A stretch of 64,000 nucleotides of DNA from an uncultured Candidatus Saccharibacteria bacterium. GTDB lineage: Bacteria > Patescibacteriota > Doudnabacteria > UBA920. The notes beneath the pieces were generated by a model. That model was not told the DNA's origin and did no database searches. It saw only the letters and a list, made by a program, of their open reading frames with translations. The translations under genes and the position numbers were made by a program. The first letter of the stretch is position 1; every line of letters starts with the position of its first letter. Location of the stretch: the NCBI GenBank assembly GCA_964532425.1, contig CAZHIA010000006.1, positions 1,343-65,342 of the forward strand, written 5' to 3'. Of the stretch, positions 1-64,000 are shown piece by piece.

Positions 1-167
1 GGGTCTTTGAATTCAACCGGCCCGCTTTTGCCGCAATACGGACAGTATGAATACGGCGTAGTCCCGGCCGGAGAGTCGAAATGGTTCGCACACTGCTCAC
101 ATCGGTACGTCATTTTTGTTCCTCCTTTTCAGCATAGAATAATCCATGCTGGCATGTCTGTCAATTG

Positions 168-200
168 CAAAAACTCGGCGCCTGGTAGCGCCGAGTTTTT
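168..200. terminator. Intrinsic terminator hairpin downstream of clpC (bidirectional)
   Basis: AAAACTCGGCGCC-TGGTA-GCGCCGAGTTTT: 11-bp GC stem flanked by A-run and T-run, located 3' of the minus-strand clpC stop. Confidence 0.6.
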
Positions 201-297
201 GCGGTATGGAAGAAGTCAAATAGAAAGATAGAAAATAGAACGATTAAAAGATTGATTATGAATCTTTATATTTTTCTATTTTTTTATCTTTAATAGT

Positions 298-2844
298 CTA
301 GGCCGGTACCGGTTCTTGCTGCTGCTTTTCCGGCTTTTTGAGCGTAAACACGATCTTGTCTTTTTTGACGTCAGCATGGATTACGCTGCCTTCCTTAGCT
401 GCACCGGAAATAATTTTTTCGGCGAGCGGGTCTTCTATGTAGTCCTGGATATTCTTGCGGATAAACCGCGCGCCCTGCATTGGGTCAAAGCTTTTGTCGG
501 AAATGAACTTGACCACAGCCGGGGTGACCTTAAACTGCACATTCTGGGCTAGGAGGCGCTGTTGCAGGTACGAAATTTGGAGCTGGGTAATCTTCTGTAA
601 TTCCTCAACGCCGAGCGGTTTAAAGACAATGATTTTGTCGATACGGTTCAGGAATTCAGGACGGAACTCGTGCCGGAGCGTATCCATGACGCCATCTTTG
701 ATATGTTCGTATTCATGCTCCAACTTCTCTTGCTGTACTGCTTCTTCGTCGCGCTCGGCAAATCCGATCTTCGCAGCCTGTTGGGTCAGCTCCTGCATGC
801 CGAGGTTGGAGGTCATGATGATGACTGTGTTGCGGAAATTTACCTTTTTGCCAGCAGCATCGGTCAATTGGCCGTCCTCTAATATCTGGAGGAGGATGTT
901 GAACACGTCCGGGTTGGCTTTTTCGATCTCGTCGAAAAGGATGACCGAGTACGGCTTGCGGCGTACCGCTTCAGTGAGGCGGCCGCCTTCTTCGTAACCG
1001 ACATAACCAGCCGGGGCTCCGATCAAACGTGCCACATTGTGCCGTTCCATGAATTCTGACATGTCGACGCGGATCAAAGCTTCTTCGTCTTCAAAAATTT
1101 CGGTTGCGAGCACTTTGGCTGTTTCGGTTTTGCCCACCCCGGTCGGTCCGAGGAAGATGAAAGAGCCTAATGGGCGCTTGGGGTCCGTAATGCCAGCCCT
1201 GCTTCGGCGGATGGACTTGGCAACCTCCTCAACTGCTTCATCTTGGCCGATGATCTTGCCTTTGAGGATCTTGTCCAAGTTGGAAAGCCTCGTAACTTCC
1301 GTCTTGGCCAGCTTGTGCAACGGAATCTTGGTCATCATCGAGACGGTATGGGCGATGTCTTCGGCGGTAATAACATGAGATGGCGTCTGCTTCTCTGTTT
1401 GCATGTTGCGAGACAACTCTGCTTTCTGCTTGAGCAGTTTTTCTTCTTGGCTTCTGAGGTGTAATGCGGTAGTAAAGTCCTGGTTTAACACCGCTTTGGT
1501 TTTTTCTTCTTCCAGGGCTTGGAGATCCGCTTCAATCTTTTTGGTAGCGCGGAGCAGTTTGCTGTTGGAATTGATGCTGCGCAGGAATGCCGCAGTTTCG
1601 TCGATCAGGTCCACGGCCTTATCAGGCAGATAGCGGTCTTGAATATAACGCGCGGAAAGATCTACTGCCGACTTGATCGCTTCGTCGGTAATGGTCACGT
1701 TGTGGTGCTTTTCGTAGTTAGGCCGCAGGCCGCGTAGAATCTCCACCGCTTCTTCCTTGCTCGGTTCGTCAACCAAAATAGGCTGGAACCTGCGTTCCAA
1801 GGCGGCATCTGCTTCGATATATTTTTTATATTCGGCCAAAGTGGTGGCACCAATGGCGCGCAGCTCGCCGCGGGCCAATGCGGGCTTTAAAATGTTGGCT
1901 GCATCAAGGCTGCCAGTAGTAGCGCCTGCACCAACCATGGTGTGTAACTCGTCGATGAACAGAATGGTGTTCTTGTTATCTCGCACTTCCTCGATGATCT
2001 GCTTGAGGCGATTTTCGAACTCGCCGCGGAACATACTCCCGGCGACGATAAGTGCCAGGTCCAGGCTTAAGATCTTCTTGTCGAGCAGGGAATCGGGGAC
2101 TTCGCGCTTAGTGATGGCGAGGGCAAGTCCTTCGACAATGGCAGTCTTGCCTACACCCGCCTCACCGATGAGGATGGGGTTGTTTTTGGTGCGGCGGTTC
2201 AGAATAGAGATGAGGCGTTCGATTTCGTGCTTGCGGCCGACGACCGGATCAATCAACCCGTCTTTGGCTTTCTTGGTGATATCGGTCGTAAAATACTCCA
2301 GGAGGTTGCCTTTCTTCTGCTGGAAGTTCTGCGTCGGTTGGTTTTCCGGCATGGGAGTGGCTCCTTGTTGGTCAGGCATCTCCGGGAACTTGGAGATATT
2401 CTCAAAGACGCCGAGCAAATTCTGCTCGAGTTCGTAGATATCGATGCCCAGCTTCGACAGAATGACTTTGGCTTTGTTCTGTGATCCGGCAAGAAGCCCG
2501 TACAGGAAGTGCTCGGTGCCGATGAACTGGTAGCCGTATTGACTGGCGACGATTGCGGACTTCTCGATGACCGTCTTGAGGTTTTCGGACAACACCGGCT
2601 TCCAGCTGTTGATCTTATTATTGGTGTTGACCATCACGAGTTCCTGTTTGATGATCTCGGGGGTTAATTTGGTCTTGGTCAGGATCTCTGCTGCAAAAGA
2701 GCTTTTTTCTGAAATTACCCCAAACAACAAATGTTCGGTACCAATATGGTCATGTTTTAATTCTTCGGAGACAAGTTGAGCCATGATGAGCGCATTCTTA
2801 GCCCTGCTGGACAACCGTTCCAATATGTAGCTGAAGTTTGTCAT
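298..2844 (-). CDS. clpC: ATP-dependent Clp protease ATP-binding subunit, ClpC-type class I AAA+ chaperone
   Basis: 848 aa; two N-terminal Clp_N repeats; Walker A boxes GEAGVGKT and GPTGVGKTE; short middle coiled-coil (ClpC-like, not ClpB length); IGF-type ClpP docking loop KIGFAE in AAA2. Confidence 0.9.
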
Positions 2845-3123
2845 ACACGTCCTTTCAATTAAATAAAGATAGCAGCCAGGTTCATCTATTCAATTCCGTA
2901 TCTGCTACTACTTTGACTTCTAAAACTTTAGTTTCTTAAACCGGGAATGCACCTTTGATGATATAATTATATCACACGAGAATTCCGCACTAATAAAGCC
3001 GGAAGAATGAATGGTGCGGCCGACTGTTCGCCCGAGTGTGGCCAAAGCCGCTGCACAGCGAACCGCTCTTATGCAGGAGTATTAATAGTATACCATAATT
3101 AGCACTCGTGTCAACAGACTGCT

Positions 3124-3260
3124 AATAGTAATCTCTAATATAACGAATATAACGAATACAGCGCAAAATATGCGAATGCTATTGGCCGCTCAATAAACCA
3201 AGGGCGGAGTGCAGTATTTGTATATTTGTGCTTGATTCGTATATTAGAGATTACTATATT
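3124..3260. repeat. Copy 1 of a MITE-like element of about 140 bp with terminal inverted repeats AATAGTAATCTCTAATAT / ATATTAGAGATTACTATAT
   Basis: Aligns at about 75 percent identity to 57072-57198. Shared core ACGAATACAGCGCAAA-TAT-CGAAT...ATTGGCCGCTCAA. Element ends about 20 nt before the recX ATG. Confidence 0.6.
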
Positions 3261-3280
3261 AAGATTACGCTTTATCATAT

Positions 3281-3808
3281 ATGAGATCCCGTTGGAAACC
3301 CGCCCAAAAAACTAAGGAACCTGATAACGTAGAGAAGGCATATGATTATGCCGTGTTTTTGTTGTCGCTGCGATTAAGGACTATTGGCGAAGTGCTTTCG
3401 AAAATGCAGAAGCGTGGGTATACCGAATCGGTCATTGGGCAGGTAATAGAGCGCCTGAAGGACCAGCGATATCTGGATGACCGGAGGTATGCGGAAATTT
3501 TCTTGGAGAATCTGAAAGCGTACAAGAATTTCGGATATTATGGTATCAAAAAAAAATTCATGGAGAAGAAGCTTCCGCCTGCTTTAATCGAGACGGTACT
3601 GGAAGAAGGTCTGTCGTTTGAAGACGAAAGAAAAATTGCCGAACGTCTGTTGCGACGCGAAGGATACGCTGCTCCCAAGTCCGTGGATGATTCGGAAATA
3701 CACTACCGGACCTTTGACGAGAATGCCGGAAAGGAAAAACAAAAATTGGCCCAGCGGCTAAAAGCACGGGGCTTCCGGGGCGAGGTTATAAGCAGGTTAA
3801 TTTTTTAG
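3281..3808 (+). CDS. recX: RecX-like regulatory protein
   Basis: 175 aa, helical repeats, motif YLDDRRYAEIF typical of RecX. Assignment from motif resemblance only. Confidence 0.5.
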   Translation: MRSRWKPAQKTKEPDNVEKAYDYAVFLLSLRLRTIGEVLSKMQKRGYTESVIGQVIERLKDQRYLDDRRYAEIFLENLKAYKNFGYYGIKKKFMEKKLPPALIETVLEEGLSFEDERKIAERLLRREGYAAPKSVDDSEIHYRTFDENAGKEKQKLAQRLKARGFRGEVISRLIF

Positions 3809-3824
3809 TATACGATCGAAATGG

Positions 3825-3854
3825 AAGCCGCCCGCAGATTGCGAGCGGCTTTTC
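3825..3854. terminator. Hairpin plus T-tract between convergent recX and phosphatase genes
   Basis: AAGCCGC-CCGCAGATTGCGA-GCGGCTTTTC. Confidence 0.4.
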
Positions 3855-3859
3855 GTGAG

Positions 3860-4567
3860 CTACAAGTAAAGAATCTCGTTGTACCGAATCAGCTTCATTT
3901 GACCGAGTGACCGGTCAAACCGGTATTCGGCCACGGAACAATTGGCCGGATTGTTCGAACCCATGCAGTCGAGCATCTGCCGTTCGCCCCAGTTCTCGAG
4001 CTCGGCCAGAATGCTGATGCGCGAACCCCAATGGTCGATGGCTAGGACCTTTTTGTTACTCCAGTTAGTTCGGAGTTTTTGCAACCATTTCGCACATCGC
4101 TTGCGGACATCGAGCAAATTTTCTTTTCCTCTCGGGGCGATAAGGACTTCTCCCAGAATGGCGTACCCAGTCTCGAATTCGGGGTAGAGTAGTCCCACCT
4201 CATGGTCCAGCAGCAGGGGGAGCATGCCCCAATCGCGCTCGTCCAATAATTCCGTGGTGAGTACCGGAATCTTGCGACGCTGGTCTTCCGGGTACGTAGA
4301 GAGAATTACCTCGAGCGTCTTTCGGTTTCTGAGGCAGGTCGATTGATAAGCGCAGTCGAACGTCCCGTACTCGGTCCTGATCTTTTCCCCGGTTTTTTTG
4401 GCCTGCAGCCAGCCTTCATCGCAGAGAGGTATGTCGCGATCAGCCATGCCAGACAGCGGTGCGCGCTTTTTTTCATCCGAAAAGAATAAACCTTCCTTAT
4501 AGAGCTGGATCAGGGATTTTCCGTGGCGTACCAGTACCAAAAGCTCCGGCCAGCCTGTAGCGGTCAT
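3860..4567 (-). CDS. Histidine phosphatase superfamily protein (phosphoglycerate mutase-like)
   Basis: N-terminal LVLVRHGKS (RHG catalytic motif). Start chosen at internal ATG 4567 preceded by AGGAGG RBS; ORF track start 4585. Confidence 0.65.
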   Translation of the reverse strand: MTATGWPELLVLVRHGKSLIQLYKEGLFFSDEKKRAPLSGMADRDIPLCDEGWLQAKKTGEKIRTEYGTFDCAYQSTCLRNRKTLEVILSTYPEDQRRKIPVLTTELLDERDWGMLPLLLDHEVGLLYPEFETGYAILGEVLIAPRGKENLLDVRKRCAKWLQKLRTNWSNKKVLAIDHWGSRISILAELENWGERQMLDCMGSNNPANCSVAEYRFDRSLGQMKLIRYNEILYL

Positions 4568-4628
4568 ATATCCTCCTGTTCCCATGACCAGACCGCGGAG
4601 GAGACGAAGTCTTACAAAAAAACGGCTG

Positions 4629-4958
4629 TTACGCCGCTTTTTTCAAGGTATCTGTATTCTCTTGCTCATCGTTCAAAGGTGGAACTTCCGCCGGAGGCAT
4701 GGTTTTGAGTTTTCCAGGTATCTGCATGCCAAGTTTTTGGCGGTACACATCAGCCATTTTTTTGAGCGTTCCCAATTCACGGTCCACTTTTGCCAGTTCT
4801 TTCAAACTGTCGGGTGTGGCAGACTCGAGGAGATCCTTTCGCACGGTTTCGTAGTATTGGATATCTTTCAAGGTATCCTCGAGTTTGATTTTCGGATGGA
4901 TTTCCAGACCGGTTCCATACTCCGGCCTGCCGAATGCGGCAGGATTGGTTTCGTCCAT
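4629..4958 (-). CDS. Hypothetical protein
   Basis: 109-aa ORF filling gap between flanking minus-strand genes; no recognised motif. Confidence 0.35.
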   Translation of the reverse strand: MDETNPAAFGRPEYGTGLEIHPKIKLEDTLKDIQYYETVRKDLLESATPDSLKELAKVDRELGTLKKMADVYRQKLGMQIPGKLKTMPPAEVPPLNDEQENTDTLKKAA

Positions 4959-4968
4959 AATATTATTT

Positions 4969-5547
4969 TTATGAATTCAAGCGATTCTCCGACCAGAGAG
5001 CCAGCCAGATAATTGCGATCATGACTAGGAATCCGATGAACAGCATGAGTGCGAACCGCTGGCCGGAAAATTCTTTATATTTTTCCTGGGATGGATCTTG
5101 CGGTGCGGCCTCTGAAAATCGCGAGTTGAGTTTGCGGATGTTCGCGATGAACACTTCTTCATTCCTTACTGTAAAAGGGATCTCCAAAAGCTCGCCGTTC
5201 TTTTCGAGTACAATGACCCGTTCACCGTTTTGCAGCACCGTGTGGTGGTAGCCGGTCAGTTCCCGGGCATCAACTTCCCAGGAATGCGACTGTTGCTTAA
5301 AGCGCAAGCGGGTATCTTCCAGTACGAGGGTGGGGAGGGCGCCGCTGACGACCACTCTGGCCATGCGTACCAACAATGCCAGCACCGGCAGGGAGAGGAG
5401 CTTGGCCCACAAAAAGCGCGGATCCGTGATAGCCACGACAAAAAGCAAGGGCACGCCAATAACCGCAAAACCGGTAAACATGAGCTCTATAGCTCGGGGG
5501 ATAACGTTGAGTTTAAATTTTATGGTTTCTGTTTGAGCTGCCATCAT
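4969..5547 (-). CDS. Hypothetical membrane protein (two TM helices plus soluble domain)
   Basis: 192 aa; hydrophobic segments LMFTGFAVIGVPLLFVVAI and FALMLFIGFLVMIAIIWLALW. Confidence 0.45.
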   Translation of the reverse strand: MMAAQTETIKFKLNVIPRAIELMFTGFAVIGVPLLFVVAITDPRFLWAKLLSLPVLALLVRMARVVVSGALPTLVLEDTRLRFKQQSHSWEVDARELTGYHHTVLQNGERVIVLEKNGELLEIPFTVRNEEVFIANIRKLNSRFSEAAPQDPSQEKYKEFSGQRFALMLFIGFLVMIAIIWLALWSENRLNS

Positions 5548-5590
5548 TTGTATGGAGATACGGGTTTAAAACCTGCCCGTGCAATCATGA

Positions 5591-6541
5591 TTACAAATTC
5601 ATCTCCCGCAATTTTTTGATCCGGTCGGCAATGGGAGGATGGGTGTTGAATAGCGAGGAGAACCAACCTCCGCCGCTTTCAGCGGAGGTTGCCCCGGGCA
5701 CCGACCCGGGGCCCATGTTTCCGTCTTGATGAAATGGATTGACGATATAGAGGTGGGCGGTGGCGTTGTTAGCGGCCTCAAGGGGTTCGCGGTCACCTGA
5801 GATTTTTTCCAGAGCACGGGCTAAGCCTTCGGGGTAGCGGGTAAGAAGCGCACCGGAAGCGTCAGCAAGGTATTCGCGCTGCCGCGAGACAGCCAGCTTA
5901 ATGAGCGTGGCGATCAGCGGGGACAGGATAGCCAGGGCGATGCCGATGACTGCCAGGATCAAGCCGAGATTACCGCCTTCACGATCACTGTTCCTGCGCC
6001 GGCCGCCGAACATGGACGCGCGCAAAAACCAGTTACCGAGCAGGGTAATGATCCCGACCAACACCACAACGAGTGTCATAACGCGGATATCGTAGTTGCC
6101 GATATGCGAGAGTTCATGCGCGGTGACGCCTTCCAGTTCCGTTTTATCCAAACGGGCCAGGATGCCTGTTGTATAGCAGATGACCGCATGCTTGGGGTCG
6201 CGTCCAGTGGCAAAAGCATTCATGGCGGTGTCATCAATCACATATATTTTCGGTGTAGGGATGCCCGCGGTTATGCAAAGATTTTCCACTATATTATAGA
6301 GCGCGCGGTTACTCTCCCGATCCGCCTCCCGAGCGCCGGATATGGCCAGGGTGATAGAGTCGGAAAAATAGTATGAGAATAGGGAAGAGAATAGCGAAAA
6401 CCCCACTGCCAAATAAAGAATGGCGGAGTTGTTATACACGCGAGCGAAGATGTACCCAAGCAGGGCAATGATGACCAGAAAGCTGAATATCAAAATCCAG
6501 CTCTCGCGCTTATTTTTGGCAATGAGATCGTAGGTAAGCAT
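5591..6541 (-). CDS. htpX: HtpX-like M48 zinc metalloprotease
   Basis: HEXXH motif TAHELSHI, multiple TM segments. Start set at internal ATG 6541 (MLTYDLIAKNK) because upstream 26 codons of the ORF are encoded by the dispersed repeat element. Confidence 0.8.
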   Translation of the reverse strand: MLTYDLIAKNKRESWILIFSFLVIIALLGYIFARVYNNSAILYLAVGFSLFSSLFSYYFSDSITLAISGAREADRESNRALYNIVENLCITAGIPTPKIYVIDDTAMNAFATGRDPKHAVICYTTGILARLDKTELEGVTAHELSHIGNYDIRVMTLVVVLVGIITLLGNWFLRASMFGGRRRNSDREGGNLGLILAVIGIALAILSPLIATLIKLAVSRQREYLADASGALLTRYPEGLARALEKISGDREPLEAANNATAHLYIVNPFHQDGNMGPGSVPGATSAESGGGWFSSLFNTHPPIADRIKKLREMNL

Positions 6542-6547
6542 AAGCAG

Positions 6548-6641
6548 AACATTTGACCATTGACATGTGACATTTAACAGTAGGGCAGGCCCTTGGACTG
6601 CTTCCTTGTCAAATGTCAAAGGTTACATGTCAAATGTTAAA
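6548..6641. repeat. TGACATTTGACC-family hairpin element (copy R1)
   Basis: Arms AACATTTGACCATTGACATGTGACATTTAACAG and TGTCAAATGTCAAAGGTTACATGTCAAATGTTAAA are reverse complements; lies between lemA stop and htpX start. Confidence 0.65.
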
Positions 6642-7185
6642 ACTGGACTTTGACCGGTTGGCCTTCCGGACCCTTTTCGTCGATATCGAAGAACTCGCGT
6701 TTAGCGAAGCCGAAGATGGAGGCAAAAATATTTCCTGGGAATTTTTGGATGGCGGTATTGAAATCGCGGACTGTACCGTTGTAGAAGCGCCTCGAAGCCT
6801 GGATCTTGTCCTCGGTATCGGTAATGTCGCCCTGCAGTTGCATAAAGTTCTGGTTGGCCTTGAGTTCCGGATAGGCTTCGGCTACGGCAAACAAGCTCTT
6901 TAAGGCTCCGCTGAGCTGGTTCTCATCCTTAAGTTTTTCACCGAGAGAGCCGGCGCTCATGGCCGCGGCCCTGGCCTGCGTGACTTGCTCGAACACGCCG
7001 GATTCATGCTTGGCATAACCCTTGACCGTTTCGACGAGATTGGGGATGAGGTCATACCGGCGCTTTAATTGCACCTCGATATCGCTCCAAGCCTCGTCCA
7101 CGCGGTTGCGCTGCGTAATGAGCGAGTTGTAGAGCATAATCAGCACGGCTACGATCGCTAAAATAATGAGAATAGCTATCCACAT
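6637..7185 (-). CDS. lemA: LemA family protein
   Basis: 182 aa; N-terminal TM helix; conserved LemA block [35 protein letters not shown]. Confidence 0.8.
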
Positions 7186-7541
7186 AGGTGTTTGTGATTT
7201 CCCTTAATATTACAACAAACTGCCTTTATTATAACACTATTTAACCTGAATCAAATAACCTCGGTTCTTACCTCTGTGTAGTTTGCCCATTTATGGGTAT
7301 GGTAAGCCTTGGCCGATAAATCGGCGCACTGCACGGGAGCCAGAAATTGATTAATGAATTGGAGTTGTTTGATTCAGGTCTGTAAATTCGCAAAATGTGT
7401 TAAAATATGGTACAATTTTGTTGAAAAGTTTAAAGTTCTAACTGAGGAAACAAAAACATCCACGAATCACAAATGAACACAAATACTGCACATACCCGCA
7501 GCTAATTTGGGAGCATTTGCGCGATTCGTGATTTGTGGACA

Positions 7542-9899
7542 ATGTCATTCATCGACCAACTCAAGCAGGACGTAAACCGGTATTTGGACCGCGTGCAGGT
7601 AAAGAAACTTGCGCACACGGTGGCTTTAATAGCGCGCGAGCGGGAGGACTTGAAGACCTGGACCGATAAGGAATTACAGCTTTCCACGATTGCGCTCAAA
7701 GAAGATATCGGCAAAGGCAGGCCGCTCGATGAACTGATTATTCCGGCCTTTGCCGTGGTGAATGAGGCGGCGCGGCGGTTGCTGCATAAGTATCCGTATG
7801 ATGTGCAAATTTTGGCCGGACTAGTCATTCATTCGGGCAAGGTTGCGGAAATGAAGGCTGGTGAGGGAAAGACGTTGACCGAGACCATGCCGGTATATTT
7901 AAACGCGCTTGAGGGCCGCGGGGTGCATGTCATTACGACCAATGATTACCTGGCAGAACGCGATGCCAAAGAAATGGGGCAATTGTATAAATTCCTCGGC
8001 CTCTCCAGCGGGTATGTAACCTCGGAAATGAAAAATGATGAGCGCCGGAAGGCATATGCCGCAGACATCACCTATGTGACCAACCAGGAAGTTGGTTTTG
8101 ACTTTTTGCGCGACAATCTCGTTTACAGCCGCAAGGAACGGGTGCTGCGGCCAAAAGACCCGCTCTATTTTGGTATTGTCGACGAAATAGACAGCATACT
8201 AATTGATGAATCGCGTACGCCGCTCATTATTGCCGAACCGGTTGCGGAAGAACGGCAGTTCTACAATTTATTTACCAAGATCGCCAACAAGCTGGAAGAG
8301 GAGAAGGATTATACGGTCGACTACAAGAATAAGACTTTGGCCCTGACGAATGACGGTTTGGACGAGGTTGAACGCATGCTTGGGACGCCCATGTTCTCCA
8401 AAGAGAATCCAATGTATGTCTTTTATTTGGACGTCTGCCTGAAAGCCAGAGTGTTGTTTGAGAAGGATCGTGATTACATCGTAACCAAAGACGGTGTTGA
8501 GATTGTAGACGAGTTCACTGGCCGCGTGCTTCCCGGGCGGCGGTTTACAGATGGCGTGCACCAGGCTATTGAAGCCAAGGAAAAAGTCAAAGTTAAGGAG
8601 GCGGATCGCACGCAGGCTGCCATTACGTTCCAGAATTTTTTCCCCATGTATAAAAAATTGTCCGGCATGAGCGGGACGGTCATGGGTGCGCGCGATGAGT
8701 TCAGCCAGGTATACAAACTGGAAGTCGTACAAATTCCGACCAACCGGCCCATGGCTCGTAATGATCATAATGACCTGTTCTTTAAGACCAAGAAGGGTAA
8801 GTTTTTAGGCTTAATAAAAAAAGTTCGGCAAATTCAAGGCCGTGGCCAGCCATTGCTTATTGGCGCGCGCAACGTAGAGACTGCTCACGAAGTTGCCCGC
8901 CTGCTCGACGGACAGAATTTGCCATACCAATTGCTGACCGCCCAGGATAACCGCGCTGAAGCCCAAAAGATCATACAGGCCGGGCAGGAAAATATGATTA
9001 CCATCGCTACTAACATGGCCGGTCGCGGAACTGATATTGTCCTCGGGGAAGGCGTGCCGCAGCGCGGCGGCTTGTTTGTGTTCGGGACGGAACGCCACGA
9101 ATCGCGCCGTATCGATGACCAGCTGGTTGGCCGGGCAGGCAGGCAGGGGGATCCGGGTGAATCTCAATTCCTGATTTCCATGGAAGATGAGATTATGCAG
9201 CTGTTCGGCAGCGAGCGCATTATCGATACCATGGAGCAGTACGATATTCCCGAGGATGAGTATATCTCCGGTCCATCGCTTGACCGGGCGTTTCGCAAGG
9301 CGCAGGAATTCGTAGAGAGCAAAAATTACGATAGCCGGGTCTACCTTTATAAATACGACCGGGTGGTCAATTATCAGCGTTCCCAGCTCTATCATTTGCG
9401 CGAGCGGCTACTGGAAAACGAACCGGAGTTCACAGAGTTCACCAGGCAGGCGATCCGCAATTCGGTCGCTACAGCATTCATGCTGGGTGATCCGGAGGCG
9501 ATTTGCAAGGAGTTGCAGGACGTGTTCTATATCGACATTGATCCCAAGGAAATTAAGCAGGCCCTGCTTGGCGGTGATGCCAAAAGCCAGCAGCAGCTGG
9601 AAGAAAAATTCACTAATTTCCTGACCCAGGCGGCTGGAAAGCTTAAGGGTATACCCGAGGTTCACGCCGCGAGCCAGCAGCTTGTTTTGGAAGTTATTGA
9701 CTCGAACTGGAGCACGCATTTGGAACTTATGGATGTGCTCAAAGAAGAGGCAAACCTGTTTTCCTACGCTTCCGAGGATCCGCTGATAGATTTCATCAAG
9801 GACAGTACGACCCTCTATCAGCACATGTGTGATACGATCAGCAGGCAGTTCCTGAAATATCTTTTCCTGCACATTACGCAGGTGGGGCTGCTTAAATAG
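7542..9899 (+). CDS. secA: Preprotein translocase ATPase SecA (short form)
   Basis: GEGKTLTETMPVYLNALEGRGVHVITTNDYLAERDAKEMGQLYKFLGLS matches the SecA DEAD-motor signature. Start at ATG 7542 (ORF track TTG 7533). Confidence 0.9.
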   Translation: MSFIDQLKQDVNRYLDRVQVKKLAHTVALIAREREDLKTWTDKELQLSTIALKEDIGKGRPLDELIIPAFAVVNEAARRLLHKYPYDVQILAGLVIHSGKVAEMKAGEGKTLTETMPVYLNALEGRGVHVITTNDYLAERDAKEMGQLYKFLGLSSGYVTSEMKNDERRKAYAADITYVTNQEVGFDFLRDNLVYSRKERVLRPKDPLYFGIVDEIDSILIDESRTPLIIAEPVAEERQFYNLFTKIANKLEEEKDYTVDYKNKTLALTNDGLDEVERMLGTPMFSKENPMYVFYLDVCLKARVLFEKDRDYIVTKDGVEIVDEFTGRVLPGRRFTDGVHQAIEAKEKVKVKEADRTQAAITFQNFFPMYKKLSGMSGTVMGARDEFSQVYKLEVVQIPTNRPMARNDHNDLFFKTKKGKFLGLIKKVRQIQGRGQPLLIGARNVETAHEVARLLDGQNLPYQLLTAQDNRAEAQKIIQAGQENMITIATNMAGRGTDIVLGEGVPQRGGLFVFGTERHESRRIDDQLVGRAGRQGDPGESQFLISMEDEIMQLFGSERIIDTMEQYDIPEDEYISGPSLDRAFRKAQEFVESKNYDSRVYLYKYDRVVNYQRSQLYHLRERLLENEPEFTEFTRQAIRNSVATAFMLGDPEAICKELQDVFYIDIDPKEIKQALLGGDAKSQQQLEEKFTNFLTQAAGKLKGIPEVHAASQQLVLEVIDSNWSTHLELMDVLKEEANLFSYASEDPLIDFIKDSTTLYQHMCDTISRQFLKYLFLHITQVGLLK

Positions 9900-10023
9900 A
9901 AAATAGAAAAATTAGGTGATCAGAGGAGGTTCCCAAAATCTTTTTATTTTTCTATTTTTCTATATTTTTATTGTATTTGCCTTGGTCTTTGAAAGAATCC
10001 CGTAATTTGCTATACTATCCCAT

Positions 10024-10305
10024 ATGCTTACTATCGAAGAAGTCAAGAAAATAGCGGTGTTGGCCCGGATCCAGGTCACGGACGAAGAAACGGAGAAGTT
10101 TCAAAAGGAACTCTCTGCCATTTTGGATTATGTAGAGGAACTCAAAGCCGTGGATGTTGAAGGATTGGAAGAAGTCTCCCAGGTAACTGGCTTGGTCAAT
10201 GTCCAGCGCGAAGACCGTGTGGTCGAAGCAGAGAACAAGGAAGAGATTCTGTCCCAAGCTCCAGAGATCAAAGACGGGTTTTATAAAGTAAAGGCAATAC
10301 TTTAA
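10024..10305 (+). CDS. gatC: Asp-tRNA(Asn)/Glu-tRNA(Gln) amidotransferase subunit C
   Basis: 93 aa; MLTIEEVKKIAVLARIQVTDEE...LDYVEEL typical GatC; directly upstream of gatA. Confidence 0.85.
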   Translation: MLTIEEVKKIAVLARIQVTDEETEKFQKELSAILDYVEELKAVDVEGLEEVSQVTGLVNVQREDRVVEAENKEEILSQAPEIKDGFYKVKAIL

Positions 10306-10398
10306 AAGCTTTCAGCTGTCAGCTTACAGCGTATAGGTAAATCAGATTTATATTGTGAACTGGTATTCCTATAAGCTGACTGCTATAAGCTAGAAGCT
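10306..10398. repeat. AGCTTATAGGAATA-family palindromic element (copy between gatC and gatA)
   Basis: Contains GGTATTCCTATAAGCTGA identical to 55924-55940 plus AAGCTTTCAGCTGTCAGCTT local palindrome. Confidence 0.45.
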
Positions 10399-11898
10399 AT
10401 GAATAGTTATATGAATTTTGAATATCTTGAACTAACTGAATTGCGAAAGTTGCTAGATGAGAAAAAAGTTTCGTCCGTTGAGCTGACGAAATATTTTTTG
10501 GAACGCATCAAGGCCCATAATCCGGAAATGAATGCGTTCCTGACGGTGTCGGAAGAGCAGGCCCTCAAAGACGCACAGAAAGCGGATGAATTTATTGCCA
10601 GTCCGGGTGAAAACCCTGCTCTGTGCGGTATTCCGTACGCGGCCAAGGACTTGTTTTGCACCAAAGGCATCCGCACGACCGCGGCTTCCAAAATTCTGGA
10701 CAATTATATTCCGCCATACGACGCTACCTCGATCAAAAAAATCAAAGCGCAGCATGGTGTTTTGCTCGGCAAGACAAACCTGGACCAATTTGCACACGGC
10801 TCTTCAGGTGAGACCTCAGCCTATGGCCCTACCCAAAATGCCTGGGACAAGACACGCATGCCCGGCGGTTCTTCTTCCGGCTCAGCCACAGCAGTGGCTG
10901 CCGGTCTTGCTCCCTGGGCGACCGCGACGGAAACAGGCGGCAGCATCCGCCAGCCAGCCAGCTTATCTGGCATCTCCGGGTGGAAGCCGACGTATGGTCG
11001 CGTCTCCCGTTATGGCGTGATCGCCATGGGTTCATCGCTTGATTCAATCGGTGCTATGGCGTATTCGGTCAGGGACCTGGCGATGATCGCCGAGGTGATG
11101 GCCGGGCAGGATGAACGAGACGGCACGACCGGACCGGTGGAGGTACCGGAGTATTCCAAACTTTTGAATACCGACCTTTCGGGTATCCGCGTGGGTATAC
11201 CGAACGAATACTTTATTGAAGGCATGGAAGACGGGGTTAAGCAGCGCGTCGTCGAAGCAATCAAAGAACTCGAAAAACTCGGTGCTCAGCTGGTGGAAGT
11301 GAATCTGCCGAATACCAAGTACGGTTCACTCGTGTACGCGATTGTTTGTCCGAGCGAGGTGTCATCCAATTTAGCCCGTTATGACGGCATTCGTTACGGC
11401 CATGTCACCAGAGAGGCTCAGGACCTGTTGGAAGTCTATGAAAAGTCCCGCGCCGAAGGCTTCGGTAACGAAGCTAAGCGTCGCATTATGATTGGTACTT
11501 ATGTCTTGTCCGCCGGATACTATGATGCGTACTATAAGCGCGCCCAAAAAGTGCGCCGCCTGATTGTAAATGAATTTACGGAAGCTTTTAAGAATGTCGA
11601 TGTCCTGGCTTGTCCTTCCACGCCGAATGTGGCGCTGAAGCTTGGCAAGGCCGCGGAAGATCCGCTATTCGGCTACATAGCCGACCAGTTGAATATTCCT
11701 GGTTCCCTTGCCGGCCTGCCGTCGCTGTCCGTACCCTGCGGGTTTTCCCGTCCAGCCGATGGCGATACGCCGTCCATGGACGGCCTTCCGGTCGGACTGC
11801 AAATCATCGGCCCGCAATTCGGCGAACAGAAAATCTTCAACGTTGGTCATGCTTACCAGCAGGCCACCGAATGGCATAAGAAGCACCCTTCATCTTAG
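10399..11898 (+). CDS. gatA: Glutamyl-tRNA(Gln) amidotransferase subunit A (amidase)
   Basis: 499 aa; amidase signature GGSSSGSATAVA; Ser-cisSer-Lys context. Confidence 0.9.
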   Translation: MNSYMNFEYLELTELRKLLDEKKVSSVELTKYFLERIKAHNPEMNAFLTVSEEQALKDAQKADEFIASPGENPALCGIPYAAKDLFCTKGIRTTAASKILDNYIPPYDATSIKKIKAQHGVLLGKTNLDQFAHGSSGETSAYGPTQNAWDKTRMPGGSSSGSATAVAAGLAPWATATETGGSIRQPASLSGISGWKPTYGRVSRYGVIAMGSSLDSIGAMAYSVRDLAMIAEVMAGQDERDGTTGPVEVPEYSKLLNTDLSGIRVGIPNEYFIEGMEDGVKQRVVEAIKELEKLGAQLVEVNLPNTKYGSLVYAIVCPSEVSSNLARYDGIRYGHVTREAQDLLEVYEKSRAEGFGNEAKRRIMIGTYVLSAGYYDAYYKRAQKVRRLIVNEFTEAFKNVDVLACPSTPNVALKLGKAAEDPLFGYIADQLNIPGSLAGLPSLSVPCGFSRPADGDTPSMDGLPVGLQIIGPQFGEQKIFNVGHAYQQATEWHKKHPSS

Positions 11899-11922
11899 AA
11901 GTTAGAGTTGGGGTACACCAGT

Positions 11923-12192
11923 ATGAATGTAAAAATAAAGCATAGTTTAATCGGATTAGGAGTAGGCCTAATTGCGGACGTCGTGCTGACTTTTTTATTC
12001 GTTGTACTCGTTGGGATTTTTTGGGAGAGCGGCAAGGATGTGGTCAAACCCACAACGCATGTTATAGATCAGGTAATCAATTATATAGCCCTTGCTATCA
12101 TTTTTGGTACTCCAGTAATTGGAACAGTGTGGGGATATCTTAACGGAGTAAAAGCTAACAGACCACCTGCACCGCCAAAACCGCAGCGGTAG
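11923..12192 (+). CDS. Small hypothetical membrane protein inserted between gatA and gatB
   Basis: About 89 aa with two hydrophobic helices (LIGLGVGLIADVVLTFLFVVLVGIFW; IALAIIFGTPVIGTVWGYL); start ATG 11923 in frame with track ORF 11908. Confidence 0.4.
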   Translation: MNVKIKHSLIGLGVGLIADVVLTFLFVVLVGIFWESGKDVVKPTTHVIDQVINYIALAIIFGTPVIGTVWGYLNGVKANRPPAPPKPQR

Positions 12193-12243
12193 ATAGTTTT
12201 TTAACACGCATTATTGCAAGGTTAATTAATAAACTCTTTAAGC

Positions 12244-13743
12244 ATGAAAAAGTTCGAGTCTTCAACTGAATATCAGCCTGTTATCGGCTTTGAAATCCAT
12301 GTCGAGTTGGCGACTAAGTCTAAGATGTTTTCTCCGGCGCCGAACAATCCGGACGAAAAGACTCCGAACACGAATATCGACGAGATCGTAACAGCCCAGC
12401 CAGGGACACTACCGGTGGCCAACAAGGAAGCTATCCGTTTGTCCGCCATGGTTGGTCTGGCTTTGAATTGTCGAATAGACGAGTGGAGCAAGTTCGATCG
12501 CAAGCACTATTTCTACCCCGACCTGCCCAAAGGCTACCAAATTTCCCAGTATGACCAGCCTATTTCGAAAGAAGGGTTTCTGGATGTGATGATCGCGGGC
12601 AAGGTCAAGAGAATCGGGATTACCCGCGCACATTTGGAAGAAGATGCCGGCAAGAATGTGCATCCGGAAGGATTGCCGTACAGCCTGGTGGATTATAATC
12701 GCGCAGGCTGCGCGCTGCTCGAGATCGTGACCGAGCCTGACATAGAAAGCGGGGAAGAAGCCCGCGTGTTTTTGCAGGAGCTGCGCAATATTATCCGCTA
12801 CGTGGGAGCGTCGAGTGCGGATATGGAAAAAGGCACGATGCGCGTGGAGCCGAACATTTCCGTACGCAAGCCTGGTGAGACAACGCTGCCGAAATACAAA
12901 GTGGAAGTCAAGAACATCAACTCGTTCAAATTTGCCGAGGCTGCCATTAATTATGAAATTGCCAGGCAGACCGAGATTTTAAAGGAAGGCGGTACGCCCA
13001 AGCAGGTCACCATGGGGTGGAATGAACGTGAAAACTGCACGGTAGAGCAGCGCAGCAAGGAAGAAGCCAATGACTACCGTTATTTTCCGGAACCTGACTT
13101 GCCGGTGCTGCAATTCACCAAAGACTATCTGGATGACCTTCGCATGCGCTTGCCCGAGTTGCCTGCGCAAAAGCGCGCACGCTTTAAAGACGAGTATAAC
13201 CTGCCTGACGGTGATACCGAGAACCTGATCAATTGGAAGGAGTTAGCATATTACTTTGAGGATGTAGTTTCCGAATTGAACGAATGGCTCAAGGAAGAGC
13301 CGGGAACCGGACTGGACATTAATCAACTGATCAAACAGGCTGCCAACTGGTGCCTTCAGGATTTTTCTGCGCTGCTCAATGCTCAGGGTTTTAAGCCAGC
13401 TGATAGCCGGGTAACTGCGGAAAATATGGCTGAATTGATCAAGCTCATCCAGCAAGGGAAGATTTCCGGGTCTGCAGCCAAGCAGGTTTTTAAGGTCATG
13501 TTCGAAAAAGGTGGCGAACCGGATAATATCATGCAAGACCTGGGTCTTGAACAGACAAGCGATGAAGGCGCGATTGGCGAAGCAATCGACAAAGTCATTG
13601 CCGCGAACGAAAAAGCTGTTACCGACTTCAGGGCTGGACAGGAAAAATCATTTGGCTTTTTAGTTGGCCAAACAATGAAAGAGCTTAAAGGCAAAGGCAA
13701 TCCGCAGATTATCAATGAAGTGCTGCGTAAAAAGCTTGGTTGA
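12244..13743 (+). CDS. gatB: Asp-tRNA(Asn)/Glu-tRNA(Gln) amidotransferase subunit B
   Basis: 499 aa; N-terminal PVIGFEIHVELATKSKMF and C-terminal GatB/YqeY domain. Confidence 0.9.
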   Translation: MKKFESSTEYQPVIGFEIHVELATKSKMFSPAPNNPDEKTPNTNIDEIVTAQPGTLPVANKEAIRLSAMVGLALNCRIDEWSKFDRKHYFYPDLPKGYQISQYDQPISKEGFLDVMIAGKVKRIGITRAHLEEDAGKNVHPEGLPYSLVDYNRAGCALLEIVTEPDIESGEEARVFLQELRNIIRYVGASSADMEKGTMRVEPNISVRKPGETTLPKYKVEVKNINSFKFAEAAINYEIARQTEILKEGGTPKQVTMGWNERENCTVEQRSKEEANDYRYFPEPDLPVLQFTKDYLDDLRMRLPELPAQKRARFKDEYNLPDGDTENLINWKELAYYFEDVVSELNEWLKEEPGTGLDINQLIKQAANWCLQDFSALLNAQGFKPADSRVTAENMAELIKLIQQGKISGSAAKQVFKVMFEKGGEPDNIMQDLGLEQTSDEGAIGEAIDKVIAANEKAVTDFRAGQEKSFGFLVGQTMKELKGKGNPQIINEVLRKKLG

Positions 13744-13763
13744 AAGTGAATGATATCTTAAGA

Positions 13764-13808
13764 TACCCCGGGTGATCTCCGATGAACGGAGGCCTGGGGT
13801 GTTTTTAT
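13764..13808 (+). terminator. Intrinsic terminator after gatB
   Basis: ACCCCGGG...CCTGGGGT imperfect stem followed by GTTTTTATT. Confidence 0.45.
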
Positions 13809-13827
13809 TGTACGGAAACGTGTTTCG

Positions 13828-14061
13828 CTAAGTATGTATCTTATCCGGCGAATGCGGTGCTAATGCCTTCCTTCCGCTGCTGTATAAGGCCAGATCTTGT
13901 CGTAGCCTGCTTAGTCGCATCTTGATTCGCCGTAAGGCCTCCGCCACTTCGGTTGCCTCGCGAGCGGGGTGTTTTTTAAGCATCTGCATTTCCTCAATGA
14001 TCGCCTCGTATTCGGCTATAAAGTAATGCGGGTTCAATCCGCGTTTCCTATGGTTATGCAT
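13828..14061 (-). CDS. Hypothetical small protein
   Basis: ORF-track ORF 13828-14160, 110 aa; alternative internal start at 14061 with overlapping AGGAGG; helical, no motif. Confidence 0.3.
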   Translation of the reverse strand: MHNHRKRGLNPHYFIAEYEAIIEEMQMLKKHPAREATEVAEALRRIKMRLSRLRQDLALYSSGRKALAPHSPDKIHT

Positions 14062-14158
14062 GATCCTCCTGTACGAATGTTGGGATACAGTATACACGAC
14101 GGATGAAACCGTAATGATTAAAGCCGCGCAGGTACGTCTTATGCAAGTAAGGAGACTC

Positions 14159-15334
14159 ATGCCTATGGCAGAAAAGAATACCAGTTTACCAAAGGGTTTT
14201 TTGTTCGGAACTTCCTCTGCCGCCCATCAGGTTGAAGGTGAAAACATTTCGAGTGATTGGTGGCACTATGAAAGGATTGGCCGTCTTCCAAAATCCGGGA
14301 AATGTGCAGATCATTTTCACCGATTCCGTGAAGATTTCTCCCTGGCAGCCGGGTGCGGTATGGATGTCATGCGTATTTCCATTGAATGGAGCAGGATCGA
14401 GCCGGAAGCAGGGAGGTGGGACAGCTCCGCAATAGAACACTACCGGTCCGTCCTGGTTGCTATGAGGGCAATGGGATTGCTGCGCATCGTTACGCTGTTT
14501 CATTTTACTCTGCCACTTTGGTTTTATCGCCAGGGAGGTTTTTCGCGCAAAGCCAACATTGCATACTTTTCGAGATTCGCGAAGTTTATCGCGCATGAAC
14601 TGGGTGATGAGGTGGATATGTGGGTGACCGTGAACGAACCCGAGGTATATGCAGCAGCCGGTTTTCTCCAGGGTAGTCGGCCGCCGTTTGTGCGCAATCC
14701 ATTGCATTTTTGGTCTGTCTATCGCAATTTGCTAGACACGCACCGGGCTGCCTATGCTGCAATCAAAGAGGGTGGCAGTAATACACCGGTTGGGGTGGCT
14801 GTCAGTGCCGCATATTTTACCTCTTCACGGCGTAGTTTATCAGCCATGGCAGCTGCAGCAGGTAGACAGTGGATTTCCGGAATTGCTCGCACCTGCGATT
14901 TTATCGGTTTGAATTATTATTTTGCATATAACCTCGCATTCTCTTTGAGGCGGGGAATTCGGATCGTGAACCGGGATCAACCGTTTTCGGACATGGGATA
15001 CCGGGCCTATCCCGAAGGTCTGCTGCGAGTCCTCAGAGATTTTTCGCGCTTTGGGAAGCCGTTGTATATTACAGAGAATGGTATTGCGAATGCTGCTGAA
15101 GATATGCGCGTGCGGTTCATTGTTGAGCATATAGAAGCTGCTCTGAGCGCGCGTGAACAGGGGGTTGATGTGAGAGGGTACTTGTATTGGTCGCTTACTG
15201 ATACCTACGAATGGCAGCAGGGATTTGATTTAAAATTTGGACTGGTGGAGATCGACTACAGCACCTTGGAGCGTAAACCGCGAGCGAGTTATTATGAATT
15301 GAAAAGATTGATAGGATCGAAGAATATACACTAA
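14159..15334 (+). CDS. Glycoside hydrolase family 1 (beta-glucosidase/beta-galactosidase-like)
   Basis: LPKGFLFGTSSAAHQVEGE N-terminal signature, acid/base TVNEP, nucleophile ITENG. Start at ATG 14159 with AGGAG RBS 5 nt upstream (ORF track 14060). Confidence 0.8.
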   Translation: MPMAEKNTSLPKGFLFGTSSAAHQVEGENISSDWWHYERIGRLPKSGKCADHFHRFREDFSLAAGCGMDVMRISIEWSRIEPEAGRWDSSAIEHYRSVLVAMRAMGLLRIVTLFHFTLPLWFYRQGGFSRKANIAYFSRFAKFIAHELGDEVDMWVTVNEPEVYAAAGFLQGSRPPFVRNPLHFWSVYRNLLDTHRAAYAAIKEGGSNTPVGVAVSAAYFTSSRRSLSAMAAAAGRQWISGIARTCDFIGLNYYFAYNLAFSLRRGIRIVNRDQPFSDMGYRAYPEGLLRVLRDFSRFGKPLYITENGIANAAEDMRVRFIVEHIEAALSAREQGVDVRGYLYWSLTDTYEWQQGFDLKFGLVEIDYSTLERKPRASYYELKRLIGSKNIH

Positions 15335-15338
15335 TACC

Positions 15339-15376
15339 AACGATGATCATTCGCGGGCGCGAATGATCATCGTTTT
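15339..15376 (+). terminator. Intrinsic terminator after GH1 gene
   Basis: Perfect 16-bp stem AACGATGATCATTCGCG-GGC-GCGAATGATCATCGTT followed by TTTG. Confidence 0.7.
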
Positions 15377-15410
15377 GAAGATTAATGGGGGTTTGGTGGT
15401 GTCGAGAAAT

Positions 15411-15451
15411 AAAACACCCGCTCGGCGTCAGTACGAAGAGCGGGTGGTTTT
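15411..15451 (-). terminator. Bidirectional terminator serving minus-strand gene 15468-15857
   Basis: AAAA-CACCCGCTC-loop-GAGCGGGTG-GTTTT. Confidence 0.6.
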
Positions 15452-15467
15452 GTGTAATCCCCAGCGG

Positions 15468-15857
15468 CTAGCGCGATGGTTTTTTTAGGTACATGGTCGG
15501 TTCGGGTGCGTGCTGGACCCAGCGCATGACTTTGCGGCAAAACTCAAAGTGCAGCGGGCACTTGGGGCTTTGCAGCGTTTGCTTGAAGAACGTTTGGTTC
15601 AGTGTCCAATCGTCGATGCCTGAGAGTCTCCGCATCTTGCGCTCGATGGGGCGTTTGGCGTCCTTGTACACTTCGGAAAACAGCACGTAGTGATCGAGGC
15701 CAATGCCTTCGAACATGAGACAGACATGGTCTATGACCAAGTCGCGGGCCGCGCCCTTGTGCTGCTTGAGCAGCGCTTTTCGCGTGTTAATCAGCCGGAG
15801 CTCTTGGTATGCGCTCCGGTACTGCTTGTCTTTCCGCATGCTTGCTTGCTTATCCAT
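15468..15857 (-). CDS. Hypothetical protein
   Basis: 129-aa ORF; basic, no motif recognised. Confidence 0.4.
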   Translation of the reverse strand: MDKQASMRKDKQYRSAYQELRLINTRKALLKQHKGAARDLVIDHVCLMFEGIGLDHYVLFSEVYKDAKRPIERKMRRLSGIDDWTLNQTFFKQTLQSPKCPLHFEFCRKVMRWVQHAPEPTMYLKKPSR

Positions 15858-15877
15858 TATCCAGTGATTCTCCTATT

Positions 15878-16165
15878 TCAGTAGGTGGCTTTCATAGCGC
15901 GCAATCCGCGCGCCGTGCGGACGATTTTTGATAACCGAACCACTTCTCCGAGTTCCGGCCGTTTCTGCTGGTGCCAGACCGGTTTTGTGATGGTGAATGT
16001 GATTTTTTCAGATTCATCCTCAGGCTGGCAGACGGCATACGCGTGTTTATTGGGCTTGCGCGGCTGGACGATTTCCAAGATCACGGCAATTACTGGCGGG
16101 CTGCTTCCTGGTAGCTGTCCCGTGGGGGGGTCCGACATTCTTCCTCCTATTGACTCTGCGGACAA
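15878..16165 (-). CDS. Hypothetical protein
   Basis: 95-aa ORF immediately upstream of and co-directional with 15468-15857. Confidence 0.3.
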   Translation of the reverse strand: MSAESIGGRMSDPPTGQLPGSSPPVIAVILEIVQPRKPNKHAYAVCQPEDESEKITFTITKPVWHQQKRPELGEVVRLSKIVRTARGLRAMKATY

Positions 16166-16272
16166 AGGTGTAGAGTATCACAATTTACTACGGATGTCCA
16201 TTGCTAAAATGTCGGAGCAAAGTAAAAACCGGCCAACCTAAGGTTGGCCGGTTCAATGTCCGACGAGGCGGA

Positions 16273-17052
16273 CTAGCGCTTTACAAACCTGCGGCTACAC
16301 AACGCGGCGCCGGCCAGTCCTAGACCGGTCAACGCCATTGTGGCCGGTTCAGGAACTTCGCCACCCTTCGGCGGCGGCATGATGATCATCGTGGCAGATG
16401 TGGACGGCCCAGCCGTGCTCCAGCCAGAAATGTCGGTGTAAGGACCCCAAGAGTATGCCCCTTTGGCGCGTCCTTGGTCGAAGATCTGGTCAGTGCGAAG
16501 GTTCATCGACATCCACCAGTTGTCGTAGTTACTAAAGCCACTCCGTGTCTGGGTGGTGGTGCCGGATCCCGGACAAGCACCATTCTCGATGCCGGTGCAG
16601 TCCCAGTTCGAGACAGTACTTGCGAGCAATATCTCTAGGGAGTTGCCCTTGCCACCGCTCATGTACAACTCGCCAGTGAGCGGGTAAAAGGTAAATCCGA
16701 AATAGTTGCTCAGGGTGTTTGTGAGTGTGGCCGTCTGATTATAGTTGGTCCCTGCAGCGCCACTGAGCAGATCGGTGTTATTCCAGAACGTCCTGGTGTC
16801 CTGCACCGAACTGCTGAAGCCGCCGCTTACCCACGGATTGCTGGGGTCGCCCGACAGATTACTCCATGTGTCGAGTGTGAGATCAATGTAGTGACCCTGA
16901 CCCTGACTGGTGCAAAGGGCCAATCCGGCGCCGAGAGGCGTGCATGAGCCGGAGCCTGTGCCTTCCGAGAGTAAATTTGTCGTTATCGGGGCTGCGGTCG
17001 CTGAAACGACGACGGCCAGCATGATCAGAATCGCACAGATCGTATTGCGCAT
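16273..17052 (-). CDS. Secreted protein with C-terminal PEP-CTERM sorting signal
   Basis: N-terminal signal peptide MRNTICAILIMLAVVVSATAAP; C-terminus EVPEPATMALTGLGLAGAALCSRRFVKR (PEP motif, hydrophobic helix, basic tail); Gly/Ser/Thr/Asn-rich body. Confidence 0.7.
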   Translation of the reverse strand: MRNTICAILIMLAVVVSATAAPITTNLLSEGTGSGSCTPLGAGLALCTSQGQGHYIDLTLDTWSNLSGDPSNPWVSGGFSSSVQDTRTFWNNTDLLSGAAGTNYNQTATLTNTLSNYFGFTFYPLTGELYMSGGKGNSLEILLASTVSNWDCTGIENGACPGSGTTTQTRSGFSNYDNWWMSMNLRTDQIFDQGRAKGAYSWGPYTDISGWSTAGPSTSATMIIMPPPKGGEVPEPATMALTGLGLAGAALCSRRFVKR

Positions 17053-17100
17053 CTAAAATCCTCCTTGGGGACTGTTTTGATGTGCTGCCTGGTTGTGACG

Positions 17101-17243
17101 TGCTGCAATGAGCTTATAAAAGGCCTCATTGCAGCAGAACGTTTGAGTATGCGTCACCAGGTACGGTGACCGGATAATATAGCATAATTACGCGAAATTG
17201 TCAAGACCTCTACTTTGACAATTACTCGGGAGTTTTATACACT
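17101..17243 (+). promoter_or_regulatory. Divergent control region: three palindromes plus candidate sigma70 promoter of island gene A
   Basis: 12-bp perfect IR TGCTGCAATGAG/CTCATTGCAGCA (17101-17136); palindrome GTCACCAGGTACGGTGAC (17153-17170); AATTGTCAA-N10-TTGACAATT (17196-17223) overlapping -35 TTGACA 17215-17220, 17-nt spacer, -10 TACACT 17238-17243. Confidence 0.45.
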
Positions 17244-17287
17244 AGTACGATTGTTTGTTTTCAAACGAGAAATACAAAGGAGGGGAT

Positions 17288-18169
17288 ATGAACATTCCCG
17301 CAATTATCAAAGCGGTGGAAGCGGATGATTTTTCCTTTATGGAAGGCATCCGTTTAGGAAAGAAGGCTTATACACTCACTGTGGAAGGGCTGAAAAAGTC
17401 AGTGAAGGATGGGACATTCCCCAAAATTCACGGATACGCGGCGCTTGCCCGAGTGACCGTGAGTAATGATGCGCATGTGACCCATCTTGCCCATCATGGA
17501 CTCATCGACAAATCCGGCGAAAAGGGTGTTTGGGTTTTTCTGCCAGCTTTGTTTGTCGGACTCAAAGCCGAGCAATCGGACAATGGGCAGCCTTCGGCAG
17601 GAAATCATTCGCAAGACGCCAAATCCAAACAGATCTTCTACGCGGTTAAGTCCCGCGCAGTCGAAAACATGGTGGTCTTCACCAAGGATTTGCGACAGCA
17701 GGTGGCGGACGAAGTCGGCTGTCGAGCCAGTTACGTGGGGCAGGTCATGCTCGGCGCGGAGGAGCGCGGTTTGGTCAGGCTCCAGGATCGCAAGATGCGC
17801 GGTTTTGGCTACCAGATCGTTTTTCTGGAAGAAGCCCAGCCGCCTGCGGCCGATCCGCGTATCGTGGATACGGATCAGGAAGAGCCTGGAGAAGTTCCGG
17901 TGCCGGAAGATCCCCCGAACAATCAACCTCAACCGGCCCAGGCTGCGGCTTCTGTCGGTGATGCGCCCGCGGATGTTTCCGCGCAATCGATCATCCGACT
18001 GTATGATGACGAGATCGCCGAATGCGACCGGCAGATCGAAGCGGAAACCGCGCGGATGAAACATGCTCTGGAAACCCTGCAGGCCAAGAAGGATGGCCTT
18101 TCGCGGATGCGCGACGAGGTCCGGCATAAGGCCGAGCAGGTCCGCGAGTCCATCGTGAATAAGCAGTAA
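17288..18169 (+). CDS. Hypothetical protein with winged-helix-like segment and C-terminal coiled coil (island gene A)
   Basis: RBS AAGGAGGGG then ATG 17288; segment KDLRQQVADEVGCRASYVGQVMLGAEERGLVRL resembles an HTH; acidic Pro-rich linker; C-terminal heptad-rich tail. Confidence 0.55.
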   Translation: MNIPAIIKAVEADDFSFMEGIRLGKKAYTLTVEGLKKSVKDGTFPKIHGYAALARVTVSNDAHVTHLAHHGLIDKSGEKGVWVFLPALFVGLKAEQSDNGQPSAGNHSQDAKSKQIFYAVKSRAVENMVVFTKDLRQQVADEVGCRASYVGQVMLGAEERGLVRLQDRKMRGFGYQIVFLEEAQPPAADPRIVDTDQEEPGEVPVPEDPPNNQPQPAQAAASVGDAPADVSAQSIIRLYDDEIAECDRQIEAETARMKHALETLQAKKDGLSRMRDEVRHKAEQVRESIVNKQ

Positions 18170-18176
18170 GCCACAA

Positions 18177-18208
18177 GCCCGAAGCTAAAAGCTTCGGGCC
18201 TCTTTTTT
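18177..18208 (+). terminator. Intrinsic terminator after island gene A
   Basis: GCCCGAAGC-TAAAA-GCTTCGGGC followed by CTCTTTTTT. Confidence 0.7.
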
Positions 18209-18212
18209 ACTC

Positions 18213-18241
18213 TTGATAATTAACAGCTTATAGCCTATGAT
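18213..18241 (+). promoter_or_regulatory. Candidate sigma70 promoter of island gene B
   Basis: TTGATA (18213-18218), 17-nt spacer, TATGAT (18236-18241). Confidence 0.5.
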
Positions 18242-18266
18242 AGGAGGAAATCTTCCAGGAGGAATT

Positions 18267-19481
18267 ATGCGAGAATCGCAGGGGAAAGCCGTAGCGAGGG
18301 CGTACTTTTACCAGAGTTTTCTGCCTTCGTGCCTGACCGCTTCGCAGCTGCAACACGGCAATTTTCTCCTGCTCTTGGGAGAACAACCGCGCGAGCTGCC
18401 GTATCTGCAGGAACTGCGCGTGCCGATGAATCAGATCTGGTCGGTGGAAAACCAGCACGCGATATTCTTGAAGCAGCTTCAATTCCGTGAACAGGGGCAT
18501 TTGCCGATCTCTCTCTACTACGGGGACATGGCTGAGTATGTGCAGTACCTTCTCCACGAAAATAAAGAGTTCCTAGTTCTCGGCTTGGATGTTGAAGGCA
18601 GTTTCTTAAACCAGCTTGATCCGGCCATGACTTCGGTCATGCTCTTCTGCTGGAGGGCTCCGCAGTCCGTGGTGGCCACCTATTCCAGCGTGGGTCGTGA
18701 CCGCTTCATGGTTTGGGAAGGGTTGAAATCCCTGGCGCTGTTTCTGGCCATTGCGCCAAAACAGACAGCCGAATTTTTGGCGGTCTTAAGCCTGCGGTAC
18801 GAGCGGGCTGGCTTCACCGAGCCGGTGAGTATGGTCTTAAGAGACTTGTTTTGGATCAGAAGCCACTTGGAGCATACGCTTATGGCTTCCGTCGTGGTTG
18901 GTGCCGTACCGGGCAGCTTTTACCGTGAGTGCGCGCAATTACAGGAGAGTCTGTGGCAAGCGGTGAAGAAACAGCGCCGCTTTCCGCTGTCCATGGGTTT
19001 TCTCCAGGCGTGCGTCAAATCATGGCTGAAAGATAATCGTATCGCATTCGGCAACCACTTTAACAAAAACCGCAGCTTAGGGCTCTCTTGGGATACGCTG
19101 GCCCACGTGGTATACAATGCCGAGCATCCCTGGTCGCAGCTTTGCTACTTTGCCAAGTTCCGTAATGACGGCAATTTGATCTCCTGCAAGGTATGGCTGC
19201 TCCAAGTGCTCGAATTGTTTATGCGTCAGCCGCTTCTCTACATTGCCCGTTCCGGCAAAACCTACGAGCTGGACGGTCGCGTGCGCGACCTCTCGGAGCT
19301 GGCATCAGTAGCCTTGCTGAAAGGCAATAATCGAACCGATCGCAAAGGCGACCGGGAGATATACCGGCTGTTCAAACCGCGCCAGCTGGAAGCACGAACG
19401 TTGGTGCCGCATGTGCGCGGCATCACGCAGACCATTCTTGCTATTCGCAAGAGCAACGGGTATCATGGCAATAGCATGTAG
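18267..19481 (+). CDS. Hypothetical protein (island gene B)
   Basis: About 404 aa from ATG 18267 preceded by CAGGAGGAAT RBS (track ORF starts 18237); no recognised domain. Confidence 0.5.
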   Translation: MRESQGKAVARAYFYQSFLPSCLTASQLQHGNFLLLLGEQPRELPYLQELRVPMNQIWSVENQHAIFLKQLQFREQGHLPISLYYGDMAEYVQYLLHENKEFLVLGLDVEGSFLNQLDPAMTSVMLFCWRAPQSVVATYSSVGRDRFMVWEGLKSLALFLAIAPKQTAEFLAVLSLRYERAGFTEPVSMVLRDLFWIRSHLEHTLMASVVVGAVPGSFYRECAQLQESLWQAVKKQRRFPLSMGFLQACVKSWLKDNRIAFGNHFNKNRSLGLSWDTLAHVVYNAEHPWSQLCYFAKFRNDGNLISCKVWLLQVLELFMRQPLLYIARSGKTYELDGRVRDLSELASVALLKGNNRTDRKGDREIYRLFKPRQLEARTLVPHVRGITQTILAIRKSNGYHGNSM

Positions 19482-19509
19482 TGCGCCAACACCAGGAGGC
19501 AACAATATC

Positions 19510-19752
19510 ATGGCTCATACCAAACTACGCAAGAACCATGCAGATAATGCTCCAGTTGCACCGAAAGGGACTCCGTACCTGGACGGTACCGGGAACCTGA
19601 CGCAGTGGGGTAAAAAGCGAATCAAGTTTGTCGGCGCGAAATGCGTCAACGTCAACCAGCTCATAGCCAAACTGCCGCCGTACGTGGCAGAACTGGTAGA
19701 CCGCCAGACGCTGATCGCCTTGCTGGCCATCTCGCACCGGCCGTCATCGTAA
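19510..19752 (+). CDS. Small hypothetical protein (island gene C)
   Basis: 80 aa from ATG 19510 with AGGAGG RBS 10 nt upstream; MAHTKLRKNHADNAPVAPKGTPYLDGTGNLTQWGKKRIKFVGAKCVNV. Confidence 0.4.
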   Translation: MAHTKLRKNHADNAPVAPKGTPYLDGTGNLTQWGKKRIKFVGAKCVNVNQLIAKLPPYVAELVDRQTLIALLAISHRPSS

Positions 19753-19799
19753 GTGGCTGTCACAGCCATTCTTAGCTCACCTTCGGGTGGGCTTTTTTT
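19752..19799 (+). terminator. Tandem hairpins plus T7 tract after gene C
   Basis: TGGCTGTCACAGCCA and AGCTCACCTTCGGGTGGGCT followed by TTTTTTT. Confidence 0.55.
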
Positions 19800-19800
19800 C

Positions 19801-19867
19801 TTGACAATTGCCCGCTGATTTATTATGATTTACCGATATCTTATAAGGCATTTCGCTGTCATAAGAT
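19801..19867 (+). promoter_or_regulatory. Near-consensus sigma70 promoter plus operator-like palindrome for the gene D-E pair
   Basis: TTGACA (19801-19806), 17-nt spacer, TATGAT (19824-19829); downstream IR ATCTTAT-N16-ATAAGAT (19838-19867) before RBS GAAGGAGGGG. Confidence 0.6.
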
Positions 19868-19897
19868 AGGCATCTTAACAGTTTAGAAGGAGGGGAA

Positions 19898-21100
19898 ATG
19901 ACTGACTTACCCAAAAAACGGTCAGCGGCGCTGGAGGCTTCCCGCCTGCTCAATCAATTGACCGACACCGCAATAAAATTCGCTTGTGAGCAAGGAGCTC
20001 GCAAAAATTCGACCATGGAAATTGGGACTGTGCTGGCTCAGCATCTCAACGAACGGGAGAAAATCCAGGTGCGGCCCCATACGCTTGTCGAATTGCTCGA
20101 AGGCGCAAGGTTCCGGGGAGGGTCAAGTTTCATTATCCCATTTGGGAAAATGCTTGGCTGCCAGGACATTGCTGCCCGGCTGAGCGCGCTCTCGGAGCTG
20201 CTCGGTGACAGAATGGCAGGCGTCGCCACGTTCGGCGAAACGGAGATTGATTTTTTATTCGATCTTCTGGATGAGCGGCAGAAGCTTTCTTCGCAGATGG
20301 ACACCGCGGCGTTTGCCGGGTATTTTCATCCCTACCAACAAACCGTTGTCAACCTGTGCAATTATTCCAGGAGCGCCCTGACAAAGATGGGCGAGCATGG
20401 TTCAGAAGCGCGGCATATACGGAAGGTAATGGAAGAAAAACCATGGGACAAGGGCCAGCAACCGGATGCGCTGAATCAACCGAATGCGGCAGATCCGGAG
20501 TTGGTAGAACTACTGAATGACCTGCAAGGCAAAATGGGCAGGACTCAACTCAGTGCTGCGCTTGGAATCCACCGGGAAACCCTGGTCGCCCGCCTGGAAG
20601 GGAAGCGGGGAACCAAGATTAGCGACGAAGAGCTTATGAGAAAAGTCAAGGCTGTCTCAGCTGGGCTTGAAGGTGGTGAGAGACCGTCGCCGGCAGCAAC
20701 GCCGGTCCCGGTTTTCAGAACCCGCCAGGAAGACGTACAGGCACGAGTCGTTTTGCCTGCGGAAATTTCCGCAGCGAACGACAGTGGTCCCCGGTTCGTC
20801 CTTACCCCGCAAAATTTCCAGGAGCACCAGCGGAATCTGTGCATTGAATTCATCGGGCTTGCCAAGCGCCAGATGGAACTGGCGCGGCGCGCGCTCGACG
20901 AAGTTACCCAGCACCAGGATCCGGCCGTGCGCGCGTACATCCGCAGTCAAATGATGGGCGAGGTGCATGAAATGCATTTTGCCTTAGAACGTTTCAGCGC
21001 CGAACACCCGAACATTCTGCTCGAAACGCTCGAGGCGGAGCGCCAAGGATTCGAGTTGCATCGCAAACAGCAGGAACCAGCAGGAACCAGGAGAAAATAA
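19898..21100 (+). CDS. Hypothetical protein with internal helix-turn-helix (island gene D), translationally coupled to the GHKL gene
   Basis: 400 aa; strong RBS; HTH-like segment MGRTQLSAALGIHRETLVARLEG; stop TAA overlaps next ATG (TAATG); 10-bp tandem duplication CAGGAACCAG at 3' end. Confidence 0.6.
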   Translation: MTDLPKKRSAALEASRLLNQLTDTAIKFACEQGARKNSTMEIGTVLAQHLNEREKIQVRPHTLVELLEGARFRGGSSFIIPFGKMLGCQDIAARLSALSELLGDRMAGVATFGETEIDFLFDLLDERQKLSSQMDTAAFAGYFHPYQQTVVNLCNYSRSALTKMGEHGSEARHIRKVMEEKPWDKGQQPDALNQPNAADPELVELLNDLQGKMGRTQLSAALGIHRETLVARLEGKRGTKISDEELMRKVKAVSAGLEGGERPSPAATPVPVFRTRQEDVQARVVLPAEISAANDSGPRFVLTPQNFQEHQRNLCIEFIGLAKRQMELARRALDEVTQHQDPAVRAYIRSQMMGEVHEMHFALERFSAEHPNILLETLEAERQGFELHRKQQEPAGTRRK

Positions 21101-23151
21101 TGAAAAAGGTATTGAAAGTGATGAAAAGCGCGGCAGAGTACGTGACCATCAAGTGCGGACGCGGTTTTTTGAGCCGTCAGTTCGCTGGCACTACGTATTT
21201 GGCCGCTGCCACGGAATTGATCAAGAATCCCCGCGACTGGGGCGCAACCGCCATTTGGATCTGGGACAATATCCGTCCCAATCTGGTGCGGTTTGCGGAT
21301 AATGGCGTAGGAATGAACCCGGAAAACCAAACCGCGTTCTGCTCACTCAACGTTACCACGGCGACCAAGGTTTGGCAGGCTGGTCTCTACGATACGGGCA
21401 GCAAGAAGTTCCTGTTCGGTTTCTCCGAACGGGTCGATGTGCGCACCGTGTTCCAGGACGATCCGGATTACGTGAGCCAGTTCGCGCTAGTGACGGCGGA
21501 TTACGAAAACCAGGTCATGGGAAGCGCTCCGAATCAGATCCCGGTCACTCGCGTTCTAAAGACGCCGGAGACCTGGCCGTTCGATTTCCCGACCGGTACC
21601 GTCCTCGACTATACGTTGCGGGATCCCAAAAGCCGCGCCATTTTGCGCGGCAAGTCCCTGGCCGAAGCCATGAGCGCCCGATATCCGGATAAGTTCAAGG
21701 ACATTATCCAGATCAACGGCACGTTCATTCCAGGCAAGGGCGAGAACGCTAAGCTGTTCCATGTTGTGGAACAGCATCCGCAACTGGGACAGGTCTCCAT
21801 CGAGATCTACCAGGTTGCCAAAAAGCGGATTCGCGAAGAGATGCTCTTGCTGTCTGCCGGCGAGATTGGCGAAGTTCCGTTCTCGTCGTTCCTTTCCGGG
21901 CTCGGCGAACTGCAAGCTGACATCGATGACGTCTACGGCCTCGCTACCACAGCCGGCGTGATCCAGGTCCCGTATCTGAAGGAGTATATTAACGAGGACC
22001 GCAAGTCGCTCAACCCGCGCTTCATTGATGACAAGCGTACAATGCAGCTGTTGTTTCTGCTCAAGCGCTTTGCTCCGATCATTGAAAGCCGCTTGGGACT
22101 CCATCTCAAGCAGGATGAAGAACAGGCCGGCGGCCACCGCGTGGTCGACGAACTGATCACGCGGTGCAACAAGAAGTACAATCCCAAAGGCGACATTCCG
22201 CGGGATTTCCGCAAGCCTGATGATGTCGTACCTCCTCCTCCCGTCCGAGGCCCTGAAGAGGACGATGTCTTTGGCGGCACGGATGAGGACGAGCGCAAGG
22301 AAGGGGTGAAGATCGGCTGCCAGCGCGAGTATGAGGTTGGTGAACCGATCCAAATCCGTTTAGCGGTCTCCAAGAACCTGACGTTAGATCCGGCTAAGCT
22401 GAAGTGGCAAACGGACCATTCCCTGGCTAAGGATATTCGCAGTACCGACAAGGGGCTGGAAATGGTGGCAGCTCGCGAGGGCTACGCCAGGGTCAGCTTG
22501 GATGTGGTAGGCACGCCGTACAGCGCCAACTGCCACTATGTCGTGGTAGGGAAACGCAAGTTCAAACTGAGCTCGTCGCAGTCGGTTCTCAAAGTCGGCC
22601 AGTTCTTGAACATCATGACCATCAACTCTGACAAGCTGAAAGGCGAAGTTAAGTGGGAGATGGCCAAGGACAGCGTCGGCAAGCTGGAAGCTAATGGCAA
22701 GCGAGCCGTCTACTTTGCGACCCGCTGGGGCAAAGCCACGGTCTGGGCGTATGACAGCCTGAACCCAAAGGGTACCCGGGTGGCATGCGAGATCGACGTC
22801 ATCCGTCCTGATGACGAATATCTGACCATTCGGAATCACCATTTCCGCGTTCGGTTCACCGTGACCGAACAGGGAATGATGTACGAGCGCAAGCCGGTGG
22901 TCATTAAAGGGAGCTCGGCGGGGAAGGTGCATGACATCTTCTTCAATACCAAGCACCCGGCCTATGTGAAGGCCGATCAAACCGGTTCCTTGCAGGAATT
23001 TCTGCTCATGGAATTGGCGATCGAGTATGTCAGGTTCTGCAAGTTCGATCTGGAGCAGATCCATGTCGAAATGGCGAGCTTTGACGTCCCGGAAGCGTTC
23101 AGTGCAATCCAGAAGGAGGCTGATGTAATTTATCTCGAATTGAAAGAGTAA
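21100..23151 (+). CDS. GHKL/Bergerat-fold ATPase (MORC/Hsp90/MutL-like motifs) fused to two Big_2-like Ig domains (island gene E)
   Basis: 683 aa; N-box ELIKNPRDWGAT, G1 box FADNGVGMNPE, G2-like GLYDTGSKKFLFGF; two repeats of about 80 aa each matching the Big_2 pattern, ending ...GKATVWAYDSLNPKGTRVACEIDVI; no signal peptide. Confidence 0.65.
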   Translation: MKKVLKVMKSAAEYVTIKCGRGFLSRQFAGTTYLAAATELIKNPRDWGATAIWIWDNIRPNLVRFADNGVGMNPENQTAFCSLNVTTATKVWQAGLYDTGSKKFLFGFSERVDVRTVFQDDPDYVSQFALVTADYENQVMGSAPNQIPVTRVLKTPETWPFDFPTGTVLDYTLRDPKSRAILRGKSLAEAMSARYPDKFKDIIQINGTFIPGKGENAKLFHVVEQHPQLGQVSIEIYQVAKKRIREEMLLLSAGEIGEVPFSSFLSGLGELQADIDDVYGLATTAGVIQVPYLKEYINEDRKSLNPRFIDDKRTMQLLFLLKRFAPIIESRLGLHLKQDEEQAGGHRVVDELITRCNKKYNPKGDIPRDFRKPDDVVPPPPVRGPEEDDVFGGTDEDERKEGVKIGCQREYEVGEPIQIRLAVSKNLTLDPAKLKWQTDHSLAKDIRSTDKGLEMVAAREGYARVSLDVVGTPYSANCHYVVVGKRKFKLSSSQSVLKVGQFLNIMTINSDKLKGEVKWEMAKDSVGKLEANGKRAVYFATRWGKATVWAYDSLNPKGTRVACEIDVIRPDDEYLTIRNHHFRVRFTVTEQGMMYERKPVVIKGSSAGKVHDIFFNTKHPAYVKADQTGSLQEFLLMELAIEYVRFCKFDLEQIHVEMASFDVPEAFSAIQKEADVIYLELKE

Positions 23152-23163
23152 GTCGCAGTATGC

Positions 23164-23197
23164 CGCCTGGCTCCGCAAACGGAGCCAGGCGTTTTTT
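23164..23197 (+). terminator. Intrinsic terminator after gene E
   Basis: CGCCTGGCTCCG-CAAA-CGGAGCCAGGCG followed by TTTTTT. Confidence 0.75.
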
Positions 23198-23280
23198 ATT
23201 TTAGTGAGCTTACTGGCCGAATATCATGTTGATTGTAATTGCGGATTTTTTCCTATTCGGCAACAGACCTTAAACGCAAT

Positions 23281-23317
23281 AAAAAAGCCGCCCGCACAGA
23301 AAACGTGCGGGCGGCTG
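23281..23317 (-). terminator. Intrinsic terminator of convergent gene F (minus strand)
   Basis: AAAAAA-GCCGCCCGCAC-AGAAAA-CGTGCGGGCGGC; T-run on minus strand. Confidence 0.7.
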
Positions 23318-23322
23318 AATGA

Positions 23323-25170
23323 TTATACCTGAGCAGAAGCCTGACGGACCTTCCAACGCTGCTCCGTGAGCACGCGTTTTGATTCGTATGCCCTGCGGAT
23401 ATTGTCGATGGTCAGATCATGCTTGACCATGAGGTTGTACGCGTGCTGGAATTGGCCGGAGGTGAGCTTGATGGTGTTTCTTCTGGCTGACCGTTGATTG
23501 ACATCGTAGATCAGCCAGGTTTTTGTACTGAGTTCCCACCGCTTCTTGATCACCGGCGCCTTTTCGCCTTTGAGGTTCTCGGACTGCGTCGGGTCAGCCA
23601 CCATAGTTCGTAATACGGGAGCGAACGTACCGGCTTCATCCTTCGAACACTTTTTCAGGAGCTGTACCGTTTCGAGCAGCGAGTTGACACTGCTGCTGGC
23701 AATGAACTTGTCATTGCACGTGATGACGTATCCCGCACAGATGATCAGCTCGTAGAGTTCTTGCGCCCGTGCCTCGTCATACGACTCAGGAACGGGCAGG
23801 GGAATTTCGCTGCTTTCGTCCTCCAAATCCGCAAGCGGCGGTTGTGCTGATTGCGGACCGGAAGGCTCGGCAGCAAGAGGTGGCGTGAGCGGTTCCGGTT
23901 CCCGGAAGGTTTCAGATTCTCCGGGTTCCGATTGCGGTGCTGGTTCGGCCGGTTCGTGGGTCGGTTCGGGCTGGGGTTCTGCTTCCAAAATTTCTGGCAG
24001 CATTCCCAAATAGCGTTCCGTTGCCTGCACGACATCCGCCACATGCTCGGTCAATTGAGGTGGCGTGTAGAATAAGCGTTCGATGCTCGCGACGAGCAGT
24101 TCCAGTTCGTTGCCCAGGCGCTGGGGGCGCCAGTCTTCCGAAGCTGCGACAAGTTCGGCAAATTCATACTCATTCGTATCGATGTACTTGCCGGGCAGGA
24201 ACAGGTGAGGCGGCTTTAACACGCCGTTCTTGGCAAATTGCTGGTACCAGTCGAAGGTGCCGATCTGGGTGTGCCAATGCACCATAACCTGCTTCAGAAC
24301 GGTTGCATGCTGGTCGAGATCGTCGCGGATGTCGGTTTGGCTTTGGGTAAACAGCTGCTGAGCGTCTTTCTGCGCTTGCGCGATGGCACCCAAATGCCGC
24401 CGTGCCTCTTCCACTTGCTGTTTGAATCCCGGATCGGGCGGTGCGCCACCCAGTACGCAATACAACTCCTCGAGGAAACAGTTGTCTTTGAGTTTGAGGA
24501 ATTGGATGGCGTCGGCTACGCATTGGTTTTCCATGGTCAACATGGATTCCCAGTTCGCTTTAGCCGCTTCCGCGCGCTCTTTAAGCTCGGTGAGCTGCTG
24601 GCGCAGGGAAACGATCTCGTCGTGGGTAATGGCGATCCACTTGGCACAGTCGGCCCATGGTTTATAGATGACCAGCGCGATGCTGTCGGAATTCTCCAGC
24701 GCCTGCGTGGCGTTGTCATAGGCTACGGTCATGCCAGATGCGACTTGGTCGGTTTTGCAGAGCTTGTCGGCAATGGTGCTGATGCCACTCATGAAGCTGT
24801 ACAGTTTTTCCTTTAGCAAGGAAATTGCTTCCAGCTCATCGCTGTTCGCGATGGCCTGCAGGACCTGCTGAAGATTCAGAATGCCCATGAGCTCGGCTTT
24901 GACTAACTGGCCCGCTTCTCCGCACGTGTCGAGGATACCGTTGCACTGCTGCTCAAAATCATACAGCAGGTCAGTGAGTCCGTGAGTATCCATCGGGCGT
25001 TCGAAAAAGGTTTCTTGCCCGTTCACCCGCATGTATTTAAAGCTTTGTCCGCGGGCCGCTACGCGCTGAAACAACTGGAGCGTGCCGCGATCTAGGCGGC
25101 TGGCATCTACCTGCACATAATCGTACCCCTTCCCGTCGGGCGTGGGATACCTCAGGTAATAATTTTCCAT
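23323..25170 (-). CDS. Large hypothetical protein with acidic Pro/Glu-rich linker (island gene F)
   Basis: 615 aa; strong RBS AGGAGGGGG; low-complexity segment EPQPEPTHEPAEPAPQSEPGESETFREPEPLTPPLAAEP; no recognised domain. Confidence 0.55.
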   Translation of the reverse strand: MENYYLRYPTPDGKGYDYVQVDASRLDRGTLQLFQRVAARGQSFKYMRVNGQETFFERPMDTHGLTDLLYDFEQQCNGILDTCGEAGQLVKAELMGILNLQQVLQAIANSDELEAISLLKEKLYSFMSGISTIADKLCKTDQVASGMTVAYDNATQALENSDSIALVIYKPWADCAKWIAITHDEIVSLRQQLTELKERAEAAKANWESMLTMENQCVADAIQFLKLKDNCFLEELYCVLGGAPPDPGFKQQVEEARRHLGAIAQAQKDAQQLFTQSQTDIRDDLDQHATVLKQVMVHWHTQIGTFDWYQQFAKNGVLKPPHLFLPGKYIDTNEYEFAELVAASEDWRPQRLGNELELLVASIERLFYTPPQLTEHVADVVQATERYLGMLPEILEAEPQPEPTHEPAEPAPQSEPGESETFREPEPLTPPLAAEPSGPQSAQPPLADLEDESSEIPLPVPESYDEARAQELYELIICAGYVITCNDKFIASSSVNSLLETVQLLKKCSKDEAGTFAPVLRTMVADPTQSENLKGEKAPVIKKRWELSTKTWLIYDVNQRSARRNTIKLTSGQFQHAYNLMVKHDLTIDNIRRAYESKRVLTEQRWKVRQASAQV

Positions 25171-25214
25171 ACCCCCTCCTGTAAAGTTGTATAAGTGCCT
25201 CAGTTAAAATCTCT

Positions 25215-25269
25215 ATTCCCTAGAGCGGGAATATCAATAGACTATATGAGATTTTTGGCTGTTTGTCAA
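25215..25269 (-). promoter_or_regulatory. Candidate sigma70 promoter plus operator-like palindrome for gene F
   Basis: On minus strand TTGACA (25264-25269), 17-nt spacer, TATAGT (25241-25246); palindrome ATTCCC-TAGAGC-GGGAAT (25215-25232) in the 5' UTR; -35 overlaps miaA stop codon. Confidence 0.5.
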
Positions 25270-26258
25270 CACTCTTTGAGGAAGCGAAGGGCCAGCTTTT
25301 GAGCTTCGATTTTGGAGCCGACCCAGTGGATGTTTTTGTTTCGCTTAAACCAGGTCATCTGACGCTTGGCATAGTGGCAGATGGCGAGGAGGAGCTGGTC
25401 GAACATTTCATCGTACGAAAGTTTTCTTTGCAGATGCAAAGAAACGTATTTATATTCCAAGCCAAAATTTTCCAAACGCTTCCAGGAGATTCCGTGATCG
25501 TGAAGCTGTTTGATTTCTTTGACCATGCCCTGGTCAAGTCGCTCGATCAATCTTTTTTTGATGCGGGCATAGAGTTTGTCCTGGGGCCAGGTGATACCCA
25601 AATAAAGAACATTTGATCCGCCTGAGGCGGAGCTATTAACCTTCGACAGCTGAGGAACAGGTTTGCCGGTAGTGATGACAATTTCGAGAGCGCGGATGAG
25701 ACGGCGCGGGTTGTGCTGGTCGATTTCAGAAGCGCGGACCGGATCAAGCTTTTTCAGCCGATCGAATAATTGCACCGTCGTAAGGGATTCTAATTTTTTT
25801 CTTAATTTCGGATTTGGCGGAACTTCGGGAAGGATCTGTCCCATTGCCACGGCATCGACCCAGTGGCCGGTGCCGCCGCAGAGAATAGGGAGACGGCCAC
25901 GCGCAGTGATATCCTGAATGGCTTTCTCCGCGTCTTCCTTGAACAACGAAGCGGAATATTGCTTTTTGGGACTGACATAATCAATGCAGTAGTGGGGAAT
26001 ATGCTTATACACAAACATTTGACCTTTGACCTGTAACCTTTGACCCTTGCCTTTTTGCGGTATAGATCCTTCACTTCGCTCAGGATGGATGGCCGTCCAA
26101 CGGCCGTCCACTTTGCCGGTGCCGATGTCCATGCCTTTGTAAATTTGCCGGCTGTCGCAGGAAATTATTTCTCCGCAAAGTTTTTTCGCGAGAATAACCG
26201 CAAGTTCGGATTTCCCCGAAGCAGTCGGGCCAACAACGCAAATGAGAGGAATGTTCAT
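25266..26258 (-). CDS. miaA: tRNA dimethylallyltransferase MiaA with internal insertion of about 35 aa encoded by a dispersed repeat
   Basis: P-loop GPTASGKSELAVILA, DSRQIYKGMDIGTGK, IPHYCIDYV; segment QKGKGQRLQVKGQM is the in-frame translation of the repeat at 26016-26051. Confidence 0.85.
   Translation of the reverse strand: MNIPLICVVGPTASGKSELAVILAKKLCGEIISCDSRQIYKGMDIGTGKVDGRWTAIHPERSEGSIPQKGKGQRLQVKGQMFVYKHIPHYCIDYVSPKKQYSASLFKEDAEKAIQDITARGRLPILCGGTGHWVDAVAMGQILPEVPPNPKLRKKLESLTTVQLFDRLKKLDPVRASEIDQHNPRRLIRALEIVITTGKPVPQLSKVNSSASGGSNVLYLGITWPQDKLYARIKKRLIERLDQGMVKEIKQLHDHGISWKRLENFGLEYKYVSLHLQRKLSYDEMFDQLLLAICHYAKRQMTWFKRNKNIHWVGSKIEAQKLALRFLKEC
26016..26051. repeat. TGACATTTGACC-family repeat copy R2 inside the miaA coding sequence, in frame
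   Basis: CATTTGACCTTTGACCTGTAACCTTTGACCCTTGCC; reverse complement translates to GKGQRLQVKGQM within MiaA. Confidence 0.6.
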
Positions 26259-26298
26259 ACGTCAATACTTATAAGTTTTCAGCTTTATAGGAGGGTTA

Positions 26299-26988
26299 AT
26301 GCAAATTGCCTCGCTGGAAATTATTGAGACTCTGCACGACCAGGTGGTGCATGCATTATCGCTTGCCCGTACATTCCATTGCATAGTAGAGTTCCATGCT
26401 TTTGCAGCTGCTGATGGAAGCCTGGTGATTCCTTCCATAGTCAAGCCCCAGTCGCATGCGGCCTTGCAGACCCTTCAGGATCTGGTCGGGGAGCGGGAGC
26501 GGCTCGAAGCAGTATGCGGCAAGCGGCTCGTGAATCTGGTGCTGCACTTCCATACGCATCGCGGCGATGTCCGGCCTTCCTTGGGCGACTTTCTGTCCGG
26601 AGTGAATGTAAGCATGTTGCTGCATCAGTATGGGCCTGAACTTGGATTCGGCGAATCTTTCATTCCGCCGCGCTTTTGTATCGCCAACCAGCAAGGGCAG
26701 CTGTGTAACTACCATTTTACCCAGAGGGTGAAAGAGTTGCAACAGGTCAGGGAGCTTGTCCAGCAGCGCATGGAACGCCTGGCCGAGGAAGCCGGCTTGT
26801 CCAGTTTGCTGAGTGCGGAAGCGAACGATCTTTTTGAGGAAGACTTCCTGAGGAACCAACAGTGGTATATGCAGCATGCGAAGTATACATCCTGGATGCG
26901 CTGGCATTGGAATGTCGGAGTTTCGGTCTTAAGCTTCGGGTATGCGCTGTTACCGTTCAGTTTGCTCGGAGAAGCTATCGTGCTGTGA
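26299..26988 (+). CDS. Hypothetical protein
   Basis: 229 aa; RBS AGGAGGG 5 nt upstream; C-terminal hydrophobic helix; no motif. Confidence 0.45.
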   Translation: MQIASLEIIETLHDQVVHALSLARTFHCIVEFHAFAAADGSLVIPSIVKPQSHAALQTLQDLVGERERLEAVCGKRLVNLVLHFHTHRGDVRPSLGDFLSGVNVSMLLHQYGPELGFGESFIPPRFCIANQQGQLCNYHFTQRVKELQQVRELVQQRMERLAEEAGLSSLLSAEANDLFEEDFLRNQQWYMQHAKYTSWMRWHWNVGVSVLSFGYALLPFSLLGEAIVL

Positions 26989-27135
26989 GTTTTCTTCCGG
27001 CGTGCGGCGAATTCCGCCGAACACCCGCACCGTGCATGTTCATGCGCGGGCGTTTTTTTATTTCGCGTTTTTTTGCCCGGGTCATGGTTTCATCATACAA
27101 TTTCTTTCTCATGGTGTGATATACTAAATTATGCC

Positions 27136-27221
27136 AATCCGCCAGCTGGCGGAACAGATAGTAACAAATTTACAGATAACTACAGATTAACGTATTGGGA
27201 ATCCGTAGTTATCTGTAAATT
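27136..27221. repeat. Palindromic element containing shared 24-bp core (reverse orientation) and TTTACAGATAACTAC/GTAGTTATCTGTAAA inverted repeat
   Basis: AATCCGCCAGCTGGCGGAACAGAT is the reverse complement of ATCTGTTCCGCCAGCTGGCGGATT at 43090-43113. Confidence 0.45.
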
Positions 27222-27276
27222 GGTATACATCTGTATATCTGTTAACTAAATTATACCATTAACAAAACAAACTTCC

Positions 27277-27837
27277 ATGCGCAGAAAAAGAGGCAGAAAA
27301 ATACTGATTTTTGTGCTGCTCCTGATAGTAGCGGGAGTATTTGTCTATACGTACTATAAGCATGAGGCTAAAGCCCCGGTCGTGGAGCAAGCCCGAGACA
27401 AGAACCAGCAGCTTCCCGCACAGCAGCCGGATAATCGAAATGCAACCACAACCGCCCCTGCCACCGCAACGGGAACCGCACCTTCGGCAACGACAAAGTC
27501 CAAAGAACCTGCTCCTCAGCGTGGCTATGTCTCCGGAAGTTATAGTAATGGAGAAGAGGGGTCCGACGGATCAGGCATCCAAGTTCTTGGGATGAATTTT
27601 AACGGATCGGAGTTCGCTCCCACGTCACTCAATATCAGCGTGAATGATTATATCTTTTTCAAGAACACCGGCGCGACCGGTTTTTGGCCTATCTCGCCTG
27701 ACCATCCGGGCTTCGGTCCTTCCAAAGCGGTTTCCCCTGGCAGCACGTACCGGTTCCAGTTCTCCGAAGCGGGCACCTGGAAGATTACCGAGAAAAATCA
27801 CCCGAACGCGGCGGCAACTGTAATTGTCGTCAAATAA
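27277..27837 (+). CDS. Hypothetical membrane-anchored protein with beta-rich C-terminal domain
   Basis: N-terminal TM helix ILIFVLLLIVAGVFVY; Thr/Ala/Pro-rich linker; C-terminal domain, family not recognised. Confidence 0.4.
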   Translation: MRRKRGRKILIFVLLLIVAGVFVYTYYKHEAKAPVVEQARDKNQQLPAQQPDNRNATTTAPATATGTAPSATTKSKEPAPQRGYVSGSYSNGEEGSDGSGIQVLGMNFNGSEFAPTSLNISVNDYIFFKNTGATGFWPISPDHPGFGPSKAVSPGSTYRFQFSEAGTWKITEKNHPNAAATVIVVK

Positions 27838-28041
27838 TCATCTTTCTAGAATCACAAGGCCATCTCTTCATTAATGGAGGGGTGGTTTTGTAATTACCAA
27901 TAATGAAATACAATAGAAATAAGGTGGAAATACAGTAGTAATACAATAGCATTACTACTGTATTTGCATGTATTTCTATCGTATTTCTCGCTCGTTTAAA
28001 CGTGCAGTTCCATCAAAATAATTTTAGCTTTGCTTAAAAAA

Positions 28042-28050
28042 TGGTATAAT
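28042..28050 (+). promoter_or_regulatory. Extended -10 promoter element (TGGTATAAT) immediately upstream of holB; near-leaderless
   Basis: TGnTATAAT match 7 nt before ATG 28057. Confidence 0.4.
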
Positions 28051-28056
28051 TTATGC

Positions 28057-28902
28057 ATGGAAAATGAGTTTTGGAAAACCTACGGCCACGAGGCGCAAAA
28101 GCGCCTGTTGGAGCGGCAGTTAATAGCCAGACAGCTGCCTCATGCCTACCTGTTTACCGGGCCGTCCGGTATCGGAAAGAAAGCGCTTGCCGTGGAATTT
28201 GCAGGGAAAATTTTACAGACCAAAAATCCAGCAAGCCACCCTGACTTTTTTTTATTTGAATCGCAGGGCGATATCTTGCTCGAGCAGATGAAGGAATTCC
28301 AATCCCGACTATCGCTGAAGCCATTTGCGGGAAAGCATTCGGTTGCCATTCTGGATGGGGCAGAGCGCATGAACCTGCAGAGTGCTAATGCGCTCCTGAA
28401 AAGCCTGGAGGAACCGGCCGCAAATACCATAGCCATTCTCATTGCATCCAATAACCGGGTACTGCCGACGATCATCTCCCGCTGCCAGCAGCTGTCCTTC
28501 CACTCATTCAGCCTGGCACAGCTTCGTGAATTCTGTGCAGCTAGAGGATTGCAATGCACGCCGGAGGCGCTTGAAGTATGCTCCGGCTCCGTTGGCACGC
28601 TGACAAGCATGTTGGCTGGCGGAACGGCGGATGGGAATTTTCGGTTGATTGAACGTTTTGAGTCACTGCTTCGGGCCCCGCTTTCGGAACGACTGCTCGC
28701 CGCAACGGAGTTTGCCGAAAAAGAGCCGGAAGAATTGGAACGGATTTTCATCCTTTGGCTGAACGGGGCCAGGCGCCGTCTTGCACAGGATCCTGCCTGT
28801 TACCGGACGGCATGGCGCCTGCTCGACGCCTTGCAATCTATACGCACCAATAAAAATAAAAAATTAATTCTCCAAGGGTTGCTGCTCAACCCATCGCTAT
28901 GA
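28057..28902 (+). CDS. holB: DNA polymerase III delta-prime subunit (clamp-loader AAA+)
   Basis: YLFTGPSGIGKKALAVEFAGKIL Walker A context, SRC-like region; start ATG 28057 (track TTG 28030). Confidence 0.7.
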   Translation: MENEFWKTYGHEAQKRLLERQLIARQLPHAYLFTGPSGIGKKALAVEFAGKILQTKNPASHPDFFLFESQGDILLEQMKEFQSRLSLKPFAGKHSVAILDGAERMNLQSANALLKSLEEPAANTIAILIASNNRVLPTIISRCQQLSFHSFSLAQLREFCAARGLQCTPEALEVCSGSVGTLTSMLAGGTADGNFRLIERFESLLRAPLSERLLAATEFAEKEPEELERIFILWLNGARRRLAQDPACYRTAWRLLDALQSIRTNKNKKLILQGLLLNPSL

Positions 28903-29960
28903 AACCATATACATATGCTCTGACAATTGCGGCCGTTATGTTCTTGGCCGCTTCCTGCAATCCGTTCTCAAAGCCTGCAGGCGGCGGTGTCATTAAAACC
29001 GTGAACGGCGGAGCTGATTGGCAGTTTTCGAACGCCATGAAGAACGTTAAAAATGGGTCGCTCGCAACGCTGAATGTCTCCCGGATCATGCTGGACCCTG
29101 GTAATAGAGAAACCGTGTATGTCGGGGGTTATAACGGCGGATTATACAAGTCGGAAGATTCAGGGACGACGTGGACCCGGATTCTCTCTAAGATTTTCGT
29201 CTACGACTTTGCCATCCATCCGTCCGACAGCAAGACTATCTATGCTGCGGGATTCTATGATGGGCATGGCCGCGTGCTGTATACCAAAGACGGGGGAGCA
29301 ACCTGGCAAGAAGTCTACAATGAAGCCAGCGCGGATAATCCGGTGTGGGCCCTGGCTTTGAACCCTTCTAATCCCAGCCAATTGGCCATCGGTACCGGTA
29401 CCGGCGCGATCATTACGAGTTCGGATGCTGGATTGTCATGGCGGCTATGGAAAAATTTGGAAGATCGCGTATCCCGGATCGCTTGGCAAGGACAATCAGT
29501 GTACGTGCTCGCCAAAACAAAAGGCTTGTATCAGGCCGCTGCCTTAGGAGGCGACCTGACAACCTTGACCAAGCAACTCACCGGATCACCAACGGACATT
29601 TTGTCAGATCAGTATGCCAAGTCGTTCAATCAGATGTATATTGACCCGGTGACCACCTCGCTGATGTATGTAACCACCGATCGGGGGCTTTATAAAAGCA
29701 CGGACGGCGGCAAAAACTGGAATTACCTGAAGCTGCCGGTACAGGGCGGGCAGGCGAACGCCCGCGCTATTGCCGTGTCGAAAAGCAGCAGTAACGTCGT
29801 CTTTACCAGTGTCGGCGCTACGGTATATAAATCGGTTGACGGAGGCCAGAATTTCCAGACTCAGAGCGTTGCCACGAACGGATTTATCAACTATATTTTA
29901 ATAGACCCCCAGTTGCCGCAGATCGCGTACGGCGGGATCTATGTGCAGGGACAGCAATAG
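28899..29960 (+). CDS. Lipoprotein with BNR/Asp-box repeats (Ycf48-like beta-propeller)
   Basis: Lipobox LAASC; repeated S-x-D-x-G-x-T/N-W motifs (SEDSGTTW, TKDGGATW, SSDAGLSW, STDGGKNW, SVDGGQNF); start overlaps holB stop (ATGA). Confidence 0.65.
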   Translation: MKPYTYALTIAAVMFLAASCNPFSKPAGGGVIKTVNGGADWQFSNAMKNVKNGSLATLNVSRIMLDPGNRETVYVGGYNGGLYKSEDSGTTWTRILSKIFVYDFAIHPSDSKTIYAAGFYDGHGRVLYTKDGGATWQEVYNEASADNPVWALALNPSNPSQLAIGTGTGAIITSSDAGLSWRLWKNLEDRVSRIAWQGQSVYVLAKTKGLYQAAALGGDLTTLTKQLTGSPTDILSDQYAKSFNQMYIDPVTTSLMYVTTDRGLYKSTDGGKNWNYLKLPVQGGQANARAIAVSKSSSNVVFTSVGATVYKSVDGGQNFQTQSVATNGFINYILIDPQLPQIAYGGIYVQGQQ

Positions 29961-30021
29961 TTCAAAATTCAAAGTGCAAAATTCAAAATTTTGAACTTTT
30001 CATTTTTAACTTTTAATTCTC

Positions 30022-30579
30022 ATGATTGATAGTATAATCAACACTCATAAGCCCGATTTTGACAAGGTTATCGAGCATTATAAATTTGAACTCGGCAGCG
30101 TCCGCACCGGACGGGCAAACCCGGCGCTGCTGTCGACGGTTCAGGTGGAAAGCTATGGGGCCAAGATGCCGCTCGAACATGTTGCTTCCGTTACGGTTTC
30201 GGACGCACGGACTTTGACCATCAGTCCATGGGACAAAGGGCAGATCCAGGCAATCGAGAAAGGCATTCAGATGGCTAATTTGGGATTCAATCCGTCCAAT
30301 GACGGCGTGGTCATCCGCATTACGCTGCCTCCGCTCAATGAGGAGCGCCGCAAGGAAATGGTTAAGCTCATTGGCCAGCTGGCGGAGAAAGCGCGGATTG
30401 GCATCCGGAATGCGCGGGAAGATATTTTGAAGGAAGTCAAACGCAATGAAAGCGACGGCAAGATCAGCAAGGACGATTTGGCTCATGCACAAAAGAAAGT
30501 ACAGGATATTGTCGACAAGCTCAATGACGAGGTCAAGCAGCTAGCAGAAGCGAAAGAGAAAGATGTGATGACGGTGTAA
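30022..30579 (+). CDS. frr: Ribosome recycling factor
   Basis: 185 aa; canonical RRF sequence HYKFELGSVRTGRANPALLSTVQVESYG... Confidence 0.9.
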   Translation: MIDSIINTHKPDFDKVIEHYKFELGSVRTGRANPALLSTVQVESYGAKMPLEHVASVTVSDARTLTISPWDKGQIQAIEKGIQMANLGFNPSNDGVVIRITLPPLNEERRKEMVKLIGQLAEKARIGIRNAREDILKEVKRNESDGKISKDDLAHAQKKVQDIVDKLNDEVKQLAEAKEKDVMTV

Positions 30580-30589
30580 CTTTACAGTT

Positions 30590-30666
30590 GAACATTTGAC
30601 ACTTGACATGTGACATTTGACCAACTGCAGCCGGTTACATGTCAATGGTCAAAGGTTAATGTTGAA
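30590..30666. repeat. TGACATTTGACC-family hairpin element (copy R3)
   Basis: Arms GAACATTTGACACTTGACATGTGACATTTGACC / GTTACATGTCAATGGTCAAAGGTTAATGTTGAA; loop AACTGCAGCCG. Confidence 0.65.
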
Positions 30667-30725
30667 TAGAGCTTTAGTCCATTGATATATATTAGCTATT
30701 AGTTTAATCAAAAAAATAGGAATAG

Positions 30726-31862
30726 ATGTTGTTGACTACAATTACTTTTATCATCGTGTTCGGCGTCCTCGTCTTCGTTCACGAATTCGGGCATTTTTGG
30801 GTGGCCAAAAAAAGCGGAATGAAGGTGGACGAATTCGGGTTCGGTTTTCCGCCGCGCCTTGCAGGAATACAGCGGACGAACGGCAGGTGGTCATTTGTCT
30901 GGGGGCATAAACCGCCTCAGGATCCCGAGCAGACCGTTTATTCAATCAACTGGATCCCGCTCGGCGGTTTCGTCAAGATCGTTGGGGAAAACAATGACCA
31001 TGAAGAAGATCCCCGCAGCTTCGTCAACCGCCCGTTCTGGGGCCGCTTTTTTACCCTGGTAGCCGGAGTCTTTATGAATGTGGTGCTAGCCTGGGTGCTT
31101 ATCTCCATCGGTTTCATGATCAATTTGCCGGCGGAGATTAGCGGACCTTCGACGCCGCCCGCCCACGCCATCATTTCCAAGCCGCAGGTTATGATCCGCG
31201 ACTTGGTTGCTGGCTCTCCCGCGCAAAAGGCCGGCGCACAAGCCGGGGATATTATCCTTTCAGTCGATGGGAACCGTTTTATCGATTATGACCAGGTCCG
31301 TTCGTATATTCAGGGTAAGCCCGAACAGAATATCCAGTTCATACTTCAGCGTACGGATAAATCCGTTTCCCTGACTGTCCATGCCGACCGTTCCCAGGAG
31401 AGCGGCAAGGGCATGGTTGGGATTGAGATGGCGAATATTGCCAATGTCCGCTATCCGTGGTATTTGGCCTTCACTGAAGGGGCTAAGGGCGTGTTCTACC
31501 AGGCGTACAATATCGTGTCCGGGCTCGGACAGCTGGTGAGCGGCCATGTGGGTCTTAAGAGCCTCGGCGGTCCCGTCAAGATTGCCCAGCTGACCGGCCA
31601 GGCCCAGCGTCTGGGATTCATTTATTTGATGCAATTCGCTGCCTTCTTGAGCCTGAATCTGGCGATTTTAAATATTCTGCCGTTCCCGGCTCTCGATGGC
31701 GGGCGGGTATTGTTCCTGTTCATCGGCTGGTTCGTTGAAAAAATTACCGGAAAGAAGAATATCAACTTGCGGAACATCGAGCAGTGGGTCAACACCGTGG
31801 GGTTTGTGCTTCTTGTTTTGCTCATGCTGGCAGTGACGGTGAAGGATGTTATACAAAGGTAG
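30726..31862 (+). CDS. rseP: RseP-like site-2 protease (M50 zinc metalloprotease with PDZ domain)
   Basis: HEFGHFWVAKKSG HEXXH in first TM; PDZ-like segment; LDGG motif in C-terminal TM. Confidence 0.85.
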   Translation: MLLTTITFIIVFGVLVFVHEFGHFWVAKKSGMKVDEFGFGFPPRLAGIQRTNGRWSFVWGHKPPQDPEQTVYSINWIPLGGFVKIVGENNDHEEDPRSFVNRPFWGRFFTLVAGVFMNVVLAWVLISIGFMINLPAEISGPSTPPAHAIISKPQVMIRDLVAGSPAQKAGAQAGDIILSVDGNRFIDYDQVRSYIQGKPEQNIQFILQRTDKSVSLTVHADRSQESGKGMVGIEMANIANVRYPWYLAFTEGAKGVFYQAYNIVSGLGQLVSGHVGLKSLGGPVKIAQLTGQAQRLGFIYLMQFAAFLSLNLAILNILPFPALDGGRVLFLFIGWFVEKITGKKNINLRNIEQWVNTVGFVLLVLLMLAVTVKDVIQR

Positions 31863-31868
31863 AAATTT

Positions 31869-32327
31869 GTTCCCCCTCTTCTCCTTAAGGAGAAGATGCC
31901 CGAAGGGCAGATGAGGTGATGTATGGCACTCGATCCAAAACTCATCGAGAGGTCCCGGCGACTTCGCAGAAACCAAACTCCCTGGGAAAAGAAAATGTGG
32001 GCACGGCTCAAAAATCGGGGCCTTGGTGGATACAAGTTCCGAAGGCAATTTGTGTTTGGAAATTATGTATTTGATTTTTGTTGCCAAGAACGGCTATTAT
32101 TAATAGAACTCGACGGTTCTCAGCATGTAATGGCGGAGAATATCTTAAGGGATGAGGAGAAAAAGGCTTCTGCCAGAAAAGCCGGGTACAAGGTATTGCG
32201 ATTCAACAATTCTGATATCGACAAAAATTTCGAAGGGGTATTGCAAGCTATTCTATCAGTTATTAAACTATGACCTCATTTGTCCGCCGAAGGCGGACAT
32301 CTTCTCCTAGAAGGAGAAGAGGGGAAC
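31869..32327. mobile_element. DUF559 endonuclease cassette bounded by 15-bp perfect inverted repeats
   Basis: Left GTTCCCCCTCTTCTCC-TTAA-GGAGAAG (31869-31895); right CTTCTCC-TAGAA-GGAGAAGAGGGGAAC (32301-32327); outer 15 bp are exact reverse complements; extra palindrome TGTCCGCCGAAGGCGGACA 32281-32299. Confidence 0.45.
31923..32273 (+). CDS. DUF559 domain protein (Vsr-like restriction-endonuclease fold)
   Basis: 116 aa; TPWEKKMW...FRRQFVFGNYVFDFCC...LLIELDGSQH pattern; about 50 percent identical to 50179-50526. Confidence 0.75.
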   Translation: MALDPKLIERSRRLRRNQTPWEKKMWARLKNRGLGGYKFRRQFVFGNYVFDFCCQERLLLIELDGSQHVMAENILRDEEKKASARKAGYKVLRFNNSDIDKNFEGVLQAILSVIKL

Positions 32328-32337
32328 AGGGAACATT

Positions 32338-34038
32338 ATGCGTCAATCGAAATATTTTTTAAAAACTAGCAAGACCGTTTCGGAAGAGGACAAGACCGCT
32401 TCGGCGCGGCTGCTGAAGCAGGCCGGGTTCATCCGCGAATCGGTAGCGGGTCGTTATTATTTTCTGCCTGCCGGCCAGCGGGTCCAGCAGAAGATCATGG
32501 ATATCATTCGGGAAGAGATGAATGCCGCCAGTGCCCAGGAAATGCTGGCCCCGACTTTGCACCCGCTCGAACTGTGGAAGGAGACGAACCGGACGAGCAC
32601 GACGGGGTTTGAACTCATGAAAGTCAAGGATCGCCGGGAGAGTGAGTTCGCCCTGGGTGGTACGGCAGAAGAAATGTTCGTTGACCTGGTACGGAAATTC
32701 GAGATCAGTTATAAGGATTTGCCGTTCAACCTCTATCAATTTTCCAACAAGTTCCGCGACGAGCTGCGTGCCCGCGGCGGACTCTTGCGCGTGCGGGAAT
32801 TCATTATGAAGGATGCCTACTCGTTCCATCGCGATGAGGCGGATTTCCGCACGGAATACGAAAAGATGAAAACGGTCTACCATCGGATTTTCGAGCGGAT
32901 GGGTCTGGAAACTGCTATTGTCGAATCTGATAACGGTTATATCGGCGGTGAGTACTGTCATGAGTTTATTGTCGAATCAGAGGTGGGGGAGAGTCGATTT
33001 TTTGCGACTGAAGACGGCAGCTATGCAGCCCATGAAGATGTAGCTAAATTCGTCCGTTACAGCGAGGAAGCGGCTGAGGAGTTGAAATCTCGGGAGGACG
33101 TGGAGGGGGTTGGGATTATCGGCGTAGAGGAATTGGCCAAATTTTTGAAAATTCCAGCAGAGAAGACTACGAAGACTATTTTGTTCGAAACGGAAAAAGG
33201 TGAAGTTATTGCCGCTGCGGTCAATGGCATCTATGACGTTAATGAGGTTAAACTCCAGCATGCGGTCGGCTGCAGCCAGCTGACACTGGCCAGTCAGGAA
33301 ACGGTTAAGAAGGTCACCGGAGCGGAGATTGGCTATGCCGGCATACTGAACCTGCCGCCTGAGGTCAAGGTATTTATGGATGAATCACTCCAGGGGCGCA
33401 GTAACTTCGAATGCGGTGCTAACAAGACAAACTTCCATTCCGTCAACATCAACTTCGGGCGTGACCTGCCGCTGCCGGAACGGTTTTATGATATCGCTTT
33501 GGCCAAAGAAGGGTGCCTGGCTCCTGATGGCAAGCAGAAACTGGTAGAAAAACGCGGCATAGAAGTCGGTAATATTTTCCAACTCGGCTATCACTATTCC
33601 AAGCTTATGCAAGGGGCAACATTCACCGACACGGACGGTTTGCAACAGCCCTACTATATGGGATGTTACGGTATCGGTCTGGGTCGATCCATGGCCGCAG
33701 TCGTGGAAAAACATCATGACGATAAAGGGATGATGTGGCCGGACCAGGTTGCGCCGTTTGCTGTCCATTTGATTGCACTGAATGTCGACAAGCCGGAGGT
33801 TAAGGCGGCGGCGGATGATTTGTATGGAAAACTGCTTGCCGCTGGCGTGGAAGTATTGTATGATGACAGGGAAGCGAGTGCGGGAGTCAAATTCGCCGAT
33901 AGTGATCTTGTCGGTATTCCGGCTCGCATCGTTATCTCGACAAAAACCCTGGCTTCGCAATCAGCAGAGTTGAAAAAAAGAACCGAAGAAAAAGCGGAAT
34001 TGGTGCCCATCGAGAGCCTTATCGCCTCATATAAATAA
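32338..34038 (+). CDS. proS: Prolyl-tRNA synthetase (bacterial type with editing insertion)
   Basis: 566 aa; class II motifs, LKQAGFIRESVAGRYYFLPAG N-terminus. Confidence 0.9.
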   Translation: MRQSKYFLKTSKTVSEEDKTASARLLKQAGFIRESVAGRYYFLPAGQRVQQKIMDIIREEMNAASAQEMLAPTLHPLELWKETNRTSTTGFELMKVKDRRESEFALGGTAEEMFVDLVRKFEISYKDLPFNLYQFSNKFRDELRARGGLLRVREFIMKDAYSFHRDEADFRTEYEKMKTVYHRIFERMGLETAIVESDNGYIGGEYCHEFIVESEVGESRFFATEDGSYAAHEDVAKFVRYSEEAAEELKSREDVEGVGIIGVEELAKFLKIPAEKTTKTILFETEKGEVIAAAVNGIYDVNEVKLQHAVGCSQLTLASQETVKKVTGAEIGYAGILNLPPEVKVFMDESLQGRSNFECGANKTNFHSVNINFGRDLPLPERFYDIALAKEGCLAPDGKQKLVEKRGIEVGNIFQLGYHYSKLMQGATFTDTDGLQQPYYMGCYGIGLGRSMAAVVEKHHDDKGMMWPDQVAPFAVHLIALNVDKPEVKAAADDLYGKLLAAGVEVLYDDREASAGVKFADSDLVGIPARIVISTKTLASQSAELKKRTEEKAELVPIESLIASYK

Positions 34039-34064
34039 CCGATAGGTGGTCTGAAAACCAAAAT

Positions 34065-34102
34065 AAAACTAAAAATGCAATGTTATATGCATTTTTAGTT
34101 TT
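34065..34102 (+). terminator. AT-rich perfect 15-bp hairpin after proS
   Basis: AAAACTAAAAATGCA-ATGTTAT-TGCATTTTTAGTTTT. Confidence 0.5.
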
Positions 34103-34135
34103 ATATTGTCTTGGTGAAAGTTGTCACGTTTTGTA

Positions 34136-34300
34136 GAGGCAGGTATGAGGCAGGCAGGCTGGATAAAATTTGTTTTGCCTTCCGCCTTGCTTGCCTACCG
34201 GTAGGCAAGCCCACCCAGTACTTGCGTTTTAACACCCTTCAGTGATGGCAAGGCGTGGGGCAAAAAATTTTACCAACCTGCCTGCCTCACCGGGACACGA
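34136..34300 (+). ncRNA. Candidate structured RNA region between proS and mreB (unclassified)
   Basis: 12-nt long-range complement GAGGCAGGCAGG (34147-34158) / CCTGCCTGCCTC (34277-34288) enclosing inner palindrome CTTGCCTACCGGTAGGCAAG (34190-34209) and GC-rich segments; no ORF. Confidence 0.3.
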
Positions 34301-34362
34301 AAAATTAACTAGTCGCCCGTCTTTCATACAAATACTTAAAATTTTAATAACCAAATTATCAA

Positions 34363-35415
34363 GTGCTAGAAAAAGTCTACCAAAAATTCAGCAAAGACAT
34401 TGGCATTGATCTGGGTACGGCCAACACGCTGGTCTATGTCAAAGGCAAGGGGATCGTGATCAACGAGCCGTCCGTGGTCGCGGTTAATCAGCGTACCAAA
34501 CAGATCCTGGCCATCGGCAACGAAGCCAAGCGCATGGTCGGCCGTACGCCTCCCCACATTGTCGCTACCCGCCCGCTCGTGGACGGGGTGATTTCCGATT
34601 TCGAAGTGACCGAGCAGATGCTGCGGTATTTTATCGACAAAGTGCACGCGCAGACATATTCGTTCCTTCGCCGGCCGCGCGTAGTCATTGGCATTCCTTC
34701 GGGCGTGACCGAAGTGGAAAAGCGCGCGGTACAGGATGCCTCCATTAATGCCGGGGCGAGCCAGGCCTTTTTGATAGAAGAACCGATGGCCGCGGCTATT
34801 GGCAGTCGTTTGCCGGTCCAAGATCCGCAAGGCTCCATGATTGTCGACATTGGCGGCGGTACGGCTGAGATTGCGGTTATTTCGCTAGGCGGCATTGTCA
34901 TTTCCCGGAGCATTCGGGTGGCCGGTGACGAAATGAACGAGAATATCATCCAATATGCCCGCGAAAATTTCAATCTGCTGCTTGGCGAGCGGTCAGCCGA
35001 GGAAGTCAAGATTAAAATCGGCAGCGCCTATCCGCAGGAAGAACCGCTGTTTGCCCAGATGCGCGGGCGCGATTTAGTCTCCGGCCTGCCGAAAGAAGTG
35101 ACGATCAATGATACCCAGGTGCGCGAAGCGCTCCTGCCCTCGTTGCGGGTCATTGTCAATAATATTAAGAATGTTATTGAAGAAATTCCTCCGGAAATTA
35201 TTTCCGACATTATGCACCGCGGTATTGTCCTAGCCGGAGGGGGTGCTCTCTTGCGCGGTTTGGACCGTCTGGTCAACGAGACGACTTCCATGCCGATCAC
35301 CGTAGCTGAAGATCCGCTGACCTGCGTAGCCCGCGGTGCCGGCGTGGTCGTGGAAGACCTGGAGACTTTGAAAGACGTCCTGGTGGCGACGGAGTTTAGC
35401 AGCCTGCCGAGATAG
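34363..35415 (+). CDS. mreB: Rod shape-determining actin homologue MreB
   Basis: 350 aa; DIGIDLGTANTLVYVKGKGIVINEPSVVAV; GTG start at 34363. Confidence 0.9.
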   Translation: MLEKVYQKFSKDIGIDLGTANTLVYVKGKGIVINEPSVVAVNQRTKQILAIGNEAKRMVGRTPPHIVATRPLVDGVISDFEVTEQMLRYFIDKVHAQTYSFLRRPRVVIGIPSGVTEVEKRAVQDASINAGASQAFLIEEPMAAAIGSRLPVQDPQGSMIVDIGGGTAEIAVISLGGIVISRSIRVAGDEMNENIIQYARENFNLLLGERSAEEVKIKIGSAYPQEEPLFAQMRGRDLVSGLPKEVTINDTQVREALLPSLRVIVNNIKNVIEEIPPEIISDIMHRGIVLAGGGALLRGLDRLVNETTSMPITVAEDPLTCVARGAGVVVEDLETLKDVLVATEFSSLPR

Positions 35416-35418
35416 CAA

Positions 35419-35492
35419 AACATTTAACATGTGACATTTGACCTTTGACATGTATCTCAGTTAAATGTCAATTGTCAAATGTCAAAGGTTGT
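35419..35492. repeat. TGACATTTGACC-family hairpin element (copy R4) inside the mreB-mreC operon
   Basis: Arms AACATTTAACATGTGACATTTGACCTTTGACATGT / TAAATGTCAATTGTCAAATGTCAAAGGTTGTT; ends 7 nt before mreC ATG. Confidence 0.65.
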
Positions 35493-35498
35493 TCTTAC

Positions 35499-36302
35499 AT
35501 GCGTTTCATTTATAGCCGTGTCTTTGGAATCTTCTTTGCCTGTCTCGTGGCCCTCGCAATATTGGTTTTTGCCGAAACCAAAGGCTGGCTGTTTCCAGTC
35601 CGCGAGGTGCTGCTGTCAGCTCCGCGCCCAGTTGCTGCTGCGGTCCGCGGCGTGGCCCGGCCGGTGAGCAATTTTTTCGCCACTATTTACCAGCTCAGGA
35701 ATATCACCCGCGAGAATGTTCAGCTTACTTCGCGCGTATCCGCGCTTGAGCAGGACCTTGTCCAGTTGGACCAGTATAAACGGGAAAACGACGCGCTCAA
35801 AGCCGAGCTTGGCTTTGCAGCCGCAGCCCGCCAATCATACCAAAGCTGCACAGTGCTGGCCTACAATCCTTTGAATCTGACCGATACGCTCCAATTAAAT
35901 TGCGGGAGCGAAGCGGGTATCCAGCAGGGGGCCGCGGTGGTCAGCCAGGGGTATCTTGTCGGGAAAGTCATGTATGTCACGCGCGGCTCCAGTACGGTGC
36001 TTTTGATCACCAGTTCCAAATTCCAGGCGGATGCGCGCGTCAGCAAGACCAATGCAGCGGGCATTATCGGCGGCTCCTTTAGTACCGGTATCATTCTGGA
36101 CCGGCTGTCGCAGAATGACGACCTGCAAAAAGGCTGGGTAGTTGTCACGGCGGGTATTAATTCCAACATTCCGAAAAACATTTTGGTAGGGCAGGTTGGG
36201 GATGTTATTTCCCACCCGAACGACCTGTTCAAAAAAGCCACCGTCTTGAGTCCTATTGACTACGAAAATATCAAGTTCGTGTTTGTGGCGAAAGGCCAAT
36301 AA
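35499..36302 (+). CDS. mreC: Rod shape-determining protein MreC
   Basis: N-terminal TM helix, coiled-coil then beta-rich domain; position after mreB; start ATG 35499 (track 35445). Confidence 0.7.
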   Translation: MRFIYSRVFGIFFACLVALAILVFAETKGWLFPVREVLLSAPRPVAAAVRGVARPVSNFFATIYQLRNITRENVQLTSRVSALEQDLVQLDQYKRENDALKAELGFAAAARQSYQSCTVLAYNPLNLTDTLQLNCGSEAGIQQGAAVVSQGYLVGKVMYVTRGSSTVLLITSSKFQADARVSKTNAAGIIGGSFSTGIILDRLSQNDDLQKGWVVVTAGINSNIPKNILVGQVGDVISHPNDLFKKATVLSPIDYENIKFVFVAKGQ

Positions 36303-36410
36303 TATAATTGACAAAATTTAAAAAATTGACATAATTGACAAAAATAAAATGCAGTCTGGTTTCCTAATTTTGTCAATTTTGTCAATTATGTCAATTTTGT
36401 CAATTAGTCT
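36303..36410. repeat. AT-rich palindromic TTGACAAAA/TTTTGTCAA element, left copy flanking mreD
   Basis: AAATTTAAAAAATTGACATAATTGACAAAA - ATAAAATGCAGTCTGGTTTCCTAATTTT - GTCAATTTTGTCAATTATGTCAATTTTGTCAATT. Confidence 0.55.
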
Positions 36411-36944
36411 ATGAAATACCTTCTCTACGCCCTCACCATCATCGTCCTCGCCGGTCTCAACATCGGTCTGTTCCCATTTATTCGTATTATGGGGGCCGCA
36501 CCGAGTTTGTTATTGGTTTTTTTGACTATCTCAGCGCTCGAGAAGGACTCCCTGGACTTTATTTTTATCGCGTTTTGTGGGGGGCTTATTGCGGATGCTT
36601 ATAGTGGTGCATACTTCGGTGCGTATACGCTGGCCTTTCTGTTGCTTTCCCTTCTGCTGTACCTGACCGTGCAGCGCTTGTTCGCCGTAAACATGAACTG
36701 GAAATACTTGGTAGTAACCATGGCCATTGTGACTATATTTGTCAATTGTGCAGTCTGGTTATACTCCGTGTTGGTCTATAAGGCAGGCTTGGCCCCGCTA
36801 GCCATAGAATGGCATCTGGTTCGCAAGCTGATACTTCCTGAATCGGCCTATAACATTTTGATGCTCTACCCCATCTACATTCTTTCCGTATTTTTGCGCA
36901 ACACCATTGCCGATCTGGCCATGAAGAAACACTACCTTAGGTAA
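36411..36944 (+). CDS. mreD: Putative rod shape-determining protein MreD (polytopic membrane protein)
   Basis: 177 aa, 5-6 TM helices, located between mreC and PBP2 gene; assignment by position and topology. Confidence 0.5.
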   Translation: MKYLLYALTIIVLAGLNIGLFPFIRIMGAAPSLLLVFLTISALEKDSLDFIFIAFCGGLIADAYSGAYFGAYTLAFLLLSLLLYLTVQRLFAVNMNWKYLVVTMAIVTIFVNCAVWLYSVLVYKAGLAPLAIEWHLVRKLILPESAYNILMLYPIYILSVFLRNTIADLAMKKHYLR

Positions 36945-36948
36945 TTGA

Positions 36949-37048
36949 GCAAAATTTAAAAAATTGACAAAATTGACAAAATTAGGAAACCAGACTGCAT
37001 TTTATTTTTGTCAATTATGTCAATTATGTCATTTTTGTCAATTCTTCT
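36949..37048. repeat. Same AT-rich palindromic element, right copy flanking mreD with inverted core
   Basis: Core AGGAAACCAGACTGCATTTTAT is the reverse complement of the core in 36303-36410 while the TTGACAAAA arms are in the same orientation. Confidence 0.55.
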
Positions 37049-38992
37049 ATGCGTAATCCCTTTGAGGTCTACACATCCGTCACCCGCGGTAAGAATCCGC
37101 GGCCGCTCGACTGGGAGGAGTCAGCCTTGGATAGCCAGAGCTATGTCGAAGGGTTTTTCGACGATGACCGCACTCCGCCAGGCCTGGCATGGCTCTGGGC
37201 AATTTTAATCGTCACGTTTCTGATTGTCGGGGGCAAGGTCTTTTACCTCCAGGTCATTAAAGGGCCTGGCTTTCGTGTGCTTTCCGATAATAACCGCATC
37301 CGCAGCCAGACGATCCTGGCGCCGCGCGGACTCATTAAGGATCGCTACGGAGATGTGTTGGCGCAAAATACCGCCAGCTTCAATCTGGTAGCTATCCCAA
37401 CCGATTTACCGAAGACCGGCTGGGAGGATGAACTGAGGACGCTGGGACAGACCTTCGGTTTTGACCCGGCTGACGCGATTAGCCGGCTCTCAAACATCGG
37501 ACGCGGTTCTTTCGAACCGGTGATCATAAAGCAAGACCTAAGCGGGGAACAGAGCATCCTATTTGAAACCAATGCTTCAAAATTTATCGGTTTTTCCGTC
37601 CAGAAGATTCCTATTCGGGAATATTTGGAGCCGCAAGTCTTTTCGCATGCGCTCGGTTATCCTGGATTGATTTCGGCCAGCGAATTGCAGCAGGTTGACC
37701 GGAAGCAGTACGATACCGCCGACTTTATCGGCAAGACCGGAATCGAAGCACAGTATGAAAAATTCCTCCATGGCACGAATGGAGAGAATTTGATCGAGGT
37801 TGATGCTACCGGCAAGCTGCTTGATGTCATTGGGGAAAATTCTCCAAAGCCCGGTAATACGCTTATTCTGAATATCGACAAAGGCTTGCAGGAGACCCTC
37901 TACAAAGGTTTTAAAGAGGGGACTAAAGGTGCGGCTGTTGCTATTGATCCGCGCAACGGGGAAGTGCTGGCATTGGTCAGCGTACCGGGATTTGATAACA
38001 ACCAGTTTGCTCATGGGATCAAACAGGACGAATATCAGTCGCTTCTTTCCGACAAATCACTGCCGCTTTTCAACCGCTCGATTTCTGGCACGTATCCTCC
38101 CGGGTCGACCGTGAAGCCGGTGGTGGCGACTGCGGCCCTGCAGGAAGGCGTGATTACTGAAAAGACGGTTGTCAATGATCGTGGCGTGCTTGTTGTGCCT
38201 AACCAGTACAATCCTTCCATTAGTTACGATTTTCATGGCTGGAAACCCGGCGGGCTCGGACCGGTCACTGTCCGTTCGGCGATCGCTTTGAGCAGTGATA
38301 TTTTCTTTTATGCAACAGCCGGCGGAGCTCCGAACACGCAGATTAAGGACGGTCTTGGCGCCCAGCGCTTGGCTGACTGGTACAAAAAGTTCAATCTTGG
38401 ACAAGCTACCGGCATTGATCTCCAGGGGGAGAAGCCGGGGGTGGTGCCTGACCCGGCATGGAAAGCAAAGGCCTTTGCCTCGGATCCCATTATGAGCAAA
38501 TGGTATTTGGGCGATACGTACCATATTGGCATCGGGCAGGGAGACTTGCTCGTGACGCCGCTGCAGGTAGCGGAATGGACCGCAGCTATTGCCAACGGCG
38601 GTACGAACTTCAAGCCGCAACTGGCCAATAAAGTCATTGATAGCAATGGTAACACCATTTGGGAGAACAAGCCCCAGGTGCTGGTGAACCGGGTAGCGGA
38701 CGATTCTGTGGTTAAGATTGTTCGGGAAGGCATGCGCGAAACGGTGTTGTCCGGTACTGCGCGTCCTTTGAATACCTTGCCTATCTCTTCAGCAGGAAAA
38801 ACCGGCACTTCCCAGTTCGACGGGGCTGATCCGAGCCGGACCCATGCTTGGTTTACCTCTTTTGCCCCGTACGAACAGCCGCACATCGTCATTACGGTGC
38901 TGGTGGAGGCCGGAGGTGAAGGCAATGAAGCAGCCGAGCCAATCGTTAAAGAAGCGCTACAGTGGTGGGCTGAGAACAGGTATGGGAAATAA
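37049..38992 (+). CDS. mrdA: Penicillin-binding protein 2 (elongasome transpeptidase)
   Basis: 647 aa; N-terminal TM; SxxK PPGSTVKP, SxD, KTG(T) SAGKTGTSQ. Confidence 0.85.
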   Translation: MRNPFEVYTSVTRGKNPRPLDWEESALDSQSYVEGFFDDDRTPPGLAWLWAILIVTFLIVGGKVFYLQVIKGPGFRVLSDNNRIRSQTILAPRGLIKDRYGDVLAQNTASFNLVAIPTDLPKTGWEDELRTLGQTFGFDPADAISRLSNIGRGSFEPVIIKQDLSGEQSILFETNASKFIGFSVQKIPIREYLEPQVFSHALGYPGLISASELQQVDRKQYDTADFIGKTGIEAQYEKFLHGTNGENLIEVDATGKLLDVIGENSPKPGNTLILNIDKGLQETLYKGFKEGTKGAAVAIDPRNGEVLALVSVPGFDNNQFAHGIKQDEYQSLLSDKSLPLFNRSISGTYPPGSTVKPVVATAALQEGVITEKTVVNDRGVLVVPNQYNPSISYDFHGWKPGGLGPVTVRSAIALSSDIFFYATAGGAPNTQIKDGLGAQRLADWYKKFNLGQATGIDLQGEKPGVVPDPAWKAKAFASDPIMSKWYLGDTYHIGIGQGDLLVTPLQVAEWTAAIANGGTNFKPQLANKVIDSNGNTIWENKPQVLVNRVADDSVVKIVREGMRETVLSGTARPLNTLPISSAGKTGTSQFDGADPSRTHAWFTSFAPYEQPHIVITVLVEAGGEGNEAAEPIVKEALQWWAENRYGK

Positions 38993-39032
38993 ATTGATGA
39001 AATACCGAAGAAATGGTATTTTAAATGCAGAC

Positions 39033-39100
39033 AGTTGACATGTGACATTTAACCTTTGACATATATGGTCACATGTTACGTGTTAAAGGTTAAATGTTTT
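39033..39100. repeat. TGACATTTGACC-family hairpin element (copy R5)
   Basis: AGTTGACATGTGACATTTAACCTTTGACAT-ATATG-GTCACATGTTACGTGTTAAAGGTTAAATGTTTT; ends 4 nt before folD ATG. Confidence 0.65.
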
Positions 39101-39104
39101 TAAT

Positions 39105-39932
39105 ATGGTTTTACTTGACGGCCGCCAGATTGCACAACATATCCTGCAAGAAATCAAACGAGAGGTTGCCCATCTGCCGTTCCAGCCGGTGTTCTGCGAT
39201 GTTTTGGTTGGCGACGATCCTGTCTCATATTCTTATGTCAAAATAAAAGGCAAACGGGCCGAAGAGGCGGGTATTGAATTTCGCTTAGAGCATTTGCCGG
39301 CAGAGGTGGGCCAGGGCGCGCTTATAGAACGGATTCATCAGCTCAATCATGAACCGGGCATGTGTGGTATTATTGTGCAACTGCCGCTGCCGCCAGGCTT
39401 TGACCGGCAAGCGGTTCTTGATGCCATTGATCCTGCACTGGATGTCGATTGTTTAGGAGCCCCGGCAACAAAGCGATTCTTTCATGGAGACCCGGTGTTA
39501 ATGCCGCCCACTGCAGCTGCGGTTGCTGCAATTTTTCAGCAGCTGCCTGAGCAATTACGGAAGGGTCGTGTTGTTATTGTCGGTAAGGGGGTGCTTGTCG
39601 GTCGTCCGACTCAGCGGCTGCTGCAGTTGCAGGGTGTGCCTGTTCAACTAACTGATAATACCGATCCGGAGATGTTGGCAAAAGTGCGGGAGGCAGACGT
39701 GCTCATTACCGGAACCGGCCAGCCGAAATTGATCACGGGATCCATGATTAAGCCTGGCGCGGCGGTTATTGATGCTGGGACAGCGGAATCGGAAGGTGTC
39801 ATAGCCGGTGATGTCGATCGGGAGACAGTGGGTTCAGTTGCGGGATTTCTCACCCCAGTACCCGGCGGTGTTGGTCCGGTGACTGTCGCCGAGCTGCTCA
39901 AGAATATTCTACAAGTAGCACAAAACAAATAA
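39105..39932 (+). CDS. folD: Bifunctional methylenetetrahydrofolate dehydrogenase/cyclohydrolase
   Basis: 275 aa; PGGVGPVTV motif and NAD(P) Rossmann GKGVLVGRP. Confidence 0.85.
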   Translation: MVLLDGRQIAQHILQEIKREVAHLPFQPVFCDVLVGDDPVSYSYVKIKGKRAEEAGIEFRLEHLPAEVGQGALIERIHQLNHEPGMCGIIVQLPLPPGFDRQAVLDAIDPALDVDCLGAPATKRFFHGDPVLMPPTAAAVAAIFQQLPEQLRKGRVVIVGKGVLVGRPTQRLLQLQGVPVQLTDNTDPEMLAKVREADVLITGTGQPKLITGSMIKPGAAVIDAGTAESEGVIAGDVDRETVGSVAGFLTPVPGGVGPVTVAELLKNILQVAQNK

Positions 39933-39942
39933 CCAAATATTT

Positions 39943-40836
39943 ATGCCAGCCCCCTTTAAGCCGCATTCGTTCCGGATTGCATACTTTTCTAAAGTTTTTT
40001 GGTTTTGTGTCCGAACTATAAATAGCATTCTTGTTTTGTTGACTTTGCGCAGCAAGCGGAAGTTCTGGGGTATTGTCTATGACAGCGTGACCAAACAGCC
40101 GCTTGACCCGGCAATTGTCAAACTGGCGTACTTGGGCAGCAACGAAGTGGAAACTTGCGTAACGGATATGGAAGGCCATTACGGATTTTTGGCTCATCCA
40201 GGAAAATTTAAGTTGCTGGCTAAAAAAACCAATTATCTGTTCCCTTCACAGACCCTGAGCGGTGACAGCGATGGTATCTTTGACCACCTGTACCACGGAG
40301 AGTTCTTTGAGCTTAGGGGTGATTCTGAAGTTGTCGCACCGAACATCCCCATGGACCCGGTGGGGACTGACTGGAACCAGCAGGCAAAGATCAGTGTGGT
40401 GAATACTCACCCGTATCTGCACTCGTTGATTCGCCGTCTTATTGGCACCTTGTTTTGGTTTGGTTTCATTTTTGTCATGGTATTCTTTGTGGCTTATTTC
40501 CGCCTTCATGTGCTCTATTTGTGGGCTGCACTCGTGGTGTATATTATGCTGTTTCTGCTTGCATGGCTGTTGCCAGATGTGCGGCTGTGGGGAATAGTCT
40601 CGAATATCCCTGAAGGGGAGCGGGTTATTCTGGAGTTGCTCAGCCCCAGCATTCAAGGAATCACGCTCGGGAAAGCCGAGGTGCTGCCGGATGGAAAATA
40701 CCTCCTCAGGGCCAAGCCCGGGAGTTATTTGCTCAAGATTACTGGAATCCGGGGGGAGGATGTTACCGTGTATGGCCAACTGCCGGTCAAAATCCATGCG
40801 GAAGGCGTGGTGAACCAGGCAATTAAACTACAGTAG
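39943..40836 (+). CDS. Hypothetical membrane protein
   Basis: 297 aa; N-terminal TM, beta-rich domain, two C-proximal TM helices. Confidence 0.4.
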   Translation: MPAPFKPHSFRIAYFSKVFWFCVRTINSILVLLTLRSKRKFWGIVYDSVTKQPLDPAIVKLAYLGSNEVETCVTDMEGHYGFLAHPGKFKLLAKKTNYLFPSQTLSGDSDGIFDHLYHGEFFELRGDSEVVAPNIPMDPVGTDWNQQAKISVVNTHPYLHSLIRRLIGTLFWFGFIFVMVFFVAYFRLHVLYLWAALVVYIMLFLLAWLLPDVRLWGIVSNIPEGERVILELLSPSIQGITLGKAEVLPDGKYLLRAKPGSYLLKITGIRGEDVTVYGQLPVKIHAEGVVNQAIKLQ

Positions 40837-40878
40837 TTTTCGTGGTATACTTAGGAAAATCGTATAATTAGTATCTAT

Positions 40879-41289
40879 ATGCAACAAGAACAAAAAACCG
40901 TGCTGATCGTTGAGGACGACAATGACCTGCGCAATGTGCTCGTTGACCGCCTTTCCGGGTGGAATTATCAGGTTGTGCAGGCGGAAGACGGCGAAAAAGC
41001 GGTAGATGCGGTATTAAACCACAAGCCGCATTTGGTCCTCCTTGACCTGCTGCTGCCCAAATTGGACGGTTTTCAGGTCTTGGAAGCGGTCAGAAAGAAT
41101 CCTTCCAAGGAAATTGCTGATACGCGCATACTCGTCCTGAGTAATCTGTGGAGCGATAAGGATATTCTCCAGGCTAAGGCGCTCAAAGTGGACGAGTACT
41201 TTGTGAAGGCGAACACTAACCTGGAAGATGTCTTTGAGAAGATCCGCACGCTGTTGGCTGCCCCGAAGCCGGATACTGCCCAGGCGTAG
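40879..41289 (+). CDS. Orphan response-regulator receiver domain protein (CheY-like, no output domain)
   Basis: 136 aa; acidic pocket VEDD, phospho-acceptor Asp in LVLLDLLLP, conserved S (LVLSNL) and K; paralogue of 45987-46385. Confidence 0.75.
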   Translation: MQQEQKTVLIVEDDNDLRNVLVDRLSGWNYQVVQAEDGEKAVDAVLNHKPHLVLLDLLLPKLDGFQVLEAVRKNPSKEIADTRILVLSNLWSDKDILQAKALKVDEYFVKANTNLEDVFEKIRTLLAAPKPDTAQA

Positions 41290-41400
41290 ACTGTCCGGGC
41301 TAGGGGAAGGTATGGGTTTTGCTAAGTTTCCGTTAGGTTTTGGGACGGCATGTATATCCACTTGACTGTTTTTGCAAAACATCCTATAATCAGGAAGGTA

Positions 41401-41418
41401 AAGGCCTTCGGGCCTTTT
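41401..41418 (+). terminator. Short hairpin plus T-tract upstream of secE
   Basis: AAGGCC-TTCG-GGCCTTTT. Confidence 0.35.
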
Positions 41419-41517
41419 AAAAAAGCTTAATAGAGATCGCTGATACGCTGATGGCCGCAGATAATGCTGTTTGTTAAACAGTAATTTGTGATTATCTGCG
41501 CATCTGTGGAGAATTTT

Positions 41518-41700
41518 ATGAATATGTTTGGTTTTTTGAAGGAAGTCAGGACCGAACTGGTCAAAGTCGTATGGCCAAGCCGGCAGGATACCATCAGGTA
41601 CACTGCCACTGTGGTGTTGTTTAGCATCGGCGTAGCCGTGATTTTGGGCGCGGTCGATTACGGCTTGCTTAGGCTTTTTGAAAGAATTGTTGCCCGGTAA
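41518..41700 (+). CDS. secE: Preprotein translocase subunit SecE
   Basis: 60 aa; FLKEVRTELVKVVWPSRQDT then single TM; start ATG 41518 with GGAGA RBS; immediately upstream of nusG-rplK. Confidence 0.75.
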   Translation: MNMFGFLKEVRTELVKVVWPSRQDTIRYTATVVLFSIGVAVILGAVDYGLLRLFERIVAR

Positions 41701-41702
41701 GC

Positions 41703-42245
41703 ATGTTGCCACCAGGACATATCGCCGCAGGTTTTTTGACGGCAAAGGCTCTTTTGCATTTTTCTCATGCCAGTCTCACCGCAGCGCAACAAAATAATCT
41801 GCTCTGGTGGGGGATGTTCTTTGGATTCATACCTGACTGGGATACGTTCGTGACTTTCGCTCGCGAGAAAGCGTTCGTAGTGCGGAATCCGGAGAAGAAT
41901 GACCACAGGAATTATATAAGTCATGCGCCTGTTCTGTGGATGATAGCCGGACTGCTCGTGTATATACTCGCCAGTTCCGAATATTGGAAAATGTGGGGTC
42001 TGTTGTTGTGGCTTGGGAGTTGGAGTCATTTTCTGCTCGACAGTATCGAATATGGGATTATGTGGCTCTGGCCTTTTACCAAGAAGCGTTTTGCATTACG
42101 GGAGTCCGTGTCTATCAAGGTGAATATAAGTACGACAGGATTCTTTGGTTACTGGTTAGAATTTCTGAAAGCATATTCCAAGGTTGTCACATTTTATATT
42201 GAGTTTTTCGTCATTATTTTAGCAATCGTCATTTTTTTAAAATAA
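41703..42245 (+). CDS. Hypothetical polytopic membrane protein (possibly metal-dependent membrane hydrolase-like)
   Basis: 180 aa; His-rich N-terminus MLPPGHIAAGF and multiple TM helices; assignment weak. Confidence 0.4.
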   Translation: MLPPGHIAAGFLTAKALLHFSHASLTAAQQNNLLWWGMFFGFIPDWDTFVTFAREKAFVVRNPEKNDHRNYISHAPVLWMIAGLLVYILASSEYWKMWGLLLWLGSWSHFLLDSIEYGIMWLWPFTKKRFALRESVSIKVNISTTGFFGYWLEFLKAYSKVVTFYIEFFVIILAIVIFLK

Positions 42246-42341
42246 TATAATCCGAATGACCCAAATGCTCGCAATCCGAATGACCCGAATCGAACGGGCC
42301 CATTCGGGGTATTTGGATGCTTATTCGGAGGATTAGGATTA
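42246..42341. repeat. ATTCGG/CCGAAT-word imperfect palindrome (family P copy)
   Basis: ATAATCCGAATGACCCAAATGCTCGCAATCCGAATGACCCGAATCGAACGGG|CCCATTCGGGGTATTTGGATGCTTATTCGGAGGATTAGGATTAT. Confidence 0.5.
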
Positions 42342-42346
42342 TATCG

Positions 42347-42892
42347 ATGGCCCGACAACAAGTCACCGGAGAACGTCACTGGTACGTACTCCACACCTAT
42401 TCCGGATACGAAGATAGCGTTGCTTGGAACCTCAAGCAGCGTATTGAAAGCATGGGCATGCAGGATAAGATCTTCGACGCAATGGTTCCCAAGGAGAAGA
42501 AGATTAAGATCAATAATGGCAAGCGCGTAACCGTAGAAGAGAAGATATTCCCTGGTTATGTGCTCGTGGATATGATCGTAACCGACGATTCCTGGTATGT
42601 GGTGCGCAATACTCCCAACGTGACTGGGTTCGTGGGCAGCGGGACCATTCCGACCCCGATCTCAGACGAAGAGTGGAACTATATGCAAAAGCGCATGGGC
42701 ACCGAAGAGCCGAAGTTCAAAGTTGACCTGCAGATGGGCGAGCTGGTGCGCATTACGGATGGACCGTTTAAGGACTACGAAGGCAAGGTTGGCGAAGTTG
42801 ATGAAGCTCATGGCAAGGTTAAAGTTATGGTCACCATCTTCGGCCGCGAGACTCCGGTGGAGCTGGACTTCCTGCAGGTCAAGAAGATATAG
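42347..42892 (+). CDS. nusG: Transcription termination/antitermination factor NusG
   Basis: NGN domain WYVLHTYSGYE and C-terminal KOW GELVRITDGPFKDYEGKV. Confidence 0.85.
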   Translation: MARQQVTGERHWYVLHTYSGYEDSVAWNLKQRIESMGMQDKIFDAMVPKEKKIKINNGKRVTVEEKIFPGYVLVDMIVTDDSWYVVRNTPNVTGFVGSGTIPTPISDEEWNYMQKRMGTEEPKFKVDLQMGELVRITDGPFKDYEGKVGEVDEAHGKVKVMVTIFGRETPVELDFLQVKKI

Positions 42893-42938
42893 ATCGCTGA
42901 TACGCAGATTGAAAACAGATTCGCAGATGGGCAATGTA

Positions 42939-42958
42939 GGGGCGGCCATTGGCCGCCC
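42939..42958. repeat. GC-rich palindrome GGGGCGGCCATTGGCCGCCC (copy 1)
   Basis: Near-identical copy at 47470-47489. Confidence 0.4.
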
Positions 42959-43089
42959 GAGAGTTGCCGTCTTGTTTACACAACAAACGGTTTGAGATTT
43001 TATGTGATTTATCTTTGATTCATACCTCGCGCTTCTCGAGATATGAATTTTGGATAAAATATTAATCGGTTTAATTCGAATTTGTAGGT

Positions 43090-43113
43090 ATCTGTTCCGC
43101 CAGCTGGCGGATT
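43090..43113. repeat. 24-bp core ATCTGTTCCGCCAGCTGGCGGATT shared exactly with 27136-27159 (opposite orientation)
   Basis: Contains perfect palindrome CCGCCAGCTGGCGG; embedded in a rplK leader region rich in GTAGGTATCTGT/ATTCGGATTC words. Confidence 0.45.
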
Positions 43114-43140
43114 CGGATTCATCCGTAGATTTGTAAATTT

Positions 43141-43563
43141 ATGGCCAAGAAGATCAAGACAGTACTCAAACTCCAGCTTCCGGCCGGAAAGGCCACCCCG
43201 GCACCGCCGGTCGGTACGGCCCTCGGGCCCCACGGCGTCAACATCGCCGCATTCGTCAAGGAATTCAATGACAGGACTGCAGGCGGCGATATGACCATCC
43301 CGGTCGAAATGACCATCTTTGAAGATCGCTCCTTCAGCTTCATCTTAAAGACCCCGCCGGCTTCGAACCTGATTATGAAAGCCATCGGCTTGCAAAAAGG
43401 TTCAGCCAACCCGCTGATGAACAAGGTCGGCAAAATTACCGCCGCCCAGATCAAAGAGATTGCGGAGAAAAAGATGGTAGACCTCAATGCCAATGACCTG
43501 GCTGCTGCGGAAAAGATTATCCGCGGCACCTGCCGGAGCATGGGCGTAGAAGTAGTGGATTAA
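43141..43563 (+). CDS. rplK: 50S ribosomal protein L11
   Basis: [35 protein letters not shown] canonical L11. Confidence 0.9.
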
Positions 43564-43567
43564 TCGA

Positions 43568-43602
43568 CAAAACCAGCTGAGCTGAGGCTTAGCTGGTTTT
43601 TT
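43568..43602 (+). terminator. Intrinsic terminator after rplK
   Basis: AAAACCAGCT-GAGCTGAGGCTT-AGCTGGTTTTTT. Confidence 0.7.
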
Positions 43603-43627
43603 GTTGGAAACATGGTAAAATTAACTA

Positions 43628-43720
43628 AATGACAAAAATTAAAAAAATGACAAAAACGACGAAAATGAACTGTAGCTATTTTTGTTCACTCTTGTCAATT
43701 TTGTTCATTTTTGCTCATTA
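43628..43720. repeat. AT-rich imperfect palindrome (ATGACAAAAAT / ATTTTTGCTCAT arms)
   Basis: AAATGACAAAAATTAAAAAAATGACAAAAACGACGAAAATGAAC...TTTTTGTTCACTCTTGTCAATTTTGTTCATTTTTGCTCATT. Confidence 0.35.
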
Positions 43721-43725
43721 ATCAT

Positions 43726-44487
43726 ATGCCCGGACTTATAGTGTTTATCGTGTTCGTCTTTTTCTTCATTATCCTGCCCGGTTTTCGCGTGGTGCAGCAG
43801 TATGAAAAGGGGGCGGTGTTCTTCCTAGGTAAAATTACTGGGATTAAGGATCCCGGCCTGACCTGGATCTTCCCGTATTTTTCCTGGATGCGCAAAGTCG
43901 ATCTGCGCACGATTACGCTGCCGATTCCGGCACAGCGGATAATTACGAAAGATAACGTTTCCGTGGATGTCTCTGCCGTGGCCTATTACAAAGTAGTAGA
44001 TGTCACCAAGTCGATCGTCGCCATCGAGAACATTATGGCCGCGATCAATCAGCTGTCCCAGACCACTATGCGCAACATCGTAGGCAAGTTCCAGCTGGAT
44101 GAAATCCTCTCGGAGCGCGATGCGATCAATGTAGAGATTCGCACTACACTCGACCAGCGGACAGAGGAGTGGGGAGTGGTGGTCTCGGCAGTGGAGATTA
44201 AGGATATCGAACTGCCGGAGAACATGCAGCGCGCCATGGCCCGCCAAGCCGAAGCCGAGCGCGAAAAGCGTGCCAAGATCATTGCGGCTGAAGGCGAGCT
44301 GATTGCCAGCCAAAAATTGGGAGAGGCTGCCGATGTCATCGCTGCCCACCCGATCGCACTGCAGTTGAGGAACTTGCAGACAATGTCCGAGATTGCTATT
44401 GAAAAGAATTCGACTATCATCTTCCCGGCCCAGTTCATGAGCACGGTGAAGGACATACAGAGCTTCTTAGCGGCAGAAAAGAAATAA
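43726..44487 (+). CDS. SPFH/Band-7 (stomatin/HflK-like) membrane protein inserted between rplK and rplA
   Basis: N-terminal TM LIVFIVFVFFFIIL then SPFH block FRVVQQYEKGAVFFLGKITGIKDPGLTWIFPYF...; coiled-coil C-terminus. Confidence 0.75.
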   Translation: MPGLIVFIVFVFFFIILPGFRVVQQYEKGAVFFLGKITGIKDPGLTWIFPYFSWMRKVDLRTITLPIPAQRIITKDNVSVDVSAVAYYKVVDVTKSIVAIENIMAAINQLSQTTMRNIVGKFQLDEILSERDAINVEIRTTLDQRTEEWGVVVSAVEIKDIELPENMQRAMARQAEAEREKRAKIIAAEGELIASQKLGEAADVIAAHPIALQLRNLQTMSEIAIEKNSTIIFPAQFMSTVKDIQSFLAAEKK

Positions 44488-44519
44488 AAGCGGATGAGAT
44501 TACTTTTGTGAACAGCCAA

Positions 44520-44634
44520 TAATATTAATTCCTAATTCCCAATTCCTAATTTCCAATCAAAAACCCAAATGCAAAAATGACTTAATTTGGGCATTGGAAA
44601 TTTTATTGGGAATTAGATATTGGATATTGGAAAT
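44520..44634. repeat. TTCCAAT/ATTGGAA-word imperfect palindrome (family C)
   Basis: AATTCCTAATTCCCAATTCCTAATTTCCAAT ... CCCAAATGC-loop-GCATTTGGG ... GGAAATTTTATTGGGAATTAGATATTGGATATTGGAAATT. Confidence 0.5.
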
Positions 44635-44636
44635 TT

Positions 44637-44975
44637 ATGTCTTTAAAAAAAGCTTATCTCTACCTTGTCTCCGTCATCTCCCTCGTCATTATGGTGGTCG
44701 GCGCTATTCAGTTGCTCGATATGGCCCTTAAGACCTGGGTCTTCACCAAAGCGGATCAGGATTATTATTCCGCACCGTGCATGTCTGCCAAACCGGTTTC
44801 AGCCACCGGCACGCCGGTTGAATGCACTCCGGAAGAACGAGCTGCTCAAAAGCAACAGCAGGCTGACATGCGTACTGCCCAAAAACAGCGTCAGGCTTCC
44901 ACAGCCATTGCTATGATCATTGTGGCTACCCCAGTCTGGTTCTTCCACTGGAGGCTGGCCCGAAGGGAAGCGTAA
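44637..44975 (+). CDS. Small hypothetical membrane protein
   Basis: 112 aa; TM helices at both ends (LYLVSVISLVIMVVGAI; AIAMIIVATPVWFFHW). Confidence 0.4.
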   Translation: MSLKKAYLYLVSVISLVIMVVGAIQLLDMALKTWVFTKADQDYYSAPCMSAKPVSATGTPVECTPEERAAQKQQQADMRTAQKQRQASTAIAMIIVATPVWFFHWRLARREA

Positions 44976-45234
44976 AGTCAGTTTGTAGGTTGTGGTTTAT
45001 GGTTTGTAGTGAACATTCCCGTTGCTTGCGCAACGGGAATTTTACATGCATAGCTCCGTATCTATTCAGGCTACTAATTTCGCTGGGTGGTTCGGCCTGT
45101 CCTATGAAGTCTTTTTTGGGCCGCCTTGAGCCGTATTTGCCAAAATTGGCGGTTTTTGCTATAATCATTCCAACATTATTTTTTGTGGGACCTTGAGCTA
45201 AATGCAGGGGTTTGTACCACGAAAGGACAACTTT

Positions 45235-45918
45235 ATGCCGAAACTCGCCAAGCGGGTCAAAGCCAATAGTGAATTAGTGGAAAAAGATAAGCTCTATACG
45301 CCGGAAGAAGCCTTAGAGCTCGCCAAAAAGACCGCCAACACCAAGTTTGTCGGGTCTGTTGAAGTACATGTTCGCACCAATATTGATGCCAAAAAAACCG
45401 ACCAGGCTGTTCGCGGCACGGTTAATCTGCCCTTTGGAACCGGCAAGACTAAGAAAGTCGCGGCTTTTGTTACCGAGGCTAAAGAGAAAGAAGCGAGAGA
45501 TGCGGGAGCTATCGTGGTTGGTGGCGAAGAGCTGATTAAGCAGATCAAGGAGACCGAGAAGACCGATTTTGACGTAGCTGTTGCTGAACCGGCTATGATG
45601 CCCAAGCTGGCCCAGATCGCCAAGATTCTTGGTACGAGAGGCTTAATGCCGAACCCGAAGACTGGCACGGTCGGAGCGGATATCGGCCAGATCGTCAAGG
45701 AGATTGCCGGCGGTAAAGTCAGCTTTAAGAACGACGACTCCGGTAATGTCCACCAGATTATCGGCAAGAGCAGTTTTGAACCGGCCCAGTTGTTGGAGAA
45801 TCTGAAAGCTTTCTACCAGGCGGTCTTACAGAGCAAGCCTGCTACTGTCAAAGGCCAGTACATTTCCGGAATTACGCTCAATGCCACTATGGGCCCTGGT
45901 ATTAAGGTGAGAATGTAG
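45235..45918 (+). CDS. rplA: 50S ribosomal protein L1
   Basis: Start ATG 45235 (MPKLAKRVK...); canonical L1 sequence. Confidence 0.9.
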   Translation: MPKLAKRVKANSELVEKDKLYTPEEALELAKKTANTKFVGSVEVHVRTNIDAKKTDQAVRGTVNLPFGTGKTKKVAAFVTEAKEKEARDAGAIVVGGEELIKQIKETEKTDFDVAVAEPAMMPKLAQIAKILGTRGLMPNPKTGTVGADIGQIVKEIAGGKVSFKNDDSGNVHQIIGKSSFEPAQLLENLKAFYQAVLQSKPATVKGQYISGITLNATMGPGIKVRM

Positions 45919-45986
45919 CCCTCAATACCGAATATTCAGCCTGCTTAACTCTAAATCAAAAATATCAAAAATTCATTTGCAAAGAC

Positions 45987-46385
45987 ATGGCTGATTTTAC
46001 GAAAAAAGTTTTAGTAGTTGAGGATGACGCTACTCTACAGAGCGTCTTCATTGACCAGATCTCGAAAGATTTTTCCACCTTGGATGCCGCTGATGGTGAA
46101 ATCGCATGGCAGAAAATTTTAGACCATACGCCTGATCTGATCGTGCTGGACCTCATGATCCCCATGGTCAATGGGTTTGAACTTTTGGAACGAATCCGTA
46201 ATCACGATAACCCAAAAGTGGCCAATGTCCCGATCCTGGTCGTCAGTAACCTGGCCAGTACCGAAAGCATTCAGCGTGCCCAGAAATTTCACCTCGTAGA
46301 CTACATTATTAAGTCGACCATGAGCGTGGAAGGCGTGGTTAAAAAGGTCTTGTCCGTGCTCGAGCCTGAAAAAGAAGTCAAATAG
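45987..46385 (+). CDS. Orphan response-regulator receiver domain protein (paralogue of 40879-41289)
   Basis: 132 aa; VVEDD, phospho-acceptor Asp in LIVLDLMIP, ILVVSNL, K in YIIKS. Confidence 0.75.
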   Translation: MADFTKKVLVVEDDATLQSVFIDQISKDFSTLDAADGEIAWQKILDHTPDLIVLDLMIPMVNGFELLERIRNHDNPKVANVPILVVSNLASTESIQRAQKFHLVDYIIKSTMSVEGVVKKVLSVLEPEKEVK

Positions 46386-46389
46386 CAAT

Positions 46390-46429
46390 AAAACGTCCCA
46401 GCTCCCCGAATAGGGGCTGGGACGTTTTT
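46390..46429. terminator. Bidirectional intrinsic terminator between convergent genes
   Basis: AAAACGTCCCAGC-TCCCCGAATAGGGG-GCTGGGACGTTTTT. Confidence 0.7.
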
Positions 46430-46431
46430 GA

Positions 46432-46785
46432 TTATGGGTGTGCACACTCCACCTTTGGCCGCTGGTCCAAGAGCTCGAACAGTTTCAGCCGCAGCTGCAT
46501 ACAATCCGGATCAAAGGGCTCGCTTTTGGCGAGACCTACGCCGGTCCATTGGCCGTTGACACGGGCGCAGTGAGCCTTGATAACCGAATTCCGATGTATG
46601 CCATTGGTTACGAGAAAACGCAAATGGATGGAGGGGTGCTCCTTGTCGGCCGGGGTTTCACCTGTGGCCACTGCAAGCGCGAGGATCTTTCCCGAAGCAT
46701 TCTGGCCGTCGAGGGTCAGCGGGTAGGTGTTGCCGAGCGCCAGGTCGAGGGGCAAGTCACTGATGTGCAATAATTCCTGCTGCAT
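46432..46785 (-). CDS. Hypothetical protein
   Basis: 117 aa; strong RBS TAAGGAGGTTGA before ATG at 46785; preferred over the equal-length plus-strand ORF 46438-46773, which lacks an RBS. Confidence 0.45.
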   Translation of the reverse strand: MQQELLHISDLPLDLALGNTYPLTLDGQNASGKILALAVATGETPADKEHPSIHLRFLVTNGIHRNSVIKAHCARVNGQWTGVGLAKSEPFDPDCMQLRLKLFELLDQRPKVECAHP

Positions 46786-46867
46786 TCAACCTCCTTAGAA
46801 CGGTGTTCTGCCCAGGAATCATATCAAAAACAGCTTTTTTGTAAAGCAGGGGGTTATAGTGTAAAAT

Positions 46868-47422
46868 ATGAGTAATTCGACAGGGCCGTATCCCGGCATT
46901 ATGTTTGAGACATTAACAGAAAACAATATGCAAAAACCTCGAGATAACGCCATTTCGTGGGATGAGTGTATGATGCGAATGGCTCATGTCATCGCGGCTC
47001 GCTCCAAGGATCCGTCCACCCAAGCTGGGGCCGTCGTGGCGGATTATGACAATGTCATATACGGACTTGGGTATAATGGTTTTCCCCGCGGGATCTCGGC
47101 TGACCAGTTGCCGTGGGAGCGGGATGGAAAGTTTTTGGAAACCAAGTATGCGTATGTCTGTCATGCCGAGGAAAATGCGGTCTATAACGCCAATGGCCCA
47201 GTCAAGGGGTGTAAAATTTATTGTACGCTGTTTCCTTGCAATGAATGCGCCAAGACCATTATCCAGCGCGGCATTAAGGAAGTAGTCTTCGAAAGCGACA
47301 AATATCATGATGTGGATCCGTATATTGCCTCACGTAAGCTTCTTGATCTTGCCGGGGTCACCTGCCGCCGGTATGTGTCAGCCTGGGTTACCGAACCGGC
47401 AAAAGAAGGAGCGGTAGAATGA
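46868..47422 (+). CDS. dCMP deaminase (cytidine/deoxycytidylate deaminase zinc-binding family)
   Basis: VCHAEENAV and CTLFPCNECAK zinc-ligand motifs. Confidence 0.8.
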   Translation: MSNSTGPYPGIMFETLTENNMQKPRDNAISWDECMMRMAHVIAARSKDPSTQAGAVVADYDNVIYGLGYNGFPRGISADQLPWERDGKFLETKYAYVCHAEENAVYNANGPVKGCKIYCTLFPCNECAKTIIQRGIKEVVFESDKYHDVDPYIASRKLLDLAGVTCRRYVSAWVTEPAKEGAVE

Positions 47423-47469
47423 CAAATAGAAAAATAAAAATATAGAAAGATAAAAAATTGTTTTTTGGA

Positions 47470-47489
47470 GGGGCGGCCACTGGCCGCCC
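47470..47489. repeat. GC-rich palindrome GGGGCGGCCACTGGCCGCCC (copy 2)
   Basis: Differs by one base from 42939-42958. Confidence 0.4.
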
Positions 47490-47550
47490 GCAATAGTGGT
47501 TGCAGAACAGCCATCTAAACTATCAGTAAAGTATTTTTTAACGATCATTC

Positions 47551-48102
47551 ATGAATAACCATATTCTCGCCGTTGTTGGCTTGCCGGGTGCAGGCAAGAC
47601 TGAAGCAACTAATTATATAATTGAAAAAACCGGTTGGTCAAAGGTGTATTTTGCCCAGCCGACATTTGACGTATTGGCGGAACGAGGCAAGGAAATCAAT
47701 GAAGCTAATGAGCGGGCTGTACGGGAGGAATTGCGAGCCACACATGGCATGGGTGCCATGGCCATTTTGAGCATTCCCAAAGTCAAGGAGCTGTTTCAAA
47801 ATTCTAGCGTGATCATTGAAAGCTTATATAGTTGGGAGGAATATCTGGCAGTCAAACAGGAGTTCGGCGACGCATTCAAGGTGCTGGCAATCTTCGCTTC
47901 ACCTCAGATTCGGACAGAACGCATGGGAAAGCGCCCGGTCAGACCGCTCACGCCTGAGCAGCTTATCTCCCGGGATTATTCCCAAATCGAAAATCTCCAT
48001 CAGGCTGGACCAATCGCCCGTGCCGATTGGACGGTTATCAACGAAGGGACAGTAGGGGAGATGAAAGGGAAGATTGATGAAATATTGGCGCAACTTAAAT
48101 AA
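47551..48102 (+). CDS. P-loop nucleoside/nucleotide monophosphate kinase-like protein
   Basis: Walker A VVGLPGAGKTE (adenylate/cytidylate kinase-like); shares C-terminal block N-GTV-E-GKIDEIL with 48733-49272; substrate unknown. Confidence 0.5.
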   Translation: MNNHILAVVGLPGAGKTEATNYIIEKTGWSKVYFAQPTFDVLAERGKEINEANERAVREELRATHGMGAMAILSIPKVKELFQNSSVIIESLYSWEEYLAVKQEFGDAFKVLAIFASPQIRTERMGKRPVRPLTPEQLISRDYSQIENLHQAGPIARADWTVINEGTVGEMKGKIDEILAQLK

Positions 48103-48215
48103 TTTCAAATTACAAATATCAAATTTCAAATCAAACTTTAATGCTTTAATAATAAATTATTATTTTAGTCATTGGTCATTGATTTGACATTTGAAATTAG
48201 AAATTGGAAATTTAA
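48103..48215. repeat. AT-rich palindrome of TTTCAAAT/ATTTGAAA words (divergent family C)
   Basis: TTTCAAATTACAAATATCAAATTTCAAATCAAA ... TGACATTTGAAATTAGAAATTGGAAATTT. Confidence 0.35.
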
Positions 48216-48264
48216 AGACTAAATATCTAGTTCAAATTAACCTCGATTAGCCTTAAGATCGCTT

Positions 48265-48705
48265 ATGAAAGTAAAGATCAAACGTTTAGATCCTTCTATT
48301 CCTCTCCCTGAATATCACACCACCGAATCCGCCGGTTTTGATATTGGTTCGGCGATTGATGTTGTTATCCAGCCGGGACAGGTGTTCAAGATCCCAACCG
48401 GACTAGTTTTTGCTTCGCCTAAAGGTTACTTTTTAATGATCTCCTCCCGCAGTAGTCTCGCGCTCAAGAAAGGCCTTGTCATGGCCAACGGCATTGGCGT
48501 CGTAGACCCCGACTATGCGGGCCCGAATGACCAAGTGCACATTATTGTTCATAACATTACCACAGAACCGGTTGAGGTAAAAAAAGGCGAGCGTTTAGCT
48601 CAAGGTATCTTTTTGCCTATCGAGCAGGCTGAGTGGGAAGAGACGGACCAAATGCGGGAGACTGATAGGGGAGGGATAGGGTCGACGGGGGGATATAATA
48701 ATTAA
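48265..48705 (+). CDS. dut: dUTP diphosphatase
   Basis: 146 aa; dUTPase motifs GFDIGS, SSRSSLALKKG, GVVDPDYAGP. Confidence 0.85.
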   Translation: MKVKIKRLDPSIPLPEYHTTESAGFDIGSAIDVVIQPGQVFKIPTGLVFASPKGYFLMISSRSSLALKKGLVMANGIGVVDPDYAGPNDQVHIIVHNITTEPVEVKKGERLAQGIFLPIEQAEWEETDQMRETDRGGIGSTGGYNN

Positions 48706-48735
48706 TTCCCAATTCCTAATTTCCAATTTCCAATG
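48704..48735. repeat. Half-copy of family C element
   Basis: TTAATTCCCAATTCCTAATTTCCAATTTCCAATG matches left arm of 44520-44634. Confidence 0.4.
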
Positions 48736-49272
48736 ATTATAGGATTAGTGGGGGAAAAATTAGCAGGGAAGGATGTGGTGGCGGAGTACTTGGAAAAAAA
48801 GTATGGGGCTTTTTATATTAAGTACAGCACAATCTTGGATGAGATTTTAAATATTCTCGATCTTCCCGTGAGCCGCCGCAATGAAATAGATTTGGGTGCG
48901 GGTCTGCGCGAGGCGTTTAAACGCAGTGTGCTCTGGGGAGCGGTGAAAAAGAAGGTACTTGAGTCGTCCGCTGATTTGAAAGTTATCGGTAGCATAAGGC
49001 TTGAGGACGAGTTCGAAAGCGCGCGAAGCCTGGGGGCGAAGGTTTTGTATGTGACCGCGCCGATCGATTTGCGCTATCAGCGCGCCTTGGTACGCCGCGA
49101 AAAAACCGATGACGGCCAACAGACGTTTGAACAGTTTATTGCCCAGGAACAGGAATGGACCGAAGCTGGAATTCCTGAGCTCGGCAAAAAGGCGGACTTT
49201 CGGATAGAGAATGTTGGGACGGTGGAGGAGTTGTATGGGAAGATTGATGAGATACTATCAACCGTAGCCTAA
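48733..49272 (+). CDS. P-loop kinase-like protein, paralogue of 47551-48102 with degenerate Walker A
   Basis: GLVGEKLAGKD; shared C-terminal NVGTVEELYGKIDEIL block. Confidence 0.45.
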   Translation: MIIGLVGEKLAGKDVVAEYLEKKYGAFYIKYSTILDEILNILDLPVSRRNEIDLGAGLREAFKRSVLWGAVKKKVLESSADLKVIGSIRLEDEFESARSLGAKVLYVTAPIDLRYQRALVRREKTDDGQQTFEQFIAQEQEWTEAGIPELGKKADFRIENVGTVEELYGKIDEILSTVA

Positions 49273-49354
49273 GTGACAGACATTTGACCTGTGACATTTG
49301 ACATTTGACCAATTGCAGACGGTCAAAGGTCAAATGTTAAATGTTAAATGTTTT
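49273..49354. repeat. TGACATTTGACC-family hairpin element (copy R6)
   Basis: GTGACAGACATTTGACCTGTGACATTTGACATTTGACC-AATTGCAGAC-GGTCAAAGGTCAAATGTTAAATGTTAAATGTTTT; loop resembles R3 loop. Confidence 0.65.
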
Positions 49355-49357
49355 CCT

Positions 49358-50128
49358 ATGAAGCTCTCATTCGGTAAATCAAAAAAACAGGAACCCCGCC
49401 AGAAAGGCAAGTTTATTGTCATCGATGGTACGGACGGCAGTGGCAAAGGAACGCAGACTCAGCTGCTTATTGAAGAATTGAAGGTCAACGGTTTTGAAGT
49501 TGAAATGGCGGACTTTCCCCAGTATGGCCAGAAGTCTGCGGGTATGGTGGAAGAATACTTAAACGGCAAGTTTGGCCAGGTTGGTCCGCAGGCGGCTTCC
49601 ATTTTTTATGCGGTCGACCGTTTTGACGCATCGTTTAAAATCCGCCAGTGGCTCGAAGAGGGTAAAGTGGTGGTTTCTAACCGCTATGTGACCGCTAATG
49701 CCGGCCATCAGGGTGGCAAGATTGCGGACGATATTGAACGGCATAAATTTTTCCGCTGGCTGAATAATTTGGAGTACGACATTTTTGGCATTCCGAAACC
49801 GGATTTGAATGTGATTTTATACATGCCAGCCGAGATCGCCCAGAAGCTTGTTGATCAGAAGGCTGCGGAGCAGCGAGCGTATGCGGAAGGCAAGAAGCGT
49901 GATCTGCATGAGGCGGATCTTGATCATCTTAAGAATGCCGAGCGGGTCTATTTGGAGATTGCCCGGCTGTTCCCGAATACCAAGCTGGTGGAGTGCGTGA
50001 CGAAAAGCGAACAGGCCAAGTACGACGTTCCGTGTGTCCTGAGTCCGCAAGAGGTCCATAATAAAGTTTGGGAATTGGTGAGGAGGATAGCGCTGAAGGA
50101 TTTAAAGCCTAACATATCGACGAAGTGA
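49358..50128 (+). CDS. tmk: Thymidylate kinase with C-terminal extension
   Basis: KFIVIDGTDGSGKGTQ P-loop, DRF motif VDRFDASF; about 256 aa from ATG 49358 (track ORF starts 49298 inside the repeat). Confidence 0.85.
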   Translation: MKLSFGKSKKQEPRQKGKFIVIDGTDGSGKGTQTQLLIEELKVNGFEVEMADFPQYGQKSAGMVEEYLNGKFGQVGPQAASIFYAVDRFDASFKIRQWLEEGKVVVSNRYVTANAGHQGGKIADDIERHKFFRWLNNLEYDIFGIPKPDLNVILYMPAEIAQKLVDQKAAEQRAYAEGKKRDLHEADLDHLKNAERVYLEIARLFPNTKLVECVTKSEQAKYDVPCVLSPQEVHNKVWELVRRIALKDLKPNISTK

Positions 50129-50137
50129 TGCAAAATG

Positions 50138-50564
50138 TTTCCCTCCCCATGAGTGGGGAGGGAACAAGGGAGAGGTAGATGAAAGTTGATGGATATAAAA
50201 TTGGCCTGTCTAAAAGACTTCGGAAGACTTCCACGCCTTGGGAAAGAAAACTTTGGTACTATCTGCGAGGTGGCCGATTTTCAGGTTTGAAATTTAAGCG
50301 ACAAGTGCCGATTGGGAATTATATAGTAGACTTTTGTTGCCATGAGAAAAGATTGGTAATAGAATTGGATGGTGGTGGACATTCGGAGCAGCAACAGCAC
50401 GTTCATGATCTGGAAAAGGATAACTATTTGGAACAAGAAGGGTATCAGATTTTAAGATTTTGGAATATAGACGTAGATAAAAATATTGAAGGTATTTTGC
50501 ATACTATTAAAGGAGTTGTTACATAGGCAACCTCTCTCTGTCTCTCCCCACACATGGGGAGAGG
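50138..50564. mobile_element. Second DUF559 endonuclease cassette bounded by related GC-rich hairpins
   Basis: Left TTTCCCTCCCCA-TGAG-TGGGGAGGGAA (50138-50164) plus AAGGGAGAGG; right CCTCTCTCTG TCTCTCCCCA-CACA-TGGGGAGAGG (50531-50564); inserted between tmk and thyX-like gene. Confidence 0.45.
50179..50526 (+). CDS. DUF559 domain protein (Vsr-like endonuclease fold), paralogue of 31923-32273
   Basis: TPWERKLW...FKRQVPIGNYIVDFCC...LVIELDGGGH. Confidence 0.75.
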   Translation: MKVDGYKIGLSKRLRKTSTPWERKLWYYLRGGRFSGLKFKRQVPIGNYIVDFCCHEKRLVIELDGGGHSEQQQHVHDLEKDNYLEQEGYQILRFWNIDVDKNIEGILHTIKGVVT

Positions 50565-50594
50565 ACGTGCTAAGAAAATAATTACCTGAAAAAT

Positions 50595-52289
50595 ATGTTC
50601 ACCGACGAAGAAAAATCCATTCTCAAAAAATACGTGTCTTCTCCCGATGCCAATATTTTTTCCGTGAAAGGAATGGAAGGCATGGTAGGTGCGGCCTATG
50701 CCCGGTACAGCCGGGCCAAGGGCGGCTTCCGCGAAGTCCTTTTAAAGGAGTTTATTGAAGAAGGGAATATCGATCCCAAGCATGCTGATGAACTAATCGC
50801 GCGCGTGCTGGTTGCCTACGGAGATGATTCCGTGGGGGAATTGGAAGGCGCGCATGTTAGCTTTGAAAAAATTACGATGTTGGCGGCCAAGGAGATCGAA
50901 GATCGTCGCATCGGCGGCAGTCCCATTGAACAGTCAACGAGGTATGTGCTCTATGACCAGAAGACCGAGGACGGCCGCTGGCTGTATTACCGCGGTCCGG
51001 AAGTTATTGAAGCCTCCTTTGGCAAGCTCTATGAAGAGACTATGGATTTTATCTTCCAGACGTACGCGGACCTGGTAGAACCCATGAAAAGCTATTTGGA
51101 ATCGCAGAAGCCGCTCCACGATGCCGAGTATGATATCAACGGCGACGGAGTGAAGGAGAAGCTGGCGGATGTCGTAGATGAGAAGCAGATCAAGGCATTC
51201 AAGCAAACCTACACATTCGAGCTGCGCGCCAAGGCGTGCGATATTCTCAGGGCACTGCTTCCGGTCGCCACGCTGACCAATGTCGGCATGTTCGGCAACG
51301 GCAGGTTTTACCAGAATCTTATCAGCCACTTGCTGACAACTGAGCTGCCCGAGGCTCATACCATCGCAGCCGGCACCCAGGAAGCGCTCAAAGAAGTGAT
51401 TCCACAATATATCCGCCGGGCCCGGCGCAATGAGTACAATGCGGAAATTCATAAGAACATGTTCTCGCTGGCCCGCGAGGTGCTGAAGGATATTAAGCAT
51501 GAGCATCCTGACCGGCTGCCGCACTTTTTGCTCTTGGACAGGGGAGAGGAACTGTTAGAAAAACGCATCCGCCACGAAGGGGTGCCGGCGCGCGAGGCCT
51601 TGCAAGAGGTAAGCGACATCAATATGATCGCGGCCATGCTCTATCCGTATTCGCATCTGCCTTTGCATCAAATTCGTAAAGAGGTAGACCGTATGGATGC
51701 GGAAACCAGAAAGCGCGTGGTAAATACCTATATCAGCGATCGGAAGACCCGCCGCGACCGGCCTGGCCGGGCTTTGGAAGACGGGTACCCGTACACCTTT
51801 GACCTGGTCACAAATTTTGGGGTGTATAAAGATCTCCAGCGCCATCGCATGAATACCCAGACCCGCCAACTGTTCACCACTCGCCTGGGCTTTTACTATG
51901 CCCCGGAACTTGAGTTGATCGGCGCTACCAAAAAGGTCCAGGAATGCGTGGAGAAGGCGGATAGACTCTGTGAGGCTATGGCCGCGGAAAACCCGCTTAT
52001 AGCCCAATATAGCGCGCTTCACGGCCATTATATCCGCTGGTCCATTGGTTTTAACGACCGGGAAGCTATGCATCTGCTGGAATTACGGTCTACTCCCCAA
52101 GGCCACCCTAACTATCGGCTGGCGGCCCAGGAGATGCATAAACTCATTGCCGAGCGCAGTCCGATGCGGGCAGACATGATGAAGTTTGTCGATCACAACG
52201 ACTATTACTGGTCGCGAGCGGAGAGTGAAGCCAAACAGCGCGTAAAGGAAGCTGAACTGGACAAGAAATTCCACAATACAAACAGTTGA
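50595..52289 (+). CDS. thyX: Thy1/ThyX-like FAD-dependent thymidylate synthase, unusually long form
   Basis: 564 aa; ThyX-like blocks DLQRHRM and LELRSTPQ..A.QE; context next to tmk, dut and dCMP deaminase; canonical RHR-x7-S serine not obvious. Confidence 0.55.
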   Translation: MFTDEEKSILKKYVSSPDANIFSVKGMEGMVGAAYARYSRAKGGFREVLLKEFIEEGNIDPKHADELIARVLVAYGDDSVGELEGAHVSFEKITMLAAKEIEDRRIGGSPIEQSTRYVLYDQKTEDGRWLYYRGPEVIEASFGKLYEETMDFIFQTYADLVEPMKSYLESQKPLHDAEYDINGDGVKEKLADVVDEKQIKAFKQTYTFELRAKACDILRALLPVATLTNVGMFGNGRFYQNLISHLLTTELPEAHTIAAGTQEALKEVIPQYIRRARRNEYNAEIHKNMFSLAREVLKDIKHEHPDRLPHFLLLDRGEELLEKRIRHEGVPAREALQEVSDINMIAAMLYPYSHLPLHQIRKEVDRMDAETRKRVVNTYISDRKTRRDRPGRALEDGYPYTFDLVTNFGVYKDLQRHRMNTQTRQLFTTRLGFYYAPELELIGATKKVQECVEKADRLCEAMAAENPLIAQYSALHGHYIRWSIGFNDREAMHLLELRSTPQGHPNYRLAAQEMHKLIAERSPMRADMMKFVDHNDYYWSRAESEAKQRVKEAELDKKFHNTNS

Positions 52290-52378
52290 TGTTCTTTGTA
52301 AGAAATTCTATCCAAAGAGGTCTTTGGTAGTAAGGTAGTTAGTGGTTGTCTATTCTGAGTATTGCTCAGGGGGGCGTT

Positions 52379-52783
52379 ATGAGTATCGTGATTGCCGTGA
52401 AGTTGGGAGATGACCTGCACAACAAGCTCAAATTGATCGGAACGAGAGAGTCGCGATTGTTGGGTGCGCAAGCTTTGTTTTTCCTGGAGACCTGCGCCAT
52501 AGCAGCTCAACGCGAACCGGCCCTCCGGTATAAGCTGGAGATGGTGCCTGAACAGCCGTTCATGAAAAATTGCAGCAAGTTCGTCCTTGAAGACGGATTG
52601 TTCGATTACTATTCTGAGTGGGCGTGCTGTTACGGCATCAGGGTCGCTCCGTTTGTCCGAATGGTGCTTCATACTGCCATTCGGTGCTATGAACGGCTTG
52701 CGCCCACACGGGTGCTGGGAAAGGAGGAATTTATCGGCGTACTGGTAGACCAGGTGCGCAGTATGCCGTCTCACGCCGACTAA
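52379..52783 (+). CDS. Hypothetical protein
   Basis: About 134 aa from ATG 52379 (track TTG 52346); Cys-containing, no motif. Confidence 0.4.
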   Translation: MSIVIAVKLGDDLHNKLKLIGTRESRLLGAQALFFLETCAIAAQREPALRYKLEMVPEQPFMKNCSKFVLEDGLFDYYSEWACCYGIRVAPFVRMVLHTAIRCYERLAPTRVLGKEEFIGVLVDQVRSMPSHAD

Positions 52784-52790
52784 ACCCTCG

Positions 52791-52816
52791 GCCGGAGTAT
52801 CTCCGGCTTTTTTGTT
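52791..52816 (+). terminator. Intrinsic terminator
   Basis: GCCGGAG-TAT-CTCCGGC followed by TTTTTTG. Confidence 0.7.
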
Positions 52817-52820
52817 TTTC

Positions 52821-52829
52821 TGCTATAAT
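52821..52829 (+). promoter_or_regulatory. Extended -10 element TGCTATAAT 9 nt before prfB ATG (near-leaderless)
   Basis: TGnTATAAT consensus match; no SD between it and ATG 52839. Confidence 0.45.
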
Positions 52830-52838
52830 GTCAAAGCT

Positions 52839-53927
52839 ATGAATGAACTCATCAAACGGCTGGAAAACCTCCTGGCTGAGGTAAAAAACTTGACCGCTAA
52901 CTTGCAGCTGCCGCAAAAGGAACAGCGTATTTTGGAATTGGAAGACCAAATGAACCAGCCGGATTTTTGGAATGATAACGAGCGGGCTCAGAGAGTGAGC
53001 AAGGAGTATAACCAGCTGAAAACTTTTTATGATTTTTGGACGGGGTTGGAAAAAGATGTTGCGGAGACGCTGGAGCTTGCCCAGGCTGACGCTGGCAACG
53101 GCTTGGACCGTTCCCTACAAGAGCACGCCGATAATCTTGAGGCTCAATACAAAAAGAACCGTTTCGTAGCCCTGCTTTCCAAAAAATACGATGACCATAA
53201 CGCCATCTTTTCCCTCCATTCGGGAGCGGGCGGCGTAGATGCCCAGGACTGGGCGGAAATGCTTCTGCGCATGTTTTTGCGCTACTGCGAACGCAAAGGA
53301 TTTGCCACCGAGGTTTTGGAATTGTCCCGCGGCGAACAGGGAGGGGTGAAGACTGCCGTGGTGGAAGTTAAAGGTCCGTACGCATACGGATTATTGAAGA
53401 GCGAGGCCGGTGTGCACCGGCTGGTGAGATTGTCGCCGTTCAATCCGGCCCATACTCGCGAAACTTCCTTTGCGCTTTTGGAGTTGCTTCCAGAGCTTGA
53501 GCAACAGGAAGAATTTAAGGTAGACGAGAAAGAGCTGAAGATCGAAGCGAATACTTCTTCCGGTCACGGCGGCCAGTCCGTTAACACCACGTATTCCGCC
53601 ATCCGCATTACGCACATTCCGACCGGCATCCGAGTCTCCATCCAGAACGAGCGCAGCCAGCACCAGAACCGGGAAATGGCCATGAAGATTTTGATGTCAA
53701 AGTTGAAAGCTTTGGAAGAAGAGAAGCTACAAAAAGAAAAACAGGAACTGCGCGGCGAGTTCAAATCCGCGGAATGGGGAAACCAAATCCGGTCATATGT
53801 GCTCCATCCGTACAAAATGGTCAAAGACCACCGGACCAGCATGGAGACTTCGGATCCCGAATCTGTCTTGAACGGCGAATTGGATGAGTTTGTTGAGGCT
53901 TACCTCGAACAGACCAGTGCGCGATAA
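52839..53927 (+). CDS. prfB: Peptide chain release factor 2, encoded without programmed frameshift
   Basis: SPF tripeptide (RLSPFNPAH), GGQ (SSGHGGQSVNTT); single uninterrupted ORF. Confidence 0.9.
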   Translation: MNELIKRLENLLAEVKNLTANLQLPQKEQRILELEDQMNQPDFWNDNERAQRVSKEYNQLKTFYDFWTGLEKDVAETLELAQADAGNGLDRSLQEHADNLEAQYKKNRFVALLSKKYDDHNAIFSLHSGAGGVDAQDWAEMLLRMFLRYCERKGFATEVLELSRGEQGGVKTAVVEVKGPYAYGLLKSEAGVHRLVRLSPFNPAHTRETSFALLELLPELEQQEEFKVDEKELKIEANTSSGHGGQSVNTTYSAIRITHIPTGIRVSIQNERSQHQNREMAMKILMSKLKALEEEKLQKEKQELRGEFKSAEWGNQIRSYVLHPYKMVKDHRTSMETSDPESVLNGELDEFVEAYLEQTSAR

Positions 53928-54041
53928 TACATACGTATGCTCCTTTGTTACACTATGATACTTCCTTGTATCATAGTGTCTTTACAAGAGGAAGATTTAT
54001 GCGTATAATTGAGCCAGTTTTAGGAACGGAGGAGGGAAGAA

Positions 54042-54746
54042 ATGTATCAAACAGTAGCTGAATCGTGGCTTGGCAAGGCGCGGGAGGAGACCGAACAAGG
54101 CAATTTTTCCCAAGCGATCGTTGCCTGTCAAAATGCTTTCCATTCAGCTGTCAGCGGCAACGAATGGGAATTGGTTATTCACAGCCTGGTGGACGAGGTG
54201 AATGCCTGGCAGCACCTGTTCAAGACTAAAGGGAAGCCGGAGTATGTAATCAGAGCCCTTTCGGTAGCCACCCTGATGGTGCAGCAACAAGGCATCTATC
54301 AACTGAAAGACAAATGGGCTGTCGTCTATTATCGCCTCGGCACCGCACATCAATTGAACGAGGATTATCCGCACGCTATTGAATCGTTCAGGCAAGCCTT
54401 GGATTGGTTCGACAAGTCGGGGCATTGGCCGGCCGAAAAAGAAGACTGGCGCGTCCATTATGGCGAAGCATTTGTCCTGATGGGCGAGAAACGGATCGGC
54501 CTGGATATTATGTATCAGGCGCTCGATGAATTGAACCGTTGGAGTACCGAGGAAACCGTCGATGAGCGATCTTCGTTTCTCCTAAACGTCTGGATCACCG
54601 GAGCTCATCATAAGCTGGCGCGTCTGCTGCGGCATGATGACCCGGAAAAGGCTCAATGGCATCTAAAGCAAGCCCGGGCAATCATCGATCAGGACAACCG
54701 CCTCGTGGTTCGCAAGCGCGAGCAAGAGGAATTGGAAGGAAATTGA
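54042..54746 (+). CDS. Hypothetical helical-repeat (TPR-like) protein
   Basis: 234 aa; strong RBS GGAGGAGGGAAG; repeated W/Y-x-A-L helical hairpins. Confidence 0.45.
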   Translation: MYQTVAESWLGKAREETEQGNFSQAIVACQNAFHSAVSGNEWELVIHSLVDEVNAWQHLFKTKGKPEYVIRALSVATLMVQQQGIYQLKDKWAVVYYRLGTAHQLNEDYPHAIESFRQALDWFDKSGHWPAEKEDWRVHYGEAFVLMGEKRIGLDIMYQALDELNRWSTEETVDERSSFLLNVWITGAHHKLARLLRHDDPEKAQWHLKQARAIIDQDNRLVVRKREQEELEGN

Positions 54747-54770
54747 AAAAGTTGGAATTAAGGAGGTGAC

Positions 54771-54914
54771 ATGTCTGTTGTTGAACTGGAACTCGGGCCG
54801 CTCCTGAACAAGCTGCAGCAGCGGGCGTTCGAACTTGGTAAAGAAGCCCAAGCTCAGAGACTGAACAAACGCCAAGCAGAAAAAAGTTGGCGGATGACAA
54901 TTTGTTGCGTCTGA
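54771..54914 (+). CDS. Possible small protein (47 aa)
   Basis: Strong RBS AAGGAGGTGAC directly before ATG 54771; MSVVELELGPLLNKLQQRAFELGKEAQAQRLNKRQAEKSWRMTICCV; not in ORF track because shorter than 60 aa. Confidence 0.3.
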   Translation: MSVVELELGPLLNKLQQRAFELGKEAQAQRLNKRQAEKSWRMTICCV

Positions 54915-55092
54915 CGGTTCGTCAGATTATCAACAAGGTCAGACCGCCTGCCATATAAGGACCGCAAGGTCCTTATTTAAATTGACAAAGTTGAACAAAA
55001 TTTAATCCTCCTCCGCTAAAGCTTCGGCGGACCTTCGGAAAATTGACCGAATTTGAGGACAGATGGAAAAAATTTTCATAAACTGACAAAAG

Positions 55093-55101
55093 TGGTATAA
55101 T
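55093..55101 (+). promoter_or_regulatory. Extended -10 element TGGTATAAT upstream of ftsE
   Basis: TGnTATAAT match about 80 nt before ftsE ATG. Confidence 0.4.
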
Positions 55102-55182
55102 ATATTCACTGTGATTGATACTGATATAAACATTTATCGGAATTTGTAGGTATCCGTAGATTTGTAGGAAAATTTTGTAGCT

Positions 55183-55860
55183 ATGATCAAGTTCGAAAAC
55201 GTCATCAAGCACTACGGTTCGCATAAAGCGCTCAACAATGTCAATTTGGACATTCACCACGGGGAATTCATTTCCCTCGTGGGTCTTTCCGGTGCGGGAA
55301 AATCCACGCTCATGAAGCTGATCATCGGCGAGGAGCGTATTGACGGCGGCCGGATCCTGATCGACGATATCGATATTGCCTCAGTGCGGAAGGATGACCT
55401 GCCATATTTGCGCCGCAAAATCGGCGTGGTCTTCCAGGATATGAAGCTTTTGCCCAAACGGACCGCATTCGAGAACGTGGCATTCGCCATGGAGGTCTGT
55501 GGCCACCGCAAGGACAAGATCGACAAGGATGTACCAAAGATTCTGGACTTAGTTGGCCTGCTGCACAAGAAAGACGCTTTCCCACACCAGATGTCCGGCG
55601 GGGAAAAGCAGCGCGTAGCCATTGCCCGGGCTTTGTCCCACCGGCCGGTATTACTGCTTGCCGACGAGCCGACCGGTAACCTAGACGAGGTGAATGCTGG
55701 AGAGGTTATTGATTTGCTGCTCAAGATCAACCAGCTCGGCACGACCGTTATTTTGGCCACTCATGCGGCAGACATCGTGAACCGCCTCAAAAAGCGCGTT
55801 ATTACTTTGGAAGGCGGTCAGGTGGTTATGGAACAGGAGAAGGGAAAGTATAAACTTTAG
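55183..55860 (+). CDS. ftsE: Cell division ATP-binding protein FtsE
   Basis: GLSGAGKST Walker [16 protein letters not shown] signature, Walker [12 protein letters not shown]. Confidence 0.9.
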
Positions 55861-55866
55861 TAAAAA

Positions 55867-55955
55867 CTAGCTTATAGCTGTCAGCTGATAGCTTATAGGA
55901 ATATTGAGTATTAGAAATTCATGGTATTCCTATAAGCTGAAAGCTATAACCTGAA
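55867..55955. repeat. AGCTTATAGGAATA / TATTCCTATAAGCT palindromic element (family D) between ftsE and ftsX
   Basis: AGCTTATAGGAATAT (55890-55904) and TATTCCTATAAGCT (55925-55938) are reverse complements; flanking AGCTGTCAGCTGATAGCT and AAGCTGAAAGCT words. Confidence 0.5.
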
Positions 55956-55965
55956 AGCTGAAAAC

Positions 55966-56883
55966 ATGTTCGAAACCATTTCATTTTTCAGAATCATCCG
56001 CACCGGTGTCATAAATTTTTGGCGTAATATCTGGCTGTCGCTGGCTGCCAGCATGGTCATGACCGTCACGCTGGTTATTTTTGCCGTGCTTTTTTTAATG
56101 TTTGCCCTCACTAGCTTTTCTATTAAGACCATTCAGAACACGGTCGACATTAGCGTATATTTCAAAACCGGATTGGTGGAAGATCAGATTAACAACATCA
56201 AGACTGCCATTCAGGCAGATCCCAAGGTCAGAGAGACTGCGTACACCTCTTCCCAACAAGCATTTGACGAATTCAAGGAAAAGCACAAGAATGACGTGCT
56301 TATTAGCCAGTCATTGAACGAGCTGACTGAGAATCCCTTGCCGGCCACGCTGCACATTAAAGCTTACAATTTGGAGGATTATCCGACTATCGCCAGCAAT
56401 TTGCAATCGGACAAGTACAAAGACTTCATTTCCAAAGTCAATTTCGAGGACAATCGCGTTATAATCGAACGGTTAAGCAAGATTCTCCATTTGATAATCA
56501 CGTTCGGGATAGGGTTGATAGCAGTCTTTTGCGTGATTGCTATTTTAGTCATCTTTAATACCATCACCCTTACCATTTACAATCGGCGCGAGGAGGTAGA
56601 AATTATGCGCCTTGTGGGGGCGACAAACTGGTATATCCGCGGGCCATTCATTATCGAAGCCATGCTGTACAGTTTTTTGGCGACTGCGCTTTCTGCGGTG
56701 TTATTCATGCCGGTTTTTTCCAAAGTGTTGCCCAAAATTGCCCTGTATGTAAATCCACAAGTGACCGTCTTTTCTAAAAATATCTTCGACTATTGGTACC
56801 TGGTGACAATTTTGCTCGTGTTATCGGTCATCCTGTCCGTGGCTACGACATTGTTCGCAATCAGGAAGTATTTAAAAATCTAG
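55966..56883 (+). CDS. ftsX: Cell division permease FtsX
   Basis: 305 aa; N-terminal TM, periplasmic domain, three C-terminal TM helices; follows ftsE. Confidence 0.8.
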   Translation: MFETISFFRIIRTGVINFWRNIWLSLAASMVMTVTLVIFAVLFLMFALTSFSIKTIQNTVDISVYFKTGLVEDQINNIKTAIQADPKVRETAYTSSQQAFDEFKEKHKNDVLISQSLNELTENPLPATLHIKAYNLEDYPTIASNLQSDKYKDFISKVNFEDNRVIIERLSKILHLIITFGIGLIAVFCVIAILVIFNTITLTIYNRREEVEIMRLVGATNWYIRGPFIIEAMLYSFLATALSAVLFMPVFSKVLPKIALYVNPQVTVFSKNIFDYWYLVTILLVLSVILSVATTLFAIRKYLKI

Positions 56884-56968
56884 CTAGTTGCCAGCTTATA
56901 GGAACACCAGTTTTGAGTTCCAACACGGCTTCTCCTGTAAGCTAAAAGCTGACAGCTACAAGCTTTTT
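56884..56968. repeat. Family D-like element after ftsX
   Basis: CCAGCTTATAGGAACACC ... CTCCTGTAAGCTAAAAGCTGACAGCTACAAGCTTTTT. Confidence 0.4.
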
Positions 56969-57071
56969 ATCTCTTGCGTGATTTTTAAAATCGTATATAC
57001 TGAAAAAGAGCCACTTTGAGGCAATCCTGAAAGCGGCAGCCAAGGACTCTCGCAGGGGAGTTTTTTTGTTG

Positions 57072-57198
57072 AATAGTAATCTCGAATGGCACGAATACAG
57101 CGCAAATATACGAATATACATTGGCCGCTCAAATTCTGAAGAATGGTGTGTAGTATTCGCATATTTGCGCTTTATTAGTATATTAGAGATTACTCTAT
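57072..57198. repeat. Copy 2 of the MITE-like TIR element, forming the entire 5' leader of rplI
   Basis: AATAGTAATCTCGAAT...ACGAATACAGCGCAAATATACGAAT...ATTGGCCGCTCAA...ATATTTGCGC...TATATTAGAGATTACTCTAT; ends 1 nt before rplI ATG. Confidence 0.6.
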
Positions 57199-57648
57199 AT
57201 GAAGGTAATATTTCTCAAGGACCAGCCCGGCGGGGGGAGACGCGGGGAGATCAAGGAAGTGAACGAAGGGTATGCCAAGAATTTTTTGATTCCCAAGGGG
57301 TTTGCCCAGGTTGCGACAACGGACATTCAGGCTAAGGTGGCCAAGGAACAGAAGGAAGCTGAAGCCAAGCGCACAAAGGAAGTATCTCGCGCTCAAGAGT
57401 TGAAGGCAGAGCTGGAACGTCGGACCTTTACCGTTTCCATGAAGGTTGGGGACAAGGGGCAGGTATTTTCCGGGGTGCATGACCGCGATATTGCCGAAGC
57501 GATCAATAGGAAGCTACCGGCTACGGTTGAGCGACATCAGATCGAATTAAGCCGTCCTATTAAGGATCTTGGTCTCCATAAAGTGAGTATCAAGCTTATG
57601 CCCGGCATTAAGGCAGTTGTTGCCGTCACTGTCGAGCCTCAAACATAA
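57199..57648 (+). CDS. rplI: 50S ribosomal protein L9
   Basis: [36 protein letters not shown] canonical L9. Confidence 0.85.
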
Positions 57649-57652
57649 ACAT

Positions 57653-58399
57653 ATGAATTTACAGCCGCGTGAAAAACAAATGATCAGTTTTCTCGGGATT
57701 GTGGTCGTGGGGTTTGTAGCCACGGTCTGGGTTCTGCGTGAAGTGGATGAGTATCACACCGAGCTTAATAATGCCCGCATGGATCAGTTGTCCAGTCATA
57801 TCAGTCTCGAAGAGGTCAAAAAGAAAGTCAGGCACCCTTCGGATAGCTCCATGCAGATCTATATCTCTAAACAAGGTTTTTCTTTCGAATATCCCGATGA
57901 ACTAACCGTGCGGCTGGAGGATGGCTGGGTAGATTTGAATCATGCAGTGGCATATAAAAATACCGATGCGTGTGATTTCCGGGGGAGCGGAAAGGAGCTG
58001 GATGCACTGCAGGATTTTCATGCCAGATTGAAGGTATATCCGGGTACGATTGCCGAGGCGGCAACAGCGCATAACCCGCAGTTTGCGAAAGGCAATCTCA
58101 ATGGTGATGGGTTGGCAATTAAACCCGGATTTGTCGATCCGTATGCCGCCGGTCCGTATAAGGGATTTGCGGTCACCGAAAGCGTTGAGGGGTGCGGCAC
58201 AGTGACATACTATTTGACCCTGCCGGACGGTCGGACGCTTGTTGCTACGCGCGATCTGGTTGGCTGGCTTGCTGACGTGGTCAATCCGGAGGTGCGCGCA
58301 AAGGTGTTGCAGGTACCGGGGATTATTAATACCTCGGAAAATACGAAGATATTTGACGCACTTTTGAAATCTGTACAATTGTCCGGAGCTGTCAACTAA
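57653..58399 (+). CDS. Hypothetical membrane-anchored/secreted protein
   Basis: About 248 aa from ATG 57653; N-terminal TM FLGIVVVGFVATVWVL; no motif. Confidence 0.45.
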   Translation: MNLQPREKQMISFLGIVVVGFVATVWVLREVDEYHTELNNARMDQLSSHISLEEVKKKVRHPSDSSMQIYISKQGFSFEYPDELTVRLEDGWVDLNHAVAYKNTDACDFRGSGKELDALQDFHARLKVYPGTIAEAATAHNPQFAKGNLNGDGLAIKPGFVDPYAAGPYKGFAVTESVEGCGTVTYYLTLPDGRTLVATRDLVGWLADVVNPEVRAKVLQVPGIINTSENTKIFDALLKSVQLSGAVN

Positions 58400-58437
58400 A
58401 CTTATTTATACAAATATTTAATCATTCAAGAATATTC

Positions 58438-60159
58438 ATGTCCCAGAAATCAACCAGGAGGCCAATAAAAAACCGCACACCGCAAAAAAAACTCAATACA
58501 AAATTTATTTTCGTGTCCGGGGGTGTCATTTCCGGCATCGGGAAGGGGATTACTTCAGCTTCCCTGGCAGCCATTTTGAAATCGAAGGGTTTTTCAGTTT
58601 CTCCAGTCAAGGTTGATATGTATTTGAACCAGGATGCGGGTACTATCCGCCCGCAGGAACACGGCGAAGTGTTTGTGACGCAAGATGGTATTGAGACTGA
58701 CCAGGATCTGGGACATTATGAGCGTTTTACCGACCAATCAATCAAAAAAACGAATTATATTACAACCGGCCAAATTTATGCCGAGGTGCTGCGCAAGGAG
58801 CGCGCGTTCGAGTACGGGGGAGAGGATGTAGAGGCTATCCCGCATGTCACTGACGAGATTATCCGCCGGTTCCAGCTTGCCGGAAAAGGGTACGACTTTT
58901 GCCTGATAGAACTCGGCGGTACCGTGGGAGAATACCAGAACGCTATCTTTTTCGAGGCGACGCGTATTATGAAATTACGGAATCCTCATGATATCTTGCA
59001 TGTGCACGTGGCATACTTGCCGATCCCTTCCTATCTTGGAGAAATGAAGTCCAAACCAGTGCAGCAGTCGGTCAGGATGTTGAACTCCATGGGCATCGAG
59101 CCAGACATTATCGTCGGCCGCAGCGAAGTGCCTATTGACGACCGCCGCAAAGAGCGGGTTGCCTTGTTCTGCAATGTCGACAAAAAGGCTGTTTTGTCCA
59201 ATCCCGATGTCTCGACAATTTATGAGGTACCGGTCATTTTAGACCAGCAGCGCGCCGGAGAGCTGGTATTAGAGAAGCTTGGCGTGCCGCCGCGCGGTCG
59301 CGATATGCACCAGTGGCGCAAGTTGATCGCTACCATTAAGCGTATTGAACGGACAGTAAACGTGGCTGTGGTCGGCAAATATTTCGGGACCGGGAATTTT
59401 ACCCTGTCCGATTCATATGTTTCGGTTATCGAGTCCGTCAAGCATGCTTCGTGGGCGAACAAGGTCAAGACCAAATTGACTTGGATCGACTCGCTGCAGA
59501 TAGAAGAACAAGGAGCGAAGAAGGTCCTTGCCGGTTTTGACGGGATCGTCGTCCCGGGAGGGTTTGGCAGCCGGGGCACTGAAGGCATGATCCAGGCTAT
59601 CCGCTACGCACGTGAAAACAACATACCATATCTCGGCTTGTGCTATGGGATGCAAATGGCTACCATAGAATTCGCACGGAACGTGGCAGGGCTTAAGAAA
59701 GCGAATACGACCGAAGTGGACCAGGCTGCAGCGCACCAAGTCATTCATATTATGCCGGACCAGGAAAAGAAGCTTTTAAACCGCGAGTACGGCGCTACCA
59801 TGCGGCTCGGTTCCTGGGATTGCGTTGTGGCGCGGGGAACCAAGACTGAGAAGTGTTATGCTGACGGCGGCTGGATAAAGAAAACGGGCAAGGCAAAGAT
59901 TTCCGAACGGCACCGCCATCGCTACGAGTTCAACAATGAATACCGGCAGCGGCTTGTGGAAGCGGGTCTGACCATAGCCGGTACAACGCCGGATGGTCAG
60001 CTGGTTGAAGTTGTTGAATTGAAAGATCATCCGTTCTTTGTGGGTAGCCAGTTCCATCCCGAATTTCAGTCCCGGCCACTGCGCCCGCATCCGCTCTTTG
60101 ACGGTTTTATGAAAGCGGTTTCTAAACTCGCACTCAGCAAAACCGCCCAGAAAAAGTAG
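58438..60159 (+). CDS. pyrG: CTP synthase
   Basis: KFIFVSGGVISGIGKGITSAS N-terminus; C-terminal glutamine amidotransferase (GLCYGMQ). Confidence 0.9.
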   Translation: MSQKSTRRPIKNRTPQKKLNTKFIFVSGGVISGIGKGITSASLAAILKSKGFSVSPVKVDMYLNQDAGTIRPQEHGEVFVTQDGIETDQDLGHYERFTDQSIKKTNYITTGQIYAEVLRKERAFEYGGEDVEAIPHVTDEIIRRFQLAGKGYDFCLIELGGTVGEYQNAIFFEATRIMKLRNPHDILHVHVAYLPIPSYLGEMKSKPVQQSVRMLNSMGIEPDIIVGRSEVPIDDRRKERVALFCNVDKKAVLSNPDVSTIYEVPVILDQQRAGELVLEKLGVPPRGRDMHQWRKLIATIKRIERTVNVAVVGKYFGTGNFTLSDSYVSVIESVKHASWANKVKTKLTWIDSLQIEEQGAKKVLAGFDGIVVPGGFGSRGTEGMIQAIRYARENNIPYLGLCYGMQMATIEFARNVAGLKKANTTEVDQAAAHQVIHIMPDQEKKLLNREYGATMRLGSWDCVVARGTKTEKCYADGGWIKKTGKAKISERHRHRYEFNNEYRQRLVEAGLTIAGTTPDGQLVEVVELKDHPFFVGSQFHPEFQSRPLRPHPLFDGFMKAVSKLALSKTAQKK

Positions 60160-60179
60160 GCGTTTAGTGATATAAAATT

Positions 60180-60222
60180 GCGCTTTTCACCCATTGATCT
60201 TGAGGTGGAAAGCGCTTTTTTG
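60180..60222 (+). terminator. Intrinsic terminator after pyrG
   Basis: GCGCTTTTCACC-loop-GGTGGAAAGCGC followed by TTTTTTG. Confidence 0.7.
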
Positions 60223-60275
60223 TTGGTAAGGTTTTTTGCAAGCGAGCGTCATTACAGGTGCTTTTTAGCCTTTTT

Positions 60276-60770
60276 ATGAAGGATATGAATCTGAACGACG
60301 CACTTATCGCCAGCCTGGCCAGAGTTTTGGCCAGCGAGCGGCAAGGATTAACCCAGCTGGGGGATTTTCTGGCTGCCATACAGACAAACCACAGTCTGAA
60401 TGAGCGATTACCCGAACTTCGGAACAAGCTGGTAGAGCATATGGATAAAACGCGCCAGCATGTGACGGAGATACGGCAATGCGTGAAGCGGTTGGACGGG
60501 CAAAGCTCTGAACCGCCGGTTCCAACTGGATCAGGAGCGGCTGCACCTCCGTTGGGTTTTTCGGTGCTCGATCATAGTGTTGCTGCTTATGCAGGAGAAC
60601 ATCGCCACATCGCTTTGTATACCCTCATGGCAGCGATCGCCCAAGAGCTGGGTGACGAGCAAACAATGCACTGTGCCGAGCAGATACTGTCAGACGAGCA
60701 GGAAATGGCCGGCTGGCTGACTGACGAGCTCCCCGGATTGGTACAGGAATATTTGCGGTTGCAGGAGTAA
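60276..60770 (+). CDS. Hypothetical helical protein (possibly ferritin-like fold)
   Basis: About 164 aa from ATG 60276 (track GTG 60258); no clear motif. Confidence 0.4.
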   Translation: MKDMNLNDALIASLARVLASERQGLTQLGDFLAAIQTNHSLNERLPELRNKLVEHMDKTRQHVTEIRQCVKRLDGQSSEPPVPTGSGAAAPPLGFSVLDHSVAAYAGEHRHIALYTLMAAIAQELGDEQTMHCAEQILSDEQEMAGWLTDELPGLVQEYLRLQE

Positions 60771-60839
60771 AATAGTGATTTGATTGCGGGTTCATAAAGT
60801 CAGTGCAGTGATTGGTAAGAGGTCAAAGGAGATGTGTAC

Positions 60840-61121
60840 ATGGATAACCACGATGAAATTCCGGGTACTCCCCAGGCGGATTATCCGGGACCAACAGAAG
60901 AAGCTGAAGTGACCGGCGGCGAGGCGGTGGCCTTTGATATTGCCCGTTTTCTGGAGAGCGTTGCTTATCCTGCAACTAAAGAAGATATCTTGGATTATGC
61001 GGAAGACCAGGGTGTGGAGGAGGTGGTGTATGAAATGCTCGACCAGCTTCCGGAAACCACATACAATACGTCCACTGACGTCAGCCAAGCGCTCGGGGAG
61101 AATGCGAACGAGGTGACATAA
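60840..61121 (+). CDS. DUF2795-like small acidic protein
   Basis: FDIARFLESVAYPATKEDILDYAEDQGVEEVVYEMLDQLPETTYNTSTDVSQALG matches the DUF2795 pattern as I recall it; RBS AAGGAG 7 nt before ATG 60840. Confidence 0.55.
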   Translation: MDNHDEIPGTPQADYPGPTEEAEVTGGEAVAFDIARFLESVAYPATKEDILDYAEDQGVEEVVYEMLDQLPETTYNTSTDVSQALGENANEVT

Positions 61122-61321
61122 ATATATCGAATCTACAAATAAGACGAATCTACGAAGGACTACGAATTGCGAATTCGTATTTTCGTTGAGGATTCGTTGA
61201 TTCGCCTGCCTGGCGGTAGGCAGGTTCCATTCGGAGATTCGATACATTAAAGTAGGATTGACGCATTATGTTGTCAGTCTTTTGGTTACCGTCCGTCCCA
61301 TAGTACTAAGGAAACCTCAAT

Positions 61322-61465
61322 ATGAAAAAAATAATCACTGGTCTGTTTTTTATTTTCTTTGCGTTATTCCTGTTTAATATAGCCATGCTGGAAGCTACCC
61401 GGCTGTTGCCGCAGGAGCAGGGGATTGTTCAGAGCACGCAAGCCGTCTCGTTCGTAAACAAATAA
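61322..61465 (+). CDS. Possible small membrane protein (47 aa)
   Basis: MKKIITGLFFIFFALFLFNIAMLEATRLLPQEQGIVQSTQAVSFVNK; RBS-like AAGGAAACC; followed by terminator 61497-61530. Confidence 0.3.
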   Translation: MKKIITGLFFIFFALFLFNIAMLEATRLLPQEQGIVQSTQAVSFVNK

Positions 61466-61496
61466 CCGCATACTCGCATGTGGTTGTATTCAATGA

Positions 61497-61530
61497 TAAA
61501 AAACACCCCGACTCATCGAGGTGTTTTTTG
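61497..61530. terminator. Bidirectional terminator (serves minus-strand rpmA)
   Basis: AAAAA-ACACC-CCGACTCATCGA-GGTGT-TTTTTG. Confidence 0.6.
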
Positions 61531-61537
61531 TGAGGTC

Positions 61538-61831
61538 TTATTTCTTGGCCGTGGTCTTCGGGCTAACGCTGACGATGCGCGTGCGCTTGAGATTGCCGTG
61601 GAATTTAGCGACTTTCTTGTTCTGGAATTTCACAACTCCGTCTGCTGCGGCATAGAGCGTGGAATCTCCCCCGACCCGTACGTTTTTGCCGGCAGCATAC
61701 TTGGTGCCGTGCTGGCGTACAATGACTTCGCCCTGTTTGACGGTCTGGTTGCCGAACACTTTGACCCCGAGGCGCTTACTGATGCTATCGCGGCCGTATT
61801 GTGTTGAGCCACCGGCTTTCTTATGTGCCAT
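61538..61831 (-). CDS. rpmA: 50S ribosomal protein L27
   Basis: [16 protein letters not shown] canonical L27. Confidence 0.9.
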
Positions 61832-61838
61832 ACAATTA

Positions 61839-61945
61839 TAATCCTAATAATCCGAATTAGTATCCGAATGCCCCGAATGATCCCGTTTTTGATTCGGGTA
61901 ATTCGGATTGCAAGTATTCGGATAATTCGGATTATGCTTACTGCT
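61839..61945. repeat. ATTCGG/CCGAAT-word imperfect palindrome (family P copy)
   Basis: ATAATCCTAATAATCCGAATTAGTATCCGAATGCCCCGAATGATCCCGTTTTTGATTCGGGTAATTCGGATTGCAAGTATTCGGATAATTCGGATTAT. Confidence 0.5.
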
Positions 61946-63260
61946 TTTCAAAAATCGCTATTTCCCGGGCCACGATCTGATCCTTGCGGTCGTAGATGGC
62001 GGTACCTCGCGCGGTAAGCTTCAGAAATGGCATGGACTTGCTGACGCCCGAGGGGACAATAGCTAATAAATTATAACCGAGAGTAGCGGCAAAGTCAAGG
62101 CTTTCCAAGGTCTCATAGGTATCCCGGGTCTTTTTATAAGCCGGGATGCACATAATAACTCTACCTTTTGGCGGCAGGAATTTGGCGAACTCCTGGAAGG
62201 CTTTTTCGTATAATTTAGACAGATTTCGGAAGTTGTCTTGAATTTCTGCGGGTTTTGGATACACGGAGTAGATGGGGCCCAGTGTGCTTTCCGTGACCAC
62301 CGATTGGACAGACTGTCCGGCCACGAGTTTGGCGACATCCGTGGCGTCTGAGACTTCCAAATGATACCTTCCTGGGGCGACTTTGTAGCGGTTGCGGAAC
62401 CATTCCAGGTTAGTTTCCGATCCCTTAATAGCCTGCTTATTAATGTCGGAGCCGAGCATTTTAAACCCGAGCAAAAGGCCTTCTTGCACCATAGTGCCAA
62501 TGCCACAAAAAGGATCGAGGATGGTCGCACCTTGCTTGCAGCCGGAAAGGTTCAGCATGATCTGGGCAACTTTCGGAGGAATCATGCCTTGTTTTTCATC
62601 ACGAACCGGGCGCTGATAATCGCGCCGGCCATAGTCCTCAAAATCCTGCACCGTGCAGGTTTTGGCTGTGTACACAATATCCTTGCCAGCTAGGATGCAG
62701 ATCTCGGCGCCTTTTTGCAGCAGCAGATTCTTAGTAACGACCACTGAGGCCAGGGCGAGCGCGTTGAATTCCGGTAAAACCAGGCGGGCGCTTGCGCCGC
62801 CTTCCGTGAGAACATTCTTGATCATCATGCCGACGCGTTTCGGTTCGCCGAAGACGGTAGGGGCTGGCCGCTTGTCTGCCGGCTGGGGTTTGGGCCGCTG
62901 GGCCAGGGCCATATCAAGCAGGTACACGCTGATCCCGAACTGAATCTTGCCCTTGTATTCTTTGAGGAAGCTTTTTTTGAGCGTGCTGGGTTTGAAATAA
63001 TACTTGAGCGCGAAGTTGATTGAGTCCTGCTCGCGCTTTTTGACGGCGTCGACGATCTGCAGGATCTTAACAACACCACCAAGCTGGCGCTGTAGTTTTT
63101 CCAGCGGGAGAGGGGAATCTGTTTCTATGACGATTGCTTCCGGTGAAGCATGGAGTACTGCGACTTCCGAGGCGATGCCTAAATCCTTTCTAGTGAGGAC
63201 GGCAAACAACTCCGCTATCGATAGGGTATAGACTCTCCCAAGCACGAACGCGTATTTCAT
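61938..63260 (-). CDS. Trm11-like class I SAM-dependent RNA methyltransferase (putative tRNA guanine-N2 methyltransferase)
   Basis: 440 aa; N-terminus MKYAFVLGRVYTLSIAELFAVL resembles Trm11 N-terminal domain; motif I DPFCGIGTMV. Confidence 0.55.
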   Translation of the reverse strand: MKYAFVLGRVYTLSIAELFAVLTRKDLGIASEVAVLHASPEAIVIETDSPLPLEKLQRQLGGVVKILQIVDAVKKREQDSINFALKYYFKPSTLKKSFLKEYKGKIQFGISVYLLDMALAQRPKPQPADKRPAPTVFGEPKRVGMMIKNVLTEGGASARLVLPEFNALALASVVVTKNLLLQKGAEICILAGKDIVYTAKTCTVQDFEDYGRRDYQRPVRDEKQGMIPPKVAQIMLNLSGCKQGATILDPFCGIGTMVQEGLLLGFKMLGSDINKQAIKGSETNLEWFRNRYKVAPGRYHLEVSDATDVAKLVAGQSVQSVVTESTLGPIYSVYPKPAEIQDNFRNLSKLYEKAFQEFAKFLPPKGRVIMCIPAYKKTRDTYETLESLDFAATLGYNLLAIVPSGVSKSMPFLKLTARGTAIYDRKDQIVAREIAIFEKQ

Positions 63261-63316
63261 ATGCCAAAATTACGTTAGACTATTTTTTTATAAATAAGTG
63301 GTATACTTAAAAGGCC

Positions 63317-63706
63317 ATGGACTATAAGGGATTGAAACAAAAATTCATTGCACATAAGCAGGAATTTGTCCTCGCTATCTGTTTTATGTTGGTGTTTTTA
63401 GTTGGTTTCGGTGCGGGTCGTTTTGAGCAGCAGCTGCGGCGCGATGCGGCTTTGCAATCACATTATACCACACCGGCACCCAAAAAAGCGAGTGCCCAAC
63501 CCGCTGCGCCCGCCCCGGCGGCAGGGGAGAAGGTGCTGGCCGCCAGTAGCAGTCAGCCATGCTTGATAAAAGGGAACATTTCATCGGGAGGGAAGAAAGT
63601 CTACCATGTTGCCGGAGGTGCTTTTTATAAGACTGTCAAACCCGAACAATGCTTTGATACGGAGGCGGCTGCCCAAACTGCCGGGTTCGTAAAGTCACAG
63701 AGGTGA
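63317..63706 (+). CDS. Hypothetical membrane-anchored protein with conserved C-terminal Cys-containing module
   Basis: TM helix FVLAICFMLVFLVGFGAG; Ala/Pro linker; C-terminal CLIKGNISSGGKKVYHVAGGAFYKTVKPEQCFDTEAAAQTAGF, resembling a small extracellular module in Gram-positive proteins. Confidence 0.45.
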   Translation: MDYKGLKQKFIAHKQEFVLAICFMLVFLVGFGAGRFEQQLRRDAALQSHYTTPAPKKASAQPAAPAPAAGEKVLAASSSQPCLIKGNISSGGKKVYHVAGGAFYKTVKPEQCFDTEAAAQTAGFVKSQR

Positions 63707-63707
63707 C

Positions 63708-63806
63708 AGTATAATCCGAATGATCCGAATACTGCAATCCAAATGCCCCAAATGAATTCATTCGATTCGGATCATTCGGGTTGCAGTATTCGGGGTATTC
63801 GTATTA
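63708..63806. repeat. ATTCGG/CCGAAT-word imperfect palindrome (family P copy) centred on GAATTC
   Basis: CCGAATGATCCGAATACTGCAA...GAATTC...TTGCAGTATTCGG; starts with GTATAAT. Confidence 0.5.
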
Positions 63807-63814
63807 TGTGATAT

Positions 63815-63846
63815 AAAAACCCGTGCGGAGGAAACCCCGCACGGGA
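63815..63846 (-). terminator. Hairpin with upstream A-run: likely terminator for a minus-strand transcript entering from beyond the window end
   Basis: AAAAA-CCCGTGCGG-AGGAAACC-CCGCACGGG. Confidence 0.4.
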
Positions 63847-64000
63847 AGGAAGGATACCATCGAACGTATATGGCCTTGTAAGGCCAGGGGCAAAGTTAGT
63901 ACGCACAGGAGGATGCGTACAGTAGCTTTGGCTTTTTATGAAAACTTGCATATGTGCTGCATCACAGCAAAAGTAGGATGCCCACAAGTTCCATTCCAAG

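Follow-up and report, generated by a model that had tools for sequence, protein, structure and literature searches.

In the 64-kb stretch of DNA analysed here (the window), two copies of a short palindromic element lie 54 kb apart. Copy A is located in the divergent spacer between clpB and recX, and copy B precedes rplI, the gene for ribosomal protein L9. The copies are 120-137 nt long and ORF-less. The features of both sites are the following:

3087-3127, minus strand: clpB promoter (TTGACA-16-TATACT, TG-extended) and CIRCE-like operator, left neighbour of copy A
3124-3260, plus strand: copy A of the palindromic element, with a 49-bp hairpin core at 3125-3257 (covariance model, 140 bits)
3125-3141, no strand assigned: left terminal inverted repeat of copy A, ATAGTAATCTCTAATAT, perfect complement of 3241-3257
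3141-3158, plus strand: 9-nt tandem duplication AACGAATAT / AACGAATAC in copy A, seen in the repeat search (family D18), as an alignment gap and as a bulge
3181-3193, plus strand: apical 13-mer ATTGGCCGCTCAA of copy A, the same in copy B
3241-3257, no strand assigned: right terminal inverted repeat of copy A, ATATTAGAGATTACTAT
3255-3268, plus strand: degenerate tandem copy of the right terminus of copy A, TATATTAAGATTAC (compare TATATTAGAGATTAC at 3240-3254)
3281-3808, plus strand: recX (Pfam), starting 20-25 nt after copy A, without a Shine-Dalgarno motif
56974-57067, plus strand: promoter-leader-terminator unit left of copy B (-35 box 56974-56979, -10 box 56996-57001, GAAAAAGAGCC, intrinsic terminator 57044-57067)
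57072-57198, plus strand: copy B of the palindromic element, with a 47-bp hairpin core at 57075-57194 (covariance model, 131 bits)
57120-57132, plus strand: apical 13-mer ATTGGCCGCTCAA of copy B, the same in copy A
57199-57648, plus strand: rplI (L9; Pfam), starting 0-4 nt after copy B, without a Shine-Dalgarno motif

The two copies and their flanking signals

The copies are homologous over their full length, as the first-pass annotation had stated. BLASTN with copy A as the query against the window gave an E-value of 2.8e-20, MAFFT a mean column identity of 80%, and a gap-aware pairwise alignment 105 identical columns among 123 aligned (85%), plus 18 gap columns. The element has 12-17-bp termini (AGTAATCTCTAAT.../...ATTAGAGATTACT). 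The near-identical terminal repeats of about 17 bp that had been claimed earlier hold for copy A, where the inverted repeat is perfect over 17 bp; in copy B, only 9 bp are perfect and a G/A mismatch follows. The 15-mer ATATTAGAGATTACT occurs exactly at 3127-3141 (minus strand), 3241-3255 (plus strand) and 57180-57194 (plus strand), and with three mismatches at 57075-57089 (minus strand). Allowing up to three mismatches, it had seven matches against 1.19 expected. The conserved core was recovered as well: the 13-nt loop ATTGGCCGCTCAA is found only in copies A and B, which argues for copying of the whole unit.

Each copy folds into a single long hairpin, at -58 kcal/mol (z -9.3) for copy A and -44.9 kcal/mol (z -6.1) for copy B, and no shuffle equalled either of them. 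The 10-nt bulge of the copy A hairpin is explained by the 9-nt tandem duplication, which is present only in its 5' arm, unpaired, and missing in copy B. Moreover, the 15-nt right terminus of copy A is tandemly duplicated (3240-3254 / 3255-3268), and the second unit remains unpaired between the hairpin and recX, accounting for the extra ~20 nt that precede recX when compared to rplI. The arms are built of slipping 7-9-nt units, and both duplications of copy A are examples of this. The sequence of copy B was the same in contigs of two independently assembled samples, and separate contigs broken inside copy A still hold both of its termini; therefore, the element is not an assembly artefact.

Copies occupy the final bases that separate an upstream signal (an operator, a terminator or a stop codon) from the next start codon, confirming the adjacency to start codons described at first. 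The left end of copy A lies at the end of the CIRCE-like operator TTAGCACTC-N9-GACTGCTAA (3101-3127), which overlaps the strong minus-strand clpB promoter. Copy B occupies the whole interval from the intrinsic terminator, 4 nt away, to the rplI ATG. The unit that ends in this terminator begins with a promoter (TTGCGT-16-TATACT), which is followed by GAAAAAGAGCC and a variable stretch; it is kept in four genomes, with its counterparts before rplI in the related loci L017, L018 and L019.

The first-pass annotation also held that the element must supply the promoter or leader of the two genes. For rplI, the geometry does place it in the leader or promoter region. The promoter part need not follow, since a conserved promoter lies upstream of copy B. 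Read-through from this conserved unit would make the element a leader, and for rplI a leader is thus more likely than a promoter.

Long palindromes in the window and at orthologous sites

A strict palindrome scan (score of at least 14) retrieved 25 palindromes, all of them from the intergenic DNA (8.85 kb) and not one from the coding DNA (55 kb), when shuffled intergenic sequence gave 0.05. About 20 of the 25 are long AT-rich palindromes of 50-145 nt, and about one spacer in three is a long palindrome. The repeat search detected many other families of inverted and direct repeats, with short units such as TTGACAT, ATTGACAAA, ATCCGAAT, AGCTTAT and AATTCC, and several palindrome families have 2-4 copies each. 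Neither an MFE scan of the whole window nor a palindrome scan with loose gaps was informative, as equally high scores were reached in coding DNA and shuffles.

Many palindromes leave 0-7 nt to the preceding stop codon and to the following start codon, within operons that are normally co-transcribed: the gene order is mreB, hairpin, mreC, hairpin, mreD, hairpin, PBP2 in one of them, gatC, hairpin, gatA in another, and methyltransferase, hairpin, rpmA in a third. Separate GC-rich terminators with T-runs are also present in the window. When a terminator and a palindrome precede the same gene, the usual sequence is terminator, palindrome, start codon; the palindrome 3' of clpB is an exception and comes before the terminator.

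On the best reading, long AT-rich DNA palindromes form a class that is found between genes throughout this genome, and the A/B pair is one of its families (the AGTAATCTC family). The association that had been drawn with recX and rplI is not specific: the 64 kb contain about 20 long AT-rich palindromes, which fill spacers generally, and the element is one family among these. Looking for further copies had been proposed too, and a covariance model (copies A and B and one copy from contig L008, described below) found none beyond A and B in the window.

By its RecX and L9 homologues, the organism belongs to Patescibacteria. Orthologous sites were compared in the nearest relatives, whose RecX and L9 homologues are only 68-73% identical. 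L013, L015 and L016 retain the CIRCE operator as well as the clpB/recX arrangement, and the interval from the operator to the recX ATG holds a different hairpin in each, built of the units CTACAGA (L013), CGAATCTACGAAT (L015) and ATAAGCT (L016). Before rplI, the sites differ even more. In L017, the 23 nt from the terminator to the ATG include a Shine-Dalgarno motif (GAGGA) and contain no hairpin; the same interval of L018 holds an unrelated hairpin region of 88 nt; and L019 has a hairpin of ~60 nt with only GCAAAT/ATTTGCGC in common with copy B. The motif GAGATTACT did not occur in about 90 kb of the relatives' DNA.

The AGTAATCTC family was thus missing from the orthologous recX and rplI spacers at six loci of relatives, sites that are too diverged to give clean boundaries. 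These spacers carry other hairpins or none, so the element is not a conserved regulator of recX or rplI. The recurrent feature is some hairpin at the position, and not the AGTAATCTC element itself. L019, the closest relative, has a ATAATCCGAAT hairpin before rpmA at the same position as the window; hairpin families are retained at short evolutionary distance and give way to others as the distance grows.

That most relatives have a hairpin at the same position despite a different sequence is one argument for a selected cis-acting RNA hairpin, a tentative and somewhat unlikely alternative. Its ~50-bp stem would give protection from exonucleases, provide a site for a double-strand RNase, or place the start codon beside the stop or signal that lies upstream, for initiation without a Shine-Dalgarno motif. 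The hairpins abut start codons and fill the stop-to-start spacers of operons that need co-transcription, and the genes behind them lack Shine-Dalgarno motifs. Both copy A and the hairpin at 7244-7379 fold better on the sense strand, by about 17 kcal/mol; for copy A this means -58 vs. -40 kcal/mol on the antisense strand, with four G·U vs. no A·C pairs, values that are not significant alone.

Other observations tell against this reading. Over 26 hairpins, the sense-strand wobble bias was absent (35 G·T vs. 31 A·C, p = 0.71; 64 transversion mismatches). The stem columns of A and B are 9.8% divergent, which predicts ~9.5% broken pairs per copy under neutral decay of a perfect palindrome, and 13-18% were observed; pairing loss is thus near the neutral expectation. 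Covariation in support of a structure, another check proposed at first, came to a single compensatory pair between A and B, a comparison of low power with two copies. With no wobble excess in the class, near-neutral pairing loss and one compensatory pair, there is no evidence that structure was preserved beyond a recent common origin, at the low power that two copies allow.

Genes behind hairpins show no significant depletion of Shine-Dalgarno motifs (1/13 vs. 13/51, p = 0.16), and the motif is missing from most genes of the window anyway. Moreover, L017 has no hairpin before rplI. Rfam gave no match for the window, both copies and the related loci, at the gathering threshold as well as at permissive ones, with only generic miRNA-hairpin noise for copies A and B at E <= 10; no tRNA or tmRNA was found by the corresponding scan. 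Together with the compensatory pair and the neutral pairing loss, the lack of an Rfam match leaves the conserved cis-regulatory RNA that the first-pass annotation had offered as its alternative without support. Compared to the Rfam leaders of ribosomal protein genes, the element is also an RNA-capable structured sequence directly 5' of a ribosomal protein gene, but it has no match at E <= 10, is not conserved at orthologous rplI loci and also precedes an unrelated gene.

Shared termini in other Patescibacteria

We scanned 185,579 species genomes for AGTAATCTC-N85-115-TTAGAGATTACT and retrieved three fully palindromic matches, when about 0.1 would be expected by chance. All three belonged to Patescibacteria (L004, L005 and L007). 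Matches in Bradyrhizobium, Hungatella and Oscillospiraceae (L003, L006 and L009) were chance one-strand pattern matches with no interior hairpin, and no viral contig in the scan carried the termini.

The element of L004 is 116 nt long, overlaps a D-Ala-D-Ala carboxypeptidase gene at its stop codon and ends 12 nt before mraY. Its terminus is duplicated, as in copy A. L005 and L007 are Saccharibacteria-type genomes, and a metagenome scan added three more orthologues of this type. The Saccharibacteria element has 134 nt and no Rfam match; its terminal stem is perfect over 17 bp, and its interior is branched, with GCAA (GNRA) and UNCG loops. Its neighbours are ruvB on one side and a pilB-like ATPase gene on the other, and terminators flank it on both.

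Two further members were recovered by the palindrome scan within 8 kb of contig L008 (labelled as a Gammaproteobacteria MAG), one on each side of rpoA. The AT-rich one separates the rpoA stop from the rplQ start and has termini that equal those of A and B over 15-17 nt. The one between rpsD and rpoA has termini GAGTAATCGCTAATAT / ATATTCGAGATTACTC and a branched, GC-rich interior. The L008-1 element reaches up to about 165 nt. L008 had been considered as an orthologous ftsX-rplI locus, which was ruled out since its genes are rpoA and rplQ.

Altogether, three other Patescibacteria lineages have the 12-17-bp termini around unrelated interiors, in front of mraY, rpoA and rplQ, and the start codon follows 4-25 nt after the element end in five of the six site types. 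Sequence-identical termini with free interiors, next to unrelated genes and in distant lineages, point to the terminal inverted repeats of a mobile family rather than to a vertically inherited regulator. This is in line with the first description of the element as a MITE-like, short, ORF-less repeat with terminal inverted repeats.

The hallmarks of a MITE were not all found. No consistent direct repeat that could represent a target-site duplication was present at the six insertion sites, where the stem merely extends by 1-3 bp. No transposase domain was detected among the 34 proteins scanned, with 8-20 kb visible per related genome.

The missing target-site duplications fit with a local origin, which we consider unlikely overall. 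The palindromes would arise in place by slippage of 7-9-nt units together with template switching or arm-to-arm conversion, A and B would resemble each other through ectopic gene conversion, and the palindromes would persist because the lineage lacks palindrome-cleaving repair. The arms are indeed arrays of short units, with a tandem duplication in one arm of copy A and duplicated termini in A and L004. The exchange of families at fixed positions in relatives also fits, as does the L019 rplI hairpin, which has only the inner GCAAAT/ATTTGCGC in common with copy B. However, identical 12-17-bp termini around unrelated interiors, in lineages as far as Saccharibacteria, are hard to obtain without the copying of a defined unit, and the 13-nt loop unique to A and B also reflects whole-unit copying.

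The members from other genomes also bear on the possibility that the element donates a promoter. Correia elements of Neisseria can donate promoters; here, the right arm GTATATTAGAGATTACT, with an outward-facing -10 box, would bring one to the gene behind it. TATATT is kept in the right arms of A, B and L008-1, as part of weak sigma-70-like matches in the two window copies (TTGATT-17-TATATT in copy A, TTCGCA-17-TATATT in copy B). An intrinsic terminator precedes copy B, no other recX promoter is obvious in the divergent region that contains copy A, and -10-like boxes are found 10-16 nt before the ATG of many genes here.

Despite this, we regard promoter donation as quite improbable. The matches inside the element reach 9/12 and are not clearly above chance (three found vs. 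1.8 +/- 1.3 and 0.7 +/- 0.9 in shuffles), and those of A and B are at non-homologous positions. The L004 and Saccharibacteria members lack TATATT, rplI already has an upstream promoter conserved in four genomes, and the members within the rpsD-rpoA-rplQ operon stand where no new promoter is needed. Leaderless transcription from the right arm was also discarded, as -10-like hexamers are inconsistently placed before hairpin-preceded genes. An inverton (invertible promoter) was rejected because the A/B interior is itself palindromic and the five Saccharibacteria assemblies show one orientation.

A long, stable intergenic hairpin could also be a terminator or insulator, or else a trans-acting guide or small-RNA unit such as a dispersed stem-loop tigRNA of TIGR-Tas; both are very unlikely for this element. 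The Saccharibacteria member does have terminators on both sides. However, no T-run follows either hairpin in the window, no terminator-like site was called at copy A or B, and the canonical GC-rich terminators are separate, one of them directly before copy B. Copy A is in a divergent promoter region, and other hairpins are inside operons.

As for a guide, TIGR units form tandem arrays beside a Nop-domain Tas gene and contain two 8-12-nt spacers flanked by box C/D motifs (PMC12045711; bioRxiv 10.64898/2026.09.09.750476), and CPR bacteria carry stem-loop TIGR arrays with palindromic flanks and variable interiors (bioRxiv 10.64898/2026.09.09.750476). Our element shares the CPR host and the palindromic flanks around a variable interior. 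Unlike these arrays, its copies are single, dispersed before housekeeping genes and almost fully paired. A TIGR-Tas stem-loop array was therefore rejected: there is no tandem array and no CCA/UG box arrangement around a pair of 8-12-nt spacers, and neither a Tas gene nor a Nop domain was seen among the window proteins scanned.

Nature of the element and its significance

The element most likely acts like a small non-coding mobile repeat rather than as a dedicated gene switch. The more specific reading that we favour, to which we give about an even chance, is a short non-coding, non-autonomous palindromic repeat with 12-17-bp terminal inverted repeats, of the MITE/ERIC/Correia kind, that has become a passive part of the 5' leader. 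The conserved termini would be the recognition sites of a trans-acting transposase or recombinase, which would copy the element into AT-rich spacers just 5' of start codons. The complementarity of the arms would then reflect young copies and not selected pairing. As the element fills the whole spacer, it would be transcribed with the downstream gene as a ~50-bp RNA hairpin, in the 5' leader or between cistrons. Effects on mRNA stability, processing or translation may be a by-product, either tolerated or secondarily exploited.

Several observations stand against the mobile reading. Target-site duplications are lacking at all six sites, no autonomous partner was found in the 8-20 kb per genome, and there are only two copies in 64 kb. 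The other hairpins resemble mirrored short-tandem-repeat arrays more than classical MITEs, so that a non-transpositional origin is possible. The better sense-strand fold of copy A matches an RNA function, without being significant on its own, and the steady placement 4-25 nt before start codons may mean function instead of target preference. Finally, the Saccharibacteria version, with its flanking terminators and its GNRA and UNCG loops, looks like a stand-alone small-RNA gene.

Short palindromic repeats are known from other bacteria. Correia elements (NEMIS/CREE) of Neisseria are ~100-155 bp long and ORF-less, have terminal inverted repeats and form a long hairpin; they lie adjacent to or between genes, are co-transcribed and can modulate the expression of the downstream gene. 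Our element is likewise short, ORF-less and flanked by terminal inverted repeats, with a long hairpin next to genes. The terminal repeats of Correia elements are 26 bp long, their insertion duplicates a TA target and they number hundreds of copies, whereas the element described here has no sequence similarity to them, no duplication, two copies per 64 kb, arms of 7-9-nt units and a Patescibacteria host.

ERIC/IRU and other enterobacterial or Gram-positive repeats (RUP, BOX, RPE) are imperfect palindromes of ~100-130 bp in transcribed intergenic regions, whose RNA hairpin can affect mRNA stability. Like our element, they are imperfect intergenic palindromes whose presence at orthologous sites is patchy. 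A single conserved sequence family makes up ERIC; here, in contrast, dozens of unrelated families have a common architecture, only the termini are conserved across lineages, and the copies fit exactly between a stop codon or terminator and a start codon.

REP/REPIN sequences are non-autonomous, intergenic and hairpin-forming, are mobilised by RAYT transposases and leave no target-site duplication. In a REPIN, the ends of the long hairpin are conserved and its middle is freer to vary, and in all these respects but the RAYT our element is similar. REP units are short palindromes with a 5' GTAG motif, accompanied by a RAYT gene. Unlike them, the termini AGTAATCTCTAATAT are not self-complementary, there is no conserved GTAG-type motif and copies are far fewer; among the proteins scanned in the window and flanks, no RAYT gene was seen. 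Integron attC sites, DNA uptake sequences and retron RNAs were rejected as candidates, since their defining motifs, arrays or neighbour genes are missing.

New when compared to known intergenic palindromic repeats are the lack of a target duplication, the arms made of short-unit arrays and the exact placement from stop codon or terminator to start codon. Our literature searches did not turn up MITEs or intergenic palindromes described from Patescibacteria. If our main reading is true, this would be the first described terminal-inverted-repeat palindromic repeat family common to deep Patescibacteria (CPR) lineages.

A bolder proposal, which we hold to be unlikely, is that the AGTAATCTC stem marks hairpin modules close to start codons, a family that extends across Patescibacteria and belongs to a wider lineage-specific system. 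Long palindromes would replace intercistronic spacers and Shine-Dalgarno leaders, and the conserved stem would be recognised by a trans-acting factor; the hairpin base would put the upstream stop, terminator or operator beside the next AUG, setting mRNA 5' ends or permitting re-initiation without a Shine-Dalgarno motif. If so, these modules would be a new organisation of operon expression in reduced genomes and not selfish DNA.

More striking than the mobile-repeat element itself is the wider pattern: fast-evolving long palindromes in the spacers of essential operons (mreBCD-PBP2, gatCA, rpsD-rpoA-rplQ) of a reduced genome. For annotation, these palindromes produce spurious ORFs and break contigs. 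They bear on the expression of CPR operons, when most genes are without a Shine-Dalgarno motif, and pose the question of how long palindromes survive in CPR genomes.

Conserved elements upstream of clpB and rplI

At the clpB promoter, a CIRCE-like HrcA operator of the TTAGCACTC-N9-GAGTGCTAA type overlaps the -35 box. This operator is kept in the clpB/recX loci of three relatives (L013, L015, and L016) and is directly followed by a different hairpin in each.

CIRCE-like operator at clpB
Window 3087-3127
L013 ~3870-3900
L015 ~3850-3880
L016 ~1085-1115

Upstream of rplI, a unit is conserved in four genomes: the one studied here and three relatives (L017, L018, and L019). It begins with a promoter (TTGCGT/TTGCAC and TATACT/TATAAT, spaced by 16-18 nt), followed by (G/A)AAAAGAGCC and, after a variable stretch, by ACTCTC...GGGAG and then a T-run. 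The unit had no match in Rfam and could be an attenuator or leader of rplI, or a small RNA.

Conserved unit upstream of rplI
Window 56974-57067
L017 ~9905-9980
L018 ~9830-9915
L019 ~4690-4840

Members of the hairpin family in other genomes

Saccharibacteria-type contigs carry an element of 134 nt, with the same 12-nt termini as the family, a perfect closing stem of 17 bp, and GCAA and UNCG loops. It is located between ruvB and a pilB-like ATPase gene with terminators on either side, and thus looks like a stand-alone small-RNA gene; it matched no Rfam family.

Saccharibacteria-type element
L005 6063-6196
L007 117-250
L010 9820-9953
L011 1512-1645
L012 3829-3962

In another contig (L008), two family members (2185-2297 and ~3226-3390) flank rpoA within an rpsD-rpoA-rplQ string, and a third long palindrome, unrelated to them, lies at 5286-5404. 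L008 is labeled as an uncultured Gammaproteobacteria MAG and may be mis-binned. At 6948-6968 of contig L004, the tandem repeat AAGTAATT followed by AAGTAATC adjoins the terminus of the element, mirroring the duplicated right terminus of copy A, the palindromic element before recX.

Other palindromes and gene starts in the window

In the mreB-mreC-mreD-PBP2, gatC-gatA, kinase, and methyltransferase-rpmA gene strings, spacers between a stop and the next start codon are exactly occupied by long palindromes rich in AT, which lie 0-9 nt from each codon.

Spacer-filling AT-rich palindromes, window
35419-35490
36305-36406
36943-37043
10307-10398
49278-49353
61838-61935

Two copies of one TTGTCAATT-unit palindrome flank mreD (36299-36399 and 36950-37050), each of 101 nt, with a mutual complementarity of 90% and loops that are reverse complements. 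Two more hairpins of ~140 nt, unrelated in sequence, were found: one at 7244-7379, in a divergent region upstream of secA (folding at -56.9 kcal/mol on the plus strand vs. -40.3 on the minus), and a GC-richer one at 34146-34289, upstream of mreB.

Only ~14 of the 64 genes in the whole window present a recognizable Shine-Dalgarno motif. TATAAT-like boxes 10-16 nt upstream of the ATG in several genes (e.g., 10024, 40879, 52839, and 63317) suggest that their leaders are very short or absent. Four large consecutive ORFs at 18237-25170 (414, 400, 683, and 615 aa) had no Pfam match.

Gene calling and assembly around the palindromes

The palindromes mislead gene prediction. On the plus strand, the longest ORF (61478-61807) masks the real rpmA, which lies on the minus strand (61538-61831). 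In the public contig L001, a minus-strand gene of 68 aa was called at 8907-9113 (window 56956-57162), across copy B, the palindromic element before rplI. When the same sample was assembled independently from short reads, the contigs broke off within copy A (window 3173-3230), where L020 and L021 end. Thus, long palindromes likely fragment the assemblies of such genomes.

Follow-up and report, generated by a model that had tools for sequence, protein, structure and literature searches.

Results

The DNA analysed here, a window of 64 kb that represents the visible part of the genome, belongs to a tiny, uncultivated Patescibacteria/CPR bacterium near Doudnabacteria. Repeats of a TGACATT type were found at six loci, all of which an earlier note on this DNA had placed correctly; the identities of the surrounding genes were confirmed by Pfam. 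R1 (6548..6641) is a hairpin between two minus-strand genes, lemA and that of an M48 peptidase; the lemA stop codon TAA falls in its end unit, and the hairpin (MFE -34.9, z -6.3) ends 6 nt before the peptidase ATG at 6541. R2 (26012..26051, minus strand) consists of a single arm with five TGACCTT/TAACCTT units lying in frame in miaA, where it encodes KGQRLQVKGQMF within the hypervariable MiaA loop. The hairpin R3 (30590..30660) is positioned 10 nt past the frr stop codon, and another 65 nt separate it from an rseP-like gene. R4 (35419..35492) is indeed operon-internal, as had been noticed, since it fills the mreB-mreC spacer of mreBCD-mrdA, 3 nt past the mreB stop codon and 6 nt before the mreC ATG at 35499. 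The hairpin R5 (39033..39100) ends 4 nt before the folD ATG, and R6 (49277..49354) separates a DNMK-like gene from tmk, leaving 4 nt to the stop codon of the former and 4 nt to the tmk ATG at 49359. The close placement before the start codons of mreC, folD and tmk is confirmed and extends to R1, but R2 lies inside a gene and not at a junction, and R3 is distant from the next start codon.

With up to two mismatches allowed, TGACATTTGACC occurs 32 times in the window against 5.2 expected, a count reached in 0 of 100 shuffles, which agrees with the earlier statement that these are not chance words; 27 of the 32 matches fall within R1-R6. Five loci (R1, R3, R4, R5 and R6) form hairpins with arms of 24-35 nt, 78-90% complementary, and with fold energies below those of shuffled sequences (z = -3.6 to -7.0). 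Paired arms, described earlier for each locus, are thus present at five of the six, R2 having one arm only. The arms are not built from half-sites of 10-12 nt, as had been thought, and instead consist of tandem heptamers with the consensus T-R-A-C-M-T-K, as seen from TRF (period 7) and the unit logo. The AC of this unit is invariant in 42/42, the other positions admit only the alternatives R, M and K, and seven of the eight allowed combinations occur. Such position-specific constraint is not obviously expected of a purely selfish, decaying element. R3 and R6, whose loops had been recognised as related, are 81% identical over 68 nt including the loop. The six sites are copies of one dispersed repeat family, palindromic and homologous along its full length, as the earlier note had maintained.

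At least seven foldback hairpin families, with unit periods of 7, 9 and ~11 nt, coexist in the window. Their common plan is that of two inverted arrays, each of 3-5 imperfect short tandem units, around a loop of 7-45 nt. The period-9 family (AATTGACAA) fills both the mreC-mreD spacer (36304..36406) and the mreD-PBP2 spacer (36943..37048), the two copies being 92% identical over 101 nt and inverted relative to each other in the same operon; a third copy (AAATGACAA, 43617..43719) precedes an SPFH/Band7 gene. AGCTNNN heptamers, the unit of which likewise combines an invariant core with variable positions, fill the gatC-gatA (10307..10398) and ftsE-ftsX (55868..55960) spacers and are present again immediately 3' of the ftsX stop codon (56883..56966). 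The CCGAAT family has one copy abutting the nusG ATG (42251..42316), one between convergent genes (61838..61937) and one at 63709..63809. One AAATAGA copy (224..292) follows the stop codon of a clpB-like gene on the minus strand, and the other (9895..9972) has the secA stop codon TAG inside its first unit. TAATTCC units form a hairpin abutting the ATG of a DUF5671 gene (44516..44636) and a single arm (48704..48734) that makes up the entire dut-DNMK spacer. Further elements are an AATTTCA heptamer hairpin immediately 3' of a stop codon (48101..48216), a palindrome of TTCAAAA heptamers that separates frr from a BNR-repeat gene (29959..30011), an ACAGATA-type hairpin (27154..27240) and a period-11 hairpin (GAAATACAATA, 27905..27990). 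Finally, the 'Long' family comprises a palindrome of ~150 nt (3118..3275) located 5 nt before a recX-like ATG and a copy (57076..57195) located 3 nt before the rplI ATG, with 78% identity to the first over 113 nt. When compared within the window, copies of a family proved homologous along their full length; since their loops are conserved as well, the whole hairpin is the repeated entity.

Altogether, 24 foldback elements account for 23.5% of the intergenic DNA of the window and are present at 21 of its 63 gene junctions, a load exceeding that of four relatives. All 18 long hairpins found by a detector were intergenic, with 0.05 expected under shuffling that preserved local composition. This larger class of families had been overlooked by the earlier note, together with the precedent of heptamer tandem repeats (PMC4679880).

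With regard to the neighbouring genes, the distance from hairpin to ATG is at most 10 nt at 12 of 15 co-directional junctions, and the distance from stop codon to hairpin likewise at 12 of 15. The spacers that carry elements measure only 4-10 nt when empty, so that the elements touch both the upstream stop and the downstream start. Short ancestral spacers alone would explain this geometry, which is therefore not independent evidence for translational coupling. In 14-15 genes the ATG is abutted by a hairpin. An SD core was found in 0/14 of the hairpin-abutted genes and in 15/50 of the others (Fisher p = 0.028), a modest depletion (p about 0.03-0.05) given that 70% of all genes in the window lack an SD core anyway. 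The earlier suggestion of start contexts provided by the ends of the elements holds in a loose sense only, since ATG-rich 3' arms are not general across families. In 5/5 TGACATT copies and 3/3 period-9 copies, each of the three reading frames of the 5' arm contains a stop codon; because the forward orientation of the main families is blocked in this way, only the stop-free complement would be able to persist in a coding region, and it is this complement that the coding strand of miaA carries at R2. The elements occupy the essential operons mreBCD-mrdA-folD, gatCA and ftsEX.

Comparison of orthologous junctions, suggested earlier as a check, demonstrated that both the presence and the family of the elements differ among relatives. 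One relative (L125) has a TGACATT type at mreC-mreD and an AGCT type at mreB-mreC, and another (L123) a CCGAAT type at mreB-mreC; elsewhere the orthologous junctions carry no element, their spacers measuring 4, 6 and 9 nt. Many shared junctions carry hairpins in the relatives too, but of other families. Neither a target-site duplication nor a precise empty-site alignment could be obtained, because even the nearest relatives are only about 57-59% identical in MreC. The hairpin architecture and its polarity recur in other CPR classes, i.e. in L006, L091 (two copies) and L106, the last with four different families within 8 kb, and the T-R-A-C unit itself is present in hairpins of distant CPR classes. 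A genome scan with T-R-A-C-M-T-K retrieved mainly heterocystous cyanobacteria and Bacteroidota, in the form of plain arrays; in these groups and in viral contigs such arrays have no common context.

Discussion

Judged from sequence, the elements behave like dispersed mobile DNA of a MITE/REPIN-like kind, because loops are shared, both orientations occur, and orthologous junctions vary in whether they carry an element and of which family. For the six-locus family, the behaviour of small, non-autonomous repeat elements is supported by the full-length homology, by a sister family in both orientations and by the turnover at orthologous junctions. Assignment to REP/BIME, as proposed earlier, is not supported: the arms are built from AT-rich 7-nt units in arrays, unlike the GC-rich palindromes of REP, compensatory pairing is absent, no transposase or Y1/RAYT is encoded in the 64-kb window, and of the features that define REP/BIME nothing beyond the hairpin shape was found. 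That these families of foldback repeats, at least seven in number, spread as non-autonomous DNA and are tolerated through translational coupling has about an even chance of being correct. Copying into new spacers would be performed by an enzyme supplied in trans, by recombination or by template switching, and the arms could lengthen and shorten in unit steps through slippage. Since they land inside operons, the elements would be co-transcribed with the neighbouring genes. A ribosome ending the upstream gene might then open the base of the stem and expose the start site, and coupling preserved in this manner would account for their tolerance in operons that are essential.

An alternative of rather low probability is that the hairpins are under selection as cis-acting structures of operon mRNAs, with dispersal being secondary; they could stabilise the upstream message against 3' exonucleases, as REP does in E. 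coli, serve RNase III/E processing or adjust cistron expression ratios. Their stability against shuffles (z down to -10 across elements), their exact position between the cistrons of essential operons and the hairpins of other families at many of the same junctions in relatives are in accordance with this, and so is an intergenic share that is unusually large for a streamlined genome. The sense strand, however, folds better than the antisense strand in only 10 of 21 elements (Wilcoxon p = 0.65; 48 vs 40 G-U pairs), no Rfam family matches, a single operon carries copies of one family in opposite orientations, and relatives have no element at several of the orthologous junctions. Furthermore, copy-specific compensatory pairing is absent, arms pairing at 20.4/26 with their own partner and at 20.9/26 across copies; as arms fit those of other copies equally well, what is preserved is the consensus rather than the pairing. 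Mirroring of the two arms is absent at the level of the single copy, which argues against recent palindrome formation, and there is no positive sign of maintained pairing. Both sequence tests for selection at the RNA level, that of strand bias and that of compensatory pairing, thus came out negative. The same cross-copy match agrees with a somewhat less probable reading, in which function resides in the repeated units rather than in the stem, the arrays being a platform for a protein binding ssRNA or ssDNA with one subunit per ~7 nt. Cold-shock-domain, S1-like or ring-shaped regulators would be candidates, controlling initiation at SD-less starts, as has been proposed for TAACTGA heptamer arrays (PMC4679880). 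The constrained unit with its two-base positions, the similar design of the AGCT family, the T-R-A-C unit in distant CPR classes and the arrays ending 0-10 nt before start codons without SD cores all speak for it. Against it, at least seven units with three periods in one small genome would demand many specificities or else a highly tolerant binder, the folded hairpin leaves the units paired instead of single-stranded, the 5' arms carry the same arrays far from the start codon, and the plain arrays of other organisms share no context.

A role in transcription, either as internal promoters built from arrayed TTGACA -35 hexamers or as intrinsic terminators or attenuators, is very improbable. TTGACA or TTGACC is indeed contained in the TGACATT and AATTGACAA units, promoter-like matches are enriched between 29.5 and 49.5 kb (51 vs 22 expected), and the period-9 elements reach 10-11 of 12 on both strands; yet the TGACATT copies show just one weak (9/12) match, and most other families are devoid of TTGACA. 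None of the periodic hairpins qualifies as a terminator, the count of terminator-like structures equalling that of shuffles (26 vs 23.3), whereas classical GC-rich terminators are present elsewhere in the window, and termination within mreBCD-mrdA, gatCA or ftsEX would be harmful. Chance recurrence of short words, which is easier in AT-rich spacers, is refuted by the excess of motif matches and of long hairpins over shuffled sequences and by the full-length homology of the copies. R4 was recovered with 100% identity from two metagenome assemblies that are independent of each other, and so did not arise through misassembly of this record; chance or artefact is hardly worth considering any longer.

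As to known systems, heptamers of the STRR type were reportedly described from cyanobacteria by Mazel et al. in 1990. The TAACTGA direct repeats of Beggiatoaceae, Cyanobacteria and Bacteroidetes end beside SD-less starts, in some cases overlap upstream stops and are ORF-internal only in reverse orientation, with one inverted case among 170 sets (MacGregor 2015, PMC4679880). The elements described here resemble both in their 7-nt units, in short imperfect arrays that are sometimes 'split' by related units, in a mostly intergenic location ending a few nt before starts without recognisable SD, in the overlap of some with an upstream stop, in a forward orientation with stops in all three frames and in reversed ORF-internal copies. 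They differ in that inverted pairs of arrays form hairpins of 25-40 bp, a single genome harbours many unit families and periods, loop conservation between copies makes the whole hairpin the repeated entity, and the host is a CPR bacterium.

REPIN/REP-BIME elements are mobilised by RAYT transposases, show compensatory changes across the hairpin and are tied, family by family, to a RAYT gene that has REPs on its flanks (Bertels and Rainey 2011, PMC3116915). They share with the present elements the form of extragenic inverted doublets, non-autonomous and able to fold in ssDNA or mRNA, and the occurrence of several distinct families per genome, dispersed intergenically and also within operons. A REP unit, in contrast, is a single conserved, usually GC-rich imperfect palindrome and not an array of 7-nt units, and neither its compensatory changes nor, in the visible 64 kb, a RAYT gene has a counterpart here. 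Bacterial MITEs (for example Correia/NEMIS, RUP and Coxiella MITEs) are likewise small (70-160 nt) palindromic non-autonomous repeats, differing in presence at orthologous sites and co-transcribed with their neighbours, as the present elements probably are. Rickettsia palindromic elements (RPE) insert in frame into genes, and R2 in MiaA shows a similar occasional tolerance within a protein; R2 is, however, half an element in a loop that is hypervariable in any case, and insertion of a full palindrome in a gene is not seen. Other differences from MITE/RPE are that the arms are internally tandem-repetitive and that no target-site duplication, parental IS or transposase could be identified in the 64-kb window. 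Eukaryotic foldback (FB) elements have long inverted arms of short tandem repeats, variable in unit number, around a variable central segment with or without an ORF. This is the defining architecture of the present elements as well, although the analogy is one of form only, with no sequence relationship, a much smaller scale and a bacterial host. The nearest known kinds are the heptamer STRR/TAACTGA arrays and the REPIN/MITE elements.

Results

The six TGACATT loci constitute a real feature of the window, although the earlier note on them was confirmed only in part. The words on which it was based are present at all six loci, as claimed, and do not occur by chance: TGACATTTGACC with up to two mismatches is found 32 times in the window against 5.2 expected, a number of at least 32 was reached in none of 100 dinucleotide-preserving shuffles, and 27 of the 32 matches lie inside the six loci. 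Tandem Repeats Finder reported a period-7 array at every locus, and the "half-sites" proposed as the unit are therefore two adjacent heptamers. The hairpin attributed to all six loci is formed at five of them, namely R1 (6548–6641), with 6 nt between its end and the ATG of a minus-strand M48 peptidase gene, R3 (30590–30660), R4 (35419–35492), R5 (39033–39100) and R6 (49277–49354). The distances from R4, R5 and R6 to the ATG codons of mreC, folD and tmk (6, 4 and 4 nt, respectively) had been given correctly; R3, supposedly placed exactly at a gene junction, is separated from the next start codon by 65 nt. The remaining locus, R2 (26016–26051), is a single arm without a hairpin and is not situated at a gene junction at all, being an in-frame stretch of the miaA ORF that encodes KGQRLQVKGQMF within the protein.

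The arms of the five TGACATT hairpins are 24–35 nt long and 78–90% complementary, with fold z-scores of −3.6 to −7.0 relative to shuffles. The suspected kinship of the R3 and R6 loops holds, since the two copies share 81% identity over 68 nt, loop included. The gene names were confirmed by Pfam. Two independent metagenome assemblies have R4 in identical form; the two contigs with the same MreB are 100% identical to the window and therefore uninformative as to polymorphism.

The TGACATT family, counted at six copies within 64 kb, shares with other hairpins of the window a common build, i.e. two arrays of imperfect short tandem units in inverted orientation with a loop between them, the unit itself being variable. 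Three copies were found of each of the period-9 AATTGACAA family, the AGCTNNN family and the CCGAAT type, two of the AAATAGA family as well as of a "long" family of about 150 nt, 1.5 of the TAATTCC family, and one each of the AATTTCA, TTCAAAA and ACAGATA families and of a period-11 unit (GAAATACAATA). A search for ungapped hairpins (minimum arm length 20 nt, minimum complementarity 72%, loop up to 60 nt) yielded 18 hairpins, all of them intergenic, against 0.05 expected from shuffling in 100-nt blocks. With the gapped cases added by hand, the set comprises 24 elements of 2,152 nt in total, corresponding to 23.5% of the intergenic DNA and 3.4% of the window, and occupies 21 of the 63 gene junctions. 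Every junction of mreB-mreC-mreD-PBP2-folD carries an element, as do gatC-gatA and ftsE-ftsX.

In the 324-nt region 5' of mreB there is a near-perfect AT-rich hairpin of 21 bp (34059–34108; 95% complementary), which alone among the long hairpins is scored as terminator-like, and this on both strands. Two GC-rich perfect palindromes occur twice each in the window, GGCGGCCAYTGGCCGCC at 42941–42957 and 47472–47488 (0.01 expected) and CCGCCAGCTGGCGG at 27139–27152 and 43097–43110 (0.04 expected), the latter adjoining CAGAT-type repeat arms; both resemble classical REPs more than the heptamer hairpins do. The stretch between about 14000 and 26000, which has a GC content of 0.52–0.56 versus about 0.49 and no hairpin element except R2, contains several large ORFs without a Pfam match (17255–25170) and a PEP-CTERM protein, many with a strong AGGAGG Shine-Dalgarno (SD) sequence, and may be a compositionally distinct island. 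A 564-aa ORF at 50595–52289, about twice the usual length of ThyX, has two stretches matching the ThyX (Thy1) domain, suggesting an internal duplication or a fusion.

With regard to the neighbouring genes, no more than 10 nt separate the hairpin end from the ATG in 12 of the 15 co-directional junctions, and in 12 of the 15 the hairpin begins within 10 nt of the preceding stop codon or overlaps it; the stop codons of lemA, secA, mreD and dut are in or at the first unit. Because the empty spacers in relatives measure 4–10 nt, this closeness to stop and start codons is what would be expected of insertion into a tiny spacer. The SD core (GGAG, GAGG or AGGA) is depleted at hairpin-abutted genes, being present in 0 of 14 versus 15 of 50 other genes (Fisher p = 0.028), and the SD duplex energies of the two groups gave a Mann-Whitney p of 0.053; starts were set here by a fixed first-ATG rule, as picking the best SD within 150 nt gives internal false starts. 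An SD located 5' of the stem and brought to the ATG by folding was rejected, with AGGT seen at the end of mreD only, where it matches the position of the functional SD in the relative L123, and with no motif recognisable by eye at the other junctions. The longest ORFs of the mreC, tmk, Band7 and M48 peptidase genes start at TTG or ATG inside the arms (35445, 49298, 43711 and 5591–6619, respectively), and automatic start calling would probably over-extend these genes into the repeat.

All three reading frames are closed by the 5' arms in five of five TGACATT copies and three of three period-9 copies. Overall, 45 versus 24 of 69 frames are closed by stops, the asymmetry being reversed in the AGCT, AATTTCA and TTCAAAA families. 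ATG codons in all frames of the 3' arms are found in R6 only and are not a general property (13 versus 10 frames). Within miaA, R2 has the stop-free orientation, at the site of a loop whose length and sequence are both hypervariable in five of five genomes. In the miaA ORF (25266–26258) this loop covers residues 51–83 approximately, between GTGKV.G.W and YK.I.H, and spans about 12–40 residues in five Doudnabacteria-like genomes; a second variable insertion near alignment column 270 is seen in MiaA of two relatives. The variable loop of the relatives is not heptamer-derived and bears no sign of repeated capture.

The heptamer unit is constrained. In a logo of 42 units, positions 3 and 4 (AC) are invariant, while position 2 is restricted to G or A, position 5 to A or C and position 7 to T or G, and seven of the eight combinations possible in the consensus T-R-A-C-M-T-K occur; AG is likewise kept in 27 of 27 units of the AGCT family. 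Selection at the RNA level gave no signal, either by strand, the sense strand being more stable than the antisense one in 10 of 21 cases (Wilcoxon p = 0.65), or by G-U pair bias (48 versus 40). When arms were compared at equal length, own arms matched at 20.4 of 26 positions and arms of other copies at 20.9 of 26, with 4763 of 5000 permutations equal or better. Own arms thus fit no better than those of other copies; the two arms are therefore complementary because each of them repeats the same consensus unit.

A TGCAG(N)C..GG-like core recurs in loops of different families, at about 30623, 36350, 49311 and 3230 in the sense orientation and 6590 on the minus strand, in the forms AACTGCAGCCGG, AATTGCAGACGG, AATGCAGTCTGG and AAGCAGTCCAAGG, with TTTGCAGTTCCG in the copy of a relative. 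TGCAG as a shared loop motif, present in 4 of 23 loops, was not established, the word alone being reached in 1 of 2000 shuffles and any G/C-rich 5-mer in 153 of 2000; the significance of the core after multiple-word correction is marginal (about 0.08). No match to Rfam 15 at the gathering score was obtained over the whole window.

None of the periodic hairpins is terminator-like, and the terminator-like count equals that of shuffles. Strong promoter-like matches are restricted to the period-9 family, so that neither a terminator nor a promoter was retained as the common function. The period-9 matches are sigma-70-like (TTGACA, 16 nt, CATAAT, with TG before; 10–11 of 12) and are located on both strands at 36308–36335 (+), 36403–36367 (−) and 37041–37014 (−), some of them antisense into mreC or mreD.

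The copies are dispersed, since within a family they align over the full length, loops included. The two period-9 elements flanking mreD are 92% identical over 101 nt when inverted, versus 85% in direct orientation, and with the loop being asymmetric they represent one element in both orientations. The gene order miaA...frr-rseP...mreBCD-PBP2-folD is common to four relatives (L123–L126). Apart from the identical MreC on an NCBI contig of 133 kb, all MreC homologues in the protein database have at most 59% identity, the named ones coming from Candidatus Doudnabacteria or the "Patescibacteria group"; a DUF5671 protein, of a kind typical of CPR, is encoded at 44637–44975.

Turnover is evident at the orthologous junctions, at which presence or absence, envisaged in the earlier note, and the family of the element both differ among these relatives, distant as they are (57–59% MreC identity). 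In L125, a TGACATT-type hairpin with a loop like that of R3 and R6 is found at mreC-mreD and an AGCT-type one at mreB-mreC, the latter junction being occupied in L123 by a CCGAAT-type hairpin; other orthologous junctions are empty, with spacers of 4, 6 or 9 nt. The mreD-PBP2 spacer has 104 nt in the window versus 4, 38, 6 and 36 nt in the relatives, the PBP2-folD spacer 112 nt versus 78, 44, 9 and 66 nt, and the hairpin load is 2.8 per 10 kb versus 0.5–1.9. The flanks, in which any target-site duplication would have to lie, consist of only 0–10 nt of stop/start context, and the relatives offer no closely related empty site by which the element ends could be defined. No transposase, including Y1_Tnp, was detected among the 64 ORFs of the 64-kb window scanned against Pfam, nor was a parental autonomous element with the same ends found in the window.

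Two small DUF559 ORFs (PD-(D/E)XK, Vsr-like endonuclease) at 31923–32273 and 50179–50526, 46% identical to each other, occupy the intergenic slots rseP-proS and tmk-thyX and are bracketed by inverted repeats of 30–35 nt with 71–80% complementarity. Both have the appearance of palindromic insertions with an ORF inside and are candidate selfish or mobilising nucleases. In L124 (4955–5436), an ORF of 126 aa with a PDDEXK_3 domain between frr and rseP is directly bracketed by inverted arms of CACAGAT/TCACGGAT-type tandem units; the arms resemble those of the hairpins in style, and such a stem can thus hold an ORF as its "loop". Unrelated ORFs are inserted at the same frr-rseP junction in L125 and L126. 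The PDDEXK_3 and DUF559 ORFs are leads towards a parental element, with arms of other types than the ends of the hairpin families.

A scan for TRACMTKTRACMTKTRACMTKTRAC in one genome per species returned at least 120 stretches, versus about one expected as estimated from base frequencies. Among the matches listed, heterocystous cyanobacteria and Bacteroidota predominate, with Acidobacteriota, Chloroflexota and eight CPR loci also represented, and almost all consist of simple arrays running in one direction; a hairpin of the polarity seen in the window (T-R-A-C arm first) is found in three of the eight CPR loci (Saccharibacteria, Staskawiczbacteria and one further Patescibacteria genome) versus none of the 112 others listed (Fisher p = 2e-4). 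Viral vectors were rejected as carriers of the hairpins, the array being present on 101 viral contigs and as a hairpin on none of them. Another Patescibacteria locus, L106, has four different hairpin families within 8 kb, and L009, from an Alloprevotella MAG (Bacteroidota), has inter-ORF hairpins at 3199–3312 and 5002–5100 with arms of AAGGTTAT/AAGGTCTTT-type tandem units. Hence the architecture extends beyond the genome of the window and, judging from L009, the foldback of tandem units is not limited to CPR. No account of such elements in CPR was found in the openly searchable literature, which covers few subscription journals, and an earlier description is possible.

Discussion

The elements are best interpreted as families of small non-autonomous foldback-type palindromic repeats. 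According to this interpretation, they spread into the extremely short gaps between stop and start codon in CPR operons and would be co-transcribed with the operon genes; the stem would fold the insert away and thereby keep the stop codon next to the start codon, preserving translational coupling. It is this folding away that would make the elements tolerated. Dispersal, turnover, stop/start geometry and SD depletion are established by the results above; the mobilising mechanism, folding in vivo and coupling are inferred.

The view that the hairpins are a selected RNA structure, to which their stable folds might point, is weakened by the negative outcome of the RNA-level selection tests, i.e. 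strand stability and own-arm fit. Arrays serving as a platform for a unit-binding protein would agree with the constraint on the unit, AC being kept in 42 of 42, and with a published proposal for the TAACTGA repeats, but so many different units within one small genome speak against it. A further reading, rather improbable, takes the inverted heptamer-array hairpins not as junk but as a translational device specific to CPR. In such a device the stem would stand exactly between the stop codon and an SD-less start, and the terminating ribosome would cross the stem base and initiate again, which would be the bacterial equivalent of ribosome shunting or of coupling bridged by a hairpin; alternatively, the constrained T-R-A-C-M-T-K unit would be the platform of a dedicated single-strand-binding regulator. 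If true, a hidden post-transcriptional layer would extend over essential operons in genomes making little use of SD sequences, and the same logic could account for the long-unexplained heptamers of cyanobacteria, Beggiatoaceae and Bacteroidota.

Genomes of CPR/Patescibacteria are about 1 Mb in size and highly streamlined. Here, nearly a quarter of the intergenic DNA consists of tandem-unit palindromes, located within operons that serve cell shape, division, tRNA amidation and nucleotide metabolism. If the foldback repeats are selfish, they are an example of miniature mobile DNA that flourishes even in minimal, symbiotic genomes and is capable of remodelling the ends of genes and the loops of proteins; if functional, they offer a route to translational coupling or control without SD sites. 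The hairpin form links CPR to the unexplained STRR/TAACTGA heptamers of cyanobacteria, sulfur bacteria and Bacteroidota, with a testable structural signature. In practical terms, the elements break contigs, confuse start-codon calling and could act as strain markers.

In form, the present elements recall eukaryotic foldback elements. Like MITEs, they are short and non-coding with terminal inverted repeats, their inverted arms reaching the element ends. The GC-rich stem and U tract of an intrinsic terminator are lacking. As in REPs and REPINs, inverted doublets fold into extragenic, multicopy hairpins (five of the six TGACATT copies, all hairpins being intergenic). The REP unit, however, is a conserved imperfect palindrome of 20–40 nt, typically GC-rich, whereas AT-rich 7-nt arrays without any REP-like palindrome are found here. 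In REPINs, compensatory changes keep the hairpin paired (PMC3116915), which is not the case here (20.4/26 versus 20.9/26), and the cognate RAYT (Y1 transposase) flanked by repeats has no counterpart among the 64 Pfam-scanned ORFs of the 64-kb window. The REP/BIME reading of the earlier note thus stands as far as REP- or MITE-like behaviour is concerned, in which the likeness to REPINs and MITEs (PMC3116915) lies; in the lack of a REP palindrome and of compensatory pairing, the elements are outside REP/BIME.

The nearest precedent is provided by the heptamer direct repeats described by MacGregor (PMC4679880). These are 7-nt units that mostly stop short of a start codon by a few nt, 1 nt being the commonest distance, with downstream genes usually having no recognisable SD and some arrays overlapping upstream stops; the forward orientation provides stops in all three frames and the copies within ORFs are usually in reverse, neither mechanism nor function having been established there (PMC4679880). 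The present elements share with the STRR/TAACTGA heptamers the tandem imperfect intergenic 7-nt units, the arrays near SD-less starts, some overlapping upstream stops, and the forward closure of three frames (TGACATT 5' arms) with reversal inside an ORF (R2). In contrast to the direct arrays of one dominant unit, they are inverted pairs of at least seven unit families, and are set apart from the MacGregor heptamers by long hairpins, many unit families, conserved loops and a CPR host.

Follow-up and report, generated by a model that had tools for sequence, protein, structure and literature searches.

PEP-CTERM proteins and their exosortases have been described for bacteria that possess EPS loci and are bounded by an outer membrane (PMC1569441). 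A gene for a protein of this class lies in a 64-kb stretch of DNA (hereafter referred to as the window) that otherwise has the gene content of a reduced bacterial genome. This locus raises the question of what kind of organism harbors the gene, how the gene came to occupy its present position, and whether the C-terminal tail of the encoded protein is the substrate of a sortase-like enzyme or an anchor in the membrane. The reading that we prefer, and to which we give roughly even chances, is that the gene is a horizontally mobile single-gene cassette, and that the tail of its product serves mainly as a membrane anchor instead of being processed by an exosortase of the host cell.

Gene content of the window and identity of the host

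Pfam annotation of 49 open reading frames of the window revealed housekeeping genes in close succession (ClpB, RecX, SecA, GatA, GatB, MiaA, HolB, RRF, RseP, ProRS, and also MreBCD, PBP2, FolD, NusG, L1, Tmk, ThyX, RF, FtsEX and PyrG), which bears out the first-pass annotation of the stretch as part of a reduced, housekeeping-dense genome. The GatB protein is 68–79% identical to its counterparts in MAGs labelled as Patescibacteria or Candidatus Doudnabacteria, while the next tier of matches, at about 50% identity, comes from other CPR phyla. The gene order SecA-GatA-GatB, followed by a gap and then by MiaA-HolB-BNR-RRF-RseP-ProS, is kept in about 16 relatives, with an 11-gene block in common. 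Because of this GatB identity and the shared synteny block, the host is, as judged from its sequence, a member of the Patescibacteria/CPR and belongs to a Doudnabacteria-labelled clade. The PEP-CTERM protein had been taken as a possible hint of a diderm, EPS-producing phylum, a placement that both GatB and the synteny contradict. Patescibacteria are proposed to be devoid of an outer membrane (PMC12102498), and neither EPS nor outer-membrane genes were detected by Pfam among the 49 open reading frames of the window.

Table 1. Features of the PEP-CTERM gene and of the surrounding gatB–miaA region; positions refer to the window
Feature	Position	Strand	Basis or remark
gatB, conserved left flank	12244..13743	+	Pfam GatB_N, GatB_Yqey; 68–79% identity to relatives
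Lineage-specific insertion, 11.5 kb, in the gatB–miaA gap	13744..25265		Synteny with 16 relatives
Intrinsic terminator of a neighboring gene	15339-15374
Intrinsic terminator of a neighboring gene	15411-15450
Island ORFan	15468-15857	-
Island ORFan	15878-16165	-
Intrinsic terminator of the PEP-CTERM gene	16226..16254	-	Terminator scan; 13-bp stem, 8 GC pairs, T-run
PEP-CTERM protein, coding sequence	16273..17052	-	ORF list; 259 aa, ATG start, stop codon 16273-16275
PEP-CTERM sorting domain, residues 233-259	16276..16356	-	PF07589, TIGR02595
Passenger domain, residues ~22-232	16357..16989	-	Predicted all-beta; 46% S+T+N+G
Predicted signal peptide, residues 1 to ~20/21, MRNTICAILIMLAVVVSATA before A	16990..17052	-	Inspection; AF2 N-terminal helix, residues 3-19
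Structured 5' leader (~120 nt)	17053..17170	-	RNA fold, sequence
Ribosome-binding site AAGGAGGA	17060-17067	-	Sequence
Perfect 11-bp hairpin within the leader	17102-17135	-
5'-terminal leader hairpin	17153-17170	-
Sigma-70-type promoter-like site, TTGACA-17-TATATT, TG extension	17176..17204	-	Promoter scan; 11/12 consensus matches
Island ORFan	17255-18169	+
Intrinsic terminator of a neighboring gene	18165-18211
Island ORFan	18237-19481	+
Island ORFan	19898-21100	+
Island ORFan	21100-23151	+
Island ORFan	23323-25170	-
miaA, conserved right flank	25266..26258	-	Pfam IPPT; position conserved in relatives

The PEP-CTERM protein and its sorting domain

The reading frame itself stood up to re-examination, but the span of 16273-17136 initially ascribed to it includes 84 nt that belong to the 5' leader; the coding sequence, on the minus strand, begins at position 17052 because no in-frame start codon is present upstream of it (Table 1). 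The exact 259-aa protein is on record at NCBI and in two independent Logan assemblies, and the identical sequence is found in the assemblies of the runs SRR11567528 and SRR11567520. Its N-terminus, MRNTICAILIMLAVVVSATA followed by AP, displays by inspection the n/h/c layout and the A-x-A cleavage site of a Sec-type signal peptide, in keeping with the clear signal peptide reported earlier.

The C-terminal 27 residues (VPEPATMALTGLGLAGAALCSRRFVKR) match the Pfam model PF07589 with a score of 27.3 bits (E 3.6e-6; matched residues 233–255 of 259; gathering cut-off 20.7 bits) and the model TIGR02595 with a score of 19.3 bits, which likewise lies above the curated cut-off of 16 bits. The tail is tripartite and consists of the VPEP motif (residues 233–236), the hydrophobic transmembrane segment ATMALTGLGLAGAALCS, and the basic stretch RRFVKR reaching to residue 259. 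Since it passes both curated HMM cut-offs, the tail is to be counted as a true PEP-CTERM domain, and as a sequence match it is far above chance given the roughly 50 genes of the window. The description of this C-terminus as a textbook PEP-CTERM signal is upheld by the TIGR02595 comparison and also by PF07589. A chance occurrence of PEP beside an ordinary transmembrane anchor is ruled out by the scores of both curated HMMs and by the conservation of the motif in the homologues described below.

All remaining NCBIfam matches are to PEP-CTERM subfamily models, cover the tail only, and score far under the respective cut-offs; the PEPxxWA-CTERM variant (NF035944), for instance, reaches 16.8 bits at a cut-off of 35. 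Because the NCBIfam matches are confined to the tail, the sorting domain is real and the passenger domain falls into no described family. The passenger matched no entry of Pfam, NCBIfam or PHROG, and a profile search of the PDB yielded no match to it either. A structure prediction with AF2 on an alignment of three sequences yielded an all-beta domain that is flanked by a helix at either terminus, the C-terminal one over residues 237–257 of the tail, at a pLDDT of 42 that is too poor for fold comparison.

A family of three proteins

A word-indexed search of 5.8 billion clusters returned the window protein itself as the sole full match. When 1.84 billion representatives were searched exhaustively with phmmer, P0004 (38% identity, E 1.6e-38) and P0005 (33% identity, E 3.7e-10) emerged as true homologues, all other hits being matches to the tail only. 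A search with the family profile added no member beyond these three and again produced tail-only matches, so that the family size is three in about 15 billion proteins searched. No homologue of the passenger was found outside CPR contexts; on the sequences in hand, the three-member family is shown to be confined to CPR-type contexts.

In each of the three members, a passenger related to that of the others lies between a signal peptide and a PEP-CTERM tail, and the proteins are mutually 28–38% identical. Positions of Cys and Trp residues are conserved across the three homologues: Cys152 and Cys160 of the passenger are invariant in all of them, and Cys37 and Cys47 are common to the window protein and P0004. 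Invariant positions are considerably denser in the tail (10/23) than in the passenger (27/211; Fisher p = 0.0008, computed from three homologues).

Expression signals

The PEP-CTERM gene has the appearance of a full transcription unit, with a promoter, a leader, a ribosome-binding site and a terminator of its own (Table 1). The promoter-like site is predicted from its match to the consensus, and no sigma-54 -24/-12 motif was found upstream of the gene. The leader folds with -37.8 kcal/mol (z = -3.9 relative to shuffled sequences), and a comparable structured leader (z = -3.8) precedes the homologue on the short contig L085; Rfam gave no match in the window or in the contigs L005, L084 and L085. 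The surroundings of the gene had been described as a palindrome-rich divergent region. The palindromes are real, but this phrase overstates what proved to be ordinary terminators, divergent promoters and the leader hairpin.

Insertion at the gatB–miaA junction

The gap between gatB and miaA measures 0–600 bp in most relatives as against 11.5 kb in the window, where it is occupied by a GH1 glycosidase gene, the PEP-CTERM gene and ORFans. Seven to eight open reading frames of this island between the GH1 gene and miaA matched nothing in Pfam, NCBIfam or PHROG, and the earlier view of the gene as cargo at an ORFan island holds in that it sits within a lineage-variable insertion populated by ORFans that lack a family match. 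The junction carries differing cargo in five relatives (L002, L005, L011, L016, L017), among it a 701-aa secreted protein together with membrane proteins (L016), membrane proteins (L011), two open reading frames that resemble pyrimidine biosynthesis genes when annotated by eye (L017), and a different PEP-CTERM open reading frame (L005).

The homologue P0005 is encoded directly downstream of miaA on the 2-kb contig L085, with the orientation that is also seen in the window, and the miaA product of this contig is 59–65% identical to that of the clade of the window. Because P0005 adjoins a CPR miaA, the hotspot is occupied by this protein family in a second CPR genome as well. The first-pass annotation had offered horizontally acquired cargo as one explanation of the gene; the notion of cargo stands, and this homologue, together with the PEP-CTERM cassettes on other CPR-type contigs, shows that the gene is not a one-off import. 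Viral contigs were scanned for the family, for the DNA pattern of the tail, and for i683 and i615, and since all of these scans were negative, a phage vector is not supported.

An error of assembly or binning, by which a fragment of a diderm genome was wrongly joined to a CPR contig, might be suspected since the genomes in question are metagenome-assembled and the GC content of the island is slightly above that of its flanks. We regard such an artefact as extremely improbable. An independent Logan assembly from a different run (L091; SRR11567520, 19.9 kb) extends from miaA through the entire island to gatB and reproduces both junctions, and a third assembly covers the PEP-CTERM gene and its neighbors. 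Because three independent assemblies agree, the arrangement is not an assembly artefact, and we reject a chimera. Moreover, a homologue from a different sample adjoins a CPR miaA, and the gene order BipA-P0009-Tag around a further PEP-CTERM gene recurs in four assemblies.

PEP-CTERM genes as GC-rich islets on CPR-type contigs

The GC content of the island is 53.6%, as against 49.2% for the remainder of the window, and its synonymous codon usage lies within the range of the host; composition alone gives no foreign mark for the copy present in the window. The contrast in GC is sharper on other contigs. The Doudnabacteria MAG L005 carries, just after gatB, an unrelated PEP-CTERM open reading frame that is without a signal peptide and has only the tail in common with the window protein. 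A 48-kb NCBI MAG contig with a GC content of 41% (L086/L097) harbors P0009; the PEP-CTERM genes of this contig number four in a span of 7 kb, and every one of them has a putative promoter, a ribosome-binding site and a terminator of its own. The CPR affiliation of this contig is weakly supported by a cupin that is 62% identical to one at an Uhrbacteria locus and by a DUF559 match to the window.

When compared with their neighboring genes, the PEP-CTERM genes have a GC3 of 0.79 as against 0.41 in L005, 0.785 as against 0.34 in L085, 0.71 as against 0.49 in L084, and 0.68–0.69 as against 0.2–0.42 in L086; in the window, the corresponding values are 0.68 and 0.56–0.58. The contrast is smallest in the window because the host already has a GC content of about 50%. 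On CPR-type contigs, PEP-CTERM genes hence present themselves as GC-rich single-gene islets (GC3 of 0.68–0.79) within DNA with a GC3 of 0.2–0.5, and such islets in AT-rich DNA point to a foreign or mobile cassette origin. Two further candidates were discarded as CPR copies: the 834-kb contig of P0059 proved to be non-CPR, and the context of P0011 is uniformly high in GC and non-CPR.

These copies bear on the view that the gene of the window is a non-functional passenger, that is, a recent import which a hotspot can tolerate and which is heading for decay. Heterogeneous cargo at the junction, the nearly ORFan status of the family, the copy without a signal peptide in L005 and the failure to find a cognate enzyme in the DNA examined would all fit this scenario. 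We nevertheless consider it improbable, for the reading frame is intact and furnished with a near-consensus promoter, a ribosome-binding site, a structured leader and a strong terminator, its codon usage is that of the host, Cys and Trp residues are conserved in the three homologues, and the identical protein occurs in the assemblies of both SRR11567528 and SRR11567520.

DNA coding for VPEPATYAMMG was found on four contigs of JGI metagenomes, which are uniformly of 61–69% GC and have non-CPR neighboring genes; here the composition of the PEP-CTERM gene equals that of its surroundings. A profile search with the tail alone, which is biased to fragments of at most 86 aa, gave named nearest tails that all come from Bryobacterales and other diderm phyla and, with the same preference for fragments of that size, no CPR seed.

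One may envision from such findings that CPR bacteria practice a form of mimicry, in which PEP-CTERM proteins copied from their diderm hosts engage or dock into the exosortase-dependent EPS matrix of the host cell, or are even processed by the enzyme of that host. The cassettes keep the composition of those high-GC diderm genomes in which this tail flavor is native, the named nearest tails stem from Bryobacterales and other diderm phyla, and CPR bacteria are largely episymbionts (PMC11665869). This scenario is, however, inferential throughout; for none of the passengers was a donor homologue found, and processing by an enzyme of the inner membrane of the host is topologically implausible, so that we think it very improbable.

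Search for an exosortase

No exosortase (PF09721) was detected by Pfam among the 49 open reading frames of the 64-kb window, which agrees with the first-pass annotation that neither an exosortase nor an EPS gene is present there, and none of the unannotated open reading frames of the window has five or more transmembrane segments. An exosortase was likewise not found in 31 kb around the four PEP-CTERM copies of L086/L097, nor among the 108 polytopic open reading frames in 1.5 Mb of loci that were screened for topology and for the EpsH motif, with the signature C-x-G / N-x-x-R / H-x-x-x-G (PMC1569441); an exosortase of the EpsH/Xrt type has at least 8 transmembrane segments. Searches of an open-access library returned no paper that joins exosortases or archaeosortases with Patescibacteria, and none that ties PEP-CTERM proteins to CPR; the few co-mentions with other CPR terms are incidental by title, and one further paper simply cites work on PEP-CTERM proteins of Zoogloea.

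These data need to be weighed against the possibility that a CPR lineage possesses a complete PEP-CTERM/exosortase system, in which an enzyme encoded elsewhere would cleave the protein at VPEP and transfer it, in a sortase-like fashion, to an acceptor at the surface of a cell whose envelope has no outer membrane. PEP-CTERM genes usually are scattered and lie away from the exosortase gene (PMC1569441), and for this reason the lack of such a gene nearby is to be expected. Furthermore, the canonical motif scores above the curated cut-offs, the tail is conserved above the background set by the passenger (10/23 as against 27/211, p = 0.0008), several unrelated passengers in CPR-type contexts have the tail flavor VPEP(A/G)TYA(M/L)MG in common, and four intact copies are present on one CPR-type contig. 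On the other side, an exosortase was seen in none of the DNA examined, and the open-access library that was searched contains no link of exosortases or archaeosortases to the Patescibacteria/CPR. The GC-rich composition of the genes suggests that selection conserved the tail in a donor pool and not in the present hosts, and the copy of L005 lacks a signal peptide, as decaying imports would. In our view, a resident system of this kind is possible but doubtful.

A possible route from the cassette to the cell surface

The preferred reading of a mobile cassette whose product is held by its tail can be cast into a sequence of four steps. Transcription would start at the gene's own sigma-70-type promoter and proceed through the leader to its own terminator; the signals for this step are seen, and their activity we infer. 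The protein would then be exported through the Sec pathway, and its signal peptide would be cleaved near Ala20/Ala21. The C-terminal helix would subsequently hold the protein in the cytoplasmic membrane, with RR..KR inside and VPEP at the outer face, a topology that is modelled on the PEP-CTERM architecture of Haft 2006 (PMC1569441). Finally, an all-beta, S/T/N/G-rich and probably disulfide-bonded domain would be displayed on a cell that, as far as is known, has no outer membrane, where it may act in a strain-specific manner as a factor of the surface or of adhesion.

This reading is consistent with the passing of the HMM cut-offs, the complete set of expression signals, the CPR affiliation of the host, and the lineage-specific insertion at a junction of variable cargo that an independent assembly confirmed. 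It also accommodates the three-member family with P0005 at a CPR miaA in the orientation seen in the window, the GC-rich islets on CPR-type contigs with a tail flavor native to non-CPR contigs of 61–69% GC, and the lack of an exosortase in the window, in the 31 kb and in the 1.5 Mb of loci. A precedent for orphan PEP-CTERM proteins exists in Chlorobium tepidum, which is devoid of EpsH (PMC1569441).

The weakest step is the treatment of the tail as an inherited anchor and not as the substrate of an exosortase. VPEP and the tail are better conserved than the passenger, which a plain anchor would not need, and the retention of four intact, well-signalled PEP-CTERM genes by a streamlined CPR-type genome suggests a working system. 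In addition, the codon usage of the gene in the window is indistinguishable from that of the host, so that there is no sign of a recent transfer, and no donor homologue was found outside CPR contexts.

Implications

The main interest of the locus lies in its unexpected host and in the pattern of GC-rich cassettes. Intact PEP-CTERM genes with apparently complete expression signals in Patescibacteria can be read in two ways. The system may extend to a radiation of the monoderm type, in which case it would act in the manner of a sortase through an enzyme that has so far escaped recognition, or such genes may have been imported repeatedly from diderm neighbors. To our knowledge, hardly any CPR lineage has an identified host. 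If imports are involved, surface cassettes of foreign composition could trace the organisms that CPR symbionts touch, and if docking into a host matrix proves to be true, the composition of the cassettes and the flavor of their tails would give a clue as to which organism the host is. Should a resident exosortase be found elsewhere in the genome, our finding would do no more than widen the taxonomic range of a known system to a modest degree. The gatB–miaA hotspot provides, in any of these cases, a defined site at which strain-specific surface cargo can be sought in this clade.

A broader proposal, which we advance tentatively and think rather unlikely to be correct, is that PEP-CTERM sorting extends beyond the diderm/EPS setting by which it is defined. 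In that case, episymbiotic Patescibacteria without an outer membrane would keep a pool of horizontally moving, GC-rich, single-gene PEP-CTERM cassettes for surface proteins in fixed hotspots, the products of which would either be processed by a hitherto unrecognised exosortase-type enzyme of the CPR or dock into the exosortase-dependent matrix of a diderm host.

Comparison with known systems

Judged by all criteria of sequence, the protein belongs to the PEP-CTERM class, here found in an unexpected host; it is not evidence for a new system. It resembles this class in its S/T/N-rich passenger, in having almost no homologues, in being encoded by a single-gene operon, and in the sizeable non-coding region upstream of its gene (PMC1569441). 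It departs from the PEP-CTERM/exosortase system as it is known in that the host belongs to the Patescibacteria, no exosortase or EPS locus was seen, and one copy is present in 64 kb, in comparison with a median of eight PEP-CTERM paralogues per genome (PMC1569441). Unlike the PEP-CTERM genes of Proteobacteria, which are associated with a sigma-54 site, the gene studied here is preceded by a promoter-like site of the sigma-70 type, and unlike the class in general, it has the traits of mobile cargo carried at a hotspot.

In a monoderm-type envelope, the LPXTG/sortase system is the one to be expected. The protein shares with LPXTG substrates the succession of a signal peptide, a short motif, a transmembrane helix and a basic tail, and also the display on a single membrane. 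However, its motif is VPEP and fits the PEP-CTERM models; a regular-expression scan uncovered no LPXTG-like motif in any open reading frame of the window, and the NCBIfam scan of the protein returned no LPXTG model.

A further parallel is provided by the orphans of Chlorobium tepidum (PMC1569441), where there are likewise few PEP-CTERM copies and no detected exosortase, the latter statement referring in our case to the DNA examined. The orphans of C. tepidum have been read as a remnant left after the loss of the system (PMC1569441). In contrast to that organism, the lineage represented by the window probably never had a diderm/EPS context, and its GC-rich cassettes recur over related and unrelated CPR-type genomes.

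The gatB/miaA junction as a site of variable gene content

In the CPR clade to which the window belongs, the junction between gatB and miaA is a hotspot whose cargo varies between genomes (loci in the table). Most genomes have 0-600 bp between the two genes; in others the gap spans 1.6-11.5 kb and is filled with unrelated genes. The relative L016 carries one for a 701-aa secreted protein, L011 carries membrane proteins, and L017 carries two ORFs that, judged by eye only, resemble pyrimidine-biosynthesis genes. Neither an integrase, nor a tRNA, nor convincing flanking repeats were seen at the junction.

Positions of the features discussed in the text
Feature	Locus	Position	Strand	Remark
gatB/miaA junction	window	13744-25265		also in L002, L005, L007, L011, L016, L017
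GH1 beta-glycosidase	window	14060-15334	+	edge of island
ThyX ORF	window	50595-52289	+	564 aa, two Thy1 matches
5' leader, window PEP-CTERM gene	window	17053-17170	-
5' leader, L085 homologue	L085	912-1058	+
PEP-CTERM genes	L086	10001-10771, ~14089-14900, 15153-15899, 16092-16832
PEP-CTERM gene	L085	1056-1865
PEP-CTERM gene	L084	1697-2512
PEP-CTERM gene	L005	3854-4501
gatB to PEP-CTERM ORF spacer	L005	3093-3850

The GH1 beta-glycosidase gene, for which an independent gene call places the start 35 codons later (389 aa), is missing in every relative's locus compared. Its GC3 of 0.49 lies below that of the host, while the remainder of the island deviates in the opposite direction, which suggests a mosaic island, built up by separate insertions. 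Five large ORFans with host-like codon usage (304, 414, 400, 683 and 615 aa) occupy positions 17255-25170 of the window; Pfam, NCBIfam, PHROGs and the 80 related loci gave no match for any of them, and no relative of the two largest was detected on viral contigs. Elsewhere in the window, the ThyX ORF is roughly double the usual size, and the flavin-dependent thymidylate synthase that it encodes may be tandem-duplicated or fused.

PEP-CTERM genes as GC-rich islets

In all CPR-type contexts found, the PEP-CTERM genes form sharply bounded single-gene islets (GC 0.56-0.60, GC3 0.68-0.79) among AT-rich neighbors with a GC3 of 0.2-0.5, and each comes with a promoter, leader, ribosome-binding site and terminator of its own. 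Identity among the three homologues (the window protein, P0004 and P0005) is just 28-38%, yet none has drifted towards host composition; no donor homologues were found.

The MAG contig carrying four PEP-CTERM genes (L086/L097), whose CPR assignment is weakly supported, harbors a further, moderately GC-rich islet (L097 2394-5564; GC 0.47-0.52 versus about 0.38) of three unannotated cytoplasmic ORFs, suggestive of more imported cargo.

Structured segments upstream of the PEP-CTERM genes

The spacer in the Doudnabacteria MAG L005 contains two copies of a palindromic element of about 36 nt (TAGTCAACTACCCCACATATGTGGGGTAGTTGACTA and a variant), together with several more hairpins and an apparently structured, GC-rich stretch of about 230 nt; Rfam at gathering thresholds returned nothing for this spacer. 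Rfam likewise yielded no match for the leaders in the window, L085 (beside a CPR miaA) and L084 (another CPR-type context). The window and L085 leaders fold strongly (z about -3.9 and -3.8, respectively), and that of L084 more weakly (z = -1.8). Both strongly folding leaders begin with a hairpin directly after the promoter and end in CCAAGGAGGAT, apart from which their primary sequences are poorly conserved. These structured leaders could be mRNA-stabilizing or regulatory.
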